Shown one piece after another: positions 1-64,000 of a DNA stretch of 64,000 nucleotides. Made by a program: the position numbers and the translations under genes. The stretch spans positions 1,024,001 to 1,088,000 of the forward strand of contig NZ_JAQNDL010000001.1 of NCBI RefSeq assembly GCF_028368995.1, read 5' to 3'. Position 1 is the stretch's first letter. Each line of letters starts with the position of its first letter. Origin of the DNA: Nannocystis bainbridge. Its GTDB lineage: Bacteria > Myxococcota_A > Polyangia > Nannocystales > Nannocystaceae. The notes below the pieces were generated by a model. The model saw only the letters and a list, made by a program, of their open reading frames with translations, was not told the origin of the DNA and made no database searches.

Positions 1-823
1 CCACCAGCCCGGGGCCCAGGGGCCAGATCTTGCTCTGGATGCCCAGCGAGAAGCCGCTGGTCCACAGCGCGATCCCGTCGGCGGCATAGCGCCGGGCCCA
101 CAGCTCATGGAGGCCGTCCTCGCCGACCACGAAGCCGGAGACGATCAGCTCGTCCTCGCCGACGATCGCAACGTCGGTGAGATAGTCCTCGCCGAGGCCG
201 CTGCCGAGGGTGTCCTCCCACACCACCGCGCCCGAGGGATCGAGGCGCGCCAGCCAGACGTCGTGGGCGTCATCGTCGGTGGCAAATCCGCCCGCGGCGT
301 AGATGCCGCCAGCGAACGTCGCCACGCCGGTGACGAGCCCGAATTCTGCGCCGTAGGACTGCGACCACTGCGGCTCGAGCGTATCGCTGAAGCGACCGAC
401 CCAGCGGGTGAACCCGGGATCGAGCCCGCCGGCGACGATGCTGCCGTCGGCGTCCACCGCCAGCGCGTTCACCACGTCCGAACCGCGGGTGGGCGGGCGA
501 AGCTCGACCAACAGTTGGCCCGACGGCTGACAATCGTTGTTGCAGCCGTCGCCGTTGAGGTCGTTGCCGTCGTCGCACGCCTCGCCTTCGTCGAGGTCGC
601 CGTCAGGGCACGGCGCCGCCGGTTCGGTCGTCGCCGCCGTCCCGGTCGGCTCGTCCGTCGTCGTCGTCGTCGTCGGACCCGGCCCGGCCGTCTCCGGCTC
701 GAGGGTCGTCCCCGTCGTCTGCGGCTCGTCGCCCGACGCAGTCTCCGGCTCTGGCGCCTCCGGCCCCGCCGGGCACGCGCTCAGCACCCACAAGATACCC
801 AAACTCGCATGAATCACTCTCAT
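1..823 (-). CDS. Lipoprotein with myxobacterial Cys-rich repeat (DUF4215-like) and beta-propeller-like region; runs off the left edge
   Basis: Not in the ORF track. My translation from ATG 823: MRVIHASLGILWVLSAC (lipobox), Thr-rich tether, CPDGDLDEGEACDDGNDLNGDGCNNDC, then repeats such as DVWLARLDPSGAVVW. Open to the window edge. Confidence 0.8.
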   Translation of the reverse strand, partial: MRVIHASLGILWVLSACPAGPEAPEPETASGDEPQTTGTTLEPETAGPGPTTTTTTDEPTGTAATTEPAAPCPDGDLDEGEACDDGNDLNGDGCNNDCQPSGQLLVELRPPTRGSDVVNALAVDADGSIVAGGLDPGFTRWVGRFSDTLEPQWSQSYGAEFGLVTGVATFAGGIYAAGGFATDDDAHDVWLARLDPSGAVVWEDTLGSGLGEDYLTDVAIVGEDELIVSGFVVGEDGLHELWARRYAADGIALWTSGFSLGIQSKIWPLGPGLV

Positions 824-900
824 GATCGATCGACCTCCAATGAACAACATGCATTGCACACACCGCCCAATGCGGCGTGCTCCTCGACTCGTTACTTCGC

Positions 901-3900
901 TTACTCGGTGCGCGCCATCAGCCAGCGCGTCAGACCATCTCTGTCTCTCGGGACATCCGCGGCCCGGCCCAGCGCCTCTGTGAACGGCCCGGGGGCGTCC
1001 CCACGGGTCGGCGCCAGCAGGCCCAGGCCGAGCGACCTGACGTGGAGCTCCTGCTGCAGCACGACGATCTCGCCGAGCACGAGGTCGAGCCGCAGCACCG
1101 AGTCGTCGACGTCGTGGATCAGCAGCTCGTCCTCGGCGACGAACGCGAGCTCCTGGGCCCCTGCGGGCAGCAGGTGCTCGCGGCCCGGGTCGTCCGCGCC
1201 CGCGAGCACCTGCACCCCGTAGCCCGCGGTCGTCACCGCCACGAGCGCGCCGCTCGGGCTGAACGCCAGGCGAGGGTACGGCTCCAATAGCAGCGACCGG
1301 CGCGTCACCACGCCGTCCTCGTAGAACGCCAGGGTGTCCGTCCCCTGCAGCGCGATCGCGGCTGCCGAACCGCGCGGGTCGAGGGCCACGATCGGCGGGG
1401 TTCCGCTTCGCACGCCACGCACGCCGCCGATCAGCACCGGCGCGCCGTCGCCGACGTGCAGGCCGAACACCATGTCCGAGCTCGTGTGCGCGATCAGGTC
1501 GGTGCCCGTCGCGGTGGCCCACAGCTGCAGGACCTCACCGTCGAGCTGCCAGCGCGCCGGCGGGCCCGCGCCGGTGAACGCGAGCACGGTGCCGTCGGCC
1601 AATCCGAGCGCGTACGTGTCCCCCGACTCGGCCAGCGCGACCGCCCGGACCGGGTCATCGGCGGCGATGATCGAGCCGACGCCGTCGCCCTCGATCAGGC
1701 AGGCGCCACGCTCGCGGCCGACGATCAGCGCCCGGCCGCGGCCGTCGCAGGCCCGACGTGACGGCCGCCCATAGTCTTGGACCAGATCGAGCTGCAGGGG
1801 ACACATCACGCGGCTGCGGCGGCCGTCGCGGATCCGCACGAGCTCGGGCTCGCCGCGGCCCCCGAGCGAGACGGCGATGGCGTGGCTGTCGTCGGGCGCA
1901 GCCGCGAGCCACCTGTCCTTCCGGACATGTGGTAAAGGCTCGGGCCGCCACCACCATAGATCACGGCCCCGCGTGCCGACGAACCCCCCGTCAGTCGTGA
2001 ACGCGCCGCGCTCGTGCTCGCCGCCGGCCAGCGCGCGGAAGATCCGCCCGCTCTCCACCGACCACAACAACCAGCGACCGTCATAGCGGCTCGCAAACCG
2101 ATCGCCGGCGTCGGCCACCGTGAGCTCGCTCTGGCTCTCGGCGAACGCCTGCCGCTGCGCGAAGGAGCGGTAAAGGTCGGTCTCCCACAGCGACTCCCCT
2201 GACTCGAGATCGATCCGCACCAGCTGCGGCTCGTCCATGCTCGGGGGGAGGTCCGGCCGCTTGCGCAGCACGAGCGCCCGATCGTCGCGCGAGATCGCCA
2301 GCGGGCGGCCTTCGAGCGGCCGCGTGGTGCCGTCGCGCAGAGACAGCGCCTTGCCGGGCTCGAGCAGCCACAGCCCGCTGGGCGCGAACATCGTCGGAAT
2401 GCGCAGGTCAGGGAGCGGTGTGATCTCGTCGCCCGTCACCAGGAGGGCCGTCTGCTGCACACCGCTGACGGCGATCGAGCGCCCATCGGGGCTCATCGCG
2501 GCCCGGAGGGACCGCGGGAACGGCAGCGCGGTCATCGGCGCCGGCCGCATCGTCAGGTCCCAGGTGTAGGCCGCCGCCGGGTCGAGCCACCCGAGTCCCA
2601 TCACCCCGAGCGACGCCAGGGTCTCGCCGCCCCGCGACATCTCCCATCGGTGCGACGTGAGCCCGGCGCCGATCGGCAGCGACGACAGATCGATCGCCTC
2701 CGGCGCCTCCTCGCCGCGGACGATCACGCCGTGCGATCCGGCCAGCGCCGCCCACACGGGCGCCTCGGCGGCGGCGACCACCGAGCCGAACGGCGCCGCC
2801 AGATCGATCACCGATTCGCCGCGACCTGTCCCCAAGTTCCAGCGCCGCACGACCCCGCCGCCGTCGATGCTCACGAGCCCGCCGTCGGCCAGCGGCGCCA
2901 CGCGCTCGACCCGCCGCGCGTGCCCGCGGAGCACCCGATCCGGCGCGCCGCGGACGATCGCCGCGACGGCGACGGCGCGGGCCCTCCGAAGGTCGAGCGG
3001 ATCGCTCAGGTCGACCTCTCGCAACAGTCGCAGCGCCTCGGCCGGATCGTCGTCGAGGCCGCCGCGCGCCTGCGCCAGCACCGCGTCGTTGGCTCGCCGC
3101 CGCGCCTCGGCCTCGGCTGCCTCCGCGCGCGACCTGGCGGCCTCGAGCCCGCGCACGTACACGATCGACCCCGCCGCCACGGCCACCAGCACCGCCGCGG
3201 CCGCCGTCACCGCGACGCGATGACGCCTGAGCCACAAGCGCAGCAGCTCGCCCGCCTGATAGCGGTGCGCGTCGACCAGCCGCCCGGCCGCGAACCGCCG
3301 CAGATCGTCGGCCAGCGCCGCCGCCCCGGGATAGCGATCACCTGGCCGCGGGGACATGGCCTTTTGTGCGATCGCCACCAGCTCGCGCGGCGCCTCGGCG
3401 GCCAGCGGACGCAGGTCCTCGACCTCCTCGGCGAGCAGGCGCTCCAGCAGCTGCGACGCCTCCAGCGACGCGTGCGGCGGGCGCCCGGCCAGCACGTGGA
3501 ACAGCACCGCGCCGAGCGCATAGACATCGGTGCGAGCATCGACCGTCGCGCCGCGGGCCTGCTCCGGCGGCATGTAGCGCAGCGTGCCGACGACCGCCCC
3601 GACGCCCGTCGCGTCGCCCGCCGCGGCTGCGCCCTCGCCCGCCGACTCGCCGGGCTGCGCCGCTCGGGTGTCCTTGGCCAGGCCCCAGTCGATCACCACC
3701 GTCTCGCCGTGCGGGCCGATCAGGATGTTGCTCGGCTTGAGGTCGCGGTGGACCACCCCGTGCTGGTGCGCGTACGCGATCGCGTCGGCGGCCGCGAGCA
3801 CGTGCGCCACCAGGCCGATGCGCCCGCGCAGGCTCGGCTCGTCGGCGATCACCCGCGCCAGCGACTCGCCCTCGACCAGCTTCATGCAGTAATAGGGCTC

Positions 3901-4317
3901 GCCGTCGGCGAAGGAGCCCACGTCGTGCAGCGGCACGATCCCCGGGTGCTGCAGCCGCGCCGTGATGCGGGCCTCGAGCGCGAACCGCCGCGCCGCCTCC
4001 GGGTCGCGCCGCCGCAGCGTCTTGATCGCCACCGTGCGTCCCAGATGGCGATCGTATGCGCGCCGGATCACCCCCAACCCGCCGGCCGCGAACACCTCGC
4101 CGATCGCGTAGCGCTCGTCGCCCTCCGGCCCGTCCGCCGCCTCGGACGCGTCACTCAGGCGATCGACGCGCGCCAGCAGCCGCGCCCGTGCTTCGCGGAT
4201 CGCCGTCGAGGGCGCGGGGTCGGGGTGGAGTGCGAGCGCGGGCACGTCGGATGGGGCCTCGCTGGACATGTGCCGCGACGGCGGCTCGTGATCCCCGCCC
4301 CCCGATCTTTTTTTCAC
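901..4317 (-). CDS. Ser/Thr protein kinase with hydrophobic segment and C-terminal WD40-like beta-propeller
   Basis: VAIK, HRDLKPSN, DWG, GTLRYMPPEQ motifs; LRGHARRV...VRRWNL WD-type repeat. Start overlaps the upstream sigma stop (GTGA); a slightly later ATG (MSSEAP) is possible. Confidence 0.92.
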   Translation of the reverse strand: MKKRSGGGDHEPPSRHMSSEAPSDVPALALHPDPAPSTAIREARARLLARVDRLSDASEAADGPEGDERYAIGEVFAAGGLGVIRRAYDRHLGRTVAIKTLRRRDPEAARRFALEARITARLQHPGIVPLHDVGSFADGEPYYCMKLVEGESLARVIADEPSLRGRIGLVAHVLAAADAIAYAHQHGVVHRDLKPSNILIGPHGETVVIDWGLAKDTRAAQPGESAGEGAAAAGDATGVGAVVGTLRYMPPEQARGATVDARTDVYALGAVLFHVLAGRPPHASLEASQLLERLLAEEVEDLRPLAAEAPRELVAIAQKAMSPRPGDRYPGAAALADDLRRFAAGRLVDAHRYQAGELLRLWLRRHRVAVTAAAAVLVAVAAGSIVYVRGLEAARSRAEAAEAEARRRANDAVLAQARGGLDDDPAEALRLLREVDLSDPLDLRRARAVAVAAIVRGAPDRVLRGHARRVERVAPLADGGLVSIDGGGVVRRWNLGTGRGESVIDLAAPFGSVVAAAEAPVWAALAGSHGVIVRGEEAPEAIDLSSLPIGAGLTSHRWEMSRGGETLASLGVMGLGWLDPAAAYTWDLTMRPAPMTALPFPRSLRAAMSPDGRSIAVSGVQQTALLVTGDEITPLPDLRIPTMFAPSGLWLLEPGKALSLRDGTTRPLEGRPLAISRDDRALVLRKRPDLPPSMDEPQLVRIDLESGESLWETDLYRSFAQRQAFAESQSELTVADAGDRFASRYDGRWLLWSVESGRIFRALAGGEHERGAFTTDGGFVGTRGRDLWWWRPEPLPHVRKDRWLAAAPDDSHAIAVSLGGRGEPELVRIRDGRRSRVMCPLQLDLVQDYGRPSRRACDGRGRALIVGRERGACLIEGDGVGSIIAADDPVRAVALAESGDTYALGLADGTVLAFTGAGPPARWQLDGEVLQLWATATGTDLIAHTSSDMVFGLHVGDGAPVLIGGVRGVRSGTPPIVALDPRGSAAAIALQGTDTLAFYEDGVVTRRSLLLEPYPRLAFSPSGALVAVTTAGYGVQVLAGADDPGREHLLPAGAQELAFVAEDELLIHDVDDSVLRLDLVLGEIVVLQQELHVRSLGLGLLAPTRGDAPGPFTEALGRAADVPRDRDGLTRWLMARTE

Positions 4318-4943
4318 GCGCCCTCGACCCGCACCCGGCCGAAGCGGGCCTCGATGTCGGCGCGGATGCTGGCCAGGCAGCTGTCGAGGTCACGCAGCGC
4401 CGGCGCGTGCGAGGTCCCGGCCGCCAGCGCGTCCACTGCGGCCCGCAGGCGGCCGCGCGCGCGTTGCAGCCGGCGCGCCACCGTCGGTTGCGGCACCTTG
4501 AACAGCGCTGCCAGCTCCGCCTGCGCCAGCCCCTCCCAGTCCTTGAGCTCGATGAGGATCTGGTCGTCGAGGTCGAGCCCGCGCAGCGCCGTCGCCACCA
4601 GCCGCAGCGTCTCTTGCTGGGCCAGCGTCCCGCTCGGCGACGGATCGGCCGCCGGCAATGCGCTGTCGTCGATCGCCTCGAAGCGGCGCTCGCGGCGGCT
4701 CCAGCCCATCAGGACGAAGCGGGCCACCCCGAGCAAGTAGGCGCGGAACGAGCCCTCGCCGCGGAACCCCTCCTGCCGCCGGCACAGCGTCTCGAACGTC
4801 TTCTGCGCCAGGTCCTCGCACACCGGCGGCGGCGCCTTGCCGTGGAAGAACCGGAACACCGCCGCGTAGTGGCGCTCGATCAGCGCCTGCCCGGCCTCGC
4901 GCCGCCCCGCCCGCCAGCTCGTCAGCAGCGCGTCGTCATCCAC
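4314..4943 (-). CDS. ECF sigma-70 family RNA polymerase sigma factor
   Basis: DDALLTSWRAG, EDLAQKTF, SFRAYLLGVAR (region 2); ELAALFKVPQPTVARRLQRAR (region 4 HTH). Confidence 0.9.
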   Translation of the reverse strand: MDDDALLTSWRAGRREAGQALIERHYAAVFRFFHGKAPPPVCEDLAQKTFETLCRRQEGFRGEGSFRAYLLGVARFVLMGWSRRERRFEAIDDSALPAADPSPSGTLAQQETLRLVATALRGLDLDDQILIELKDWEGLAQAELAALFKVPQPTVARRLQRARGRLRAAVDALAAGTSHAPALRDLDSCLASIRADIEARFGRVRVEGA

Positions 4944-5007
4944 CCCAGCACGATCGCAAGCCGCCCGGGGCCGGTCAAGCGCGCGCCTCGCTCACCGCAC
5001 GAAACCG

Positions 5008-5091
5008 CGCCCAACGGGACATGTCCGCCTCGACATGCTCCGAAGCACATGCCCGATGAGACATGCCCCTTACGACATGTCCTTCGCGCCA
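5008..5091. repeat. Array of six 14-bp TGTCC-N4-GGACA-type palindromic units
   Basis: CGCCCAACGGGACA|TGTCCGCCTCGACA|TGCTCCGAAGCACA|TGCCCGATGAGACA|TGCCCCTTACGACA|TGTCCTTCGCGCCA, exact 14-bp period. Confidence 0.85.
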
Positions 5092-5137
5092 TCACGGCGA
5101 AGCTTCTTCGCCGCCCGTGCCCGCGGCGCTCGACGTC

Positions 5138-6655
5138 TCACTCGCGCCCGAGCGGAGGCAGCTCGCCGCACACCAGCTCTTCCGCGTACAGGTAGCCGAA
5201 GAAGCGCGCGCGGCCCGTCTCCGTGTCCGCCACCAGCACGGACATCGGCCGTGGGTCGTGACCTGCACGGCATTGCGCGCGGGACAGCACGAACTCGCGC
5301 AGCGCCCTCGCCTCGGTCGCGATCGTCTGGTTGACCGCGGCCGGCCCCGGGTCGAAGCGGGCCAGCTGGTGCATCGGCCCCGCGCCTGGCACGAACAGAT
5401 CGGCCTCCTCCACGCGCCAGCCTGCTTGTGGCTGGGCCAGCTCCGGGCTGGCCAGCAGGTCGCCGACGCTGGCCAGGCGGCTGCGGGCCTCGAGCAGGTC
5501 GGCGCCGGTGAAGCGCCAGCGGCGGGGCGTGCAGATATCCTCGAGCACGGCATGCACCTCGGCCACTGCGCCGAGGCGGTCGGCCAGGGTCGACCAGTCG
5601 CGGTCGAGCGCCGCCGTCGCGGCCTCCGCCGCATCGCGGCCGAGCTGGCGCAGCTCGCCTGGATAATCGCGGCCGACCAGCATCGGGCAGCGCTCGGACA
5701 GCGCCAGCCCCGGCTCGGGCGCCGCCACCCGGGCCCCGCCGGCCGACAGCACCACCCGCGGCGCCACCGGGCAGCGGTCGGCCGACGCGCAGGTCGCGTA
5801 TGGCTGCACGTACTCCCAGTAGGCCCGGCCGCACTCGTACCTGGCCCTCGCGTCAGGTTCGCTCGGCGCCTCGGCCCCGGCGAAGGCCCGCAGCTCCGCG
5901 TGGATCTCCGGCACGAACGCCGCCAGCTCCGCGCTGTAGTAGCGCCACAGCAGCGCGTCCGCGTGGTTGAGGAAGCCCTCGAGCTGCGCCAGCCCCTGCT
6001 CCTGGCCCTCCGCCAGGGCCCGGATCGCCGGCTCGCAGCCGCCGACGCGCGCGGCCGGCAGCGCCTTCCAGGCCGTCAGGTCGATCGGCGCCGCGTCGAC
6101 GCTGACGATCGATATGGCGCTCGGGTCATGTCTTTGCAGCCATGTCCTTTGGAGCAGGATCCCATCGGCCCGGTAGCGCGGGCGGCCGGCCCCCGGCTCG
6201 CGCGCGGCGGTCAGCGCCGCCGGCTGGGCCACGATCGCCGCCTGCTCGGCCTGGCGCACGCTGGAGATCCGCAGCGCCGGGCTCAACGCCTGCAGCGCCG
6301 GGCCCACGCGCGCGTCCCAGCCGGCCAGGCCCGGGCCGAGCAGCACCTCGACCGTCGGCGAGGCCGTCAGCGCGGTCGCCAGCGCCTCCGCGTCGCCGGC
6401 CGTCAGCGTCGGCGGCGACCAGGCCACCGCCAGGCTCGGCAGGCCGAGCCCGGTGCGCGGCGGCGGTGGCCCGCCTGGAAGCTGACTCTGGCTGCCGAGC
6501 GCTGGCACGGCCGCCCCGGTGCCTGGCCGCGGCCCGCACGTCAGCGTCGCCACGCCGGCCAGGATCACCCCTGCCGCGCGCGTGCCCGACCTGCGGGGCG
6601 CGCCGCGGCGTCGCGCGTCCGCGCGAGCGAGGCGATGGGAGGAGCCGCCAGCCAC
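5138..6655 (-). CDS. Hypothetical exported protein or lipoprotein
   Basis: 505-aa ORF with hydrophobic N-terminal stretch ending in Cys (VILAGVATLTC) and paired Cys; no family recognised; start uncertain. Confidence 0.65.
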   Translation of the reverse strand: MAGGSSHRLARADARRRGAPRRSGTRAAGVILAGVATLTCGPRPGTGAAVPALGSQSQLPGGPPPPRTGLGLPSLAVAWSPPTLTAGDAEALATALTASPTVEVLLGPGLAGWDARVGPALQALSPALRISSVRQAEQAAIVAQPAALTAAREPGAGRPRYRADGILLQRTWLQRHDPSAISIVSVDAAPIDLTAWKALPAARVGGCEPAIRALAEGQEQGLAQLEGFLNHADALLWRYYSAELAAFVPEIHAELRAFAGAEAPSEPDARARYECGRAYWEYVQPYATCASADRCPVAPRVVLSAGGARVAAPEPGLALSERCPMLVGRDYPGELRQLGRDAAEAATAALDRDWSTLADRLGAVAEVHAVLEDICTPRRWRFTGADLLEARSRLASVGDLLASPELAQPQAGWRVEEADLFVPGAGPMHQLARFDPGPAAVNQTIATEARALREFVLSRAQCRAGHDPRPMSVLVADTETGRARFFGYLYAEELVCGELPPLGRE

Positions 6656-6845
6656 GACCCTCTTACTCTACGGTCGGTCCACGCATGCAGCGGTGATCTG
6701 GCGCACTCGCGCCCGGACCGCCAGAAATCGGCGCGAACGAGGCGCAGCCGGCGAATTGCGCCTGCCGCGCAAAACCGTTCCCGACGCGCGCGCGGCTCCA
6801 GGCGCGGGCGGATGGGCCGGTACCCTGGCGTGATATGCTGCCGCC

Positions 6846-8651
6846 GTGCCCGCCTCGCGCCCCTGGACTGTCCTGAGCGTCCTCGCCGTGTCAGCCGGTC
6901 TTTTGGGCCTGGCGCGCGAGGCCGCCGCCGACGAGCCGATCCTCGTCGAGTTCCACTACACCCCGGTGCCCGACGTCCAGATGGCGATCTGGCTCGAGGA
7001 TCAGGACGGCAACTTTGTGCAAGACGTCCTCGTCACGCAGGCCACCGGCAAGTACGGCATCGGCAACCGGCCCGGCATCTGGAACTTCGTGTCGAGCTGG
7101 CGCGCGCCCTACGGCCCGCGGCAGAACGTGCTGCCGGTGTGGTCGCACCGGCGCGGCAAGAAGTACCCGCGGATCGTCTTCCACGACGACAACCCGGCCG
7201 ACCTCGAGTCGCTCGGCTGGCACGAGAACAGCAGCTCCGCCGAGAACTACTACTGCCGGCCGCTGACCGCCTCCGAGCACGAGACCATCTCCGTCGACAC
7301 CAAGACCTGCCCCTCGCCCAAGGTCTTTCAGTCCGACAAGGGCCGCTTCGATCCCAAGGGCAACCAGGTGTTCTACCCGCCGCGCAACGACCTCGTCGAC
7401 TTCGAGGCCGGCGGCGACCACGAGGACATCAAGCAATACGCCGACATCAATGACCTCGACGCCGTCACCGCCGCCACCCCGGTCGGCGACATGGCCGAGT
7501 TCACCACCCTGCTGCTGTCGCCCGAGGCGGTCGCCAAGGGCCCGCTGACCGCCTACGTCGAGGTCAACCTCGAGCGCGACGAGAACGCCGACTTCGACTA
7601 CGACCGCGAGGACGACCACTTCGTCGACACCCGCCTCGAGAACTACGGCATCGAGTTCCTCGGCCAGCCCTCGGTCGTCTACAAGGTCGCGTTCGACCCG
7701 CGCGAGCGCGAATTCGTCGGCACCACCCAGTACCTCGGCTACGGCGACTGGAACGGCGCCACCGGCTCGCTGCACCCCGCCGACGGCAAGCTCAGCGAGT
7801 CGAACGGCAGCGGCGCCGACCGCCTGCGGATCATGAGCAAGAACGGCGACACGTTCCGCTGGGGCGTGTTCTCGTACGGCAAGGACAGCGGCGGCACCAC
7901 CACCAGCGACGGCTCGGACACCGGCGACGGCACCGGCGACGGCACCGGCGACGGCACTGGCGCCACCGGCGAGCAGACCACCGACAGCGACAGCGGCGAC
8001 GACAGCGACGGCTGGGGCCAGTGCGGCCAGATCGCCCCGCTGGCCCCGATCGACGACCTCGCGCTCGCCGGCATGTCGTTCGACCGCGTCCAGCTCAGCT
8101 TCCGCATGCCCGCGCAGCCGGACCCCGACTTCTCGCTGACCAAGATCCACGTCTATCACATCACCGGCGACAACCCGCTGACCGACGAGCTGCTCGGCGC
8201 GGCCTTCCTCAAGACCTTCAGCGCCGCCGAGCTCGCGGCCACCGAGGGCCTGGTGACGCTCGAGATCGGCGAGCTGTGGGGCGACTACACCTACCAGTTC
8301 GCGGTCGTGTACGAGGACAAGTGCACCAACCGCAGCCCGATCGTCGGCGCCGAGATCACGACCCAGGCGCAGGAGTTCCAGACCGTCGACAGCTTCTGCT
8401 TCGTCGCCACCGCCGCCTGGGGCGCCCCGTGGGCCGCCCAGGTCGCCGCGCTGCGCTCGTTCCGCGACGCCTACCTCAAGACCACCCCCACCGGCATCGA
8501 CCTGGTCCGCTTCTACTACGCCTACAGCCCGCCGCTGGCCCGCGTCATCCAGCACGAGCCGCTGCTCCGCGGCCTCGCCCGCGTCGTCCTCCAGCCGGTC
8601 GCCGACGCCGCCGGCCTGGCCACCCGCGCCCAGCCGACCCATGGCGGTTAG
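6846..8651 (+). CDS. Secreted protein: DUF2271-like N-terminus, FN3-like domain, C-terminal CFI-box-CTERM-like domain
   Basis: Signal peptide; QMAIWLEDQDGNFV...LPVW...DAVTAATP; C-terminal FCFVATAAWG...LRSFRDAYL...FYYAYSPPLA. Confidence 0.8.
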   Translation: MPASRPWTVLSVLAVSAGLLGLAREAAADEPILVEFHYTPVPDVQMAIWLEDQDGNFVQDVLVTQATGKYGIGNRPGIWNFVSSWRAPYGPRQNVLPVWSHRRGKKYPRIVFHDDNPADLESLGWHENSSSAENYYCRPLTASEHETISVDTKTCPSPKVFQSDKGRFDPKGNQVFYPPRNDLVDFEAGGDHEDIKQYADINDLDAVTAATPVGDMAEFTTLLLSPEAVAKGPLTAYVEVNLERDENADFDYDREDDHFVDTRLENYGIEFLGQPSVVYKVAFDPREREFVGTTQYLGYGDWNGATGSLHPADGKLSESNGSGADRLRIMSKNGDTFRWGVFSYGKDSGGTTTSDGSDTGDGTGDGTGDGTGATGEQTTDSDSGDDSDGWGQCGQIAPLAPIDDLALAGMSFDRVQLSFRMPAQPDPDFSLTKIHVYHITGDNPLTDELLGAAFLKTFSAAELAATEGLVTLEIGELWGDYTYQFAVVYEDKCTNRSPIVGAEITTQAQEFQTVDSFCFVATAAWGAPWAAQVAALRSFRDAYLKTTPTGIDLVRFYYAYSPPLARVIQHEPLLRGLARVVLQPVADAAGLATRAQPTHGG

Positions 8652-9369
8652 CCCCCTCGCCGCGGCCCTCGCCGCGCTCGCGCTGGCCGCCGCGCCGGCT
8701 GCCCCTGCGAACATGTCCCCTGCGCCAGGTCCCTGGGAACCTGTCGCTGTGGACATGTCCCCTGAGACACCCTTCGGCCCGCTGCCCGCGACCTCGGGCC
8801 AGCCGCGCCCGGCCCCGAGCCCGCCCGGCCCCGCGGCTCAGCCCGCGAACGGCCCCGCGAACGGCTCCGCGCCCCCGCCTGGTCCGGGCCCCGCCGCCGG
8901 GCCTGGCGCGCGCACGCCGACGGCGACCTCGCCCGGCCTGGCGACCCCCGGCATGCCCGGCCCCGCCTCTGCGCCTGTCCCTTCGGACAGGCCCACCGAA
9001 GCTGTCCACCCGGCCAGCCCGCCGGTGCCCGCCGAGGCCGTCGCCGGGCCGCCGCTGGTCGAGGGCCCCGCCCCGGCCCCCGGCGGCCGCCTGTGCCACG
9101 GCTCGGGCGCCTGTCGTCGCCTGCTGATCCTCGGCGGCGTGGCGGGCGGCCTCGGCCTCGGCGCCATCGCCACCGGCGTCGCCCTGCTGGCCCGACCGCT
9201 CGCGCTCGATCCCGAGGACCCGACCGCGCTCGTCACCTACCGCCCCGCCGGCGCCGCCCTCCTGGCCGTCGGCGCCGGCCTGGCCGCCACCTGGCTCCTC
9301 ACCCTGCTCGCCGCCCGCAAGGCCGGCCGCCTGGCCCAGCGCCTGCGCGCCGCAGTGGCTGTCCCGTGA
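8641..9369 (+). CDS. Pro-rich exported membrane protein
   Basis: Signal-like N-terminus, Pro/Ala-rich linker, two C-terminal hydrophobic helices; overlaps the upstream stop. Confidence 0.6.
   Translation: MAVSPLAAALAALALAAAPAAPANMSPAPGPWEPVAVDMSPETPFGPLPATSGQPRPAPSPPGPAAQPANGPANGSAPPPGPGPAAGPGARTPTATSPGLATPGMPGPASAPVPSDRPTEAVHPASPPVPAEAVAGPPLVEGPAPAPGGRLCHGSGACRRLLILGGVAGGLGLGAIATGVALLARPLALDPEDPTALVTYRPAGAALLAVGAGLAATWLLTLLAARKAGRLAQRLRAAVAVP
8700..8769. repeat. Five 14-bp palindromic units embedded in a CDS
   Basis: TGCCCCTGCGAACA|TGTCCCCTGCGCCA|GGTCCCTGGGAACC|TGTCGCTGTGGACA|TGTCCCCTGAGACA. Confidence 0.75.
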
Positions 9370-9528
9370 GCCATCTCCTCGCATTCTCTCGGCGCGCCGT
9401 CGCACCTGACCCATGAGCCATGTCTCACCATTCCCGCGGCCCGATGCGTCTGCCCCTCGCCGGCGCGCGCCCTGTCCCATGAGACATCTACCCGCAATCC
9501 CGGCCCCGCGCCGCGCCGGACCTGTCCC

Positions 9529-9789
9529 ATGAGGCCGCTTCTGTTCGTGCTCGCCTTCCTCGCCGGGGCCTGCCGGATCCCCAACCCCGACCACTGCGTC
9601 CACCGGGACGTCCACAGCGACGCCTGGTGCGCCGACAACAGCCCGGCGCGGCCCTACTGTTCGCCCTGCGTCGCCGAGGGGCACGGCTGCGTCGCCGACC
9701 CGCCCGACTCTGACGACTGCCCCGCCTACGCGCCCGACGGCACCACCGGCACCACCGGCACCGCCGGCGACGACAGCACCACCGGCTGA
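9529..9789 (+). CDS. Small Cys-rich lipoprotein
   Basis: MRPLLFVLAFLAGAC lipobox; six further Cys; Thr/Gly-rich tail. Confidence 0.7.
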   Translation: MRPLLFVLAFLAGACRIPNPDHCVHRDVHSDAWCADNSPARPYCSPCVAEGHGCVADPPDSDDCPAYAPDGTTGTTGTAGDDSTTG

Positions 9790-9949
9790 CGGTCGCTCAC
9801 GGGTCCTCGCCACGACCCCGCGGCGGCGACCCGCGAGCCTCGCATTCTGTCTCAGAATGCGCTGGCTCGGATCGACTCACGCGAATCACTGGCTGCGCAG
9901 CGACGGCCGCCGCGCTTTCGAAAAGAGGTGAGCCGTCGCGCCCTTGCCG

Positions 9950-10507
9950 TCACCCGCCCGCGTTCATGCAGAAGCACGCCTCGTGGCCCGGGCTCGCCAT
10001 CTCGATCTCGTAGCAGCTCTGCCACGCGTCGCTCTTGGGCGTCCCGCAGTCCCAGCGGGCGAACACGACCTCACCCGGCTCCGGCTCGCGCCAGAACCCG
10101 AAGCAACCGGCGCCGCCCTCCGCGAAGTTGGCCAGCACGCACGCCCCGCCGGCCGGTTCGAAGCTGCAGCCCTCGCCGCCCATGCCTGCCACGAAGCGCT
10201 GCACCGTCGCCCAGCGGCAGCGCAGCCCGAGCTCCTCGTCCATCTCGGTCGCCGCCATGCACTCCGCCTCCGACCCCGCGTCGGCGCACAGCGTCGGCGC
10301 ATCGCCCGTGCTCGTCGAATTGTCCGTCGTCGCCGCGTCGGTCGTCGGCGCCGCGGTCGTCGGCGTCTCGGTCGTCCCGATGCCCGTCGAGGGGTCCGCC
10401 GTCGTGCTCGAATCGGTGGTGTCGGTCGATTTCGAATCGCTCGGACCGCAGGCCGTGAGCGTGGCGACCAGAGTGAAGGCGAGGCGACGAAGGTAGAAAT
10501 CAAGCAT
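9950..10507 (-). CDS. Cys-rich lipoprotein with Thr/Ser tether
   Basis: LVATLTAC lipobox; Thr-rich linker; Cys-rich domain ending ACFCM; TAGGGT 6 nt upstream of the ATG. Confidence 0.8.
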   Translation of the reverse strand: MLDFYLRRLAFTLVATLTACGPSDSKSTDTTDSSTTADPSTGIGTTETPTTAAPTTDAATTDNSTSTGDAPTLCADAGSEAECMAATEMDEELGLRCRWATVQRFVAGMGGEGCSFEPAGGACVLANFAEGGAGCFGFWREPEPGEVVFARWDCGTPKSDAWQSCYEIEMASPGHEACFCMNAGG

Positions 10508-11091
10508 GCCGCGACCCTATGCAAACGCGGGCTCGCGCGCCAGCGCTCCCGGGCCGAGCGATACATGACTCCAAGGACATGTCTCGAGAGACATCCATTC
10601 CCTCGCCGCCGCGAGCGCCCGCTGTCGGGTCCCCCGCCGCCACGACATGTCCTTGAAGACAGACCGCATCCTGCTCGCGTGAGCCGCCGCGGGCGACCTC
10701 GACCTCGGGCCGCGCGTGGGATCGGTCCACCAATTGCCCGTCGCGGTGGTCCTCACGCGGACGCTCGCGCGGACGCCCGCGGCAGGGCTCGCCCGCGCGC
10801 CGGCAACCGCTGCGCCGCTCGCTGCCACGAACCGCGAGTCGCCCGCGCCGGAGCAGCCGAACACCGCCCAGGACCGGCCTCGTCGTGCCACGGGGCACAC
10901 GGCGCCCGCCCCGCCCGACCTGTCCTTTGAGACTGGTCTCGATGCCTGCCACTGAAGGCCCGAGCACGCCCTCAGTGGACGCCCCGGGGGCTGCTCCGCC
11001 GATCTCCGCGCGCGGACCCCCACATTTCGCGCGCGTGGGGCCGCCCGGCCGCGTTTGCAGCGGCAGCGACCGGTGCGAGAATCCCACGGGC

Positions 11092-12279
11092 GTGGAGGCG
11101 CTGCTCATCGTCGTCGCCGAGCTCATGGCAGTGCCGCTGCTGGTCGCGGCGGCCCTGTTGTTCGAGCTGGTCGGCGCGGCGCTCCTCGGCGCGGGCTCTC
11201 TGGTGCTGTGGCGCAGTCGCCAGCGGCCGACCCGCCTGCTGCGCTGGTGGCGACGCGCGGTGTGGACGTTGACCGGCGTCCTCGGCCTCGTGCTCACCAC
11301 CCTCGTGTTCGTCGACCTGGTCCTCTACGAGCCCGGCCTGCGCCTGCTGCTCGACCAGGTCGAGCGGACCAGCGGCGTCGACGTGTGCTTCGAGCGCGCG
11401 CGCGGCAATATCTTCACCGGCCACGTCCACCTCGAGGGCGTGACGATCCGCCACCGCAATGGCGCCGACCTCGCCCTCTCGATCGATCGCCTCGACATCG
11501 ACATCGCCATGCTGCGATTGCTCGAGCGCGAGGTCCCGATCACGTCGCTGCAATTGCACGGGGTGCGCGGTGCGATCGTCCGCAACCGGGCGCTCGGCGT
11601 CGGTCAGCCGGGCGGTCGCGGCTTCGTCATCGAGCAGTTGGTCGTCGACGCCCTCGCGGTCGAGTTCGAGGATCTGGCCGCCGCCCCGACCACGCGGGTG
11701 TTGCCGCTGGCGCTCGAGCACTTCGAGGTCGCGCCGCTGCGCAGCGAGTACGCGCTGGTCGATGTCCTGTGTCACGCGCGGGCCCGCGGCCGCGCCCGCG
11801 GCAACGCCTTTGTCGCCGAGCCGGGCAGCTGGACCGTGCGCGCCGTCCCGCTCGCGCCGCAGGGCTCGGCCGGGCTCGGCGCCGTCGGTCGATGGCTGCG
11901 CGACGGCAACCTCGACATCGGCGTCACCTGCGTCGACCCCGAGAGCGACCCATTGCGGCTGCGCGTCGACCTCGACCTGACCGGCTTCCGCGTCTCGCCG
12001 CCGGCCGGCGACCGCCGCTCGGCCATCCAGCGGATCGCCGCCGCGTTTTCGCACCTCGGCAGCCGGCTGCAGCTCCAGTTCGAACTCGAGCTCGAGCGCG
12101 GCCGCCTGCGCGGCGTAGCCTCGGCGGCGCAGGTCGGCCTGTGGGACCTCGGAGTCCATCAGTACAACCTCCAGCTCGGCCGCAAGCTCGGCCTCGACGC
12201 CGACGACATGCAGCTGCTCGGCCTCGGCTCCAGAGCCCTCGACGCCGCCCACCAGCGGCTGCACGCGCGCCAACGTTGA
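11092..12279 (+). CDS. Membrane-anchored AsmA-like protein
   Basis: N-terminal TM helices, then beta-rich GNIFTGHVHLEGVTI / IDRLDIDIAMLRLL typical of AsmA/TamB N-termini; GTG start inferred. Confidence 0.6.
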   Translation: MEALLIVVAELMAVPLLVAAALLFELVGAALLGAGSLVLWRSRQRPTRLLRWWRRAVWTLTGVLGLVLTTLVFVDLVLYEPGLRLLLDQVERTSGVDVCFERARGNIFTGHVHLEGVTIRHRNGADLALSIDRLDIDIAMLRLLEREVPITSLQLHGVRGAIVRNRALGVGQPGGRGFVIEQLVVDALAVEFEDLAAAPTTRVLPLALEHFEVAPLRSEYALVDVLCHARARGRARGNAFVAEPGSWTVRAVPLAPQGSAGLGAVGRWLRDGNLDIGVTCVDPESDPLRLRVDLDLTGFRVSPPAGDRRSAIQRIAAAFSHLGSRLQLQFELELERGRLRGVASAAQVGLWDLGVHQYNLQLGRKLGLDADDMQLLGLGSRALDAAHQRLHARQR

Positions 12280-12311
12280 CCTGTCCGAAAGGTCGGGCGT
12301 ACGCTCGGCCC

Positions 12312-13112
12312 ATGCTTGGCCTACGCTTCAGCCGACTGGTTCACGCCGCGATCGCCAGCGGCGCGCTCTATCTCGGCGCCTGCTCCGACACGCCCGGTGA
12401 CACCGAGACCGACACCGACACCGAGACCGACACCGGCGGGCACGACACCGACACCACTTCCGGGCCCGATCCGACCACCGATGCGCCGCCGCCTCCGCCG
12501 CCCCCGCCGGGCGACATCACCCCGCCGGCGCTCACGGCCGTCACGATCATCGACCCGGTCACCCTGCAGCTGAGCTTCACCGAGGCGATCGCGCCGGTCG
12601 ACACCGTCAACCCCAAGCGCTTCCGCCTCAGCCTCGCGCGCGGCTACTTCGGCACCTACGGCGGCCAGCCCGGCACCTACCTGCGCGAGCCGCACTACTA
12701 CAATCTCGTCGAGACTTGCCAGCCGCTGCCGCCTGGCTGCTACTACGAGCCGATCCCGTCCTACTGTTATTATTACAGCAACTGTTATTATCAGCCGTCC
12801 CCGGAGCTCGAGGTCGCCGACCTCTTCAATCATTACGCCGACCCGACGCAGGTGATCCTGTCGCTGACCTTCCCGATCCAGCGCTCGCTGTGCGACGTCA
12901 TCAACGCGCCGGATGATCCCCTCGTCGACTTCGTGCTGCACCTCCACTACGCCGCCGGCGGCCTGGCCCAGGTCACCGACCTCGCCGGCCTGCCGCTCGC
13001 GCCGCTGTCCGACGCGTGGATCAAGCAAGACGCCGTCTACTACAGCTACGTGAACGCGGCCCCGTTCAGCAACTTCAACCCGTTCCTGCCGATCCCCTGC
13101 GGCCTGTTCTGA
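12312..13112 (+). CDS. Lipoprotein with Ig-like domain and Tyr/Cys-rich insert (paralogue A)
   Basis: ALYLGAC lipobox; DTETDT tether; DITPPALTAV...LQLSFTEAI; TACGCT 6 nt upstream of the ATG. Confidence 0.85.
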   Translation: MLGLRFSRLVHAAIASGALYLGACSDTPGDTETDTDTETDTGGHDTDTTSGPDPTTDAPPPPPPPPGDITPPALTAVTIIDPVTLQLSFTEAIAPVDTVNPKRFRLSLARGYFGTYGGQPGTYLREPHYYNLVETCQPLPPGCYYEPIPSYCYYYSNCYYQPSPELEVADLFNHYADPTQVILSLTFPIQRSLCDVINAPDDPLVDFVLHLHYAAGGLAQVTDLAGLPLAPLSDAWIKQDAVYYSYVNAAPFSNFNPFLPIPCGLF

Positions 13113-13531
13113 TGCACCCCGCGCTGCACCCCGGCTCGCCGCCGCCGACCGACGACGAAGACGTCGAGATCGTCCTGCGGGCCGTGCCCGAGCTGGCCTT
13201 TTTGCCCGAGCTGGCCGACTGCGTGCCGGCGGCGACGATCGTCGGCGCGTGGCCCCCGAGCCGCGAGGCCTTCGCCGCCGCCGACCTCGATCACCTGCGG
13301 GCCCGGGTGCTTCGCGGCCTCGAGGCCCTGGGTGAGAGGGCGGAGCGCGAGCGCAGCGGCGGCCTCGGATTCCTGGTCCGCACCCTCACCTATTTTTTGG
13401 TGGGTTCCGCCGCCTTGCCTGCGGTCGAACACCCCCTATTGGTCGCGCTATTGCTGCGGGCCGCCGCCCGCGACCACGACGGCGCCGACACGGCGCTTGA
13501 GATCGCCCGGGCCATGGATCGATGGGGATGA
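13112..13531 (+). CDS. Hypothetical protein
   Basis: ATG overlaps the upstream stop (TGATG); protein-like helical composition. Confidence 0.6.
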   Translation: MHPALHPGSPPPTDDEDVEIVLRAVPELAFLPELADCVPAATIVGAWPPSREAFAAADLDHLRARVLRGLEALGERAERERSGGLGFLVRTLTYFLVGSAALPAVEHPLLVALLLRAAARDHDGADTALEIARAMDRWG

Positions 13532-13610
13532 CCCAAAGGACAGGTCTGATCCGCGGCCGTCCACAGCCGCCGACCTCGGCGTATCGGGACGGCGCGCGTA
13601 CCCTCGGCCC

Positions 13611-14471
13611 ATGCTTGGACTACGCTTCAGCCGGCTCGTGCACGCCGCCATCGCCAGCGGCGCGCTGATCCTCGCCGCCTGCCCGCAAGGCGGCAAGGGC
13701 GACACCGACACCGATACTGACACCGGGACCGCGAGCGACGGCTCGACCACCGACGATCCGACCGGCCCGCCGATCGATCCCACGCCGCTGCCGCCGGACC
13801 CGACCAACCCGCTGCCGCCGCCCGATCCGCCGCCCGCCGACGTACCGCCCGCGCTGCTCGCCGTCAAGCTGCTCGACCCCTCGACCCTGCAGCTCAGCTT
13901 CACCGAGCCGCTCGCGCCGGTCGGCACCGTCAACCCCAAGCGCTTCCGCCTCAGCGTGGCCCAGGGATATTTCGGCAGCTACGGCGGCCAGCCGAACACT
14001 ACCCTCGTCGACCCGCGCTACTACAACCTCGAGGCCTACTGCCCGCCAGAGCCGCCGCCCTGCTACTACGAACCCCCTTATTATTGCTACTACACGCCCG
14101 GTTGTTATTATCAGAGCACCGGCGCGGTCGAGGCCATCGGCGTGGCCCCGCTGGACGGCGACCCGAGCTCGCTCCTCATCGCGCTCGGCACCCCGATCCA
14201 GCCGTCGCTGTGCTCGACCCTCGACGTGTTCAAGGACGACCCCAACTTCAAGATGGTGCTGCACCTCCACTACGCCGCCGGCGGCCTGTCGCAGCTGCAG
14301 GACCTCGGCGGCCAGGCCGTGCCTTCTCTCGGCGACGCGTGGGTCAAGTACGACGGCGGCTTCTACAGCTACGCGGGCGTGGTGTTCTCGACCCTCGACC
14401 CGTTCTTGCCGATCCCCTGCGAGCTGTCCGACGTCCCCCAGCCTCCCGACATCCCCGAGTCGAACGACTGA
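13611..14471 (+). CDS. Lipoprotein with Ig-like domain and Tyr/Cys-rich insert (paralogue B)
   Basis: Same N-terminus as 12312 (MLGLRFSRLVHAAIASGAL); shares VNPKRFRLS, LHLHYAAGGL and PFLPIPC. Confidence 0.85.
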   Translation: MLGLRFSRLVHAAIASGALILAACPQGGKGDTDTDTDTGTASDGSTTDDPTGPPIDPTPLPPDPTNPLPPPDPPPADVPPALLAVKLLDPSTLQLSFTEPLAPVGTVNPKRFRLSVAQGYFGSYGGQPNTTLVDPRYYNLEAYCPPEPPPCYYEPPYYCYYTPGCYYQSTGAVEAIGVAPLDGDPSSLLIALGTPIQPSLCSTLDVFKDDPNFKMVLHLHYAAGGLSQLQDLGGQAVPSLGDAWVKYDGGFYSYAGVVFSTLDPFLPIPCELSDVPQPPDIPESND

Positions 14472-14624
14472 CAGCGAGCGTCATGGGACTCGATGCGAGG
14501 CGAGGACCGCGTCGCCGGCAGGGCGAGCTGCCCGACGTCCCCCAGCCTCCCGACATCCCCGAGTCGAACGACTGACAACGAACTTCGTGGGACTCGATGC
14601 GAGACGAGGACCGTCGCCGGCAGG
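14419..14624 (+). repeat. ~104-bp imperfect tandem duplication spanning the 3' end of the 13611 gene
   Basis: GCGAGCTG(T/C)CCGACGTCCCCCAGCCTCCCGACATCCCCGAGTCGAACGACTGACA...GGGACTCGATGCGAG...GTCGCCGGCAGG at 14419 and 14523. Confidence 0.9.
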
Positions 14625-14739
14625 CGGATCGGGCCGTCGCCCCTCGCTCCGAGGCGCGCCGCACCGCGCCCGTGACCGCGCGCTGCGGGGCCGCGGGCCA
14701 CGATTGACGGGCCCGCACGCGCGTGGTCGACTGGCGGCG

Positions 14740-15786
14740 ATGCGTCGCACGTGGACGGGGTTGGGGCTCGGCGTGGCGCTGTTCGTCGCGCCGTGGGGCT
14801 ATGCGCGGGCGTGCTCGTGCGGGCGCGACATCGTCGGCGCCGGGCGCCTCTACCTCGGGGCCGGCGACGTGCTCCCGCCCGACGCGACCGGGTTCCCGTG
14901 GTTCGGCCCGGAGTCGCTCGTCGGCGCGCCCGAGCGCGTGAAGCTGGTGCGCATCGACGGCAAGCGACGGGTGCCGGTGAAGTTCACGATCGTCAAACAG
15001 AGCGAGATCGAATTCATCGTCCCGGCGCAGCGGCTCGAACCGGGCCAGATCTTCGAGGTCACGGTGCGCGAGAGCGACAGGGCCACCGACTCGCGGCAGT
15101 ACTGGCGCGACAAGAGCGAGCTGCCGCCGATCGACTTCACGACCCGCGTGACGATCGGCGCCGAGCCGCTGCGGCTCACCGGGGTCAGCCTGCGCGTCGG
15201 TGAGCCGACGAACGGGACCGCGAAGGTCGCCGCCTCCGGCTCGTGCTGGGAGGAGTTCGCCGCGGTCGAGAAGCCGCTCCGCGTCGAGCTGCCGCCGGAG
15301 CTCGAGCCGATGCGCGACTACCTGCTCTACACCACCAGCGTCGACGGCCTCACGTGGGACCACGCGCCCAGCCTGTGCGCCTCGATCGATCCGGGGCGCA
15401 CCTGGGCTGGCGAGGCCGGCACCGACAAGCTGTTCGCCGTCTGCGGCCCGCGCGACAAGCACGCGGTCGACGACACCAAGTTGCTCGGCAGACAGCGCCA
15501 GTTCCCGCAGCCGGGCCCGCACCGCGTCGAGGTCCGGGTGGCCACGCCCGACTACGCCCAGGTGCTCACGACGGCGGCGATCACGGTCGAATTCTCGTGC
15601 CCGGCGAAAGAGGCCGCGCCCGCCCAGCCGGCGGCGTCGACCCCCCCGCCGAGGCCGGCGAACGAGCCGGCCCAGCAGCCCGAGCCTCCCGCCCGCGAGG
15701 CGCGTGGCTGCGCGATCGGTGAGCCCGGGTTCGCGTGGGTCCTGGGCCTGCTGGGGCTCGGGCGTCGGCGTCGGCGTCGGCGCTGA
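14740..15786 (+). CDS. Secreted protein with MYXO-CTERM-like C-terminal anchor
   Basis: Signal peptide ending ARA-CSC; C-terminal RGCAIG-hydrophobic-RRRRRRR. Confidence 0.8.
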   Translation: MRRTWTGLGLGVALFVAPWGYARACSCGRDIVGAGRLYLGAGDVLPPDATGFPWFGPESLVGAPERVKLVRIDGKRRVPVKFTIVKQSEIEFIVPAQRLEPGQIFEVTVRESDRATDSRQYWRDKSELPPIDFTTRVTIGAEPLRLTGVSLRVGEPTNGTAKVAASGSCWEEFAAVEKPLRVELPPELEPMRDYLLYTTSVDGLTWDHAPSLCASIDPGRTWAGEAGTDKLFAVCGPRDKHAVDDTKLLGRQRQFPQPGPHRVEVRVATPDYAQVLTTAAITVEFSCPAKEAAPAQPAASTPPPRPANEPAQQPEPPAREARGCAIGEPGFAWVLGLLGLGRRRRRRR

Positions 15787-15801
15787 GTCAAGACCTGGCC
15801 A

Positions 15802-16320
15802 TCACGACATGTCCCTCTGGACATGTTCCTCGCTAGCCCCGCCGGCCTGCGCGTCGGCGAGGCCGAGGAATTCGCGCAGCGCCACGGCCCTGGAGATCAG
15901 GTCGTCGGTGGTCGAGGTCGAGGTCAGCGGGTGACGCTCCTCGCCCAGCACGATCACGATGCGCGCCGTGCCGTCGTCGGTCTCGACCGCGACATCGGTG
16001 ATCGCCGCGCGCCGCAGCGTCCGCCGCTCGGGCGCGCGGCGCAGCCGGTGATACGTCAACACCACCTCGTCGCCCACGAGCGCGACCTCGACTCGAAGCA
16101 CCCACGTGGCGAGCCCGAGCCCGCCGAACGCGGCGCAGAAACCGGCGGTGATCAGGGTGCCGAACAGGTTGCGTATGGACGGCTCGGCGAAGAACTTCCC
16201 CACCGACACGAAGATCAGCGGGACGAGCACCAGGCCCACGAGCATGAACACCACGCTCGTCGAGCCGCGCTGCGGGTGCAGGGTGAGCACGCGCGGGGAC
16301 GTGGTCGCCAGCTCCGTCAT
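15802..16320 (-). CDS. Small membrane protein (two TM helices plus soluble domain)
   Basis: Two hydrophobic helices, then ITDVAVETDDGTARIVIVL; the 3' end runs into palindrome units at 15796-15823. Confidence 0.7.
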   Translation of the reverse strand: MTELATTSPRVLTLHPQRGSTSVVFMLVGLVLVPLIFVSVGKFFAEPSIRNLFGTLITAGFCAAFGGLGLATWVLRVEVALVGDEVVLTYHRLRRAPERRTLRRAAITDVAVETDDGTARIVIVLGEERHPLTSTSTTDDLISRAVALREFLGLADAQAGGASEEHVQRDMS

Positions 16321-16514
16321 GGCCGCATGATGCCAGGCGTCGCGCCCCGGGCCGAGGATCGAACTCGCGCGAGCCTTCACGCGAGTTCGAGGGTTTCGCG
16401 ACCGTCGCCCGGCCTGCGGACGCGATGCCCCTCGCTGCCGGGCTGGTGTTATGCTGACGAGCCGAGCTCACCGTGATGGCGGCGCGTCAACACCTCTCGT
16501 ACGGTCCTCGTTCA

Positions 16515-17161
16515 ATGAAGACATCGTGGTTGTTCGTCCTCGTCGTCGGCGCGAGCTGCAGCAAGCCGCCGGGCGCCCCGCAGGAGACGACGGAAGACAC
16601 CGCGGCGACGGCGAGCGAGACGGGTGGCACGACCCAAGCGACCGCGTCGGACACGCTCGGCACGAGCACGAGCACGAGCACGACTTCATCCTCGACGGCC
16701 GGCCCCGAGCCCACCACGTCGAGCACGGGCGAGCCTCCTCGACCGCCCGAGGAGGTATGCGCACAAGCGAAGTCCCACGACGAGTGCGTCGCGCTGTGGC
16801 CCAGCGAAGAGCTGACGTGCATCTGGGGCGAGACGGTCGAGGTCGAGGTCGTCGACGGCGAATGCGTCCTCGGGACCGCCGAGACGCTCTGCGCCCCTGC
16901 GCCGGCGGGCGGCGGCCAGGGGTGCTTCGACCACGGCCCTTCGGAGTGCCTCGCGCCTGGCTTCGATCTCTATGTATATTTTAAAGAGACGCGCGGCGCG
17001 ACCTGGCTCTGGCATCAATTGCCGGGCGGCTGCGTCCCGCCGACGAATGCGGACTGGACCACATCGTGGACCGCTTGTCCTCCCGAGGAGTTCGAGGAAG
17101 TGCCGGACGTTGCTACTGCCTCTGCGGCGGTCTGCCCGACGACCCTGGCACCGGCCCCTGA
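16515..17161 (+). pseudogene. Cys-rich lipoprotein with a probable 1-bp frameshift near 17110 (the uncorrected ORF runs to 17387)
   Basis: LVVGASC lipobox; Cys pattern like 9950-10507; the -1 frame from 17111 reads CYCLCGGLPDDPGTGP*, matching the paralogue's ACFCM ending. Confidence 0.6.
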
Positions 17162-17501
17162 GCCGCGCGGCCGTACGAGCCTATCCGACGACGCAATAAC
17201 ATTCGGGGTCTCCCCCGGCGTTGCCGCAGACCTCGCGGTGCTGCATGTCGAGGCCCAGGGCGTCCAGCTTCGCGTGAACGGCGGCTGCGTCGACACGTGC
17301 GAGCCATGCGCCTGGTGGCGACCGCCCGCGGCAGGAGGTGTCGCCCGCGGAGGTCGCCCGCGGTTATGGTTCGGGGAGCGAGTATAAAACCTCGTCGCGC
17401 GGGCCGGCGAGAGGGCGCTGTGCCCCGCCTGGCCGAGAAATTCCGCGCCCCGGCAATTTTTCCGCCGGCTGCGGCGACTCCAGCTCCGGACGGTGACGCT
17501 C

Positions 17502-17963
17502 ATGCCCCAGACCTTCCTACCGCGGCGCTTCCGGTACGCCGCCGCGCTCGCCCTCTCCCTCGCCTGCGACAGCGGCTACAGCCTCCAGATCGTCATCGAG
17601 ATCCCCGACGACATCGTCGCCCGGTACGACGAGGAACAGCGCGGGGTCCTCTACGTCGAAGTTCGCCCGCAGGGCTTCGACCCGGTGTACCGCGCCGCCG
17701 CGGTGGTCTGCGGCGAGACGACGACCTACCGCCTCGACAACTACGGCGACGGTGAAGTCCCGAACACCGGGATTCTCGCCTGGATCGAGCCCGTGACCGG
17801 CGGCGGCGAGTGCGGCCCGAACGCGGACACCCAGTGGATGACCTCGGAGGGTAAGAAGGTCTACCCCGACGCCGAGGAGCCGCAGGCCGAGGCGATGATC
17901 CAGGAGACTTCCAGCTGCAATCACAGCGAGGACGTCGAGCTCGTGATCGACGACCTCGAGTGA
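17502..17963 (+). CDS. Lipoprotein, hypothetical
   Basis: AAALALSLAC lipobox; acidic beta-rich domain. Confidence 0.75.
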   Translation: MPQTFLPRRFRYAAALALSLACDSGYSLQIVIEIPDDIVARYDEEQRGVLYVEVRPQGFDPVYRAAAVVCGETTTYRLDNYGDGEVPNTGILAWIEPVTGGGECGPNADTQWMTSEGKKVYPDAEEPQAEAMIQETSSCNHSEDVELVIDDLE

Positions 17964-17981
17964 CGTCCTCGCTCGCCTCGC

Positions 17982-20354
17982 TCAGCCCGGCGGGCGCGGG
18001 CACTTGCCTGTGCCCGACGCGCGGTTGTTGTCGACCCGGCACTCGTGCCACGCGTGCATCGGCATCGCGTCGTCGACGACCACCCACACCACCGAGCTGC
18101 CGTCGACGATCCCCGGCGGCGGGTTCGGCAGCAGCAGCACGACCTCCTCGGCCTCGGCGGGGTACAGCACCTTCGTCGTCACCGCCGACCCGAGCGGCAC
18201 CCCGGCGTTGTCGGGGTCGCCCTCGAAGAAATACACCGGCACGCCGACCGGCACCGACGCCGCGCCGATGTTGCGGACCCGCGCGGTCAGCCCGTAGGCC
18301 TCGGGCGCGCACTGCAGGCGCAGGTCGACGATCAGGTCGGGCGCCGCGAACTCGCCCTCGGGCTGGACGTTCTGGCGGAAGTTGTTGAGCCCCGGCACCT
18401 TCCAGTTGGTCGCCTCGACCTTCGGGGTGACGCCGCTCTCCTCGGTGTTGGTCACGTGATACGTGTGTTGATTCCACACCCGGCGGGTCCGCACCCAGCT
18501 GCCGAGGCTGTCGCCGAAGATGCGCACCCCGGTCTGCTGGGTCCCGTCGCAGGTGATGCCCGAATAATCATTCGACACGGCGACGATGTCCGCGTGCCCG
18601 TCGCCGTCGACGTCGGCGACCAGCGGGTACTCGACCAGCGTGCCGGTGGTGTTGCAGGTGCTCCACAGCACCGTCCCGTCGCTGCCCTTGTAGACCCGCA
18701 GCGTCGTCTCGTCGGAGTAGATGACCTCGGCCGAGCCGTCGCCGTCGAAGTCGAACACCGACGAACCGGTCGCGGCCGATGAGCAGTCCTGGGTCTGCTT
18801 GATCCACAAGAAGGTGTCCGCGTCGGCCACGTTCGGGTCCATCAGCTTCTTGCCGTCGAACACCGCGTAGCCGACCCCGCCGGCGACCGCGACGTCGGGC
18901 GTGCCGTCGCCGTTGAAGTCGGCGATCGTCTGCGGGCCGCCGCCGACGGTGTTGCCGGCCGAGCCGGGCGGGCACAGGTCCGGCGACAGCGCGCCGTTGA
19001 TGTCGATGCCGGCGCGGATGATCTGGACCCCGTTCGCGGCCATCGGATCGTGGCGCCAGATGATCAGGTGGTGCGGCAGCAGGGCCCCGCCGTTGGCGAT
19101 CGTCGCCACCTCGGCCTTGCCATCGAGGTCGAGGTCGGCGACCGCGCTCCACGCCCCCTCGAGGCCGGTCGTCGCCATCACCCCGCCGGCCGCGTTGTAG
19201 GCGCCCTGGGCGTGCACGATGTCGAGCTGGCCGTCGCCGTCGAGGTCGGCGGCGGTGTTGACGTGCCCCGCGAGCATGGTCTCGATCGCGCCGGTCTTGC
19301 CGTCGAGCACGGCGCTCGGGGTCAGCACCTCGGGGTTGCCGTCCTGGTCGAGGTCGACGATCGAGACGAACACGCCCGAGCCCTGCGCCGGCGAGGTCCA
19401 CAGGATGCTGCCGTCGCCGCGGAAGGCGATGACCTTGCCGGTGGTGGTGGTGGCCAGGACCTCGTTGCCGGGCAGCCCGTCGATGTCCCCGCCCGCGAGC
19501 TCGCGCCCGGGCGCGATCGGGTCGACCGCGGCGTCGTTGTAGGTCCACTTCTCGACGATCTGGCCGTCGACGATCGAGATGACGCGGACCGTGCCGTTGT
19601 TGGTGTAGTCGCCGCCGTCGAAGGTGGAGAACACGATCTCGGGGATGTCGCGCTCGTCGACGATCTGGTCGCAGTTGTCGTCGTCGAGCTGGACGACGAT
19701 CGGCGTCATCATCACGTCGCCCTTGTCCCAGTGATACTTGACCACCGGCGTGAAGGTCCCGGGCGGCGGCTTGTACTCGCAGCTGGCGAGGCAGGTCGGC
19801 GGATCGCCGGGGTCCTGGCCGTCGAGGCAGATCGGCGGCGCCGGCAAGCACTTGCCGGTCGCCGGGGTCACGCCGCCCTGGCACATGCCGCCCATCATCT
19901 CCGGCTCGCCGAGCGAGTACTCGCAGTATTCGTCGTCGGTGCACTCGCTGGCGTCGATGCAGGGGGCGCCGGGGGTGACGCAGGTGTTGAACGAGCAGAA
20001 GCCGCCTTCGGGGCAGCAGGTGTCGCCGCAGGCCTGATCCTCGGTCGGGCAGCACTCGCCGCCGATGCATGTGCCGCCCTGGTCGGCGCAGTCGGCCGGA
20101 CACACCGGCTCCGCAGTGGTGCTGTCGGTGCCGTCCGAGTCGCTCGTCTTCGTGGTCGAGGTCGGCGTCGGCTCACCCGTGGTGTCGGTGACGCCGTCGG
20201 TGCCGGCCTCGGTCGGGCCCGCGGTGGCCTCGGTCGCGACGGTCATGGGCGAGGTCGAGGTGAGGTTCTCGGTGGCCGACTCGCGGGCATCGTCGCCGCA
20301 GGCCGCGCCGAGCGCGAGACCCCAGCACAGGAGCATCGTCGGGGTGGACTTCAT
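17982..20354 (-). CDS. FG-GAP/VCBS-repeat lipoprotein with C-terminal CARDB-like domain
   Basis: LALGAAC lipobox; repeated DLDxDGxxE/D motifs (ADFNGDGTPD, FDFDGDGSAE); C-terminal PDL...VRNIG...ECRVDNN. Confidence 0.9.
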   Translation of the reverse strand: MKSTPTMLLCWGLALGAACGDDARESATENLTSTSPMTVATEATAGPTEAGTDGVTDTTGEPTPTSTTKTSDSDGTDSTTAEPVCPADCADQGGTCIGGECCPTEDQACGDTCCPEGGFCSFNTCVTPGAPCIDASECTDDEYCEYSLGEPEMMGGMCQGGVTPATGKCLPAPPICLDGQDPGDPPTCLASCEYKPPPGTFTPVVKYHWDKGDVMMTPIVVQLDDDNCDQIVDERDIPEIVFSTFDGGDYTNNGTVRVISIVDGQIVEKWTYNDAAVDPIAPGRELAGGDIDGLPGNEVLATTTTGKVIAFRGDGSILWTSPAQGSGVFVSIVDLDQDGNPEVLTPSAVLDGKTGAIETMLAGHVNTAADLDGDGQLDIVHAQGAYNAAGGVMATTGLEGAWSAVADLDLDGKAEVATIANGGALLPHHLIIWRHDPMAANGVQIIRAGIDINGALSPDLCPPGSAGNTVGGGPQTIADFNGDGTPDVAVAGGVGYAVFDGKKLMDPNVADADTFLWIKQTQDCSSAATGSSVFDFDGDGSAEVIYSDETTLRVYKGSDGTVLWSTCNTTGTLVEYPLVADVDGDGHADIVAVSNDYSGITCDGTQQTGVRIFGDSLGSWVRTRRVWNQHTYHVTNTEESGVTPKVEATNWKVPGLNNFRQNVQPEGEFAAPDLIVDLRLQCAPEAYGLTARVRNIGAASVPVGVPVYFFEGDPDNAGVPLGSAVTTKVLYPAEAEEVVLLLPNPPPGIVDGSSVVWVVVDDAMPMHAWHECRVDNNRASGTGKCPRPPG

Positions 20355-20513
20355 CCCGGCGAGGGTAACGAAGCCCGCCGGCCGACGATAGCGCGAGGCC
20401 GACGCGATCGCGTCTGCGCAGGCAATCGCGCGCAGCGTCCGCGCATGACGCCCGCGTGAACACGCGCGTGTTCGCGGCCTGCGAACCCGCGCGCGTTCGT
20501 CGATGCGATCGGC

Positions 20514-21056
20514 TCAGCCGCGCGGCGGGGCCGTCCAGGATGGGTCGAGCGTGGTGCACGGCGACTGCAGGTCACCCTGGATCGGCTGCGCGTGGAGCTT
20601 GGTGCACTCCTCGCGCGTCGAGAAGCAGAAGGTCCTGCCCGTGTCGCCGCGGTAGATCGTGTAGCACGTGACCTCCTTGTGCTCCTTGCAGGCGCCGAGG
20701 ATGTCCATGCCCTTCTCCTTGGTGCGCTTCAGCTCGTCCGCGCAATACGGCTGGACCTCGTGACACGAGCTGGCCTGGTTGGACGAGCGCGTCATGTGCT
20801 CGAAGCAGAAGTACGGGGTGCCGGGTTGGTGGTTGAGGTCGCGCCCGTCGAAGATCGGCAGGCCGTCGGGACCCAGAGTGGGCTTGTTCGCCTTGATCTC
20901 GAAGGGAAACAGGCTGGCCGTGGTGGCCCGTGCGTCGGACACGCCCTTCGACCCCGCGGCCTCGAACGCGGCGGCGGTCACCGGGGGCGACGTGATGGTT
21001 CTCTGGGGAAAGCAGGCAGCAAGCAGGCACGTGGCGAGGCACACCATTCGAGTCAT
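20514..21056 (-). CDS. Cys-rich lipoprotein
   Basis: CLLAAC lipobox; two Cys-rich modules (YFCFE...SCH, VTCYT...FCFSTREEC). Confidence 0.75.
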   Translation of the reverse strand: MTRMVCLATCLLAACFPQRTITSPPVTAAAFEAAGSKGVSDARATTASLFPFEIKANKPTLGPDGLPIFDGRDLNHQPGTPYFCFEHMTRSSNQASSCHEVQPYCADELKRTKEKGMDILGACKEHKEVTCYTIYRGDTGRTFCFSTREECTKLHAQPIQGDLQSPCTTLDPSWTAPPRG

Positions 21057-21113
21057 GACGGTCGGTCTCCTGGGCTCGCAGGGACCGGACACAGGCAGTT
21101 CGGGAATGTCGCG

Positions 21114-22628
21114 TCAACGGTCGCACTCGGCGGCGACCCGCGCGAGTTCGAGCGCCGGCGTGGTCGCGCGGAGCTTCGCCAGCACGCCGGCCTGCTCGCG
21201 CGCCGCGGCGCAATCACCGATGCCGGCGAAGCACTGGATCGCGTTCATGGCGAACTTCTCGGCGTCCTCTGGCGTGCCGGCGAGCGTCGTGACCCACGTC
21301 GCGCGGTCAGCACAGGCCGCCGGTGAACGCCCGCGCTTGCCTTGCCCGAGCGCCCGATCGGCGCGCTCCTCGGGGATGTCGCCGTCGGCCGGGCAATAGT
21401 CGAAGACCGTGCTCGCGGCCGCGGCCCGGACCGCGGGCGACAGCATGGCGACCCCCGCCTTGCAGCGCCCGGCCAGCATCTCGCAGATCGCTCGGTGCCC
21501 CTCGTACTTCTCCTTGTCGATGGCGACGAGCCCGGTGACCACGACGGCGCACCGGTCGGCGTCGTTTTCATGCATGGCCTCGGTCCAGGCGACCAGGAGC
21601 GTCGATTCGTCGGCGCCGGCAACCTCCGGCGCGACGACCTCCGGCTCGGCGACGACCGGCGGAGCCACCGGCCACGCGAGCACGGCGATCGCTGCGATCG
21701 CGGCGAGGCCGAGCCCGGCCGCGGCGAGCCGCCAGCGCCGCTGCGGCGCCTCGAGAGCCGACGCGAGATCGGCGACGCGATCGAAGCGATCGTTCGGCCG
21801 CACGGCGATGGCGCGCGCCAGCACCTCGCGCGCAGCGGCAGGGATCGTCCGCGGCAGCGCGGCCGCGGCGGTGCCCGCAGGCACGACCGTGCCCGCGACC
21901 GCGTGGATCATCGCCATCGCCAACCCGAACTGATCGGCGCGCACGTCGATCGGCGCGCCGGCGGCCTGCTCGGGCGCCATGAACCCGGGCGTGCCGCCGA
22001 GCGCCGCGGTGCCGTCGCCGACGAGCCCGAAGTCACCGAGCCGCGCGCGCCCGTCGCGACCGACGAACACGTTGGCGGGCTTGACGTCGCGGTGCAGCAG
22101 CCCGCGGGCGTGCACCGCCACGAGCCCGCGCGCGACCTGCAGGTAGAGCGCCTGGACCTGCGGCCAGGTCGGCCGCGTGCGCCGGCACCACACGTCGGCA
22201 GGATCGCCGTCGACGAGCTCGGTGACGAGGCAGACCCCGCGCTCGCTGTCGACGACGTCGTGGAGGGTGAGGATGTGCGGGTCGGCGAGCAGCGCGAGGC
22301 CGCGGGCCTCGGCCAGCAAGCGCGCACGCGCGAGCGGACGATCGGGTCGCACGATCTTGACGGCGACGCGGCGCGCCAGCAGCGGATCGAACGCCTCGAG
22401 CACGAGGCCCATGCCGCCGCTGCCGAGCGGCCCGGCGAGCTCGTAGCGGCCGATCGTCGCGGTCGCAGCGGCGGCTTCGTCCGGCGCGACCAGCCTGGCC
22501 AGCTCGGCCACGATCGCGGCGCACGCCGGGCAGCCGGCGATGTGCAGCTCGAGCGCCCCGCGCTCGTCCTCGACCAGCGCCCCCTCGACGAGGGCCGCGA
22601 TCGTCTCGTCGCTCGGGCAGGTCGTCAC
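21114..22628 (-). CDS. Membrane Ser/Thr kinase with N-terminal zf-HC2 (anti-sigma type) zinc finger
   Basis: HIAGCPAC (HxxxCxxC); GSGGMG, VAVK, HRDVKPAN, DFG, GTPGFMAPE; TM helix and Cys-rich external domain. Confidence 0.9.
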   Translation of the reverse strand: MTTCPSDETIAALVEGALVEDERGALELHIAGCPACAAIVAELARLVAPDEAAAATATIGRYELAGPLGSGGMGLVLEAFDPLLARRVAVKIVRPDRPLARARLLAEARGLALLADPHILTLHDVVDSERGVCLVTELVDGDPADVWCRRTRPTWPQVQALYLQVARGLVAVHARGLLHRDVKPANVFVGRDGRARLGDFGLVGDGTAALGGTPGFMAPEQAAGAPIDVRADQFGLAMAMIHAVAGTVVPAGTAAAALPRTIPAAAREVLARAIAVRPNDRFDRVADLASALEAPQRRWRLAAAGLGLAAIAAIAVLAWPVAPPVVAEPEVVAPEVAGADESTLLVAWTEAMHENDADRCAVVVTGLVAIDKEKYEGHRAICEMLAGRCKAGVAMLSPAVRAAAASTVFDYCPADGDIPEERADRALGQGKRGRSPAACADRATWVTTLAGTPEDAEKFAMNAIQCFAGIGDCAAAREQAGVLAKLRATTPALELARVAAECDR

Positions 22629-23368
22629 GCCCCGGTCTCCGCGAGCAGGCGCGACAGCGTGACCTCGACCTGGCCGTCGACCTCGCGCTGCAGCGACGCG
22701 AGCTCGTCGTCGTCGAGCGCGAGCGACGACTTGAGCCCGGCGATCGTGCGCTCGATCAGCCGCTCGCGCGCCCTGGCCAGCCGACGCGCCGCGGTGGCGC
22801 GGTGGATCCCGAGCGCCACCCCGAGCTGATCGATCGTCAATCGATGCACGACCCCGAGGCGGAGCACCGCGCGCTCGGACCGGTCGAGCGCGCCCACGGC
22901 CGCGGTCAGGGCAGCGCGGAAGGCCTCGCGGTACTCCGCCCGGAGGAACCTCAGCTCGATGTCGTCACCGCCGTCGACGAGCTCGGCGAGGCCACCGGTC
23001 GAGGCCGCCGGTCGCGCCGGATCGTGCCCGCGCTGGGCGTTGAGGCAGATCCGCAGGGCGGCGACGCGCAGCCAGTTTTCGAAGTGACCGCGTCCCGTGT
23101 ACTGGGCGATCCGCGGCGGCGCGCCGGTCAGCAGGCGCTCGCGGATCCGCTGCCGCAGCTCGTCGGCGTGCTGCGGATCGGTGGCGAAGCGGGCCGTCAC
23201 CGTCCGCAGCACCGGGCCGAACTTCGCCTCGAAGGTGGCGATCGCTTTGGCATCACCGGCGGCGCACGCCGTGGCCAGCGCGAGGTCCCCCGCGTGTTCG
23301 TCGACCGCTCCCATGGCTGCCACGAGCCTAGACTCCGCGCGCGGAGAAGTCGAAGGATCGCCCGTCAT
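22625..23368 (-). CDS. Sigma-70 family factor, Myxococcales type (TIGR03001-like)
   Basis: DLALATACAAGD, DELRQRIRERLL, PRIAQYTGRG..ENWLRVAALR, TIDQLGVALGIHRATAARRL. Confidence 0.8.
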   Translation of the reverse strand: MTGDPSTSPRAESRLVAAMGAVDEHAGDLALATACAAGDAKAIATFEAKFGPVLRTVTARFATDPQHADELRQRIRERLLTGAPPRIAQYTGRGHFENWLRVAALRICLNAQRGHDPARPAASTGGLAELVDGGDDIELRFLRAEYREAFRAALTAAVGALDRSERAVLRLGVVHRLTIDQLGVALGIHRATAARRLARARERLIERTIAGLKSSLALDDDELASLQREVDGQVEVTLSRLLAETGA

Positions 23369-25206
23369 CGCCGCCGGCCACGGCGACGCAGCAGCCCCGC
23401 CGCCACGAACACCACCAGCCAGCCGGAGCGACCGTCGCCGTCGCTGGCGCAGCCGCAGCCGCTGCTGTCGGTCATGCCCGGGCCGGTGGCGCTGCCCGCC
23501 GAGTCGTCGCCGCTGCTGCCGTCCGACGAGCCGCCCTCGGTGGCCGGACCGGTGGTCGGACCGGTGGTCGGCGCCCCGCCGGTGGTCCCGGATGCGCCGG
23601 TCATGTCGTCGCCGGTCGTCGCCGTGGAGTCGCCGCCGGTGCCGTCGTCGCTGGTCGTGCCCGGGTCCTCGCTCGCCTCATACGCCTGATCGACCGCGCA
23701 GGCGGTGTTGCCACGGGGGTCCTCTGCACATACGCGAAAGACCACGGTCCCACGCGCGGGCGGGAGGACCACGCGGAACAGATCGCCGCCCATGAAGGTG
23801 GCGTCGACCTCGGTGGCGGCGCCCTCCGGGTCGATCACCGCATAAGCGCGAGCGAGCCGCGGGCCCTCGTCGGTGACGGTGCGATCGCTGACGGCGAAGC
23901 GGACCACGGGGGCGGCGTCGAAATCGACCGGGCCGGCGACCGTCTCGACGGCGAGCAGCTTCGGCGGCTGGGCGTCGATCGGGTCGCCATCCCCGGCCAA
24001 ATAGACCTCGTCGGCGCTGCTGCACTCGCCCTGGCCGGTGACGAGGTCGAGGCGGCCGTCGCCGTCGAGGTCGCCGAACTCGGCCCACAGGCTGCAATCG
24101 GTCGGTCCGGGGAACACCCCGGGCATGCTCGTGAAGTGGCCGGCGCCGTCGTTGATCAGGGTGCGCTCGGGGCTGGACAGCGAGACGACGACCGCGTCGA
24201 AGTCGCCGTCGTCGTCGATGTCGGCGCACACGACCCCGTTGTCGTCGCTGCCGCTGTCATTGCCGGTCACGCGCGCGGCGGTCTCGTCGGTGAAGCCGCC
24301 GGCGCCGTCGTTGATCAGCAGCTGCTCGTTGTAACCACCGCCGATGTTGTCGATCCAGACGTCGAGGTCGCCGTCGCCGTCGACGTCGCAGACGCCCGGG
24401 TTGTAATGAAAGCCGCTGTTGCCCGCCGGCGGGAACTCGGCGGCGGTGAAGCCACCGGCGCCGTCGTTTTTCCACAAGTTGCCGCCGCCGTCCGCGTGAG
24501 GGTTGACGAGCACGTCGAGGTCGAAGTCGCGGTCGACGTCGAGGAGGTCGAAGTCGTCGACCTCCTCGCCCTGCAGCGCGGCCGGCAGCGCGCCGTCGAT
24601 CTCCTCGAATTGGCCGCTGCCGTCGTTGCGGTAGAGCCGGGCGAACCGGGCCGCGCCGGCGCCCTGCGAGTAGCCGTCGCCGGCGAGGATGTCGAGGTCA
24701 CCGTCGCTGTCGAAGTCACCCATGCGGGCCGCGCCGCCCTGCGGGAACGAGCCGGCCGGCAGGCGCCCCGCGGCCTCGTCGACGAACACGCCGGCGCCGT
24801 CGTTGATGAAGAGGACGTGCGGGCCGCCGGCGCCGTCGGGCGCGTAGAGGTCGAGGTCACCGTCGCCGTCGATGTCGCCGACAGCGACCTGGCGGTGGTT
24901 GCCGGCATGATCGGCGACGGCGGCGGCCGACTCGTTGCTGAACCCGGCCACGCCGTTGTTGAGGTAGACGACCAGCGGCTCCGGCTCGTCGGCGCCGGCG
25001 AAAAAGTCGGGGTAGTTGACGAGCAGGATGTCGAGGTCGCCGTCGCCGTCGACGTCGGTGACGCGCAGGTAATTGGTCCAGCAGCCCTGGCCCTGGCACG
25101 CCTGCGGATCGAGGGCGCCGGGGACGAGCTGGTAGGCCGAGGCCGAGGTCGAGCCCAGGGCCGCGAGGCCGGCGGTGAAGGCAAGGGTGATTCGCGTCAA
25201 GGTCAT
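23365..25206 (-). CDS. FG-GAP/VCBS-repeat secreted protein with MYXO-CTERM anchor
   Basis: Signal peptide; several DxDGDGDLD...NDGxG repeats; C-terminal GCGC...hydrophobic...RRRGRRR. Confidence 0.88.
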   Translation of the reverse strand: MTLTRITLAFTAGLAALGSTSASAYQLVPGALDPQACQGQGCWTNYLRVTDVDGDGDLDILLVNYPDFFAGADEPEPLVVYLNNGVAGFSNESAAAVADHAGNHRQVAVGDIDGDGDLDLYAPDGAGGPHVLFINDGAGVFVDEAAGRLPAGSFPQGGAARMGDFDSDGDLDILAGDGYSQGAGAARFARLYRNDGSGQFEEIDGALPAALQGEEVDDFDLLDVDRDFDLDVLVNPHADGGGNLWKNDGAGGFTAAEFPPAGNSGFHYNPGVCDVDGDGDLDVWIDNIGGGYNEQLLINDGAGGFTDETAARVTGNDSGSDDNGVVCADIDDDGDFDAVVVSLSSPERTLINDGAGHFTSMPGVFPGPTDCSLWAEFGDLDGDGRLDLVTGQGECSSADEVYLAGDGDPIDAQPPKLLAVETVAGPVDFDAAPVVRFAVSDRTVTDEGPRLARAYAVIDPEGAATEVDATFMGGDLFRVVLPPARGTVVFRVCAEDPRGNTACAVDQAYEASEDPGTTSDDGTGGDSTATTGDDMTGASGTTGGAPTTGPTTGPATEGGSSDGSSGDDSAGSATGPGMTDSSGCGCASDGDGRSGWLVVFVAAGLLRRRGRRR

Positions 25207-25292
25207 GCCTCGTGGTTCAAGCGGCCGCAGTGGAGCACGAATCTCCGACAGTGTGGATCGGGCCCGCTCGCGCCGGCCGCCGCGCCGCGAGG

Positions 25293-27128
25293 TCACAGCG
25301 CGAACGCGCCGCGGTCCCACGATCCCTGCGGCGGCCGCAGCTGCTGGGCGATGTCGGTGGTGACGAAGCCGTGGTCGGGCAGCCCGAACACGTTGACGCC
25401 GGTGCCCGCGCCCTGCCCGTCCGGCTTGAGGTGGAAATCACCGTTCGCGGCGTCGACGAACACCGAGGTCGGCGTGGCCGCGCCGCTCACGTCGTCGCCG
25501 GCGCTCATCAGCGGCGCCGGGAGGATCGCATTGTCGACGAAGCCGAAGCTGAGGTTGCCCTCGCTGCTGGTGATCTCGACCCCGACGTCGCCGGCGTGCA
25601 CCGCCGCCTGCCCGCCGCTGGTGCTGAGGAAGACGTTGTTGGTCAGCCGCCAGCGCATCGTCACCGCGGGGTCGCCGGAGCCGTGGATCGCCGCGCTGGC
25701 GCCGATCACCGTGTTGTTGGTCAGCGTCAACGCCATGTCGTCGTTGCCGCAGCTGTAGAAATCGATCGCGCTGCCGCCGGCGCTGGCCTTTTCGATCACA
25801 TTGTTGCGCATCACCAGCGACACCGGGTCGGCGCCGCACGAGCCGTAGCCGCCGACGACGTCGGTGGCGAAGCCGCCGCCCTCCTGGCAGATCCGGTTGG
25901 CGTCGAGCACGCCCTGGCCGGCGTGCAGGGCGTGGTTGCCGTATTCGACCGCGCTGACGACGAACGTCTGCGGCGCGTCGGAGCGGACGTAGATGTCGTT
26001 GCAGCGCAGCACCGAGACGCCGCCGGGGCACGCGCTGGCGATGATGCCGTAGAGGTTGAGGGTGTTCATGTCGCCGCCGGAGGTGGCGACGATCTCGACG
26101 TAGTTGCGCACCAGCGTGCCGGCGCCCACGAAGTGATGCGGGTAGCTCCACGCGTCGGCGTGCAGCGGGTTGGCGATCATGCGAAACCCGCCGAACACCG
26201 CGTTGTTGTGATCGAGGTTGAGCCGGCCGTAAAACATCGAAGGGTGCGCGTCGGGATCCCAGGTGGCGAACGCATCGTCGAAGCCGCCCTTGATCGTCAA
26301 CTCCTTGCCGACGTAGACCTCGGCCGAGGCGTAGTCGCCCTCGGCGACGCGCAGCGTGCTGCCGGGCGGGGCGGCGTCGACGGCGTGACACAGGGTCCGC
26401 CACGCGGTCTCGGGGGTGGTGCCGTCGCCCGCGTCGTCGCCGTTGGCGGCGCTGACGTGAAACACCGGGCCCGGCTCGGCGATCGGACACGGCAAGCCCT
26501 GGGCCGGCGGGAACTGCTGGCGGCAGCCGGACACGAGCGGCTGCGGAGCGGGGATCGCCAGCTCGAAGCAGGCGCCGCCGCCCCCGCTGCAGCTGCCCGG
26601 ACCGCACACACCCGGGCCGTCGGCGACGCCGTCGCAGTCGTTGTCGAGCCCGTCACACAGCTCGGGCCCGGGCGAGACGCACTCGATGCAGCCGACCCCG
26701 TCGACGCACAAGTGCCCGCACTCCTCCATCGACGGGACCTCGCCCTCGCAGACGATGGCGACGTTGCCGTCGCAGACGATGCCCTCGACGCACAGCTCGC
26801 CGGTGGTGCCGGTGGTCGTGCCGGTGGTCGTGGTCGTGTCCGTGGTCGTGTCCGTCGTCTCGTCGGTGGTCGAGGTCGAGACCTCGACGCCGGTGGTGCT
26901 TGACGGATCGGTGGTGCTGGTGGTGCCGGTCAGCGAGTCGGAGCCGCCGCTGTCGGTCGTCGTCGGCTCGAGGGACGTCGAGCCGGTGCTGCTGCCGGTG
27001 CTGCTGCCGGTGCTCGCGGAGGACGACTCGGAGGCGGTGCCTGCAGTTCCCGCAGATTCGTCGCTGCAGCCGGCGAGCAGCGCCGCGAGCGGCCATGCGA
27101 GGGTGCGAGCGGCGACGAGGATGCGCAT
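25293..27128 (-). CDS. Lipoprotein with MopE-like Cys repeat and DUF1565 / right-handed beta-helix domain
   Basis: LLAGC lipobox; PELCDGLDNDCDG; HVSAANGDDAGDGTTPETAWRTL, LRVAEGDY, FVDAANGDFHL. Confidence 0.82.
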   Translation of the reverse strand: MRILVAARTLAWPLAALLAGCSDESAGTAGTASESSSASTGSSTGSSTGSTSLEPTTTDSGGSDSLTGTTSTTDPSSTTGVEVSTSTTDETTDTTTDTTTTTGTTTGTTGELCVEGIVCDGNVAIVCEGEVPSMEECGHLCVDGVGCIECVSPGPELCDGLDNDCDGVADGPGVCGPGSCSGGGGACFELAIPAPQPLVSGCRQQFPPAQGLPCPIAEPGPVFHVSAANGDDAGDGTTPETAWRTLCHAVDAAPPGSTLRVAEGDYASAEVYVGKELTIKGGFDDAFATWDPDAHPSMFYGRLNLDHNNAVFGGFRMIANPLHADAWSYPHHFVGAGTLVRNYVEIVATSGGDMNTLNLYGIIASACPGGVSVLRCNDIYVRSDAPQTFVVSAVEYGNHALHAGQGVLDANRICQEGGGFATDVVGGYGSCGADPVSLVMRNNVIEKASAGGSAIDFYSCGNDDMALTLTNNTVIGASAAIHGSGDPAVTMRWRLTNNVFLSTSGGQAAVHAGDVGVEITSSEGNLSFGFVDNAILPAPLMSAGDDVSGAATPTSVFVDAANGDFHLKPDGQGAGTGVNVFGLPDHGFVTTDIAQQLRPPQGSWDRGAFAL

Positions 27129-27452
27129 GCGACCGCGAGCCTACCGCGCCCGCCCGCCGCCAGCGCGTGCGCCGACACGAGGTCGAGCGACACCCTCGCA
27201 TCGAGGTCGTCGTTCATCCGCGCTCTCGATCCAGCGGCCGAGCGTAACCGACGCGAAGCCCCGGCGGTTCGTCGCGCCACCGCGACCTTCACGGCCCGCG
27301 CCGCGTCGGGACGAGTTCGATGTTCTGCTCGCTGCACGCGAGGGCGTCGCCGGCGCAGGCCTCTGTGGGCCTCTGGCCGGCGTTCCGCGAGCCTTGACAG
27401 GACTTCATGAAGATGAAAAGTATTTCACCGCTCTGAACAAGGACGGCACTCC

Positions 27453-28094
27453 ATGACGCTTCGTCTCGGCGATACGGCCCCGAATTTCCAGGCAGACACC
27501 ACCCAAGGCCCCATCGACTTCTACCAGTGGAAGGGCGACAGCTGGGCGATCCTGTTCTCGCACCCCAAGGACTTCACGCCGGTCTGCACGACCGAGCTCG
27601 GATACACGGCCAAGCTGCGGCCCGAGTTCGAGAAGCGCGGGGTCAAGGTCCTCGGCCTGTCGGTCGACCCGGTCGAGTCGCACCATCGGTGGGAGAAGGA
27701 CATCGAGGAGACCCAGGGCACGGCCGTGAACTTCCCGGTGATCGGCGACGCGGACCGCAAGGTCAGCGAGCTCTACGGGCTCATCCACCCCAACGCCAGC
27801 GACACGCTGACGGTGCGCTCGGTGTACGTCATCGGGCCCGACAACAAGGTCAAGCTGTCGATCACGTACCCGGCCTCGACCGGCCGCAACTTCGACGAGA
27901 TCCTGCGCGTGATCGACTCGCTGCAGCTGACCTCCGAGCACAAGGTGGCGACGCCGGTGAACTGGCGCGACGGCGAGGACGTGATCATCGTGCCGTCGGT
28001 CAGCGACGACGAGGCCCGTCAGCGCTTCCCCGGCGGCTGGAACACGGTGAAGCCGTACCTGCGCCTGGTGCCCCAGCCGAAGTCGAAGGGCTGA
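27453..28094 (+). CDS. 1-Cys peroxiredoxin (Prx6 family)
   Basis: FSHPKDFTPVCTTE, YPASTGRNFDEILRVIDSLQL, ATPVNW. Confidence 0.96.
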   Translation: MTLRLGDTAPNFQADTTQGPIDFYQWKGDSWAILFSHPKDFTPVCTTELGYTAKLRPEFEKRGVKVLGLSVDPVESHHRWEKDIEETQGTAVNFPVIGDADRKVSELYGLIHPNASDTLTVRSVYVIGPDNKVKLSITYPASTGRNFDEILRVIDSLQLTSEHKVATPVNWRDGEDVIIVPSVSDDEARQRFPGGWNTVKPYLRLVPQPKSKG

Positions 28095-28260
28095 GCCCGC
28101 GAGCCCGCGCGCGCGGCTCGAACGCCCGCGCGCGGCCGTGACCGAGCCTGCGGGTGCTCGCACCCGATCTGTCCGAAAGGACAGGCCACACCGGCGCGTC
28201 GGCGACCGGGTGCGCGGACGCGACTGCGCCGCGGCGTCGCCTCGTGATAGCGTCGCGCGC

Positions 28261-29646
28261 ATGTCCTTCTTCGCTTGCTCGCTGGAACGCGCCGTCCTCG
28301 TCGCCGCGGTCCTGTCCCCGACCTTCGCCGCGGCCGCCGTGCCGATCGGCGAGCCGGTCGGCATGCTGACGAACCACGACGAGCGGGTCCTCGGCTTCAT
28401 GACCAACCGGATCCGCCGCGACCCGGCCGCTGCCGACGCCCTGCCGAGCATGGACGGCAAGACCCCGTCGGGGCGCCCGATCCCCCCGGCCTCGCCCCCG
28501 CTCGAGCTCGTCGCCGACCTCGCGCGCGCCGCCAACTTTCAAGCGACGCACATCGCCACCACCGAGTGTCCGCTGTGCGCCGACCACTCGACCTGCTGCG
28601 TGCTCGCCGGTATGGACGCAGACACCCACTGCGACGGCCCGGTGACCGTCTGCGGCGTCACCAGCATGGGCGAGCGCTTCAGCCACTTCTCCGACCGGGC
28701 CCACGCCGAGAACGGCTCGGAGGGCGGCGCCTCGGCCGAGCTGATCATGCTGGCGTGGATCGAGTCCGACGCTCATTGGGGCTCGATCAACGGCGCCAGC
28801 AGCACCGCGCTCGGCACCGGCTCGGCGCAGGGCTTCGGCAAGCCGGTGCGCCACCTGGTCTTCGGGACAGGTGGAACCTACCCGGTCGCCGGCGACGGCG
28901 TGCACTTCCGCGACATCATCCACGAGGGCGGCCCCGGGCCGAAGATGCAGCCGATGGAGACCCCGACCTTCGGCATCACCTACGCCCTGCCCGGCGGCGG
29001 TCCGCCCGAGGTCGCCCAGGTCGTGCACTACACCGACGGCGTCACGCCCGTGTGCGAGCCGCTGGCGCTGCGGTACGGTCAGCCCGATCTGGGCACCTAC
29101 GAGACCGTGCTCTCGCCTGGTCCCGGCTGTCACCGCTACTTCTTCCACATCGTCGACGGCCAGGGCGTCGAGCACCTCTACCCGACCACCGGCACGCTCG
29201 GCTTCCCGCTGCTCCCGCTCGGCGCCGACCCGGCCACCTGCCCCGATTTCGAGCCGATGCGCGCCGAGGCCCCGTGCGCCGGCACGGTCCCCCAGGACAC
29301 CACCGGCAGCGACACCACCGGCAGCGACGACAGCGGCGACGACAGCGGTGATCCCAGCGGTGATACCAGCGCGAGCAGCGACGCGAGCGCGACCAATCCC
29401 ACCGGTGACCCGACCAGCGAGGGCCCGACCAGCGCCGCGACCGGCGACGAGCCCACCACGGGCGCCTCGACCGGCGCCGCGACCTCGGCCAGCACGACCG
29501 ATCCGGCGACCGCGGGCGAGCCCGCGAGCGGCGACAGCGATGCGGGCTGCGGTTGCCGCACCGACGATCGCGCGCCCGGCCAGGGCATCGCGTTCACCTC
29601 GCTGCTCGTGCTCACCGGCTGGCTGCTCCGCCGCCGCCGCGCCTGA
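28261..29646 (+). CDS. CAP/SCP-like domain secreted protein with MYXO-CTERM anchor
   Basis: TNRIRRDP, PPLELVADLARAA, AENG, AWIESDAHW; Thr/Ser tether; GCGC...LLRRRRA; TAGCGT 7 nt upstream of the ATG. Confidence 0.75.
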   Translation: MSFFACSLERAVLVAAVLSPTFAAAAVPIGEPVGMLTNHDERVLGFMTNRIRRDPAAADALPSMDGKTPSGRPIPPASPPLELVADLARAANFQATHIATTECPLCADHSTCCVLAGMDADTHCDGPVTVCGVTSMGERFSHFSDRAHAENGSEGGASAELIMLAWIESDAHWGSINGASSTALGTGSAQGFGKPVRHLVFGTGGTYPVAGDGVHFRDIIHEGGPGPKMQPMETPTFGITYALPGGGPPEVAQVVHYTDGVTPVCEPLALRYGQPDLGTYETVLSPGPGCHRYFFHIVDGQGVEHLYPTTGTLGFPLLPLGADPATCPDFEPMRAEAPCAGTVPQDTTGSDTTGSDDSGDDSGDPSGDTSASSDASATNPTGDPTSEGPTSAATGDEPTTGASTGAATSASTTDPATAGEPASGDSDAGCGCRTDDRAPGQGIAFTSLLVLTGWLLRRRRA

Positions 29647-29751
29647 GCCCACGTCCAAACGTCGAGCTCGCCAGCGCAGGCGAGCTCGACACTGCGTCCC
29701 GAACCCCGACGCGCCCGCGCTTGCTAGACTCGGCCCAGGGAAGTCGCGCGC

Positions 29752-30681
29752 ATGACGATCGAGATCTTGCAGACCGGCCCGCTGCCCGAATCATGCGAGC
29801 GAGCGCTGGCCCAGCGCTTCACGCTGCACCAGCTGCACGCCCAGCCCGATGCGCGGGCGTGGCTCGCCGCTCACGGCCCGCGCATCCGCGCCCACGCCGG
29901 CGCGGGCGTGCAGGCGTCCCTGCTGGAGAGACTGCCCAACCTCGAGATCATCGCCGGCTTCGGCGTGGGCGTCGACAGTATCGACATTGTCGCCGCCAGG
30001 GCCCGCGACATTCGTGTCACCAACACGCCCGACGTCCTCGACGACGCGGTCGCCGAGCTGACCCTCGGCCTGATGATCGCCCTCGCGCGACGGATCCCCC
30101 AGGCCGATCGCCACGTGCGCGCCGGCCTGTGGCAGCGCGGCAATTTCGGCCTGTGCTCCGAGCTGACCGGCAAGACCGTCGGCATCCTCGGCCTCGGCAG
30201 GATCGGCAAGGAGATCGCCGCGCGCGCCCAGGCCATGAAGATGCGCGTCGTCTATCACGGCCGCCACCGCCAGCCGAGCGTGCCGTACATCTATTATGAC
30301 GTGCTCGAGGACATGGCCCGCGACAGCGAATGGCTGGTGGTCATCGCCCCGGGCGGCAAGGGCACCGAGCGGATCGTCTCTCGTCGGGTGCTGGAAGCGC
30401 TCGGCCCGAAGGGCATGCTCGTCAATGTCGCCCGCGGCTCGCTGGTCGACGAGCCGGCCATGATCGAGCTGCTGCAAAACGGCGGCCTCGGCGGCGCCGC
30501 GCTCGACGTGTTCGAGCACGAGCCGCAGGTCCCGGCGGCCCTGCTCGCCCTCGACAACGTCGTGCTCTCGCCGCATCAGGGCAGCGCCACCCGGCAGACG
30601 CGCGAGGCCATGGGCGCGCTGCTGGTCGCCAACCTCGAGCGGCATTTTGCAGGGGAGCCGCTGCTCACCGCGGTGGTGTGA
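29752..30681 (+). CDS. D-isomer-specific 2-hydroxyacid dehydrogenase (glyoxylate/hydroxypyruvate reductase-like)
   Basis: VTNTPDVL, GILGLGRIG, NVARGSLVDE, LDVFEHEP, SPHQGSAT. Confidence 0.95.
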   Translation: MTIEILQTGPLPESCERALAQRFTLHQLHAQPDARAWLAAHGPRIRAHAGAGVQASLLERLPNLEIIAGFGVGVDSIDIVAARARDIRVTNTPDVLDDAVAELTLGLMIALARRIPQADRHVRAGLWQRGNFGLCSELTGKTVGILGLGRIGKEIAARAQAMKMRVVYHGRHRQPSVPYIYYDVLEDMARDSEWLVVIAPGGKGTERIVSRRVLEALGPKGMLVNVARGSLVDEPAMIELLQNGGLGGAALDVFEHEPQVPAALLALDNVVLSPHQGSATRQTREAMGALLVANLERHFAGEPLLTAVV

Positions 30682-30736
30682 CCGGCTCGCGTTTGGCCCA
30701 GGGGCGCGGCGGCGGCCGAGGTGGTACGAATGGCCC

Positions 30737-31567
30737 ATGCGAATTTATTATGCGTGGATCTTTCTTGCAGCGGCCGCCTGCGGACCCAAGACCCCGAGCG
30801 GCGAGACCGACGGCGATGCTTCGACCGGCACCGTGACGACCGGTGACGCCGAGCCGACCACCACGACCTCCGCGAGCACGACGACCGAGGGCGACGAGAC
30901 GACCGGCGCGAGCGAGACCGGCGAGCCGCTGCCGATGTGTCCGGCGGCACAGACCCCCGAGGTGATGTTCGCCGTCGAGGGCTTCGGCGACGAATTTCAG
31001 GGTCACGTCCGGGCCTCGTGCACCGTCGAGGGCGGCTCGATCGGCGACGCGATGGATGCGGTCGAGCTGGCGTGCGACGTCGACGGCACCGAGGTCCAGG
31101 TCGCGGTGCGCTTCCTCAACGCTGTCGTGACGCTGCCCGCGGCTCTGCAGCAGCCCGAGGCCCCGGTGTCGCTGCGGTACGTCCGCGCCGACTACGAGTA
31201 CCGCGGCGAGTGGCTGGCGCTCGGCGATTTCCGCGACGTGTTGCTGCTCGGCCTGGCCGCCGGCAACAGCCCGCTGCCGTTCGTCGAGGGCGAGGGGCAG
31301 ATCCAGGACATGTTCGCGCCGGTCACCGTCGAGGCGCAGGGCGGCTTCTGTCCCAAGGGACAGGGGAGCTGCTTCGCTCTCGGCGAGCCGGCGGCGCTGC
31401 AATTCTCCAGCGGCGACGACATGACCGAGGTGCTGCCGCTGCAAGCGGGAGCGCTCGGTCCTTACGCGATCCAGGCCGGCGCCTCGTGGCTGTCCGACCC
31501 CGAGAGCGCGTACGAGTGCGACGGCCCGGGCGACGACTGGGCGGCCTTCGCCCTGGTGCGCCCGTGA
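30737..31567 (+). CDS. Lipoprotein, hypothetical
   Basis: FLAAAAC lipobox; Thr-rich tether; Cys-containing beta domain. Confidence 0.8.
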   Translation: MRIYYAWIFLAAAACGPKTPSGETDGDASTGTVTTGDAEPTTTTSASTTTEGDETTGASETGEPLPMCPAAQTPEVMFAVEGFGDEFQGHVRASCTVEGGSIGDAMDAVELACDVDGTEVQVAVRFLNAVVTLPAALQQPEAPVSLRYVRADYEYRGEWLALGDFRDVLLLGLAAGNSPLPFVEGEGQIQDMFAPVTVEAQGGFCPKGQGSCFALGEPAALQFSSGDDMTEVLPLQAGALGPYAIQAGASWLSDPESAYECDGPGDDWAAFALVRP

Positions 31568-32062
31568 GGCGGAGCGACACGATGCACAGGGCTCGAGCGA
31601 CGACCGCAGCGTTCGTCGACGACACCTGCACCGGCGATGCCCCGCGCTTCCCTCGCCGAACCGATCACCAGCCCGAGCGGATGTCCGGCTTGCTGGCCGA
31701 TCCCGTCCGCGGGCTCGAACACGGCATGAGCAAACACCCGATCCACGCGAACGCAGAGCCGGCCCGTCGCCTGCAGCGGAGGTCTCCCCGCGCACGACCC
31801 GCGCTCATGCGATGCCCGGCGCAGCGCAGCACCCTTCGCCTGCATGCGCTCGCTCGCCACGCACGAGCCTGCGCTAGGCGAGCTCGAGCTCGCCCGTAGG
31901 GAGGTCGCCGAGCTCGACGGACGAGCCGCCCGCAAACCGGGCGGAAACGGGCCGGAAGCGGCCTCAACGTCGCGTCGACGGGCTGCGCCCGGGCCCCCGA
32001 GACGGAGCTCCCGGGTATACTCCGCGCGCCATGTCCCCTGTCCACCCGGAGGCCGCGCCTTG

Positions 32063-33799
<1,737 letters not shown>

Positions 33800-33802
33800 G
33801 CC

Positions 33803-35491
33803 TCACAGCGGCGGGCAGATCGCCGCGATGTCGAGGTCGCCCGGCGCGAGTCCGCCGTGGGCCCCGGGGCACACCAGCTCGCCGCCCGACTTGTAGCATT
33901 TGCTCAGCGGGTCGCTGAAGCCCGGCGGCGGGGTGGTCACGCCCGGCATGCCGCAGTCGGGGTCCGGCAGGCGCTCCTCGGTCTCCGGCGGCTGCTCGAG
34001 CGGCCAGCGGCCCAGGTAGCCGAAGCGAATGTACGTCCCGAGGGTCGCGGCCGCGTACGCGTACGTGTCGTTGTTGCGGAACGCGAAGTTGTTGTGCCAG
34101 CAATCGTCGCCGCGGTCGTTCTCGTAGCCGGCGAGGTGCTTGATCTTCTTCAGCCCGTAGCCCTTGTCGGTCACCAGCTTGCCGGCGCACAGCGCCCCGT
34201 GGCCGTGGGTGTGGGTGTCCATGATCGGCGACAGCCGCGGCGTGTTGTCCCGCCACGGCACGAACATGTGGTGCATCGATTCGTGGAGCACCAGCCGCGG
34301 CACGTCGAACGACTGGCTCGGCGTCGAATAGGCCTTGGCGCACAGCTTCATGTTGCTCTTGACCGCGTGGTGTCCGCCCGGCCGCGAGGTGTTGCAGATG
34401 TCGCCGGGGCCGTCGGGCGTGCACTCGATGTCGAGCGTCAGGCCGCCGACCTCGTGGTCGTGGAAGGTCCGCCACAGCCGCGCGTAGGCGACCCGGATGG
34501 CGTCCAGCCGGTAATCGGCGTAGGGCCCGAAGTAGAACTGCAGCGCGGTGTTGGGGCCGACGTCTTCGCTCTCGTAGCTCATCAGCCGCTCGCCGGTCTC
34601 CGTGCCGCCCTCGGCCGCCCACAGGAACGCGCGCTCCTCCGGCGGGCTGGCGGCGACGAAGTCGAGCATCTGGCGCAGGCGGAACAGATCATGGGTGGCG
34701 CGCAGCCACGCGGCCCGGGTCTTGGCGCACTCGTCGAGGGTGCAGCCCGAGAGCGGGGGGAAGCTGACCGCCACCGGCGGCACCTCCGAGGCCAGCTCGT
34801 AGGCCAGCGCGTCGCAGTCGGCCTCGCGCGCCTGCGGCACCGTGTCGTCGATCGCCAGGGTCGCCACCGGGCCCGCGGCCTCGTCGCGGCGGTCGAACGC
34901 CGACACCATCGTCAAGGCCGCGCCGCCGAGGCCGCCCGGCGTCGGCGCGCGGGCGTAGGTCTTGAGCACGACCACCTGGTCCAAAGGCAAGGTCGGCGGC
35001 AGCACCAGCTCGGGCCCGCCGCCCGTCCCGGCCGCGTGGGTCAGGTGCACGGTCACGGCCCCGAGGTCGAGCGCGACCTCGTCGACGTCGTCGGCGCTGC
35101 GGTGGACCTGGTGACCGCGCACCGGCACGCGCACGTTGAGCAGCCGGCCCGCCGCGGCGGTGTCGAAGCGCAGGCCGGGGCGACCGCCGCGGGCGCGGAT
35201 GTCCGCCAGCAGCTCCGGCAGCCCGGCCGGCACCGGCAGCTCGGTCGACTCGCCCGGTTCGAGCTCGCGCTCGGTCGCGCCGACGTGCGACGGCTCGGCG
35301 CAGGCCAGGTCGCCGACCAGGTACGGGGCCTCGATCGCCGGCGTCGACGGCTCCGCCCCGGTCTCGCCGCCGCCGTGGCCGTCGCCGCCGTGCACGTCGA
35401 CCCCGGAGCAGGCCAGCGCGAGGCCCAACGGCGCGAGCGAGCCGACCCTCCACCAAGCGATCACGCCTCCGCGCATTGCTGTCGCACTCAT
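33803..35491 (-). CDS. Lipoprotein zinc metallopeptidase, M35/aspzincin-like
   Basis: LGLALAC lipobox; HESMH (HExxH), VTDKGYG (GTxDxxYG-like), NNDTY; start uncertain (35476-35500). Confidence 0.72.
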   Translation of the reverse strand: MSATAMRGGVIAWWRVGSLAPLGLALACSGVDVHGGDGHGGGETGAEPSTPAIEAPYLVGDLACAEPSHVGATERELEPGESTELPVPAGLPELLADIRARGGRPGLRFDTAAAGRLLNVRVPVRGHQVHRSADDVDEVALDLGAVTVHLTHAAGTGGGPELVLPPTLPLDQVVVLKTYARAPTPGGLGGAALTMVSAFDRRDEAAGPVATLAIDDTVPQAREADCDALAYELASEVPPVAVSFPPLSGCTLDECAKTRAAWLRATHDLFRLRQMLDFVAASPPEERAFLWAAEGGTETGERLMSYESEDVGPNTALQFYFGPYADYRLDAIRVAYARLWRTFHDHEVGGLTLDIECTPDGPGDICNTSRPGGHHAVKSNMKLCAKAYSTPSQSFDVPRLVLHESMHHMFVPWRDNTPRLSPIMDTHTHGHGALCAGKLVTDKGYGLKKIKHLAGYENDRGDDCWHNNFAFRNNDTYAYAAATLGTYIRFGYLGRWPLEQPPETEERLPDPDCGMPGVTTPPPGFSDPLSKCYKSGGELVCPGAHGGLAPGDLDIAAICPPL

Positions 35492-36243
35492 GACAATCAC
35501 TCCCGGTTGGCGAACACGGCCGCGTCGCCGCGGCGATGGACCGCCGGCGGGTGCAGCAACGAATCGACGAATGGCGGCCGGCTAAGCGAGGCTACGAATC
35601 GTGGTGTGATGAATCGGCCGCGTCAGAGCGGCGCGGGCATTCACGAATGAACGCCGCGAAGACGCAGGTCGGACCGCGCATCGGCCCGGCGATGCGCCGA
35701 TCCGACGGGGAGCGGCGTATGCAGTCGCCGCGTTCGTGGGAGTCCGTTCATGGGGCCTGCTCGCGCTCCTGGTCCTCCGCGCCCTCCGACGCGGCCTCCG
35801 AACAGCGTGGCCGCGTCCGGTCGCCCGATTCACCGCCGGGTGGGGCGGATCACGCGCCGGAGCGGGGACGCTTGCTCGCTTGCCCGCATCGCCGCGCCGG
35901 TCCGCGGCGACTCGTGCGAGGGCGACGAATCACCGCGGCCGATCGGCGATCGCCGGCCGCGCACCGCGACCGTGATCCAGCGCAGAGCCGCGGAGCCGCG
36001 AGCGCCTCGCCAGCCCGCCGCCGGCCCGCGCCCGGAGCGGCGGACGCCCCGCAGGCCCTCGCGCTCACGCGCGCACCGGACCGCGCGTTTCAGCCGACGC
36101 AACCGGCCCGCGACTGCGACGATGCAAACACCATTTCGGTGGCCATGCCGGCGGCGCCGCCGACGACACTGGCACATGTTCCAATTGCACGAGGGCCGGT
36201 CGACTCGTCGCTCGAGTCGCCGGCCCTCGCCACGCGCGCCGCG

Positions 36244-36657
36244 CTAGGCGGTCTTGCGTGCGGCCATGTAGGCCTCGGTCAGCGCCGGGTCGGCCGCGAT
36301 CTCGAACATCATGGCTTCGAGCTTGGCGCGGTCGAGGCCGTGCTTGGCGAGCGCGTCGTCGGCGTGCTCGGGGTCGGCCGCGATCTCCTTGGCGACCGCG
36401 GCGGCGATCTGGACCTTCTCCGAGCCCGGGTCCGGCTTGACCGGCTGCTCGGGCTTGGGCGCCGGCTCGGCGTCCTTGATCTCGGGCTTCGGCTGCTCGG
36501 TCTTGGTCACCGTGGTCGTCTTGGTCTCGACCTTGGTCGTCTTGGTGACCTCGGTCTTCTTGGTGTCGCCGCCGCAAGCGGGCAGCGCGAGGGCGAGGGC
36601 GCACAGGGTCGCCGCGAGGCGGCCGGCGCGATGAAGCGAATGGCTGGAGTGATGCAT
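36244..36657 (-). CDS. Small lipoprotein
   Basis: ALALPAC lipobox; Lys/Thr-rich linker; helical C-terminus; AGAGGAG ribosome-binding site. Confidence 0.8.
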   Translation of the reverse strand: MHHSSHSLHRAGRLAATLCALALALPACGGDTKKTEVTKTTKVETKTTTVTKTEQPKPEIKDAEPAPKPEQPVKPDPGSEKVQIAAAVAKEIAADPEHADDALAKHGLDRAKLEAMMFEIAADPALTEAYMAARKTA

Positions 36658-36674
36658 GGCGATGGCTCCTCTCT

Positions 36675-37658
36675 TCACTGCGGCGGGGCGGTCTTGTCCT
36701 GCTTCGCGGCCTTGGCCTCGAGCTTGGCGTCGGTCTTGGCGTCGCGCTTGTCCTGGCGCTGCTCCGCCTTCTCCTCGCGCTGCTCGAGCCGGCTCTCCTT
36801 GGCGTCGAGCTTGGCGTCCTGCTTCTCGAGCTTGGTCGCGGCCTTGTCGAGCTTCGTCTCGGCCTTGTCGAGCTTGGCCCCCATCTGCTCGAGCCGCTTC
36901 TTCTCCGCCTCGAGCCCGGCCTTCTCGTCGCCGGACGCGGTCGCCAGCTTGGCCTCGACCTCGCGCAGCCGCAGCTCGACCTGGCCGCTCTTCTCGGTGA
37001 TCGCCTCGGTCGAAGTCGCCAGCTTCTCCTGGCGCTTGTCGTGGCGCTCCTTGGCGACCAGGACCTTCTTCTGGCCCTTGGCCACCAGCTCCAGCCGCTT
37101 CTCGAGCAGCTTGGTGCGCCGCTCGCCGTACTGCAGGGCCAGCGCGTCGAGCTTGACCTTGAGCTTGTCGGCCTCCTCGGCCGTCAGCTCCTTGGCGTCC
37201 TCCTTGCGGTCCTTGAGCTTGGCGGCCAGCTTGGGCCCGCGCAGCCCGCCGGCCACCTGGACGCGCACCCACTTGCCGAAGCCCGCGTGGGCCTTGCCGC
37301 GCTTGGCGGTCGCGTCGGCCTCCTCGGCGACCAGGTCGGTGGCCTCGCCGGCGCCGAGCCCGACCTCCTGCGTCACGACCAGCGCCTCCCGCAGGTCGGC
37401 CTCCGGCACCCCGGCCGCGCGCGCGTCGGCGGCGGCGAGCGGCAGGTCGATGACGGCGAGGATGTCGTCGCTGAGCGCCTCCTGGTCGGAGACCTTGATG
37501 TTGGCCGAGGCGCCCGCCTTGGCCGGGGCCGGGGCCGCGGTCGTGGCAGTGACGGGCGGCGGACTCGGGGGCAAGTCGGCGCGTCCTGCCGCCGGCAGCA
37601 GCAGCGCCAGCGCGAAGGCGCCGGCGGAGACAACTCCTGTGTGCTTGTGCATGGTCAT
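36675..37658 (-). CDS. Secreted Lys/Glu-rich coiled-coil protein
   Basis: Signal peptide (ALLLPAAGRA); heptads such as AKLDKAETKLDKAATKLEKQDAKLDAK. Confidence 0.8.
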   Translation of the reverse strand: MTMHKHTGVVSAGAFALALLLPAAGRADLPPSPPPVTATTAAPAPAKAGASANIKVSDQEALSDDILAVIDLPLAAADARAAGVPEADLREALVVTQEVGLGAGEATDLVAEEADATAKRGKAHAGFGKWVRVQVAGGLRGPKLAAKLKDRKEDAKELTAEEADKLKVKLDALALQYGERRTKLLEKRLELVAKGQKKVLVAKERHDKRQEKLATSTEAITEKSGQVELRLREVEAKLATASGDEKAGLEAEKKRLEQMGAKLDKAETKLDKAATKLEKQDAKLDAKESRLEQREEKAEQRQDKRDAKTDAKLEAKAAKQDKTAPPQ

Positions 37659-37856
37659 CGAAACTCCGGCGCCGAGGATAGACGACTTCGCGCGGCCGCG
37701 AATAGTCCCACCAGGTGCGGCCGCGACACGACGCCTGCGGGCCGCAGGCCCCGGACGCGAACTCGCAGGACCGCGCGGGTTGTGACGGTCGTCAATCACC
37801 GAGCAGCGAGCTCGACCGTGGCCCCGGCGCGGCCGGCGGTCGGCGTCGCTGGCACC

Positions 37857-37954
37857 TGTCCGCGAGGACATTCCCGATCGAACATTTTTCTTCGGACATG
37901 CCCGGATAGACATGCCCGAAGGGACATGCCCGAAGGGACATTCACGATCGGTCA
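37857..37954. repeat. Array of seven 14-bp palindromic units at the tsaA stop
   Basis: TGTCCGCGAGGACA|TTCCCGATCGAACA|TTTTTCTTCGGACA|TGCCCGGATAGACA|TGCCCGAAGGGACA|TGCCCGAAGGGACA|TTCACGATCGGTCA. Confidence 0.85.
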
Positions 37955-38494
37955 GCGCGGGCGGAACGCGTCGGGCTCGTCCTGCACGCGGCCCTCGAGC
38001 CAGCCAGCGCGCGCGTCGGGGAACGCGTCGGCGTACGGCACGTACGGCTTGAGGTCGAGCACCGGGGTGCCGTCGAGGATGTCGAGCCCGAGCACGTGGA
38101 CCACGCCGGCCTCGATCGCGGTGATCCGCAGGCACGACAGCCCGATCGGGCTCGGCCGGTGCGGCGCGCGGGTCGAGAACAGCCCGACCGATCGCCCCGG
38201 GTCGCGCGGCGACCTGACCTTCAGGCCATATCCCTGGTTGAGGTGGAACACGAACAGGCACCAGATCCGCTCGAACTCGGCCAGGTCCTGCAGGCCGGCC
38301 GCGAACTCGGGCAGCACCTCGATGCGGCCGGGCAGCGCCCGATCTTCCTTGACCTGGGTGGTGATCGTCGGCTGGCGCGGGGTCCCGAACCGCTCGGTGT
38401 ACGGCGAGCGCACCACGCCGATCGGGGCGAACGAGAAGCTCGGGCGCTCATCGCGGCCGGTGGTGTGGTCCTGCTCGGGGATGCTGCGGCGCAC
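37952..38494 (-). CDS. tsaA: tRNA (t6A37-N6)-methyltransferase TrmO/TsaA
   Basis: PIGVVRSPYTERFGTPRQ, GLFSTRAPHRPSPIGLS, GLDILDGTPVLDLKPYVPYAD. Confidence 0.95.
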   Translation of the reverse strand: MRRSIPEQDHTTGRDERPSFSFAPIGVVRSPYTERFGTPRQPTITTQVKEDRALPGRIEVLPEFAAGLQDLAEFERIWCLFVFHLNQGYGLKVRSPRDPGRSVGLFSTRAPHRPSPIGLSCLRITAIEAGVVHVLGLDILDGTPVLDLKPYVPYADAFPDARAGWLEGRVQDEPDAFRPR

Positions 38495-38600
38495 GCGGCG
38501 ATCCTAGCCCAGATCGCCGGTTTCGCGCCCGCGCGTGCGCAGGAGCACGTAGGCGCGCCCTGGCGGGCCCGGCCGCGCTTGGGCTAAGAGCCTGCTCCTC

Positions 38601-39956
38601 GTGGGCGAGGTCCTCGCAGAGTTGAGGCGGCTCGCCGTCCTCGCCGTGCCGCTGGCGCTGACCCAGCTCGGCAACATGATGCTCGGCATCGTCGACATGC
38701 TGATGCTCGGGCGCGTCGGTCGCGAGGCCCTCGACGCCGCGGCGCTCGGCAACCTGTGGGGCTACGCGGTCCTGACGATCGGCATGGGCATGGTGCTCGG
38801 CTGCGACCCGTTCATCGCCCAGGCCCACGGCGCCGGCGACGGCCGCACCCTCGGCCTCACGCTGCAGCGCGGCGTGGTCCTGGCGGTGATCGCGAGCGTG
38901 CCGGTGATGCTGCTGTGGCTGCTCGCCGGCCCCGGCCTGCAGCTGCTCGGCCAGGCCCCGCACCTCGCGGTCCAGGCCCACGAGTACCTGCTCGCGCAGC
39001 TGCCCGGCGCGCCGGCGGTGCTGCTGTACGTGGCCATGCGCTCGTACTTGCAGGGCCGCGGGATCACCGGCCCGGCGCTGGTCGTCATGCTGGCGGCCAA
39101 CATCGTCAACGTCGGCCTCAACTACTGGCTCATCTTCGGCGGCCTCGGCGTGCCCGCGCTCGGGGCCGTCGGCGCCGGCATCGCCACCGGCGTGGTGCGC
39201 GTGCTCATGGCCGCGGCGCTCGCCTGGTTGATCGTGCGCCGCGGCATGCACCACGGCGCGTGGGTGCCGTGGTCGCGGGCCGCGCTCGACCGCACCGCCC
39301 TCCTTGCGATCGCCGGCGTCGGCGTCGGCATCGGCCTCCAGCTCGGGCTCGAGATCTGGGCCTTCCAGGCGGCGATGCTGTTCGCCGGCTGGCTGGGCGA
39401 CGCCCCGCTCGCGGCCTACACGATCGTCCTCAACCTCGCCTCCGTCAGCTTCATGATCCCGGTCGGGATCGCCATGGCGGCAGTGACCCGCGTCGGCAAC
39501 CTGCTCGGCTCGGACCGCCTCCGCGAGGCCGAGCGCGCGGCGTGGGTCGCCCTGGGTCTCGGGGCGGCTGTCATGTGCGCCTCGGCGGTGCTGATGTACG
39601 GCCTGCGCAGCGAGCTGCCGGCGCTGTTCAAGGCCGACGCCGAGGTCTATGCGCTGGCGGCGGCCAGCCTGCCGATCGCCGCCGCGTTCCAGCTGTTCGA
39701 CGGCGTCCAGGTGGTCGGCTTCGGGGTCCTGCGCGCCATGGGCCGCACGCGTTACGCCGCGGTCATCAACTTCTTCGGCTACTACGCGGTCGCCCTGCCG
39801 CTCGCGTGGTGGCTGGCGTTCGAGCGCGGCCACGGCATCGCCGGGCTGTGGTGGGGCCTCACCGTCGGCCTTGCGCTGGTGGCGGTCGCGCTGCTCGCGT
39901 GGATCGCCGCCCGCGGCCCGGCCACGGCCCGGAAGATCGCGCTCGAACAGCGTTAG
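38601..39956 (+). CDS. MATE family efflux transporter
   Basis: ~12 TM helices; LAVPLALTQL, VDMLMLGR, GLGVPALGAVGAGIAT, RVGNLLG, FQLFDGVQ. Confidence 0.95.
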   Translation: MGEVLAELRRLAVLAVPLALTQLGNMMLGIVDMLMLGRVGREALDAAALGNLWGYAVLTIGMGMVLGCDPFIAQAHGAGDGRTLGLTLQRGVVLAVIASVPVMLLWLLAGPGLQLLGQAPHLAVQAHEYLLAQLPGAPAVLLYVAMRSYLQGRGITGPALVVMLAANIVNVGLNYWLIFGGLGVPALGAVGAGIATGVVRVLMAAALAWLIVRRGMHHGAWVPWSRAALDRTALLAIAGVGVGIGLQLGLEIWAFQAAMLFAGWLGDAPLAAYTIVLNLASVSFMIPVGIAMAAVTRVGNLLGSDRLREAERAAWVALGLGAAVMCASAVLMYGLRSELPALFKADAEVYALAAASLPIAAAFQLFDGVQVVGFGVLRAMGRTRYAAVINFFGYYAVALPLAWWLAFERGHGIAGLWWGLTVGLALVAVALLAWIAARGPATARKIALEQR

Positions 39957-40026
39957 TGCCGCCGCGTCACGTCGTGGTGAGCGCCGGCGGTCGCGCGAGC
40001 GGCGGGCATTGAGTATCGTGCCGGCC

Positions 40027-41577
40027 ATGAAAACGGACACGGACGTGATCGTCGTCGGCGCCGGCCACAACGGGTTGGTCGCGGCGCTGTTGCTCGCCAG
40101 GCGCGGCCTGCGAGTGCGGGTGCTCGAGGAGAAGGACGTCGTCGGCGGCGCCGTCCGCACCGAGAAGCCGTTCGCGCGCGCTCCCGACCTTGCGATCTCG
40201 ACCGGCGCCTACCTGCTCGGACTGATGCAGCCGGAGCTGCTGAAGATCACCGGCGTCGACCTGCCGCTGCGGCGCCGCGACCCGCACTACTTCCTGCCGA
40301 CCACCGACGGCCGCTACCTGCTGCTCGGCTCCGACGCCGCCGAGACCCGGCGCCAGTACGCCGCCTTCTCCTCCGAGGCCGACTGGCACGCCGACCAGGC
40401 GATGCAGGCCGAGCTGGCCCAGCTGCGCGAGGACCTGGCGCCGTCGTGGTTTCACGAGCCGCTGTCGCTCGAGGACACCGCCGAGCGCTACGTCCGCAGC
40501 TCGATGCGCCAGGTGTTCGTCGACCTGTGCCGCAAGCCGGTCGGCGACTACATCGATCGCTTCCCGTTCAAGAGCGACCTGATCCGGGCGATGTACGCCT
40601 CGACCGACGGCTTCACCGGCGTCTACGGCACCTGGGACACGCCGGGCACCGGCATGAACTTCCTCGTCCACAACATGTGCCGCCTGCCCGGCGCGGCCGG
40701 CACGTGGATGCTGGTCGAGGGCGGCATGGGCACCGTGTCGCAGAAGTTCGCCGCCGCCGCGCGGGCCGCCGGCGCCGTCATCGACACGAACAACGGCGTC
40801 CAGCAGATCCTGGTCGAAAACGGCGCCGCCGTCGGCGTGCTCACCCACAAGGGCGAGGAGCTGCGCGCGCGCGTGGTGCTCGTCGGCGCCGACCCGTTCC
40901 GCATGCGCGACATGGCCGGCCGCGACAACTTCCCCGCCGACTACAACACCCGCCTCGACTCGATGCGCCGCGACGGCACCTCGCTCAAGGTCAACCTCGC
41001 GCTCAAGGGCCTGCCGCAGTTCACCTGCCTGCCGGTCGACCGCGGCCAGTACGGCCCGACGATCCACCTGCTGCCCGACGAGGAGGTGGTGATCCGCAGC
41101 TTCGGCGAGGCGTTCCGCGCGGTCCAGGCCGGCAAGCTGCCCGACTTCCCGGTCATCGACTGGTACATCCACACCACCGTCGACCCGACCATGCGCGACC
41201 AACACGGCCACCACAACTCGGCCCTGTTCGTGTCATGGGTCCCCTACGAGCTCGCCGGCACCACCTGGGAGCAAGAGGAGAGCCGCTACGTCAAGCACCT
41301 GCTGTCGATCTGCGACCGCTTCGCCCCCGGCACCAGCGACCTGGTGGTCGACACGTTCGTGCTCCCTCCGCCGAAGATCGAGCAACACTTCGGCATCACC
41401 CGCGGCCACATCCTCCACGTCGACAACACCTACGGCTTCGACCAGCGCGTGCCCTACCGCCAGCCGATCGCCGGCCTCTACGCCGCCTCCGCCGGCACCC
41501 ACCCCGGCGGCGGCGTGATCGGCTGCGGCGGCCACAACGCCGCGATGGCCGCGCTCAAGGACCTCGGCCTGAACTGA
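40027..41577 (+). CDS. FAD-dependent oxidoreductase, phytoene-dehydrogenase-like (COG1233 type)
   Basis: VVGAGHNGLVAA dinucleotide fold, GGMGTVS, GTHPGGGVIGCGGHNAA. Confidence 0.92.
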   Translation: MKTDTDVIVVGAGHNGLVAALLLARRGLRVRVLEEKDVVGGAVRTEKPFARAPDLAISTGAYLLGLMQPELLKITGVDLPLRRRDPHYFLPTTDGRYLLLGSDAAETRRQYAAFSSEADWHADQAMQAELAQLREDLAPSWFHEPLSLEDTAERYVRSSMRQVFVDLCRKPVGDYIDRFPFKSDLIRAMYASTDGFTGVYGTWDTPGTGMNFLVHNMCRLPGAAGTWMLVEGGMGTVSQKFAAAARAAGAVIDTNNGVQQILVENGAAVGVLTHKGEELRARVVLVGADPFRMRDMAGRDNFPADYNTRLDSMRRDGTSLKVNLALKGLPQFTCLPVDRGQYGPTIHLLPDEEVVIRSFGEAFRAVQAGKLPDFPVIDWYIHTTVDPTMRDQHGHHNSALFVSWVPYELAGTTWEQEESRYVKHLLSICDRFAPGTSDLVVDTFVLPPPKIEQHFGITRGHILHVDNTYGFDQRVPYRQPIAGLYAASAGTHPGGGVIGCGGHNAAMAALKDLGLN

Positions 41578-41639
41578 AGGACATGCCCTCCGGGGCATGT
41601 GCTGAAGAGCATGTCGGAAGGGGCATGTTTTCAAAAACA
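41570..41639. repeat. Array of five 14-bp palindromic units beginning at a stop codon
   Basis: TGAACTGAAGGACA|TGCCCTCCGGGGCA|TGTGCTGAAGAGCA|TGTCGGAAGGGGCA|TGTTTTCAAAAACA. Confidence 0.8.
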
Positions 41640-41707
41640 TGCCCCTTCTTACGTCGCACCGCCGGCCTCCCCGGACCTCCCGGGAATGGCGATCCGGGCC
41701 GGCAGCG

Positions 41708-42265
41708 TCACCCGGGCCACACGCACATGCGCGGCCCGGTCTCCGTGAACGCCCAAAGATTGGTGCACGCGGACGCGAACGGCTCCGGACACTCGACGCA
41801 GCGCATCGCGGCGTCAGGGCAATCGGCGTCGACGTCACAGAGGACCAGACAGACCCCCGGGACCTCCGCGTCCAACGGGCAGATCGACTGCATCTGCAGC
41901 GGCGACGGCGGGCAGCGGACAAAGCCAGGCCCGAACTCGTCGCAGGACGGCCCGCATACCGAGCCCTCCGGCGCCTTCACGCACAGCTTGCACTCGTCGC
42001 CCTGCGGGCACGGCCCATGCTGGCCGAGCCCGTCGCCCAGGTCGACCGCCGGCTCCGGGTCCGGCTCGGGCGCCGTCGTCGGCTCGGGCGCCGTCGTCCC
42101 CTCCGACGTCGTCGTCGGCTCCATCGAAGCAGTCGTCCCCGTCGAAGCAGTCGTCCCCTGGCCTGTCGCTATCGACGACCCCTGATCGCCGCTGTCCGTC
42201 CCACCGCCCTTTTCGGGCCCACAGCCCACGATCCACACCAGCGCCAGCATCCGGCTCGCTCGCAT
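41708..42265 (-). CDS. Cys-rich lipoprotein
   Basis: LVWIVGC lipobox; Thr tether; about 12 Cys including CLVLCDVDADCP. Confidence 0.8.
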   Translation of the reverse strand: MRASRMLALVWIVGCGPEKGGGTDSGDQGSSIATGQGTTASTGTTASMEPTTTSEGTTAPEPTTAPEPDPEPAVDLGDGLGQHGPCPQGDECKLCVKAPEGSVCGPSCDEFGPGFVRCPPSPLQMQSICPLDAEVPGVCLVLCDVDADCPDAAMRCVECPEPFASACTNLWAFTETGPRMCVWPG

Positions 42266-42408
42266 CTCCTCATGATGGCCGCCCCCGGAGCGACCTGTCA
42301 ATCTTCGCCGCCGCACGCCTGTGGCCAAGGCGACCGCTCCCAGGTCCGCGCCGACGCCTCGCTCGCGCCGAAGCCGTCCGCGAGACCCGAGAGCGCCGCG
42401 GATACAGA

Positions 42409-42464
42409 TGTCCTGAGAGCCATGCACTTTAGAACATGTTCTTCACGACATGTTCGAAGAGCAC
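42409..42464. repeat. Array of four degenerate 14-bp palindromic units
   Basis: TGTCCTGAGAGCCA|TGCACTTTAGAACA|TGTTCTTCACGACA|TGTTCGAAGAGCAC. Confidence 0.7.
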
Positions 42465-42600
42465 AGCCCCACGCGTCAGCAGCCTCAGCCCGGCGACCAC
42501 GGTGCCCGGCGCGAGCGACCGCAGGACCCTGAGCCTGAACGGCGCCACGCAGCGCGCCAGCGCAGACAGCCCGCGATGCTTGCGGCAAGCTCGCGCCGCC

Positions 42601-42939
42601 ATGAACGCATCCGCTCCGCGTACCAAAGACCTGAGGAACCTCTTCATCATGGGCACCGCGGCCATTCCGGTGGGCCACGAGATCGAGTGCGTGACCTACA
42701 CGAAGACGAGCAAGGTGCTGCTCATGACCCACACGGCGAAGTACCAGCTGCTGACCGACCTGGTGACCGGCGTGGTGTACATGCCGTGGGTCAACGAAGG
42801 CGATACGCCGCCCTGGGAAGAGGACGACGTGGAGGTGGAGAGCCGAGTGCGCGGACGGGTTGTGCAATGCCTGGTCCAGACCATGACCCACGCCGACGGC
42901 ACCGCGGGCACCAGGCTGCTCGTGGAAGTGAGCCGGTGA
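42601..42939 (+). CDS. Hypothetical protein
   Basis: 112-aa ORF with host-like GC-ending codons; no family recognised. Confidence 0.65.
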   Translation: MNASAPRTKDLRNLFIMGTAAIPVGHEIECVTYTKTSKVLLMTHTAKYQLLTDLVTGVVYMPWVNEGDTPPWEEDDVEVESRVRGRVVQCLVQTMTHADGTAGTRLLVEVSR

Positions 42940-43210
42940 CCCTGGGCCCCGTTCGCCTCACGTAGGCGCCGTGAACGCGACGAACCTCTGCTCAAAGCAG
43001 ACGCTCACCGAAATTCATCGATCCCACGGTTGGCTCGAATGCTGGCGATCGCGTCGTCGAGAGTGATCGCCGCCGACTTCCTGCTCCCGCCTCTTCAAAG
43101 AAGAGACGCACCCGCGGCGCGCTGAATTCCCGCGTTCGAACCGTCCGCGTTTGCCCAGCGCGCAGGGCCCGCGCGCTCCGATTCCGCGCCAGGCGCGCGG
43201 CGCATTTTTT

Positions 43211-43240
43211 CGTGACACACTCGGGCTCCCGGCTCGCACT
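43211..43240 (+). promoter_or_regulatory. Putative ECF-dependent (autoregulatory) promoter CGTGACACAC-N14-CGCACT
   Basis: The same bipartite motif with the same spacing recurs at 43780-43809; this copy ends 8 nt before the sigma ATG. Confidence 0.7.
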
Positions 43241-43248
43241 CACCCGAC

Positions 43249-43887
43249 ATGCCCAGCTCCCGGCCCGCTCCGTCCGTCGAGGCGCTGCTCGCGTTGATGC
43301 AGCGCGGCGACCTGCGCGCGCTCGACCACCTCGCGCGGGCTTACGGCGAGCGGCTGCTCGCGGTCGCGCGGCGGCGCTGCGACCTGCGCGAGGACGCCGA
43401 GGACGCCGTGCAGCAGGCCCTGCTCGCGGCCGGCGCGGCGATGACCGGCTACCGCGGCGAGGGCTCTCCGCTGGCGTGGCTCTCGACCCTCGTCGCCCGC
43501 ACCTGCTGGCGGATGAACCGCAAGGCCGCGGCGACCGCCGACCTCGACGACGTCCCCTGCACCTGCGACGACCCGGCCGAGGTCGCCGAGCGGCGCGAGC
43601 TCGGCGCCAGCCTCGGCGACGCGCTCATGACCCTGTCGCGCACCGATCGCCTGGCCTTCTTGCTCGCCGCCGAGGGCGTCAGCAGCGTCGAGATCGCCGA
43701 GCGCTTCTCGCTCACACACGACGCCGTGCGCAGCCGGCTCAAGCGCGCCCGCAAGGTCCTGCGCGCCGCCCTCGAAAATCGTGACACACCGCCGGCCCGC
43801 GGCCGCACTGCATCGACGAGCCCCACGAAAGGACCGCTCTTCGATGACGACCTCGCCCAATTCCTCGCCCCATCACCGCAGCGATGA
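43249..43887 (+). CDS. ECF sigma-70 factor with CxC linker motif
   Basis: DAEDAVQQA, AWLSTLVAR, PCTC between regions 2 and 4, EIAERFSLTHDAVRSRLKRAR. Confidence 0.9.
   Translation: MPSSRPAPSVEALLALMQRGDLRALDHLARAYGERLLAVARRRCDLREDAEDAVQQALLAAGAAMTGYRGEGSPLAWLSTLVARTCWRMNRKAAATADLDDVPCTCDDPAEVAERRELGASLGDALMTLSRTDRLAFLLAAEGVSSVEIAERFSLTHDAVRSRLKRARKVLRAALENRDTPPARGRTASTSPTKGPLFDDDLAQFLAPSPQR
43780..43809 (+). promoter_or_regulatory. Second copy of the putative ECF promoter, upstream of thioredoxin
   Basis: CGTGACACAC-CGCCGGCCCGCGGC-CGCACT, followed by AAAGGA RBS and ATG 43844. Confidence 0.7.
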
Positions 43888-44173
43888 CGCCTCGTTCGCC
43901 GCCGACGTCGCGGCCTCGCCCTACGTCCTCGTCAAGTTCGCCGGCGCCTGGTGCCCGCCCTGCCGCGCGCTCCAGCCGACCCTCGACGCGATCGCCCGCG
44001 ACCGCAGCGACCTCGCGGTGTTCGACGTCGACGTCGACGCCAGCCACGCCCTCGCCGAGCGGTTCGGCGTGCGCAGCATCCCGACCCTGGTCGCCTTCCG
44101 CGACGGCCAGCCGATCGGCCAGCTCGTCGGCAACCAGCCGCGCGCCCGCATCGAGGCGCTGCTGCGCGGCTGA
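43844..44173 (+). CDS. Thioredoxin
   Basis: VLVKFAGAWCPPC, FGVRSIPTL; RBS AAAGGA. Confidence 0.93.
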   Translation: MTTSPNSSPHHRSDDASFAADVAASPYVLVKFAGAWCPPCRALQPTLDAIARDRSDLAVFDVDVDASHALAERFGVRSIPTLVAFRDGQPIGQLVGNQPRARIEALLRG

Positions 44174-44202
44174 TCACCGGCTCCACGCGGCCGGCCCGCG
44201 CA

Positions 44203-44454
44203 TGTCTCTCGGGGCATGTTCTCGGGGGCATGGCACGACAGGCATGTCTCCGAGTACATGTTATCGCGAGGCATGCTCCCGCGGCATGATCTCGGGGGCA
44301 TGTCCCGACAGGCATGTCTCCGAGGACATGTTCTCGCGAGGCATGCTCCCGGGCATGCTCTCGGGGGCATGTCCCGACAGGCATGTCTCCGAGGGCATGT
44401 TCTCGCGGAGCATGATCTCGGGGGCCTGCCCTGGGCAGGATGTCCCCGCGGACC
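44203..44454. repeat. Long array (~18 units) of 14-bp palindromic units with ~70-bp higher-order repeat
   Basis: CATG junctions at 44201, 44215, 44229, 44243, 44257, 44272, 44285, 44299, 44313, 44327, 44342, 44354, 44368, 44382, 44396, 44411; block CGACAGGCATGTCTCCGAG occurs three times. Confidence 0.92.
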
Positions 44455-44487
44455 TCTCGAGCAGCCTGCGCGCGCCTGCGCGGCGGC

Positions 44488-45615
44488 CTACCCGAGCTCG
44501 GCCAGGCCGCCGGTCAGGCCCAGCGCCTTGAACAGCTCGGCCAGCTTCTTGGCGGGGATCCGCTTGCTCGCCGCGGCCTCGACGCGCGGCATGGCGAACG
44601 CGAACGCGTCGAGGTCGGCGAAGCCGCGCTCCGCGTCGAACGAGTCGCTCTCGTGCTCGTAGCCGAGCACGCGGCCGGTGGTGGTGTCGAGCAGGTGCAT
44701 GTTGCCGGAGCCGTCGGCGGACAGGCCGACGTAGCGCTCGTCGGCCGCGCCCGCCAGCCCCTGCTTCACGCAGTCGAAGCCGTACGTGCCCGACACGTCG
44801 AAGCGCTGCCCGAGCCACGGGAACCGGCCGCTGCGGACCAGCGCGTCGAAGGCCCGGGCGGCCGCGCGATGCCCCTCCGGCAGGCGGTCGATCCACTGCG
44901 CCAGCGGACGGGAGTCGGCGGCCAGCTCGGTGACGCGACGGCCGTTCGGGAAGAACGCCGCCAGGTCGCGCTCGAACTCGCCGCGCGCCACGTAGCCCGG
45001 CAGGCTCGCTGGCGTCGCCTCCTGGCCCCACGCCTTGATCGGCTTCGGTTGCACGATCTCCTGCCCGTCGCGGTCGAAGAACGCGGTGCTCTTGCGCTTG
45101 CCGTCGACGAACTCGGACACCCCGCGGTGCGGATGCGGCTTCGGCAGCTTGACGTCGTGTGCGCCGATCACCGTGTCACCGAAGCGGAGGATCTCGCCCT
45201 CGGTGATCTTCAGCCAGTCGAAGCGGCCGTGCAGCCGACCGCCGCGCCACGACGCGACCAGGGCGACCGCGCCGAACGGATAGCCGTGAAAGGTCGCGCG
45301 GACGATCGCGCCGTCCTCGTACACCGCCTCGATGCGGGTGGTCAGCGACGGGCCGATCGGGAGCCCGTACTGCTGCTGCAGCGCGATCGCGGCCCGCCGC
45401 GGCTCCTCGCCGTAGTTGAACTCGGGGTGGTTGGTGACCCACTCGACCGCGCCGTGGAGCTTGCCGGCGCGCAGGTTGGCGTCGAGCAGCGGCTGGCCGT
45501 CGCGATACCAGCGGCGGACCACGGTCTCGCTGTCCTCGCGCCACTGCGCGGACTCGGGATCGTAGGTGGCGGAGGCCGGGACGTGCTCGGGACGGGGCGG
45601 GCTGGCGGCGGTCAT
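44488..45615 (-). CDS. Hypothetical protein with MORN-like repeats and SMI1/KNR4(SUKH)-like C-terminus
   Basis: RRWYRDGQ...GKLHG and GRLHG repeats; C-terminal LSADGSGNMHLLDTTTGRVLGYEHE. Confidence 0.65.
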   Translation of the reverse strand: MTAASPPRPEHVPASATYDPESAQWREDSETVVRRWYRDGQPLLDANLRAGKLHGAVEWVTNHPEFNYGEEPRRAAIALQQQYGLPIGPSLTTRIEAVYEDGAIVRATFHGYPFGAVALVASWRGGRLHGRFDWLKITEGEILRFGDTVIGAHDVKLPKPHPHRGVSEFVDGKRKSTAFFDRDGQEIVQPKPIKAWGQEATPASLPGYVARGEFERDLAAFFPNGRRVTELAADSRPLAQWIDRLPEGHRAAARAFDALVRSGRFPWLGQRFDVSGTYGFDCVKQGLAGAADERYVGLSADGSGNMHLLDTTTGRVLGYEHESDSFDAERGFADLDAFAFAMPRVEAAASKRIPAKKLAELFKALGLTGGLAELG

Positions 45616-45719
45616 CGGCGCGACTTGGTACCACAATTCGCGGGCCGGACGCGCGCGCGCTCGCGCCCGCCATCGCCGGCCTGTCGCCCCGTGGAACCCC
45701 TGAACACATCGCGCGAAAA

Positions 45720-45863
45720 TGTCTCTTAAGACATGTCCAATGGGCCATGTCATCGCGCGTCAGGGCGGCGACGTCGGCGCGCACGGACGAACATGTCCCC
45801 GGGGACATATTTTAAACAGCATGTCCGCGAGAACATGCCCGATCGCGCATGTCCGGGCGGACA
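45720..45863. repeat. Two adjacent arrays of 14-bp palindromic units
   Basis: TGTCTCTTAAGACA|TGTCCAATGGGCCA at 45720; TGTCCCCGGGGACA|TATTTTAAACAGCA|TGTCCGCGAGAACA|TGCCCGATCGCGCA|TGTCCGGGCGGACA at 45794. Confidence 0.85.
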
Positions 45864-45870
45864 CCCGCGC

Positions 45871-46356
45871 TCACGCCCGCCGCGCGGCCGGCTTCTTCGC
45901 GCTCTTCTTCTTCTTGTGCGAGCACGGCCCGCCGCGCTTCTCCAGCCGCGCCAGCTCCCCCGCCAGGGTGCGCTCGGCCAGCACCGCCAGGCTCGCCTGC
46001 TCGAGCTCGTGCGACAGCTCGCTGAACATCAGCTCCATGTTGGCCGTGACGACGCAGCGGCGCGGGATGTCGGAGCGGCCGGCGAACAGGCCGCGCTCGC
46101 CGAGCACCGCCAGATAGACCTCGCGCAGCGTGATCGCCCCGGCCGGCCGGGCCAGGCGCGAGCCGCCCTTGACCCCCATCGTCGTGACGATCAGGCCCGC
46201 CGCCGCCAGCGTCGCCAGCAGCTTGCGGATCAGCGACGGGTTGGTCGCCAGCCCCTCGGCCAGCGCCGAGGACGAGAGCAAGCCCGCGTCCTCGCGCTCG
46301 GCGAGCGCCAGCATGAGCATCAGCTGCAGCGCCGAGGCGAACCGAACGTCCACCAT
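45871..46356 (-). CDS. Rrf2 family transcriptional regulator
   Basis: RFASALQLML, SSSALAEGLATNPSLIRKLL, GVKGGSRLARPAGAITLREVYLAV. Confidence 0.93.
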   Translation of the reverse strand: MVDVRFASALQLMLMLALAEREDAGLLSSSALAEGLATNPSLIRKLLATLAAAGLIVTTMGVKGGSRLARPAGAITLREVYLAVLGERGLFAGRSDIPRRCVVTANMELMFSELSHELEQASLAVLAERTLAGELARLEKRGGPCSHKKKKSAKKPAARRA

Positions 46357-46380
46357 GCGCGAGGTGTAGCACGCGGGCCC

Positions 46381-47436
46381 TCAGCCCGGTAGCCGCGGAT
46401 AGTCGGTGAGGCCGGCCGCGCCCGGCGAGTAGAAAGTGGCCCGCTGGGGCTCGTTGAGCGCCGCACGCGCGGCGAAGCGGGCCGGCAGATCGGGGTTGGC
46501 GATGAACAGCCGCCCGAACACCGCGCCGTCGATCTGCCGCTCCGCCACCAGCACCTCGGCCTCGCCCTGCGAGAGATCGCCGGCGCCCAGCAGCGTGCCG
46601 CGGTAGTGCGGGCGCAGCTGGGCGAACGACAGCCCCGGGCCGCTGCCGCGCTCGCGGTCGTCGGCGGTCGTGCGCGTCACGTGCACGTACGCCAGCTCGC
46701 GCCGCGAGAGCGCCTGCAAGATCGCCGGGAATTCGGCCTGCCCGGCCGGATCGGGCTTGCCGTCGACCATCGCGCTCGGCGACAGCTTGAGCCCGAGCCG
46801 CCCCGCGCCCACGACCGCCTGCAGGCGATCGAGCAGCTCGTTCAGCAGCCGCAGCCTGCCCGTCAGCGAGCCGCCGTAGGCGTCGGTGCGGGCGTTGGTG
46901 GCCGCCCTCAAGAAGCGATCGAACAAATTGCCGCTGCTCGCGTGCATCTCGATCATGTCGAAGCCGAGGTCGTGCACGACCCGCGCGGCCCGCTCGAAGC
47001 CCGCGACCGCGCCGGCGATGTCGTCATCCGAGAGCATCGCCGGCCGGACTTCGTCGGTGACCGCCCACCACGGCGGCGCTCCCGGCCGCTCGGCGCGCGC
47101 GAGCCCGACGTCGAACAACTGCGCGGCGATCCGGCCGCCGGCCGCGTGCACCTGCCGGACCACGCGGCCCCACCCCGCCTGCTGCTCGGGCGTGTAGATC
47201 GCCGCCAGGTCGGGGAAGCCGGCCCCGAACGGCCGCACCGCCAGCGCCTCGCTGATGATGAGCCCGGCCCCGGCCCGCTGCGCGTAGTACTCGGCCATCA
47301 GCTCGGTCGGCGCCAGCCCGACGTCGGAGCGCAGCCGGGTCATCGGCGCCATGATCACCCGGTTCGGCAGCTCGAGCGCGCCGAGCCGCAGCCGTTCCAA
47401 CAGGAGAGAACCAGTTTGTCCAGCCATCTGTGACAT
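46381..47436 (-). CDS. Alkene reductase / old yellow enzyme (NemA-like)
   Basis: LPNRVIMAPMTR, YYAQRAGAGLIISE, NARTDAYGGS, FGRLFIANPDL, GLTDYP. Confidence 0.93.
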   Translation of the reverse strand: MSQMAGQTGSLLLERLRLGALELPNRVIMAPMTRLRSDVGLAPTELMAEYYAQRAGAGLIISEALAVRPFGAGFPDLAAIYTPEQQAGWGRVVRQVHAAGGRIAAQLFDVGLARAERPGAPPWWAVTDEVRPAMLSDDDIAGAVAGFERAARVVHDLGFDMIEMHASSGNLFDRFLRAATNARTDAYGGSLTGRLRLLNELLDRLQAVVGAGRLGLKLSPSAMVDGKPDPAGQAEFPAILQALSRRELAYVHVTRTTADDRERGSGPGLSFAQLRPHYRGTLLGAGDLSQGEAEVLVAERQIDGAVFGRLFIANPDLPARFAARAALNEPQRATFYSPGAAGLTDYPRLPG

Positions 47437-47588
47437 TGACTAGCTCACTTCATTTTTAACTGCAAGCATGACAAGAACACATCGGGCCGCGCGCGCCCGC
47501 TCGCTTGATTTTCGTGGCGCCGCCCGGAAATAGTTCTATAAGAGATACAGTTACCCGCCCGCCCTCGCGGGCGACCTCAGGAGCAGGC

Positions 47589-48317
47589 ATGGACATCGGC
47601 ATCATCGGTTCAGGACACATCGGCGGCAGCCTCACCCGGCGGCTCACCGCGCTCGGGCACCAGGTCCGCGTCGCCAACTCGCGCGGCCCCGCCAGCCTCG
47701 CCGCGCTCGCGGCCGAGACCGGCGCGACCGCGGCCACCGTCGAGGAGGCCGCCCGCGCGCGCGACCTCGTCGTCGTCACCATCCCGCAAAAGGCGATCCC
47801 GAGGCTGCCGCGCGACCTGTTCGCCGCGACACCCGCCGGCGCCGTCATCGTCGACACCGGCAACTACTACCCCGAGCTGCGCGACGGCCCGATCGCCGAG
47901 CTCGAGGCCGGCCTGAACGACAGCGAGTGGGTCGCGCGTCAGCTCGGTCGCCCGGTGATCAAGGCCTTCAACAACGTCGTGGCCCGCACCCTGTTCCGCG
48001 GCGGCCTGCCGGCGGGCGCGCCCGGGCGGATCGCCCTGTCGGCCGCCGGCGACGACGAGCAGGCCAAGCGGCGGGTCCTGCAGCTGATCGACGAGCTCGG
48101 CTTCGACGGCGTCGACGGCGGCACCCTGGCCGACTCGTGGCGGCAGCAGGTCGGCAGCCCGGCCTACTGCAAGGACCTCGAGGCCGGCGCGCTGCGGGCC
48201 GCGCTCGCGGCCGCCGAGCGCGACAAGGTCGCCGACTACCGCCGCGAGGGCGAGGCCTTCGTGATCAAGCTGATCGCCGAGAGCGGCGGCAACCTCGACG
48301 CTCTGGCCGCGCCGTAG
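47589..48317 (+). CDS. NAD(P)-dependent oxidoreductase, F420-dependent NADP reductase family
   Basis: IGIIGSGHIG, ANSRGP, VDTGNYYP, IKAFNN, DSWRQQ. Confidence 0.92.
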   Translation: MDIGIIGSGHIGGSLTRRLTALGHQVRVANSRGPASLAALAAETGATAATVEEAARARDLVVVTIPQKAIPRLPRDLFAATPAGAVIVDTGNYYPELRDGPIAELEAGLNDSEWVARQLGRPVIKAFNNVVARTLFRGGLPAGAPGRIALSAAGDDEQAKRRVLQLIDELGFDGVDGGTLADSWRQQVGSPAYCKDLEAGALRAALAAAERDKVADYRREGEAFVIKLIAESGGNLDALAAP

Positions 48318-48318
48318 A

Positions 48319-49062
48319 TCACAGCCGCGACGAGGTCAGCTGGCGCTCGATCTCGTCGCCGGTCTTGGCGCCGGCGGGGAACACCCGCGACACCAGATAG
48401 ACGATGTCCTGCACGACCCGCCAGGTCGCCTCCTCGACCCGCGTGGTCGTCTCGAGCAGCGTCACCGGCTCGGCGGTGCGCGACGGCATCAGCCGCAAGG
48501 TGATGCCGTCGGGCGCCGCGTCGGCGCGCAGCAGCGGGAACGCGGCCGTGCTCCACACGTACGACTCGAGGCCGCGGGCCAGGCCGGAGCGGCCGGTGCT
48601 ATCGTCGCGCCAGAACACCGTCGCGCCCTTCGGACCGGCGAGCAACACCCCGCGGACGTCGAACGGCAGGGCCTCGCGGTGGCGCAGGTCGGCGGCCTGG
48701 GCCGGGACCTGCAGCGGGCCGGGGTCGACGGTGATGACGCGCAGGTCGTCGAGGTGCAGCTCGGTCAGCGGCGCCGGGCTCAGCGAGCAGCGGAGGTTGA
48801 TGTCCTCGGCCAGCAAGAACACGTCGCCGTCCTCGATGCGGTAGTTGGTGACCTTGCAGCCGCGCAGCTCGAGCCCGGTGGTCGAGTTCTGGTCGACCAT
48901 GTAAAAATTGTCGCCGCGCCGCACGATCTTGCAGTGCTTGCGCGAGACGGCCCCGCTGCGGATCGGGAGGTCGTTGTCGCGGGTGCGGCCGATCGAGAAC
49001 TCGTCGGTGCCGACGCCGATCCGCCGTCCGGCGCACGTCAGCACGAGCGGGATATTCGCCAT
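48319..49062 (-). CDS. FHA-domain protein
   Basis: IGRTRDNDL, VSRKHC, VDQNSTTG, IEDGD. Confidence 0.85.
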   Translation of the reverse strand: MANIPLVLTCAGRRIGVGTDEFSIGRTRDNDLPIRSGAVSRKHCKIVRRGDNFYMVDQNSTTGLELRGCKVTNYRIEDGDVFLLAEDINLRCSLSPAPLTELHLDDLRVITVDPGPLQVPAQAADLRHREALPFDVRGVLLAGPKGATVFWRDDSTGRSGLARGLESYVWSTAAFPLLRADAAPDGITLRLMPSRTAEPVTLLETTTRVEEATWRVVQDIVYLVSRVFPAGAKTGDEIERQLTSSRL

Positions 49063-49380
49063 TGCCCGGGATGCTAAGCCAACCCGGGCCCTCGCGGGGC
49101 GCGCGGCGCTCGTGAACTAGCGCGTGGTCCCGCCCGGATCATGCGCGGCCACGAGCCATGAGTCCGCATCCTCGGGCGTGCGGCGGAGCGCGCAGTCACG
49201 CGCTGTCAAATTCGCCTCGTGGAAGTCAAAGGCCCGCTCGCGACCGGCGCCAACTGCACAGTTATTCAGCCCGCGCGAGCCCGTAGGCGGGCTCCTAGGC
49301 CCCTGAATTCCCCGAATTGTTGCCCCCGCGGCGCCCGATCTGATAGCGCCGCCCAGGTGCCCAGCAGCAAGAACCGCCGG

Positions 49381-50895
49381 ATGGCCACGGGCCGGCGCAA
49401 GACCACTCGCCGGACCGAGGGTCTGCGCGCGTGGCTCGGCCTGCAGACCTCCAGCCGGCCGGCGACGCGGATGACCCGCAACCGCCGGATGACCGAGGAG
49501 CAGCGGCAAAAGGCCGCGCGGGCCTACGTCGACCCGGTCGAGCGGAAGACCCGCAACCGGACCGTCGCGCTGCTGATGCTGCTGGCGGTGGTCAACCTCT
49601 ACGTGTTCGTGTGGCGTGAAGGCACCAGCGTGCTCGAGCTCGGGGCCCCGCGGGCCGCCGCGATCGTCGAGCACGACGACCGCGGCCACGGCCCGCTCGG
49701 CGCCTTCGCCGAGCCGCCCGAGACCGCCTGCGGCAGCGACCCGGTGCGCATCTTCGAGGGCCTGCACGACCAGATCCACCAGGCCACCACGCTCGACAAG
49801 GGCCGGACCCTGCGCCTCGCGCTGCTCGAGCTCGGCGTCGCCGCGGCCGAGATCGACGCGCTCGAGGCGGCCCTACGCCCCACCATCGACCTCGGCCTGG
49901 TCGCCGGGACAGGTGCCCCGCTGCGCTTCGCCACCGACCGCCACGGCGCGATCCTCGCGGTGGAGATCGAGCAAGCCGAGGGCCGCCTGCTGCAGGCCTG
50001 TCGCGCCGGCGGCCAGAGCGGCATCACGGTCCGGGCGATCCAGCACCCGCCCGTCAGCGACGTGGTCGCGGTCCACCTCGAGCTCGGGGCCGACGCCGAT
50101 CTGCGCGCCGCCGTGGTCGGGGCCGGCGAGCGGCCGGAGCTCGCCGACCGGATCGCCGCGGCGCTGGCGTTCGAGGTCGACCTGGTCGCCGACGCCCGCC
50201 CGCGCGACCGCATCGACCTCGTCATCGAGCGCCGCTTCCTCGGCAAGCAGTTCCACCGCTACGGCAGCCTGCTGGCGGTGCGCTTCCGCGGCGAGGCCGG
50301 CCGCTTCCTCTCGTTCCGCTTCCAGACCGGCGGCGGTCAGGCGGCCTACTTCGACGCCGAGGGCAAGCCGGTGCGCCGCACCCTGCTGCGCTCGCCGCTG
50401 GCCTTCCACGCGCTGCACTCCGGCGCGCGGGCGATGATGCCGCCGTCCGTCGAGGTCGTGGCCGGCCGCGCCGGCGCGCTCTACCGCCGCCCCGAGGGCG
50501 CGCCCGTGGTCGCGCTCGGCGACGGCGTGGTCCGCTCGCTCGGCGAGCAAGGCGACGCCGGCCTGGTGCTCGAGCTCGCCTACGAGGACGGCACCGTGGC
50601 CCGCTACGCCCACCTCTCGCGCACGCTCGGCGATCTGCGCCCGGGCCAGCCGGTCCGCCAGGCCCAGCTCGTCGGCCTCGCCGGCCACTCCGGCAAGACC
50701 GCGACCGACCGCGTCCGCCTCGAGCTGTGGCGCGAGGACAACGGCGAGGCCAGCGTGCTCGACCCGCTGCTGCTGGCCGCCGGCGGCGACCGCCGCCCCG
50801 CCGTGGTCGGCGCCCCGCTCAAGGGCACCTCGCTCGAGCGCTTCAAGCTCGAGATCGCCCCGTGGCAGAAGGCCCTGCGCGAGACGGCGAACTGA
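49381..50895 (+). CDS. M23/LytM-family membrane protein, catalytically degenerate
   Basis: TM helix; MepM-like body (YFDAEGK...LLRSPL, PEGAPVVALGDGVV, YAHLS, VGLAGHSG); the HxxxD and HxH Zn ligands are absent; start uncertain. Confidence 0.82.
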   Translation: MATGRRKTTRRTEGLRAWLGLQTSSRPATRMTRNRRMTEEQRQKAARAYVDPVERKTRNRTVALLMLLAVVNLYVFVWREGTSVLELGAPRAAAIVEHDDRGHGPLGAFAEPPETACGSDPVRIFEGLHDQIHQATTLDKGRTLRLALLELGVAAAEIDALEAALRPTIDLGLVAGTGAPLRFATDRHGAILAVEIEQAEGRLLQACRAGGQSGITVRAIQHPPVSDVVAVHLELGADADLRAAVVGAGERPELADRIAAALAFEVDLVADARPRDRIDLVIERRFLGKQFHRYGSLLAVRFRGEAGRFLSFRFQTGGGQAAYFDAEGKPVRRTLLRSPLAFHALHSGARAMMPPSVEVVAGRAGALYRRPEGAPVVALGDGVVRSLGEQGDAGLVLELAYEDGTVARYAHLSRTLGDLRPGQPVRQAQLVGLAGHSGKTATDRVRLELWREDNGEASVLDPLLLAAGGDRRPAVVGAPLKGTSLERFKLEIAPWQKALRETAN

Positions 50896-50899
50896 AGCA

Positions 50900-50983
50900 T
50901 GGCCGCGAGGACATGCCCCGAAGGGCATGTCCCCGAGCCCATGGCCCGAAGGACATGTCCACACGGACATGTCCTCTCGTCAC
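50900..50983. repeat. Array of six 14-bp palindromic units filling the gap between convergent genes
   Basis: TGGCCGCGAGGACA|TGCCCCGAAGGGCA|TGTCCCCGAGCCCA|TGGCCCGAAGGACA|TGTCCACACGGACA|TGTCCTCTCGTCAC. Confidence 0.88.
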
Positions 50984-51708
50984 ATCATCGCCACGTCGAG
51001 CAGCAGGCCCTTGAGCGCCGCGTACTCGCCCATCATCGACAGGTCGTGCTCGGTCAGGTTGAACACGCCGACCGGCGCGCCGTCGCGGTCGAGGATGATG
51101 ACATCGCGATAGACCACCTCCCACTGGGTCCACGCGTCGACCTCGGCCACGTCTTGCAGCAGCGGGATCTTCCGTCCCCCGGCCATTTGCGGGATCGCCG
51201 ACTCGTAGCCGATCCCGTTCACTCCCAGCAGCGCGATCCCCAGGGCCGGGAACTCGCCGTCGAGCTCGATCTGCAGGTCATTCAGGTAGCCGAACTGGCT
51301 ACGGCAATAGCCTCAAGTCGCGTGCGCGAAGTACCAGCCGGACACCTGGCCCGCGTAGTCGCTGCGGGCCCGCGTCTGCTCGTAGGTCGCCGACTCGGGG
51401 TTCACGTCGACCAGCGCCCAGTTCGGCGCCAGCTCGCCGGGCTCGCCGGTGGTGTCGGTGTCGGTGTCGCCGGTCGAGGTCGTCGGCTCGCCGGTCGTCG
51501 GCTCGTCGCCGGTGCTGGTCGTCGGGACAGGTCCCGAAGTACCTGGCCCCGAGGTCATGGTGGAGCCGCCCGTGGTCGGCCCGGTCTCGGTCTCGGCGCC
51601 GGTGCTGGTCGGCCCGCCGGTGCTCCCGGTGGCCGTCGTGTCCGAGCCGCCGTCGGGGCAGCCGGCGAGCGCCAGCGCGCACACGTAGAAAGATCGTCGT
51701 GGGTTCAC
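50980..51708 (-). CDS. Probable selenoprotein: thioredoxin-fold (TlpA/AhpC-TSA-like) lipoprotein with UxxC; Sec at TGA 51315-51313
   Basis: ORFs 51313-51708 and 50980-51222 are in frame and separated only by one TGA: APNWALVDVN...WYFAHAT-U-GYCRSQFGYLNDLQ...LLGVN...VIILDRDG; 242 aa in total. Confidence 0.85.
51276..51312 (-). promoter_or_regulatory. Putative bacterial SECIS element
   Basis: mRNA after UGA: GGCUAUUGCC-GUAGCC-AGUUC-GGCUAC-CUGAAUGACC; 6-bp upper stem, GU-containing loop starting 16 nt after the UGA, weaker lower stem. Confidence 0.7.
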
Positions 51709-51730
51709 CCCACCAGGCTACCACCGTTCC

Positions 51731-52507
51731 TCAGGCGCGCGGCTCGGTCTTCCCGTGCTGGCGCAGCGGCTCGCCCGCCATCACCCGCTCGTACGCGGGC
51801 ACCCAGTCGGGCCACTCGGTCCCGGCCAGCCGGTCCATGAAGGTCGAGCCGAACCCGAAGTGCCCCGTGAAGCGCGCGTGGTGCAGCGCGTGGAACGTGT
51901 ACGGGTGCGCCAGCCACACCGCAGGGCTGCGCGTCAGCGCCGGCGGCCCGAGCTCGACGTTGGCGTGGCCGATGACGTTGCCGAACACGTTGTAGAACAG
52001 GTACACGAGGTAGCCGATCAGGCTGACCGGTGCGACATGTCCCAAGAGCCATGGAACGCCGACGTAGCCGAGCGCCCACCCCAGCGCCTCGACCGTCGAC
52101 ACCGACTGGGCGCTCCACGGGCTCGTCACCCGCGACAGATGGTGGTGCCGGTGAAACCGCATCATCGCCCGGGTGTGCAGCAGCCGGTGCAAGCCGTAGA
52201 AGTAGACGTCGAATACGACGCTGCACAAAAAGAAGCTGGCGACCGCCCAGCCGATCGTGTCGGGCCCCCAGACGATCCACCGCCCCTGCAGCGCCAGCGC
52301 CAGCGCCAGCGGGATCAACAAGCAGAAGCGGATGTTGGCCCGGATCTCCCGCTCGACCTGGCCGTCCGGCACGGGGTCGCCCTGGATCCGCTTGCTGCTC
52401 GGCGCCCGCTCGGCCGCGCGACCGAGCGCCACCGTCACCAGCGTGACGGCGGCGTGGGCGAACACCAACACCACGAACCAGTCGAGGAAGGTCCCGAGGT
52501 CGAACAC
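51731..52507 (-). CDS. Sterol desaturase / fatty acid hydroxylase family protein
   Basis: His boxes HRLLH, HRHHH, GHAN, HALHH; MDRLAGT; TM helices. Confidence 0.9.
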   Translation of the reverse strand: MFDLGTFLDWFVVLVFAHAAVTLVTVALGRAAERAPSSKRIQGDPVPDGQVEREIRANIRFCLLIPLALALALQGRWIVWGPDTIGWAVASFFLCSVVFDVYFYGLHRLLHTRAMMRFHRHHHLSRVTSPWSAQSVSTVEALGWALGYVGVPWLLGHVAPVSLIGYLVYLFYNVFGNVIGHANVELGPPALTRSPAVWLAHPYTFHALHHARFTGHFGFGSTFMDRLAGTEWPDWVPAYERVMAGEPLRQHGKTEPRA

Positions 52508-52615
52508 CCGCGCATTGTGACACCTCCGGCCGCCCCGCGCCGCGCGAGCCGCGTGACCTGACCTGCGCGCGGACCTGCGCGGCGGCGGCCGGCCTGGGGC
52601 CATCGCCCGCGAATG

Positions 52616-53239
52616 TCAGTATCCGTCGGGGATCTTGCCGTTCAAGAAATGGATCGTGTTCGGCTCGCGCCGCCGCGACCACAGCGCCTCGACCGGAGTG
52701 TCGGCTGTCCCTCGGGACAGGCCCTCCTGCGTCGACCAGCCCGGCACCTCGCCGGCGCGCAGGCTGTGCAGCCCGCTCTGCCACACGCCGATGATGTACG
52801 TGTGCCCGGCCGCGCGCCCGCCGAAGAAATCGGTGAAGCGGCGCGCGAACTCCTGCCCGCGCGCCGCCCCGAACGCCTCGCAGGTGCGAAACCACCACAG
52901 GTGATCGGGCACCATGCGCTCGCGGATCGCCGCGAGCTTGACGTGCAGCGGGTGCGTCGGCAGCAGCGCGTCGGCGGTCAACCCCTTGCGATCGACGAAC
53001 AGCTCGCCCCAGTGGCCGTGCCCCCAGTACTGGATCTCGGCGATCTCGCGCCCGGGGTGGGTCGTGGCCAACCACTCGAGCCCGTCCTCCCAGCAGGTCA
53101 CCCCGTGCGCCGCGTCGAACCGCGACAGCCCGCGGTACAGGTGCGCGCCGGCCCCCCACGCGTGCGACAGGCCCGGCCGCAGGCGCTTGCCGGTGCAGGT
53201 GCGGTCGAACAGCATCAGGCGCAGCGGAGCGGAGCGCAT
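52616..53239 (-). CDS. Hypothetical protein
   Basis: 207 aa, EIQYWGHGHWG and WWFRTCEAFG motifs; TACACT 7 nt upstream of the ATG. Confidence 0.75.
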   Translation of the reverse strand: MRSAPLRLMLFDRTCTGKRLRPGLSHAWGAGAHLYRGLSRFDAAHGVTCWEDGLEWLATTHPGREIAEIQYWGHGHWGELFVDRKGLTADALLPTHPLHVKLAAIRERMVPDHLWWFRTCEAFGAARGQEFARRFTDFFGGRAAGHTYIIGVWQSGLHSLRAGEVPGWSTQEGLSRGTADTPVEALWSRRREPNTIHFLNGKIPDGY

Positions 53240-53255
53240 CGCCGCCAGTGTAGCC

Positions 53256-54110
53256 TCAACGCGCGCCGAACCGACCGACGAGGCTCAGGCTGCCCAGACC
53301 CGGCTGCAGCGACAGGCCCCCGCGCAGCCGGCGACCGAGGCGGACATCGCGGCCGCCGAGCACCAGCAGCGGCACACCCGCGGCCACGCCGATGGCCGCC
53401 AGCACCGCGCCCGCGATCAGCATGCGGTCGCCCTCGACGTCGAGCGCGCGCAGCGGCGCGAGGTCGACCGGCAACCCGGCCGCCAACACCGGCGCGATCG
53501 CCTCGTCGAAGCGCCGCTTGGAGCTCGCCCCGCCGAGCGCGAGCCCGCCGCCCAGCGCCGCCACGACCATCATCGCCCCGCCCGCGACGAGCTCACGCCG
53601 ACCGCGGCGGATCTGGCGGTCGCCCGCGCGGCGATCGGCGCGAGCGCGCCGGATCTCCGCCCGCCGCTGCGTCACCGACCGCTGCAGCGACGCCGACTCG
53701 GCGTGGACCCGCGCGACGTCGGCCGCGGCGATCCGCGGCACCGGCGACGCGTCGGCCAGGGCGACGGCCTCGCGGGCGTGGAAGGCCGCGCGATCGAGGC
53801 TGGCGGTCGAGGTCTGTACTTTGAGCCATGTCCTGGCGGCCATGAGATGAATCCACGGATCTTGCGTGTCCCAGGCCTGGCCGCTGAGCCAGCGGGCGCA
53901 GTGCTCGACGCCCTGGATGGCCTCGAGCTCGCCGATCCTGGCGATCAGCGCGTCGCGCTCGCCGGCCGCCACCGCGACCGGATCGATCGGCTCCGCCCGG
54001 GCGACAGCAGGTCGCCGCGGCTGCTTCGGGGCGGCCGCGGCGGGCAGCGGCACCAGGCACGACGCGGCGCACACGAGCGCGATCACGGAGCGACGAGACG
54101 CGACGAACAT
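53256..54110 (-). CDS. Exported helical protein with C-terminal TM segments
   Basis: Signal peptide, helical region, two hydrophobic segments, terminal LSLVGRF; GGAGG RBS. Confidence 0.65.
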   Translation of the reverse strand: MFVASRRSVIALVCAASCLVPLPAAAAPKQPRRPAVARAEPIDPVAVAAGERDALIARIGELEAIQGVEHCARWLSGQAWDTQDPWIHLMAARTWLKVQTSTASLDRAAFHAREAVALADASPVPRIAAADVARVHAESASLQRSVTQRRAEIRRARADRRAGDRQIRRGRRELVAGGAMMVVAALGGGLALGGASSKRRFDEAIAPVLAAGLPVDLAPLRALDVEGDRMLIAGAVLAAIGVAAGVPLLVLGGRDVRLGRRLRGGLSLQPGLGSLSLVGRFGAR

Positions 54111-54284
54111 GCGATCCTCCGGGCCAGGGGCCATCGATCAGGATGACCCGCCGCGTCGCGCCGACAACCGGCCGCGCATCCCCCTGTGCCAGCCCCCACG
54201 GGCCGAAATCGCCACGGCCCGCCGACGCACGATCGCGGTGGACAGCGAGCCGGACTCACCGCCATCCTGCGATCATCGCCACGC

Positions 54285-56861
54285 ATGCCGCAGCGCCGCG
54301 CCCTCCGTCCCTCGCCGCTCCCGCTCCTCGCGCTCGCCTGCGCCGTCGCCTGCGGCGATGAACCGGCCGACGACGCCGGCGCCACCGACAGCGACACCGA
54401 TACGACCACCGCCGCCAGCGCGACCTCGGAGGCCGCGCCGACCACCAGCGGGACCACCGCCTGGGAGGAGGAGACCGAAAGCGAGCCCGAACAGCCGGTC
54501 ACCGTCGAGTGGTCCGAGCTCGAGCTGCGCCTGATCCGCGGCGGCGACGTCCTGCTGCGCTTCCCGGCCGACGGCTTCCAGCTCGGCGTGGTCGCGGCCC
54601 TCGACGACGACTCGTCGTACGACCCGGTGTTCCTGGCGCCCGACGCCTGGCGCACCGTCACCGCCGCCGAGGAGCTCGCCAGCGACGCCGCGGTCGACGT
54701 GCGCCTGTCCTTCGGGACAGATCTGCACGCGCGCCTGACCGTCACCGAGGCCGCCCCCGGGCGGTTCGCCGCCAGCCTGATCCCCGAGCCCGGCGGACCG
54801 GCCCTCGCGTACATGCGCCTGCGCCCCGTCGTCGACCCGGGCGAGGGCTTTTATGGCCTCGGCGAGTACTTCGACGCCGCCGAGCACCGCGGGCGCGTGC
54901 GGGCGATGCAGCTCGAGTACGACCCCCAGATCGAGAGCCAGTACAACGAGGCCCACGTGCCGGTCCCGTTCGTCACCGGCACGCGCGGCTGGGGCATGTT
55001 CGTCGCCGACCCGCACGCCGCGGTGTTCGACGTCGCCGCCGCCGCCGCCGACCGCGTCGAGGCGACCTTCGGCACCGGCCCCGACACCGCCGCCGGCCTG
55101 GTCTTTCACCTCTACGCCGCCGACCACCCGCTCGACGTCACGCGCCACTACTACGCCACCACCGGCGCGCCGAAGCTGCCGGCCCCGTGGGCGCTGGGCC
55201 CGTGGATCTGGCGCGACGAGAACGACGACCAGGCCCAGGTCGAGGAAGACATCGCCACCATCCGCGAGCTCGACCTGGCGACCTCGGCGATCTGGATCGA
55301 TCGCCCCTACCAGAGCGCCGTCGGGGTGTTCGACTGGCACGCGACCCAGTTCCCCGCCCCGCAGGCGATGATCGGCAAGATCCACGACCTCGGCCTGCGG
55401 CTCGCGCTGTGGCACGTGCCCTACGTCGACGACGTCCCGGCCGCCGCCGCCATGCGCGACGAGGCCGAGGCCAATGATTTCTTCCCGCCCGAGGTCGGCC
55501 TCATCACCTCCGATTGGGGTGAGCCGCTCGATCTCACCAATCCCGACGCGTTCGAATGGTGGCAGGACCACATCCGCGAATACACCGACCACGGGATCGA
55601 CGGCTTCAAGCTCGACTACGCCGAGGACATCACGGTCGGCCTCGGCGGCGCGCGCACGGTCTGGCAATTCGCCGACGGCAGCAGCGAGCGGACCATGCAC
55701 AAGCTCTACCAGCTGCTCTACCACCGCGCCTACGCCGAGCTGCTGCCCGAGGCCGGCGGCTTCCTGCTGTGCCGCGCCGGCACCTACGGCGATCAGCAGA
55801 ACGTCAGCGTGATCTGGCCCGGCGACCTCGACGCCAACATGGCCGCGCACCGCGAGCAGGTCGACGACGACGGCGACACGTACGTGGCGGTCGGCGGCTT
55901 GCCAGCGGCCCTCACCGCCTCGCTCAGCCTCGGCCCCAGCGGCTTCCCCTTCTTCGCCTCCGACACCGGCGGCTATCGCCACGCGCCGCCCGATCGCGAG
56001 ACCTTCGTCCGCTGGTTCCAGTACACCGCGCTCACCCCGGTCATGCAGGTCGGCACCGGCTCGTCCGACGTGCCGTGGGAGTTCACCCCGGCCAACGGCC
56101 TCGACGACGAGAGCCTGGCCTGGTACCGCCAATACGCGCGGCTGCACCTGCGCCTGTTCCCGTACGTGTGGACGCACGCGCAGGCGCTGGCCACCGGCGG
56201 CCGCCCGCTCCAGCGCCCGCTCGGCCTCGCCTTCCCCGAGCTCGGCGTCCACCCGTCCGACGCCTATCTGCTCGGCAACAACCTGCTCGTCGCGCCCGTC
56301 GTCGCTCGCGGCGCCACCTCGCGCAAGCTGTCCCTGCCGCCCGGTGCCTGGCTCGACTGGTGGACCGGCGAGGTCCTGCAGGGCGACCAGGAGGTCACCG
56401 TCGCCGCCCCGCTGGCCACCCTGCCGCTGTTCCTGCGGGTCGGCGGGATCGTGCCGATGCTGCGCCCGACCATCGACACGCTCGCGGAGGCCACCGCGGC
56501 CGACGTCGACTCGTTCGTCGGCGACCCCGGGATCCTCCACGCCCGCATCGCCCCCGGCCCGCTCGGCAGCCGCTTCGACCTGTACGATGGGACAGCTCTG
56601 CACCAGCGCCTCGGCAAGGCCGCGCTGCACCTCGAGGTCAGCCCCGGCGCGGTGTTCACCAGCGGCTTCGACCTCGAGATCCACGCGCTCCCGCCGATCG
56701 CCGCCGTCACCGTCGACGACGCCCCGCTGAGCCAACACCCCGACGCCCCTGCGCTCGACGCCGCCCCCGACGGCTGGTTCCACGGCAGCGACCTCGGCGG
56801 CACCCTGCGCCTCAAGCTCGGCCCCGGCGCGCACACCGTGGTGGCCACGCTCGCCGAGTAG
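54285..56861 (+). CDS. GH31 glycoside hydrolase lipoprotein (alpha-glucosidase/xylosidase-like)
   Basis: LACAVAC lipobox; FYGLGE, LPAPWALG, GFKLDYAE (nucleophile), WPGD (acid/base), ASDTGGY, LLVAPV. Confidence 0.93.
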   Translation: MPQRRALRPSPLPLLALACAVACGDEPADDAGATDSDTDTTTAASATSEAAPTTSGTTAWEEETESEPEQPVTVEWSELELRLIRGGDVLLRFPADGFQLGVVAALDDDSSYDPVFLAPDAWRTVTAAEELASDAAVDVRLSFGTDLHARLTVTEAAPGRFAASLIPEPGGPALAYMRLRPVVDPGEGFYGLGEYFDAAEHRGRVRAMQLEYDPQIESQYNEAHVPVPFVTGTRGWGMFVADPHAAVFDVAAAAADRVEATFGTGPDTAAGLVFHLYAADHPLDVTRHYYATTGAPKLPAPWALGPWIWRDENDDQAQVEEDIATIRELDLATSAIWIDRPYQSAVGVFDWHATQFPAPQAMIGKIHDLGLRLALWHVPYVDDVPAAAAMRDEAEANDFFPPEVGLITSDWGEPLDLTNPDAFEWWQDHIREYTDHGIDGFKLDYAEDITVGLGGARTVWQFADGSSERTMHKLYQLLYHRAYAELLPEAGGFLLCRAGTYGDQQNVSVIWPGDLDANMAAHREQVDDDGDTYVAVGGLPAALTASLSLGPSGFPFFASDTGGYRHAPPDRETFVRWFQYTALTPVMQVGTGSSDVPWEFTPANGLDDESLAWYRQYARLHLRLFPYVWTHAQALATGGRPLQRPLGLAFPELGVHPSDAYLLGNNLLVAPVVARGATSRKLSLPPGAWLDWWTGEVLQGDQEVTVAAPLATLPLFLRVGGIVPMLRPTIDTLAEATAADVDSFVGDPGILHARIAPGPLGSRFDLYDGTALHQRLGKAALHLEVSPGAVFTSGFDLEIHALPPIAAVTVDDAPLSQHPDAPALDAAPDGWFHGSDLGGTLRLKLGPGAHTVVATLAE

Positions 56862-57178
56862 ATCGCGGCGCGACCCGGCGGGCCATACGCGCCCAGCGAG
56901 CGCGACCGTCGAGCCCCGGGGCCGGCCCGGGTCCCGCAGATCTGCCACCGCCCCTGTCGAGCCCGCTGGTCCACGCGCGAACCACCAACCGCGCTGCCGG
57001 CCTCGACCGCGAGCACGGCCCGCCGACTCGCCCTGTGGCTCGCCCCTTGCGAGCGCTCACCCGCGCCAGCTCGCGCGCCGGGCCGTTCCGCGGCCGTCTC
57101 CCTCCCCTCGTCGCGGTCCCGGCCGGGCCGGTGGAGCAATTCGCGTTCGCACCTCCGCGCGCGAACGTTCGGCAGGGC

Positions 57179-57220
57179 TGTCACGAAGACCATGTCTGAT
57201 AGGACACGTCCATCGCGACA
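57179..57220. repeat. Three 14-bp palindromic units
   Basis: TGTCACGAAGACCA|TGTCTGATAGGACA|CGTCCATCGCGACA. Confidence 0.7.
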
Positions 57221-57596
57221 GTGACGCCGCCCCACCCGGCGCTCCGTACGCGGATCCTTCAGCCCTCCCATGCCTCCAGAACCGGCCCCACGGCGGGGTC
57301 GCGCGCCGCCACGCCGAAACGCCGCCAGGGCCCCGATCTGCCGCCAGGTGCCCCCGGATGAGCTTCGGGTTTTGCGCAGCCCATCAAGAATCCATCATGG
57401 CCGGGTTTTTCGCCTCTTTGCCGCCTGCAGCCGCGTTCGCGCCCTATCCAGCCCCGCGTGCCGGCGATCACCGGCACAGACGGACGCGTCGCCCCGCAGA
57501 ACGCTGGAGGTCTCGCTCCCTGACGATCGGAAACCGGAGCGCCGACAGTGGCGCGCTCCAGTTGCACCCCCCCGGGACCAGGTCCATTACCGGGTC

Positions 57597-58328
57597 GTGC
57601 TACCGATCCTTCACATCCATGCAGGTGACTGCGCCGCCGGGTTCGCTCGCGAGATCGACCTCGAAGGCGAAGTGCTCGGTTGGCGCGACAGCGCCGCGGT
57701 CGGACCGGTCTCGCGCGAGCGCGGCCGGCACGTGTTCCTCCGCATGGCGTTCTGGCAGACGGACCTCGCGGAGATCCAGCGGGCCGAGGAGCTGCCGTCC
57801 GATTGCGAGCGTGTGTTGTGGTTCGGTCCCGACCCGTGGGAGCAGCTCCAGCTCGTCGAGCTGCTGGCGTACATGTCCGATGGGCCATGTTCGATCGTGC
57901 CGCTGAGCCGGGCGGTGACCGAGCTGACCCCGAGCGAGCTGCAGGCCGCCTTCGTCGCTCGCCGCAACGCCGAGTCGCTGCGGTTCTTCGCCGCCGCCTT
58001 GTGGTTCGATTTCTGCGACAACGACCCGGCCGGCATCGCCCTGCGCCTGCGTCGGGCCGCCAACGACCAGCGCCTGCCGCACCTCGGCGCCGCCATCCGC
58101 CGCGTCCTGCAGGATCGCAACGAGCAGAGGACCGAGCGCGAGATCGAGGATCTGGTGCGCGCCGGCGTCTACGAGCTGCCGGCCCTGCTCGAGGCCCTGC
58201 GCGAGCGCGAGCTCCCGGCCCACGGCGCGTGGTACGGCGACGTCGTGGTCGGCCGCCTGCGCGACGCCTGCATGCGCACGCAAGCGGCCAACGACCTCGC
58301 GCTCAGCGTAGCGTCATTCCTGCCGTGA
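57597..58328 (+). CDS. DUF1835-like protein
   Basis: LHIHAGDCAAG...GEVLGWRDSAAVGPV, VLWFGPDPWEQLQL, WYGD; start inferred. Confidence 0.7.
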   Translation: MLPILHIHAGDCAAGFAREIDLEGEVLGWRDSAAVGPVSRERGRHVFLRMAFWQTDLAEIQRAEELPSDCERVLWFGPDPWEQLQLVELLAYMSDGPCSIVPLSRAVTELTPSELQAAFVARRNAESLRFFAAALWFDFCDNDPAGIALRLRRAANDQRLPHLGAAIRRVLQDRNEQRTEREIEDLVRAGVYELPALLEALRERELPAHGAWYGDVVVGRLRDACMRTQAANDLALSVASFLP

Positions 58329-60018
58329 ACACGAGCCCGCTGTCCTCGGCGTACATCTCGTAGCCCGAGGGACCGAACACCTGGTACATGCCGAAGAGCG
58401 CCTTGAGCTCTTCCTGTTGCCCCGCCATGCCGAGCAGCGGCTCGAGCTGCGCCATCATGCGGGCCAAGTCGTAGGCGAACAGCGCCATCGGCGGATCCTT
58501 GACCTCCGGCGCCGCCAGCAGCTTGCTGACCGTGGCCTCCGAGCCCGGCCCGACCGCCAGCACGAAGCCGGTCCCGGCCTTGGCCCCGTAGGCGATGCCG
58601 TTGACGAACGGGATCGTGTTATCGGGCAGCGTCTTGACCGCGCCGTCGTCGCTGAACTCGTAGGCCGCGATCATCGGCAGCTCCGGGCGCACCGCCTCGT
58701 AGATCGCCCGCGGGTCGCTCGCCGCCAGCACCGCGTGAGCCGTGATCGACGACGGCAGGAAGCCCGACATCTTGATGTCGGTCAGCACCAGGCTGCCGCC
58801 GCGCAGCCCCGGCACCCACTTCGGGATCGACGACGTGTCCTGCCCGATCTTGGCCGCCATCTGGTTGAGCTCCGCCAGCTCCGGGCACTGATACGGCGCC
58901 TTCGTCACCTCGGCGCCCTTGCGCAGCGTCATCTCGATCGTCTTGCCGACGTCGATGCCGCCGCCCATGGCGAACATCGCCTCGCCGCGGACCTCCTTCG
59001 ACAGCCCCGGCACCGACGCGCGCAGCGCCTTGATCTCCTGCGCCAGGTCGGAGCGCAGCTCGACCGCGAACTTGGCCGTGAAGCCGCTCGCGTCCATCGC
59101 CTCGGTGCCGAACACCAGCATCGGCGCGACCCCGGCGAGCCCGCGGACCTCGTCCTTGCACACCTGGGTCAGCTGCGGCCACTTCTCGACCAGCTTCGGC
59201 GACAGGGCCGCCAGGATCTCTTTGTTGAGCGGGTCGCCCTCGCCGAGGAACCCCTCGACGATCACCCGCGCGTCGATGTAGCCGGCGTTGTGCTTGCCGA
59301 GCTGGTACGTCGTCAGCAGGTCGCGCAGCTTGGGCGAGTCGGCCAGCGACCGCTCCGGCGCCGTCTTGCCGAACAGCAGCTCGAACACCCGGTCGGCCAT
59401 CGCCGCCGGCGCGACGCCCATCACCAGCTCGCCGCTGACGATCGCCGCCGCGATCTTGAACTCGCCGGCGGTGCCGCACCAGTAGTCGGCGTCGCCGAGC
59501 TTGCACACCGGGATCGTCACGTTGCCGGCGGTCTGGACCCGACCCAGCAGGTCGCGGAATGCCTGCGGGTCCTTCAGCGACACGCGCATCGCCGGCAGCA
59601 CGCCGATGCCGTACAGCGCCGCCTTGCCGTCGACGTCGATGCCGGTGCGATCGATGCCGCCTTCCTTCACCACCGCGCGGAACTCGGCGAAGATCGCCTT
59701 GGCCAGCGGGGCCCACTCGTCGTCCGTCGGCATCTGCTCGATCATCGGCCCGACGCGCTCCATGAGCGGGCTGACGCTCGCGTAGACCTTCTCGATCATC
59801 TGCCGCGCCGAGCCGCCGAAGCTGATGAACGCGTACGGCGTGTCGGCCGGGATCTTGCGCAGCAGCTCCTGCACGCCGGCATCTGCCAGTGCCTGCGCGG
59901 CCGCCTGCTCGTTCGACTTGCTGCAGCCGGCCACGCCCGTGACCGCCAGCACCGTCGCCAACGCCGCCGCACGCCCGCACCCGAGAGGCCAACGCATCCA
60001 CTGCTTCGCTCGCATCAT
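58303..60018 (-). CDS. Large lipoprotein, hypothetical
   Basis: GVAGC lipobox; LLRKIPADTPYAF start of an alpha/beta domain; host-like codon use. Confidence 0.8.
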   Translation of the reverse strand: MMRAKQWMRWPLGCGRAAALATVLAVTGVAGCSKSNEQAAAQALADAGVQELLRKIPADTPYAFISFGGSARQMIEKVYASVSPLMERVGPMIEQMPTDDEWAPLAKAIFAEFRAVVKEGGIDRTGIDVDGKAALYGIGVLPAMRVSLKDPQAFRDLLGRVQTAGNVTIPVCKLGDADYWCGTAGEFKIAAAIVSGELVMGVAPAAMADRVFELLFGKTAPERSLADSPKLRDLLTTYQLGKHNAGYIDARVIVEGFLGEGDPLNKEILAALSPKLVEKWPQLTQVCKDEVRGLAGVAPMLVFGTEAMDASGFTAKFAVELRSDLAQEIKALRASVPGLSKEVRGEAMFAMGGGIDVGKTIEMTLRKGAEVTKAPYQCPELAELNQMAAKIGQDTSSIPKWVPGLRGGSLVLTDIKMSGFLPSSITAHAVLAASDPRAIYEAVRPELPMIAAYEFSDDGAVKTLPDNTIPFVNGIAYGAKAGTGFVLAVGPGSEATVSKLLAAPEVKDPPMALFAYDLARMMAQLEPLLGMAGQQEELKALFGMYQVFGPSGYEMYAEDSGLVFTAGMTLR

Positions 60019-60218
60019 CGAGCGGTCCTATCACCCTTCGCACGGGCCGGCAAGCGCGCCCCCGCGCCAGCGGGCCCTCGCACCGGCGCCGCGCCGCGTT
60101 TGGCTGCAGGTGCGGCGCGTGATCGTGCGAGCGTCGCCCTCGTGCCATTCGCCGGCGCGATCGCGAGGCGGGCCCGCCTCACGACAATGGCCGCGCGGCC
60201 GTCCTCGCCCGCGCGGCC

Positions 60219-63200
60219 TCACGCGACGTGCAGCCCGAGGCCGCGGCGGACCTCGAAGTACTCCTCGCTGACGCTGTAGACCACCAGCTCGCGCAGCGCC
60301 TCCTTGGGCGCCAGCAGCGAGCCGAACACCCGCTGCTCCTGCCCGATCGCGTGGGCCGCGGTGGCGAGGTCGTTGCAGAACACGAACCCCGCGCGGTAGC
60401 TCGCCAGCTCGGCCGCCCGGGCCCAGCGCTTGACGTCGACCTCGCCGCCCTTGACCAGCCGCTGCAGCGCCGCCGTCAACCGCTCGATCGCCGCCGCCGG
60501 CAGGTGCTTCGTCACCTCGCGCGCCAGCGCCTGCGCCCCGCCGGACAGCTCCGGCGCCCCGACCTTGCACACGTGCATGCTCGCCATCAGCACGTCCTTG
60601 AGGTTCTCGGGCGAGCGGTCGATGATCATGAACGCGTAGTGCGGCGGGTACAGGTCGAGCGCGTGGCGGCCGAGCATGAACGCCAGGTTGTTCTCCGACT
60701 TCTCGGCCAGCGCCCCGGCCAGGGCGATGATCGTCGGCCGCACGCTGCCGCCGCGCTCGACGTTCAGCACCGCCGCGTCGCCGGGCTCGTCTGGCCGAAA
60801 GTACAGGTCGGGCTGCGGCAGGCCGTAGACCGAAGTCACGTAGACGAAGCTCTTGCTGACCAGCGAGCCGTCGTCTTCGGGGTCGACGCGGTCGGACGGG
60901 CGCAGCGGGTACGGCAGCATCTTCGGCCGCCAGCCGGCCAGCACCGGCGCCAGCAGCCCGAGCACCGCGCCGACCCCGGCGTCCTCGTCGGCGTGGAACA
61001 CACAGCGACGCAGCAGCTCCTCGCCGAGCCGCTGCTTGATCCGGCGGAACTCCGGCTGCGGGTAGCGGTGGTAGAGCGTCGTCTCCTGCGCGGTCGCCTG
61101 CTTGAGGAACACCAGCGTGCGGGCGACGCAGAACGCCTTGTCGAGCTCGCGGCGGGCCACGTAGATGTCGAACAGCCGGTGATAGCTGACGTAGCGGTGC
61201 GGCTCCAGGCGCAGCAGCGTGAAGTGGGCGCGGATCAGCGGCTCGCCGAACTCGCGCGCGTTGTTGTTGCGGACCAGCGCCTCGTACAGCTCGACCAGGA
61301 TCTGCCAGCGGTCGACGTTGCCCGGGTCGAGCGCCGCCGCGACCTCGAACGCCTTGGCCGCGGCCCGGAAGTCGCCCAGGCGGGTGCGGTAGATCTCGGC
61401 CAGGTTGGTCCACAGCATCGTCCGCAGCGGCGTCTCGCCGTCGGGCGGCAGGCGGTTGATCATCTTGCGGTAGGCGCGATCGAGGCCCTTCCACTCCTTG
61501 CGCTGCGTCAGCAGCTTGTCGATCGCCTGGAACGCCTTGAGCTGGCCCGGATCGTCGTCGAGCACGCGGTCCAGCCGCGCCAGCGCGGCGTCGACCTGGG
61601 CCAGGTTGTCGCGCAGCAGCACCGCCGCCGTGTAGTGGAAGCGGGCCCGGCGGGCCGCGTCGGGCTCGACCTCGACGATCCGGTCGAGCACGCCGACGGC
61701 CTCCTGCCACATCTTGCGCTCGGTGAACGTGTCGAGCAGGAGGTGCAGCACCACCAGGTCGCGCGGCCGCAGCTCGAGCGCGCGCTGGAACGCGATCACG
61801 GCCTTCTGCGGGTCGCGCAGGCGGCCATTGAACAGCTTGCCGCTGGCGACGAACAGCTCGAACTTGACGCCGTCGTCGCCCGCGCTGTTGATCATCGCCC
61901 GGCGGGTGTTGAGCGCGCCCTGCCAGTCCTCCGCGGCCAGCTGGTGCTCGAGCGTCGCCTCGAGCGCCTGCCAGTTGTTGGCGTCGAGCTCGAGCGCCTT
62001 GCGCAGGTAACCCGGCGCCTTTTGCGTCTGACCGCGCCGCTTGCACACCTCGGCCAGGCGCACGTGGATCGCCGCCGACACCTTGTCGGTCTTCTCCTTG
62101 GCGGGCGCCGCCAGCAATTGATCGTAGTAGCCGAACGCCGCCTCCCACTCGCCTGCCTCGAAGGTCAGGTCGGCGCGGCCGAGCATCGCCGTCCAGTTGC
62201 CGGGCTCGAGGTCGAGCGCCTTCTTGAACAGCTTGAGCGCCCGGGTCGAGCGGCCGAGCAGGCGCTCGACCCGGGCCGCGCGCAGGCACAGCTCGACGTG
62301 GGCCTTGACGCTGATCGGCGCGCCCGGGGCCTTGCGCACCAGCATCTCGTAGATCGGCGCGGCGCCGACGTAGTTGCCGGCCTCGTAGTAGATCTTCGAA
62401 AGCACGGTGCCGACGCGCACGTTCTCGGGGTCGAGCTCGATCACGCGGGCGAAGATCTCGGTCGCCTTGGCGACGTCGCCGAGCTGGCGATAATGGAGGA
62501 ACGCGGCCTCGATGCCGAACTCGACCCGCTCGTAGTAGCTGGTCGCGTGGGTCAGCAGCGCCTCGCACACCGCCGCCAGCTCGCGCCAGTCCTTGCGACC
62601 GCGGTACATGTCGGCCAGCAGCGTCAGCGCCGGCACGTGCCCGGGCGTGTGCTCGAGCGCCCCGCGCAGGTACAGCTCGGCCCGCTCCGAGGCCACCAGC
62701 TTCTCGTGCAGCAGCTTGCCGACGTGCGTCAGTTCTTCGGTGCGCAGGCCCGGGTCGGCGCACAGCGACAGGAAGTGGTCGAGCGTCTGCACCGCCGCGT
62801 CCCACTGCTGCCCGCGCTCGTACAGCCGCGCCAGCGCCAGCACGGCGTCCTGCGACGTCGGGTCGAGCTGGATCATCGCCCGATAGGCCGCGATCGCCCC
62901 CGGGATTTCGCCGAGCGACTTGTCGAGCACGTAGCCCATCGCCCCGTACAGCCCGGTCTTCAGCGCGCGGTCGCCAGTCCGCTCCGCGTGCTCGCGGTAC
63001 GCCTGGACCAGCTCCTGCCACTGCTCGGCCGCGAGGTGCTGGGCCGCCAGGTTGTAATACGCGTAGTCGAGGCCCTGCGCGATCCACTGCTGCCAGGCCT
63101 GGCCCTCCTTGCCGCCCGCGCCGCCCGCCAATTGCGTCAGCGCCTTCTGCATCTTGTGCAGGATGTCGATCTGCGCCCGCGGCTCCGCCGTCTGCCCGAG

Positions 63201-64000
63201 CGCCGTCTGCAGCGCCTCGAGCGAATAGAACATCGCGCTGTCGGTGGTCGGCTGCTGCTTGCCGCGCGCCGCCGCCTTGGCCCTGGCGTCGCCCTCGCGC
63301 GCCCCGTCCTCGTCGATCTGCTGCAGCGCGGCCACCAGCGCGCCCATGTCCTGGAACCGGTCCTCGCGGCGCTTCGACATCGCCTTCAGCACCAGCGACT
63401 CCACCAGCGGCGGGATCTCGGCCTCGGGCGCCACGCTGCCGAGCGCCGCCGCGGCCGCGAACTTGTGCTGCATCGTCACCTGCGTCGGCCGGCCGAAGAA
63501 CGGCACGCGCCCGCTCAGCAGCGTGTACATCAACACCCCGAGCGAATAGATGTCGCTGCGCTGGTCGACCGCCTCGCCGAGCGCCTGCTCCGGCGCGATG
63601 AAGTGGACCGCGTCGCCGAGCACCACCGTGCCCGCCTCGCGGTCCTGCGTCACCGCCTCGACCGCGACCATCCCGAAGTCGGCCACCTTGACGTGGTCGT
63701 CCTCGCCGACGATCACGTTGCCGGGCTTGATCGCGCGGTGGATCACCCCGGCCGCGTGCGCCGCCTGCAGGCCCTCCGCGATCTGCAGCGCGATCGCCCG
63801 CACGCGCGGCCACGGCTGCCGCCCGCTGCGGCGCAGCAGCAGCCCGAGGTCCTCGCCCGCGAACGCCTCGGTCACCACGTAGACGTCGCCCTCGGGGGCG
63901 ATGTCGGCGTCGAGCACCTCGAGCACGTTGACGTGCAGCACCGCCGCCGCGTCCCGCGCCTCGTGCAGCAGCCGCTCGGCCTGCGCGCGGTCCTGCGAGA
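60219..64000 (-). CDS. Kinase-like (probable pseudokinase) domain fused to long TPR array with AgmK-like C-terminus; 5' end outside the window
   Basis: Frame open past 64000; HRAIKPGN, DFG, FIAPEQ; many TPR motifs (ALELDANN, ALDLEPGN); C-terminal LVVYSVSEEYFEVRRGLGL. Confidence 0.9.
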   Translation of the reverse strand, partial: SQDRAQAERLLHEARDAAAVLHVNVLEVLDADIAPEGDVYVVTEAFAGEDLGLLLRRSGRQPWPRVRAIALQIAEGLQAAHAAGVIHRAIKPGNVIVGEDDHVKVADFGMVAVEAVTQDREAGTVVLGDAVHFIAPEQALGEAVDQRSDIYSLGVLMYTLLSGRVPFFGRPTQVTMQHKFAAAAALGSVAPEAEIPPLVESLVLKAMSKRREDRFQDMGALVAALQQIDEDGAREGDARAKAAARGKQQPTTDSAMFYSLEALQTALGQTAEPRAQIDILHKMQKALTQLAGGAGGKEGQAWQQWIAQGLDYAYYNLAAQHLAAEQWQELVQAYREHAERTGDRALKTGLYGAMGYVLDKSLGEIPGAIAAYRAMIQLDPTSQDAVLALARLYERGQQWDAAVQTLDHFLSLCADPGLRTEELTHVGKLLHEKLVASERAELYLRGALEHTPGHVPALTLLADMYRGRKDWRELAAVCEALLTHATSYYERVEFGIEAAFLHYRQLGDVAKATEIFARVIELDPENVRVGTVLSKIYYEAGNYVGAAPIYEMLVRKAPGAPISVKAHVELCLRAARVERLLGRSTRALKLFKKALDLEPGNWTAMLGRADLTFEAGEWEAAFGYYDQLLAAPAKEKTDKVSAAIHVRLAEVCKRRGQTQKAPGYLRKALELDANNWQALEATLEHQLAAEDWQGALNTRRAMINSAGDDGVKFELFVASGKLFNGRLRDPQKAVIAFQRALELRPRDLVVLHLLLDTFTERKMWQEAVGVLDRIVEVEPDAARRARFHYTAAVLLRDNLAQVDAALARLDRVLDDDPGQLKAFQAIDKLLTQRKEWKGLDRAYRKMINRLPPDGETPLRTMLWTNLAEIYRTRLGDFRAAAKAFEVAAALDPGNVDRWQILVELYEALVRNNNAREFGEPLIRAHFTLLRLEPHRYVSYHRLFDIYVARRELDKAFCVARTLVFLKQATAQETTLYHRYPQPEFRRIKQRLGEELLRRCVFHADEDAGVGAVLGLLAPVLAGWRPKMLPYPLRPSDRVDPEDDGSLVSKSFVYVTSVYGLPQPDLYFRPDEPGDAAVLNVERGGSVRPTIIALAGALAEKSENNLAFMLGRHALDLYPPHYAFMIIDRSPENLKDVLMASMHVCKVGAPELSGGAQALAREVTKHLPAAAIERLTAALQRLVKGGEVDVKRWARAAELASYRAGFVFCNDLATAAHAIGQEQRVFGSLLAPKEALRELVVYSVSEEYFEVRRGLGLHVA

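Follow-up and report, generated by a model that had tools for sequence, protein, structure and literature searches.

The known systems closest to the element described here are the HIP1 motif of cyanobacteria, DNA uptake sequences and the REP/BIME elements. Uptake sequences (Neisseria DUS, Pasteurellaceae USS) are asymmetric 9-12-mers that occur in thousands of copies, both within genes, where they take the cheapest frames, and, with enrichment, past genes; inverted pairs form terminators, and the sequences come in lineage "dialects" that foreign DNA lacks. REPs are imperfect hairpins of 20-40 nt that are strictly extragenic and linked to RAYTs. Another class consists of 12-16-bp palindromes that are read by dimers and serve chromosome organization (Noc NBS, RacA ram, MatP matS, SlmA SBS and ParB parS); these sites number in the tens and are confined to, or excluded from, the ori or ter zone. 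Finally, MetJ metboxes, omega heptads and ParR/ParG iterons are short units in fixed phase that are read by neighboring ribbon-helix-helix (RHH) dimers.

HIP1 (GCGATCGC) is a contiguous 8-mer that is reported to be 15-300-fold over-represented and conserved inside and between ORFs (PMC5861425). It is now proposed to be an uptake sequence, with two known methylases named as its readers (PMC13756078). The roles proposed for REP/BIME include mRNA stability, termination or chromosome organization (bioRxiv 10.64898/2026.03.23.713779). CdbA, a nucleoid protein of the RHH type from Myxococcus xanthus, is described as binding sequence-specifically; its 569 peaks lie both within and between genes, and its repeat is spaced by 4 bp (PMC7156744).

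Nannocystis genomes contain thousands of copies of a dyad, TGTCC-N4-GGACA, mostly past gene ends and some within genes; it has the look of a docking site for a paired protein. In the 64-kb window, that is, the whole stretch of DNA analyzed here (GC 0.70-0.74; ~73% had been estimated by eye), there are 11 perfect copies, against a mean of 0.03 and a maximum of 1 in 100 dinucleotide shuffles. The window holds 36 sites with at most one mismatch, compared to 1.68 in shuffles, and 85 with at most two, compared to 25.3 expected. An earlier note on this DNA had described a hyper-abundant palindrome with 30 or more loci, and these counts bear it out: each of its 11 perfect copies is found where it was placed, and all 13 mismatched copies that it named were recovered, nine with one mismatch and those at 10580, 28856 and 49898 with two.

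Over the 11.05 Mb of the genome, there are 1987 perfect copies and 4258 copies with one mismatch, whereas 7 control palindromes matched for arm composition yield 3-83 and 161-509, respectively. With the spacer set to 0-3 or 5-12 bases, each length yields 0-16 perfect copies, so the fixed spacer length noted earlier holds; the spacer sequence is not wholly free, as had been thought, and favors Y-Y-R-R, with A avoided at the first position and T at the last. The extension to CTGTCC-N4-GGACAG is also real, with C...G flanks on 5/11 perfect copies in the window and 413/1987 genome-wide; a second flank class, ACA...TGT, is the mark of copies that abut neighbors in 14-bp phase. In all, there are ~3,900 loci, roughly 1 per 2 genes, and the enrichment, which in genes is ~30-fold relative to a synonymous shuffle and, relative to the composition controls, reaches several hundred-fold, is of the same order as that of HIP1 or greater. 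Loci lie on all five contigs with near-Poisson spacing over the entire genome, and there is no ori/ter zone. Thus, a matS/Noc-type regional site is ruled out, and the Noc, RacA, matS and SlmA analogues that had been suggested fit poorly, all the more so because the dyad is tied to gene ends. HIP1 is the closest of the suggested analogues. Like the dyad, it is short, palindromic, hyper-abundant and lineage-wide, occurs in and between genes, is conserved across genomes and long went without an explained function. Unlike HIP1, the dyad has a 5-N4-5 layout with a free spacer, forms strictly phased tandem arrays and is strongly biased to gene ends.

The phasing of the arrays is strict. Distances between successive TGTCC peak at 14, 28, 42 and 56 bp (682, 315, 299 and 150 cases, over a background of 2-70), and of the ~1,700 arrays in the genome, 1013 are doublets, 355 are triplets and 352 have 4-8 units. 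Adjacent units rarely share the same spacer (81/2329), which indicates that the arrays are not fresh products of slippage, yet the arms and the phase persist. Arrays turn over fast and are located at synteny breaks; abutting units are present in sister genus g4 as well. The longest array in the window, with ~16 units of 14 bp and a 69-bp higher-order repeat, lies between convergent genes at 44200..44454. Five abutting units, one of them perfect, fill the convergent gap at 50900..50969 between genes 49357-50895(+) and 50980-51222(-) and are degenerate in relatives, and an array of 4 slots at 41570..41625 overlaps the stop of gene 40018-41577(+) in another convergent region. Two arrays at 45720..45863, with perfect units at 45794 and 45850, directly follow the stop of the Rrf2 gene 45871-46356(-), and an array of 5 slots at 8700..8769 (TRF period 14) begins 49 bp past the stop of gene 6903-8651(+). 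Two further elements lie between pairs of minus-strand genes: a degenerate array of 6 slots of 14 bp at 5008..5091 (sites at 5008, 5022, 5050, 5064 and 5078) and, at 37857..37940, a perfect unit with a 3-unit array (37899-37940) that is degenerate or deleted in four relatives. Doublets are found at 15796..15823, where one unit is perfect, at the end of gene 14773-15786(+), and at 57193..57220, where both are degenerate and intergenic. The earlier note missed both the tandem arrays and the gene-end bias, although it listed the neighbors 45794/45850 and 8756. The 14-bp unit could be viewed as two inverted 7-bp heptads and in this respect compared to the MetJ and omega arrays; however, RHH arrays occupy only one or a few loci, and CdbA reads a GC-rich direct repeat rather than a palindrome.

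Sites are far from indifferent to genes, contrary to the earlier description. At up to one mismatch, convergent intergenic regions have 5.06 sites per kb, co-directional ones 1.84 and divergent ones 0.61, and 55% of convergent but only 15% of divergent regions contain a site. Sites are present within 100 bp at 36% and 24% of stops, compared to 7.6% of co-directional and 3.3% of divergent starts, so that sites are 5-10 times commoner in the 100 bp past a stop than in the 100 bp ahead of a start. Within the window, a perfect isolated unit at 28170..28183 lies 76 bp past the stop of the peroxiredoxin gene 27453-28094(+) (Pfam), and another, with C...G flanks, is intergenic at 8976..8989 and identical in N. 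punicea. The region of ribosomal-protein, EF-Tu, EF-G and rpoC genes has 0 sites in 24.7 kb, and sites are missing from the IS/transposase islands, which are lower in GC.

This placement bears on two of the alternatives. The 5-4-5 geometry of the dyad is presumably that of FNR-type boxes, so one could think of an operator at which a global transcription factor controls a large regulon. By placement, this reading is close to refuted, promoters being avoided in favor of stops, and with thousands of copies within genes and in phased arrays a transcription-factor regulon was ruled out; we consider an operator extremely unlikely. A REP/REPIN- or MITE-type miniature mobile element, spread by a transposase, would fit palindromic, multi-copy units at gene ends and between genes, clustered like BIMEs in arrays that turn over fast at synteny breaks. 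Indeed, REP/BIME of enterobacteria and pseudomonads share with the dyad palindromic units and arrays at gene 3' regions and between convergent genes. However, the unit is just 14 bp long, 40% of the copies lie in genes, where they arose without indels, and the constraint is on sequence rather than on pairing. Moreover, no Y1 (RAYT) transposase was matched in genome G000 (90% complete; the control matched in 6/14 genomes), no motif doublets were found in 2.9 million viral contigs, and no plasmid matched the array. A REP/RAYT element is thereby ruled out, and mobility of this general kind is very unlikely.

The constraint on the dyad is symmetric and specific to position. Genome-wide, one-mismatch variants are mirror-symmetric (T0/A13 227/205, G1/C12 29/21, T2/A11 946/943, C3/G10 205/293, C4/G9 633/756), a pattern that resembles an additive binding matrix whose two halves are equivalent. 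The pairs are constrained very unequally, the second being almost invariant and the middle one loose. Between species, arms are 93% and spacers 69-75% conserved: identity is 233/250 in arms vs 75/100 in spacers for N. exedens (Fisher p 1e-5) and 216/230 vs 63/92 for N. punicea (Fisher p 1e-8), with 26 sites per relative, these two relatives not being independent. Coding copies keep all ten arm positions in 13/19 and 10/17 cases, against 0.44 in control windows. Double changes at paired positions show no complementary preference, with the exception of TGCCC..GGGCA (146 seen, ~87 expected); transcription-oriented G.U-preserving and mirror changes (320 vs 273) show no G.U asymmetry in sense-strand orientation, and there is no transcription-strand bias. 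Taken together, symmetric tolerance, arm conservation and the lack of covariation and strand bias point to a symmetric protein on double-stranded DNA as the reader rather than an RNA hairpin, in line with the dimeric-site anatomy that the earlier note had proposed.

An RNA-level 3'-UTR element would consist of transcribed hairpins, single or beaded, that act as terminators or shield mRNA 3' ends, REP-like as in E. coli, with the palindrome serving both directions between convergent genes. Such an element would explain the accumulation of sites 0-100 bp past stops and in convergent regions; as RNA, the 44180-44440 array folds at -169.6 kcal/mol (z -8.9 vs shuffles), and a 20-kb portion of the window shows no enrichment of canonical hairpin-plus-T-run terminators (8 vs 4.6 +/- 2.0 in shuffles). 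Besides the missing covariation and G.U asymmetry, however, the palindrome does not extend outward beyond the arms, leaving stems of merely 5-6 bp, and the unequal constraint on the 5-bp stem also speaks against a hairpin. Neither a stable-tetraloop preference on the sense strand nor a T-run or U-tract 3' of the units is seen, no Rfam family matches in the window, and the ~800 in-gene copies are left unexplained. An RNA element thus seems improbable.

The explanation that we tentatively favor, at somewhat less than even odds, is that the dyad is recognized by a dimeric protein of two-fold symmetry, specific to this lineage, which reads duplex DNA and acts at gene ends, where its sites would be boundaries. 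Each subunit would read one TGnCC half-site, in which the second base, G, and the fourth, C, would be the decisive contacts, and abutting units in 14-bp phase would let neighboring dimers form a short multi-dimer array. The ~3,900 loci would be kept by selection or drive on the DNA and placed where bound protein costs least or helps most, past stops and above all convergent ones, rarely in promoters and never in the most highly expressed operons; in weakly constrained genes, a site would be written in by substitution, at the price of rare codons. Bound arrays at gene ends might serve as boundaries irrespective of orientation, as roadblocks that stop read-through or as topological and nucleoid anchors, a role similar to that of REP/BIME except that duplex DNA would be read. 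The roadblock role sits uneasily with the ~800 in-gene copies. Gene-end enrichment and promoter avoidance could result from tolerance alone, as for uptake sequences, without a role at gene ends, and a methyltransferase or uptake receptor that never stays bound would be an equally good reader for half-sites of 5 bp separated by 4 bp.

The motif spans three genera, Nannocystis and two sister genera. All 10 other Nannocystis genomes searched are motif-rich, and the sister genera carry 67-696 copies, in 5/5 and 7/7 genomes; in 42 further genomes of the family and 300 other Myxococcota genomes, the motif is at background. This survey upholds the earlier claim of lineage specificity, and the searchable literature holds no description of the motif, which had been called undescribed. 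HIP1, by comparison, spans a phylum. As before, no cognate binding protein was found, and no RHH protein could be tied to the motif. The one DNA-binding gene with a perfect site in its divergent promoter, a TetR gene, has orthologues in only 6/10 Nannocystis genomes, and elsewhere only paralogues exist. No C5 methyltransferase was found in the genome, another difference from HIP1; genome G000 has 12 PF01555 and 10 PF02384 methyltransferase-domain matches, none of them linked to the motif.

The copies within genes, 791 perfect ones or ~40% of the total, far outnumber those in shuffled sequence: codon-preserving shuffles, which the earlier note had suggested as a check, leave 20-27 when synonymous and 2-6 when codon order is permuted. 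They draw on ACA, which accounts for 1.3% of Thr codons, on codons that end in T (2.5%) or on TGT together with GGA, use the least costly reading frames (448 > 278 > 65) and arose by substitution rather than insertion, with no indels in the cross-genus comparison. Their density per kb falls 12-fold, from 0.191 in the lowest to 0.016 in the highest codon-score decile, although gene calls are rough and the coding class may be partly non-coding, especially among low-score genes.

These features are shared with uptake sequences, as are gene-end enrichment, lineage limits and absence from islands; the dyad differs in that a single unit is already a spaced dyad and that units stack in 14-bp phase. 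They are what one would expect of a HIP1- or uptake-like "self tag" that is read transiently by an orphan DNA methyltransferase, a receptor for DNA uptake or conjugation, or a factor in recombination or repair, with copies building up by molecular drive or selection wherever tolerated and gene-end placement as a by-product. Near-Poisson spacing, the concentration in weakly constrained genes, the copy-free islands, the genus-specific range with weaker presence in sister genera, the HIP1 precedent and the methyltransferase domains of G000 all agree with this explanation. A tag not bound in vivo, however, leaves the 5-10-fold stop-over-start bias unexplained, as well as phased arrays in which spacers diverge while arms and phase persist, and there is neither a C5 methyltransferase nor a methyltransferase linked to the motif; we regard it as possible but rather unlikely. 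C-to-T is the commonest variant type at positions 3 and 4, which makes a Vsr-type repair drive unlikely.

Still less likely, and slightly below the RNA element, is a functionless product of mutation or repair that is biased toward a specific sequence (by biased gene conversion or templated correction), in which near-cognate sequences are converted to the motif and selection merely removes harmful copies. Point substitution everywhere, density that follows the level of constraint and recently acquired islands without copies are compatible with such a bias. It would still require a factor that recognizes a 14-bp dyad, which makes it a version of reading by a protein; strict phasing with diverged spacers is unexplained, and neither a C5 methyltransferase nor a Vsr-type signature is present. 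From similar conservation, Xu et al. argue that HIP1 is held by selection rather than by neutral replenishment (PMC5861425).

Four perfect units in the window exemplify the in-gene copies. One at 31349..31362 lies within the called gene 30737-31567(+). At 1914..1927, within the Ser/Thr kinase gene 901-4269(-) (Pfam), N. punicea has kept the arms and changed the spacer, and at 52706..52719, within gene 52616-53239(-), the arms are kept in 4/5 relatives. The unit at 54706..54719, within the GH31 glycosidase gene 54285-56861(+), reads CTG TCC TTC GGG ACA (L S F G T) and is identical in 5/5 Nannocystis relatives; at this position, other genera read LSYEG or LTYTS, without an indel.

The palindrome TGTCC-N4-GGACA, a 14-bp unit consisting of two 5-bp arms and a 4-base spacer, is heavily over-represented both in the window (positions 1024001-1088000 of contig C1 of genome G000; GC content 0.70-0.74) and in the genome of Nannocystis bainbridge as a whole (11.05 Mb in 5 contigs, 71.5% GC). 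All 11 perfect copies reported for the window in the earlier note are present at their coordinates, against a mean of 0.03 in 100 dinucleotide-preserving shuffles. The window contains 36 sites with at most 1 mismatch (1.68 expected), in agreement with the claim of at least 30 loci, and 85 sites with at most 2 mismatches (25.3 expected), among which every mismatch copy named in that note is recovered. Genome-wide, 1987 perfect copies have the 4-base spacer, compared with 0-16 for each other length from 0 to 12, so that the fixed spacing proposed from the window holds throughout. Seven control dyads of the same arm composition have 3-83 perfect and 161-509 one-mismatch copies, versus 1987 and 4258, respectively, for the motif. 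Among all 5-Nx-5 palindromes of this genome, the motif is the sole outlier that is not pure G+C; ATGTC-N6, CATGT-N8, ACATG-N10 and GACAT-N12, which might be taken for additional ‘dialects’, are the same element read outward. No other dialect palindromes were found in small samples from two other genomes (200 kb of G011 and 41 kb of G013). When sites within 300 bp of each other are merged, 3910 loci remain; they are spaced 2.8 kb apart on average (coefficient of variation 1.15).

As the genome is unannotated, genes were predicted heuristically from codon scores, which yielded 8187 genes covering 84% of the bases; the figures that depend on these calls are approximate. By this partition, 1180 perfect copies are intergenic, 791 lie within called genes and 16 at gene edges. 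The 791 coding copies compare with 20-27 when synonymous codons are shuffled within genes and with 2-6 when the order of codons is randomised, in five shuffles of each kind. Thus, the palindrome exceeds composition-based and codon-aware expectations by at least 10-fold, as HIP1-type repeats do. The coding copies are spread along genes, encode many different peptides, and occupy the least costly frames: 448 require no more than one codon ending in T (such codons make up 2.5% of all codons), 278 require ACA, which encodes 1.3% of Thr residues, and 65 require TGT (8% of Cys codons) together with GGA (1.4% of Gly codons). Their density drops from 0.191 perfect copies per kb in the lowest codon-score decile to 0.016 in the highest, where the deciles include the 7107 of the 8187 genes that are at least 450 nt long and the lowest bins may contain mis-called ORFs; the upper half of the codon scores accounts for at least ~260 coding copies by our own arithmetic on the deciles. 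The copy at 54706 of the window, for example, lies in frame within a GH31 glycosidase gene, is read L-S-F-G-T and is identical in five Nannocystis species; at the same columns, without an indel, the orthologues from other genera have LSYEG, LTYTS and similar peptides. More generally, the coding copies that are not shared in a two-species comparison differ by substitutions, not by presence or absence of the unit. A separate case is G000:C1:1312890-1312951 (contig C1 of the same genome), where three perfect units reside in one called gene at distances of 21 and 27 bp, which follow the codon phase instead of the 14-bp phase; N. exedens retains the three units with homogenised spacers, and the locus is possibly a repetitive protein segment that carries the motif.

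Many copies are organized in arrays of units that abut in 14-bp phase. The distances from one TGTCC to the next peak at 14, 28, 42 and 56 bp (682, 315, 299 and 150 cases, against a background of 2-70), and two classes of flanks are apparent, ACA|unit|TGT, the mark of abutting units, and C|unit|G. The GGACATGTCC junction between adjacent units occurs 956 times and almost never stands alone (33/956), whereas 493 of the 1987 N4 units have no recognisable abutting arm; hence the N4 dyad, and not the junction, is the unit. Counting only chains with at least one member site with no more than 1 mismatch, 3631 units are single, 1013 chains consist of two units, 355 of three and 352 of 4-8, and the longer chains are mostly intergenic. 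Fresh slippage would make such arrays from copies with identical spacers, and long palindromes or cruciforms would require adjacent spacers to be reverse complements. Both sources can be rejected because adjacent units share a spacer in merely 81 of the 2329 cases and have reverse-complementary spacers in 45 of 2329 (random expectation 1.6% for each), and no outward extension of the palindrome was found among the copies in this genome. The arms and the phase persist in the arrays despite the differing spacers.

The pattern of variation in the arms is that of a site with two independent halves. One-mismatch variants are mirror-symmetric (arm positions numbered 0-13: T0/A13 227/205, G1/C12 29/21, T2/A11 946/943, C3/G10 205/293, C4/G9 633/756), the half-sites decay independently, and the spacer has a symmetric Y-Y-R-R preference. 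In the would-be stem, the second pair is nearly invariant and the middle pair is loose. Compensatory double changes at paired positions are not preferred, with the exception of TGCCC..GGGCA (146 versus ~87 from marginals). An intrinsic terminator or structured 3’-UTR RNA would account for sites downstream of genes, but is unlikely given that a stem kept by compensatory changes, a U-tract and a stable loop are all lacking: in transcription-oriented co-directional intergenic regions, changes that keep G.U pairs in the sense RNA number 320 compared with 273 for their mirror images, the spacers show no sense-strand bias to stable tetraloops and no T-run lies downstream. A 20-kb part of the window shows no enrichment of canonical terminators of the hairpin-plus-T type (8 versus 4.6 +/- 2.0 in shuffles), and no Rfam families were detected in the window.

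Comparison between species points in the same direction. From both N. exedens and N. punicea, some 180 kb were aligned to the source genome (HSPs of at least 500 bp and at least 78% identity, sites without an aligned partner dropped); these samples are small and the two relatives are not independent. All ten arm positions are kept in 13/19 and 10/17 coding copies, respectively, versus 0.44 in control windows, and in 4/7 and 2/9 intergenic copies versus 0.18-0.21 in controls, whereas all four spacer positions are kept in 10/19 and 7/17, below the controls at 0.68. Per-base identity is 93-94% in the arms (233/250 and 216/230) compared with 69-75% in the spacers (75/100 and 63/92; Fisher p 1e-5 and 1e-8, with 1 and 3 indel sites dropped). 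Like HIP1-type repeats, then, the motif occurs within and between ORFs and is conserved between relatives. The mirror symmetry, the lack of covariation and the retention of arms over spacers jointly fit a symmetric protein on duplex DNA, not an RNA or DNA stem. The interpretation with the best support is accordingly that a protein of two-fold symmetry recognises the unit in duplex DNA and that selection or drive maintains the sites. Ribbon-helix-helix operator arrays are composed of 7-bp heptads, and the 14-bp unit can presumably be read as two such heptads in inverted orientation.

The motif is strongly tied to gene ends and avoids promoters. The density of sites with at most 1 mismatch is 5.06 per kb in convergent, 1.84 in co-directional and 0.61 in divergent intergenic regions, and such sites are present in 55%, 25% and 15% of these regions, respectively (regions below 20 bp excluded). 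When intergenic regions of 150 bp or more are considered, 36% of convergent and 24% of co-directional stops have a site no further than 100 bp away, as opposed to 7.6% of co-directional and 3.3% of divergent starts; among regions shorter than 150 bp, 42% of the convergent, 6-7% of the co-directional and 2% of the divergent ones contain a site. The ‘gene-indifferent’ placement assumed in the earlier note is contradicted by these proportions (24-36% of stops versus 3.3-7.6% of starts), which also rule out an ordinary transcription factor regulon. Clustering at gene 3’ ends and between convergent genes is a hallmark of REP/BIME elements. However, these are strictly extragenic, unlike the motif with its 791 of 1987 perfect copies within called genes, and are accompanied by a Y1 (RAYT) transposase gene; PF01797 has no match in the source genome (90.5% complete), a control search that found this domain in 6 of 14 genomes notwithstanding, and a REP/RAYT element is accordingly rejected.

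On the scale of the chromosome, perfect copies are present in all 250-kb bins of the five contigs, at 12-79 per bin, also across the GC-skew switch on contig C3. Regional chromosome-organising sites (matS, NBS, SBS, ram, parS), which number in the tens and are restricted to, or kept out of, an ori/ter macrodomain, do not fit this distribution, and most of them had been offered as analogues in the earlier note: no ori/ter zone of sites is seen over the 250-kb bins of this 5-contig assembly, in which ori and ter are unmapped. Gaps of more than 20 kb between loci are in excess (20 versus 3.7 expected). Four were annotated: the first two are islands of lower GC content that encode IS66 and DDE transposases and, in one case, a TcA-like toxin; the third is the region of ribosomal proteins, EF-Tu, EF-G, rpoC and L7-L12 (G000:C2:2106447-2131118), 24.7 kb in which not one site with at most 1 mismatch occurs and whose GC content, 0.668, is below that of the genome; and the fourth contains efflux, P-type ATPase and hydrogenase genes. 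The motif is therefore scarce in the most expressed core operons and in DNA that is probably foreign. Near the window, core genes have 1.21 and non-core genes 0.74 perfect copies per 10 kb, counts too small to set the two classes apart. The toxin gene itself (G000:C2:2195660-2204767) is a 3036-aa ORF with TcA_TcB_BD, ABC_toxin_N and neuraminidase-like (Tc-toxin TcA) domains; the IS66 and DDE transposase genes are its neighbours, and the surrounding 32.5 kb, devoid of the motif and with a GC content of 0.661, look like an acquired island. Within the window, 14500-32000 does not align to any of the five Nannocystis relatives that were fetched, encodes FG-GAP proteins, Ser/Thr kinases and ECF sigma factors, and is probably strain-specific DNA; 15824-27484 has zero sites even with 2 mismatches.

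The phyletic range of the motif is narrow and sharply bounded. All 10 of the other Nannocystis genomes, including N. punicea FL3, N. exedens DSM 71, N. pusilla Na p29 and Nannocystis sp. RBIL2, contain 114-2090 copies, compared with 1-6 for a control read backwards. In the family survey (73 genomes), two sister genera are moderately rich, g2 with 87-169 copies in 5/5 genomes and g4 with 67-696 in 7/7; a further genus, g28, is marginal (8 genomes, 5-20 copies, controls 1-7). Abutting units are present in g4 too (41+41 in G067 and 9+8 in G056, controls 0). The boundary is clean, with three rich genera and the background level in the remaining 42 genomes of 13 genera of the family (0-11 copies) and in 300 genomes of other Myxococcota that are at least 85% complete (0-18 copies, controls up to 28). 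Spread on mobile DNA is rejected, given that a search of 2.9 million viral contigs for two abutting units had 0 matches and the array at 44150-44480 of the window has no plasmid match. Repair drive of the Vsr type is unlikely as well: no C5 DNA methyltransferase (PF00145) match was found in the source genome, and C-to-T changes are the commonest variants at arm positions 3 and 4. A HIP1-type palindrome would have one or more cognate orphan DNA methyltransferases; the methyltransferase domains in this genome include 12 matches to PF01555 (N6_N4_Mtase) and 10 to PF02384 (N6_Mtase).

A candidate reader was sought through autoregulation, among genes of up to 330 aa with a perfect site no more than 120 bp upstream in a divergent region. 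There are 24 such genes in the source genome, next to 77 co-directional candidates; 20 of the 24 were fetched and scanned, and only one of these, a TetR gene, encodes a DNA-binding domain. It was dropped because its phyletic pattern does not match that of the motif: orthologues are present in 6 of the 10 other Nannocystis, and elsewhere there are just 28-38% paralogues, including in motif-poor genera. The view that no cognate protein is evident thus extends from the window to these 20 candidates.

The main rival to a stably bound site is a self tag similar to HIP1 or to uptake sequences. Such a tag accounts no less well for the coding copies and their choice of frames, for the lineage boundary and for the islands without sites. 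The motif shares with uptake sequences its lineage specificity, its use of the cheapest frames in genes and its scarcity in foreign islands; an uptake sequence would, in addition, cause motif-bearing DNA to be taken up preferentially by a competent cell. For HIP1, recent work points to methylation-dependent uptake (PMC5861425, PMC13756078, preprint 10.1101/2024.09.10.611283). A transient tag, however, would not obviously yield the 5-10-fold bias to stops over starts, the absence from highly expressed operons or the persistence of the phase. From these three features, we infer that the putative reader protein stays bound in vivo and that the gene-end arrays may act as boundaries, that is, as a roadblock or as a topological or nucleoid anchor. 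There is a precedent in myxobacteria for a nucleoid protein that occupies hundreds of positions both within and between genes: CdbA, a sequence-specific ribbon-helix-helix protein, has 569 peaks (PMC7156744). The CdbA site is a GC-rich direct repeat spaced by 4 bp, unlike the palindrome described here.

A more specific scenario, which we consider rather improbable, is that Nannocystis and its two sister genera possess a dedicated dimeric protein whose ~4,000 dyad sites serve as gene-end punctuation and double as a mark of resident, ‘self’ DNA. Phased multi-dimer arrays past stop codons would then form orientation-independent roadblocks or supercoil barriers that could end or insulate transcription units in a 72% GC genome poor in canonical terminators. 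If true, proteins would here do the work of REP/BIME elements and intrinsic terminators, in a way not known to have been described in bacteria. Few unexplained features of bacterial genomes are older than hyper-abundant words such as HIP1, uptake sequences and REPs, and the anatomy of the motif is unusually informative, with its spaced dyad, independent decay of half-sites, strict 14-bp phasing and sharp gene-end bias. Spaced dyads, phased arrays and gene-end bias set it apart as new among highly iterated genomic palindromes; no account of the motif or of Nannocystis repeats was found in the literature searched, which mostly excludes subscription journals, and a term search of a survey of spaced prokaryotic motifs (PMC5217627) returned no mention of it. 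Bound boundaries would add a new means by which bacteria of high GC content mark off their transcription units or structure their nucleoid, and a self tag would be the first HIP1/DUS-like system in Myxococcota. With the motif present in cultivable strains that have complete genomes (N. exedens DSM 71, N. pusilla Na p29, N. punicea FL3) and the phyletic boundary in place, the reader protein should be findable and the function testable. In practice, the motif could be used as a native-DNA signature for spotting foreign islands and for designing DNA for the genetics of Nannocystis, a natural-product producer.

Isolated copies and arrays evolve differently in the window. The isolated C...G-flanked copies at 8976, 52706 and 54706 are kept across species, and that at 1914 is kept with a changed spacer, whereas the array units at 37857 and 50956 turn over. 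Alignments of the window with five relatives break at intergenic arrays, and the gene at 44488-45615 (374 aa, no Pfam match), flanked on either side by motif arrays, is missing at that place in N. exedens and N. pusilla, whereas in three other relatives its order relative to its neighbours differs. Arrays may favour local rearrangement. A role as cassette boundaries is rejected: arrays lie at some synteny breaks without doing so systematically, and the same applies to the boundaries of indels. The long array near this gene includes, at 44212-44422, a 69-bp higher-order repeat of ~five 14-bp units (3.0 copies, 90% match), which shows that duplication there involved several units at a time and not one by one. 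A 104-bp tandem duplication at 14419-14624 (2.0 copies, 92% match) is unrelated to the motif.
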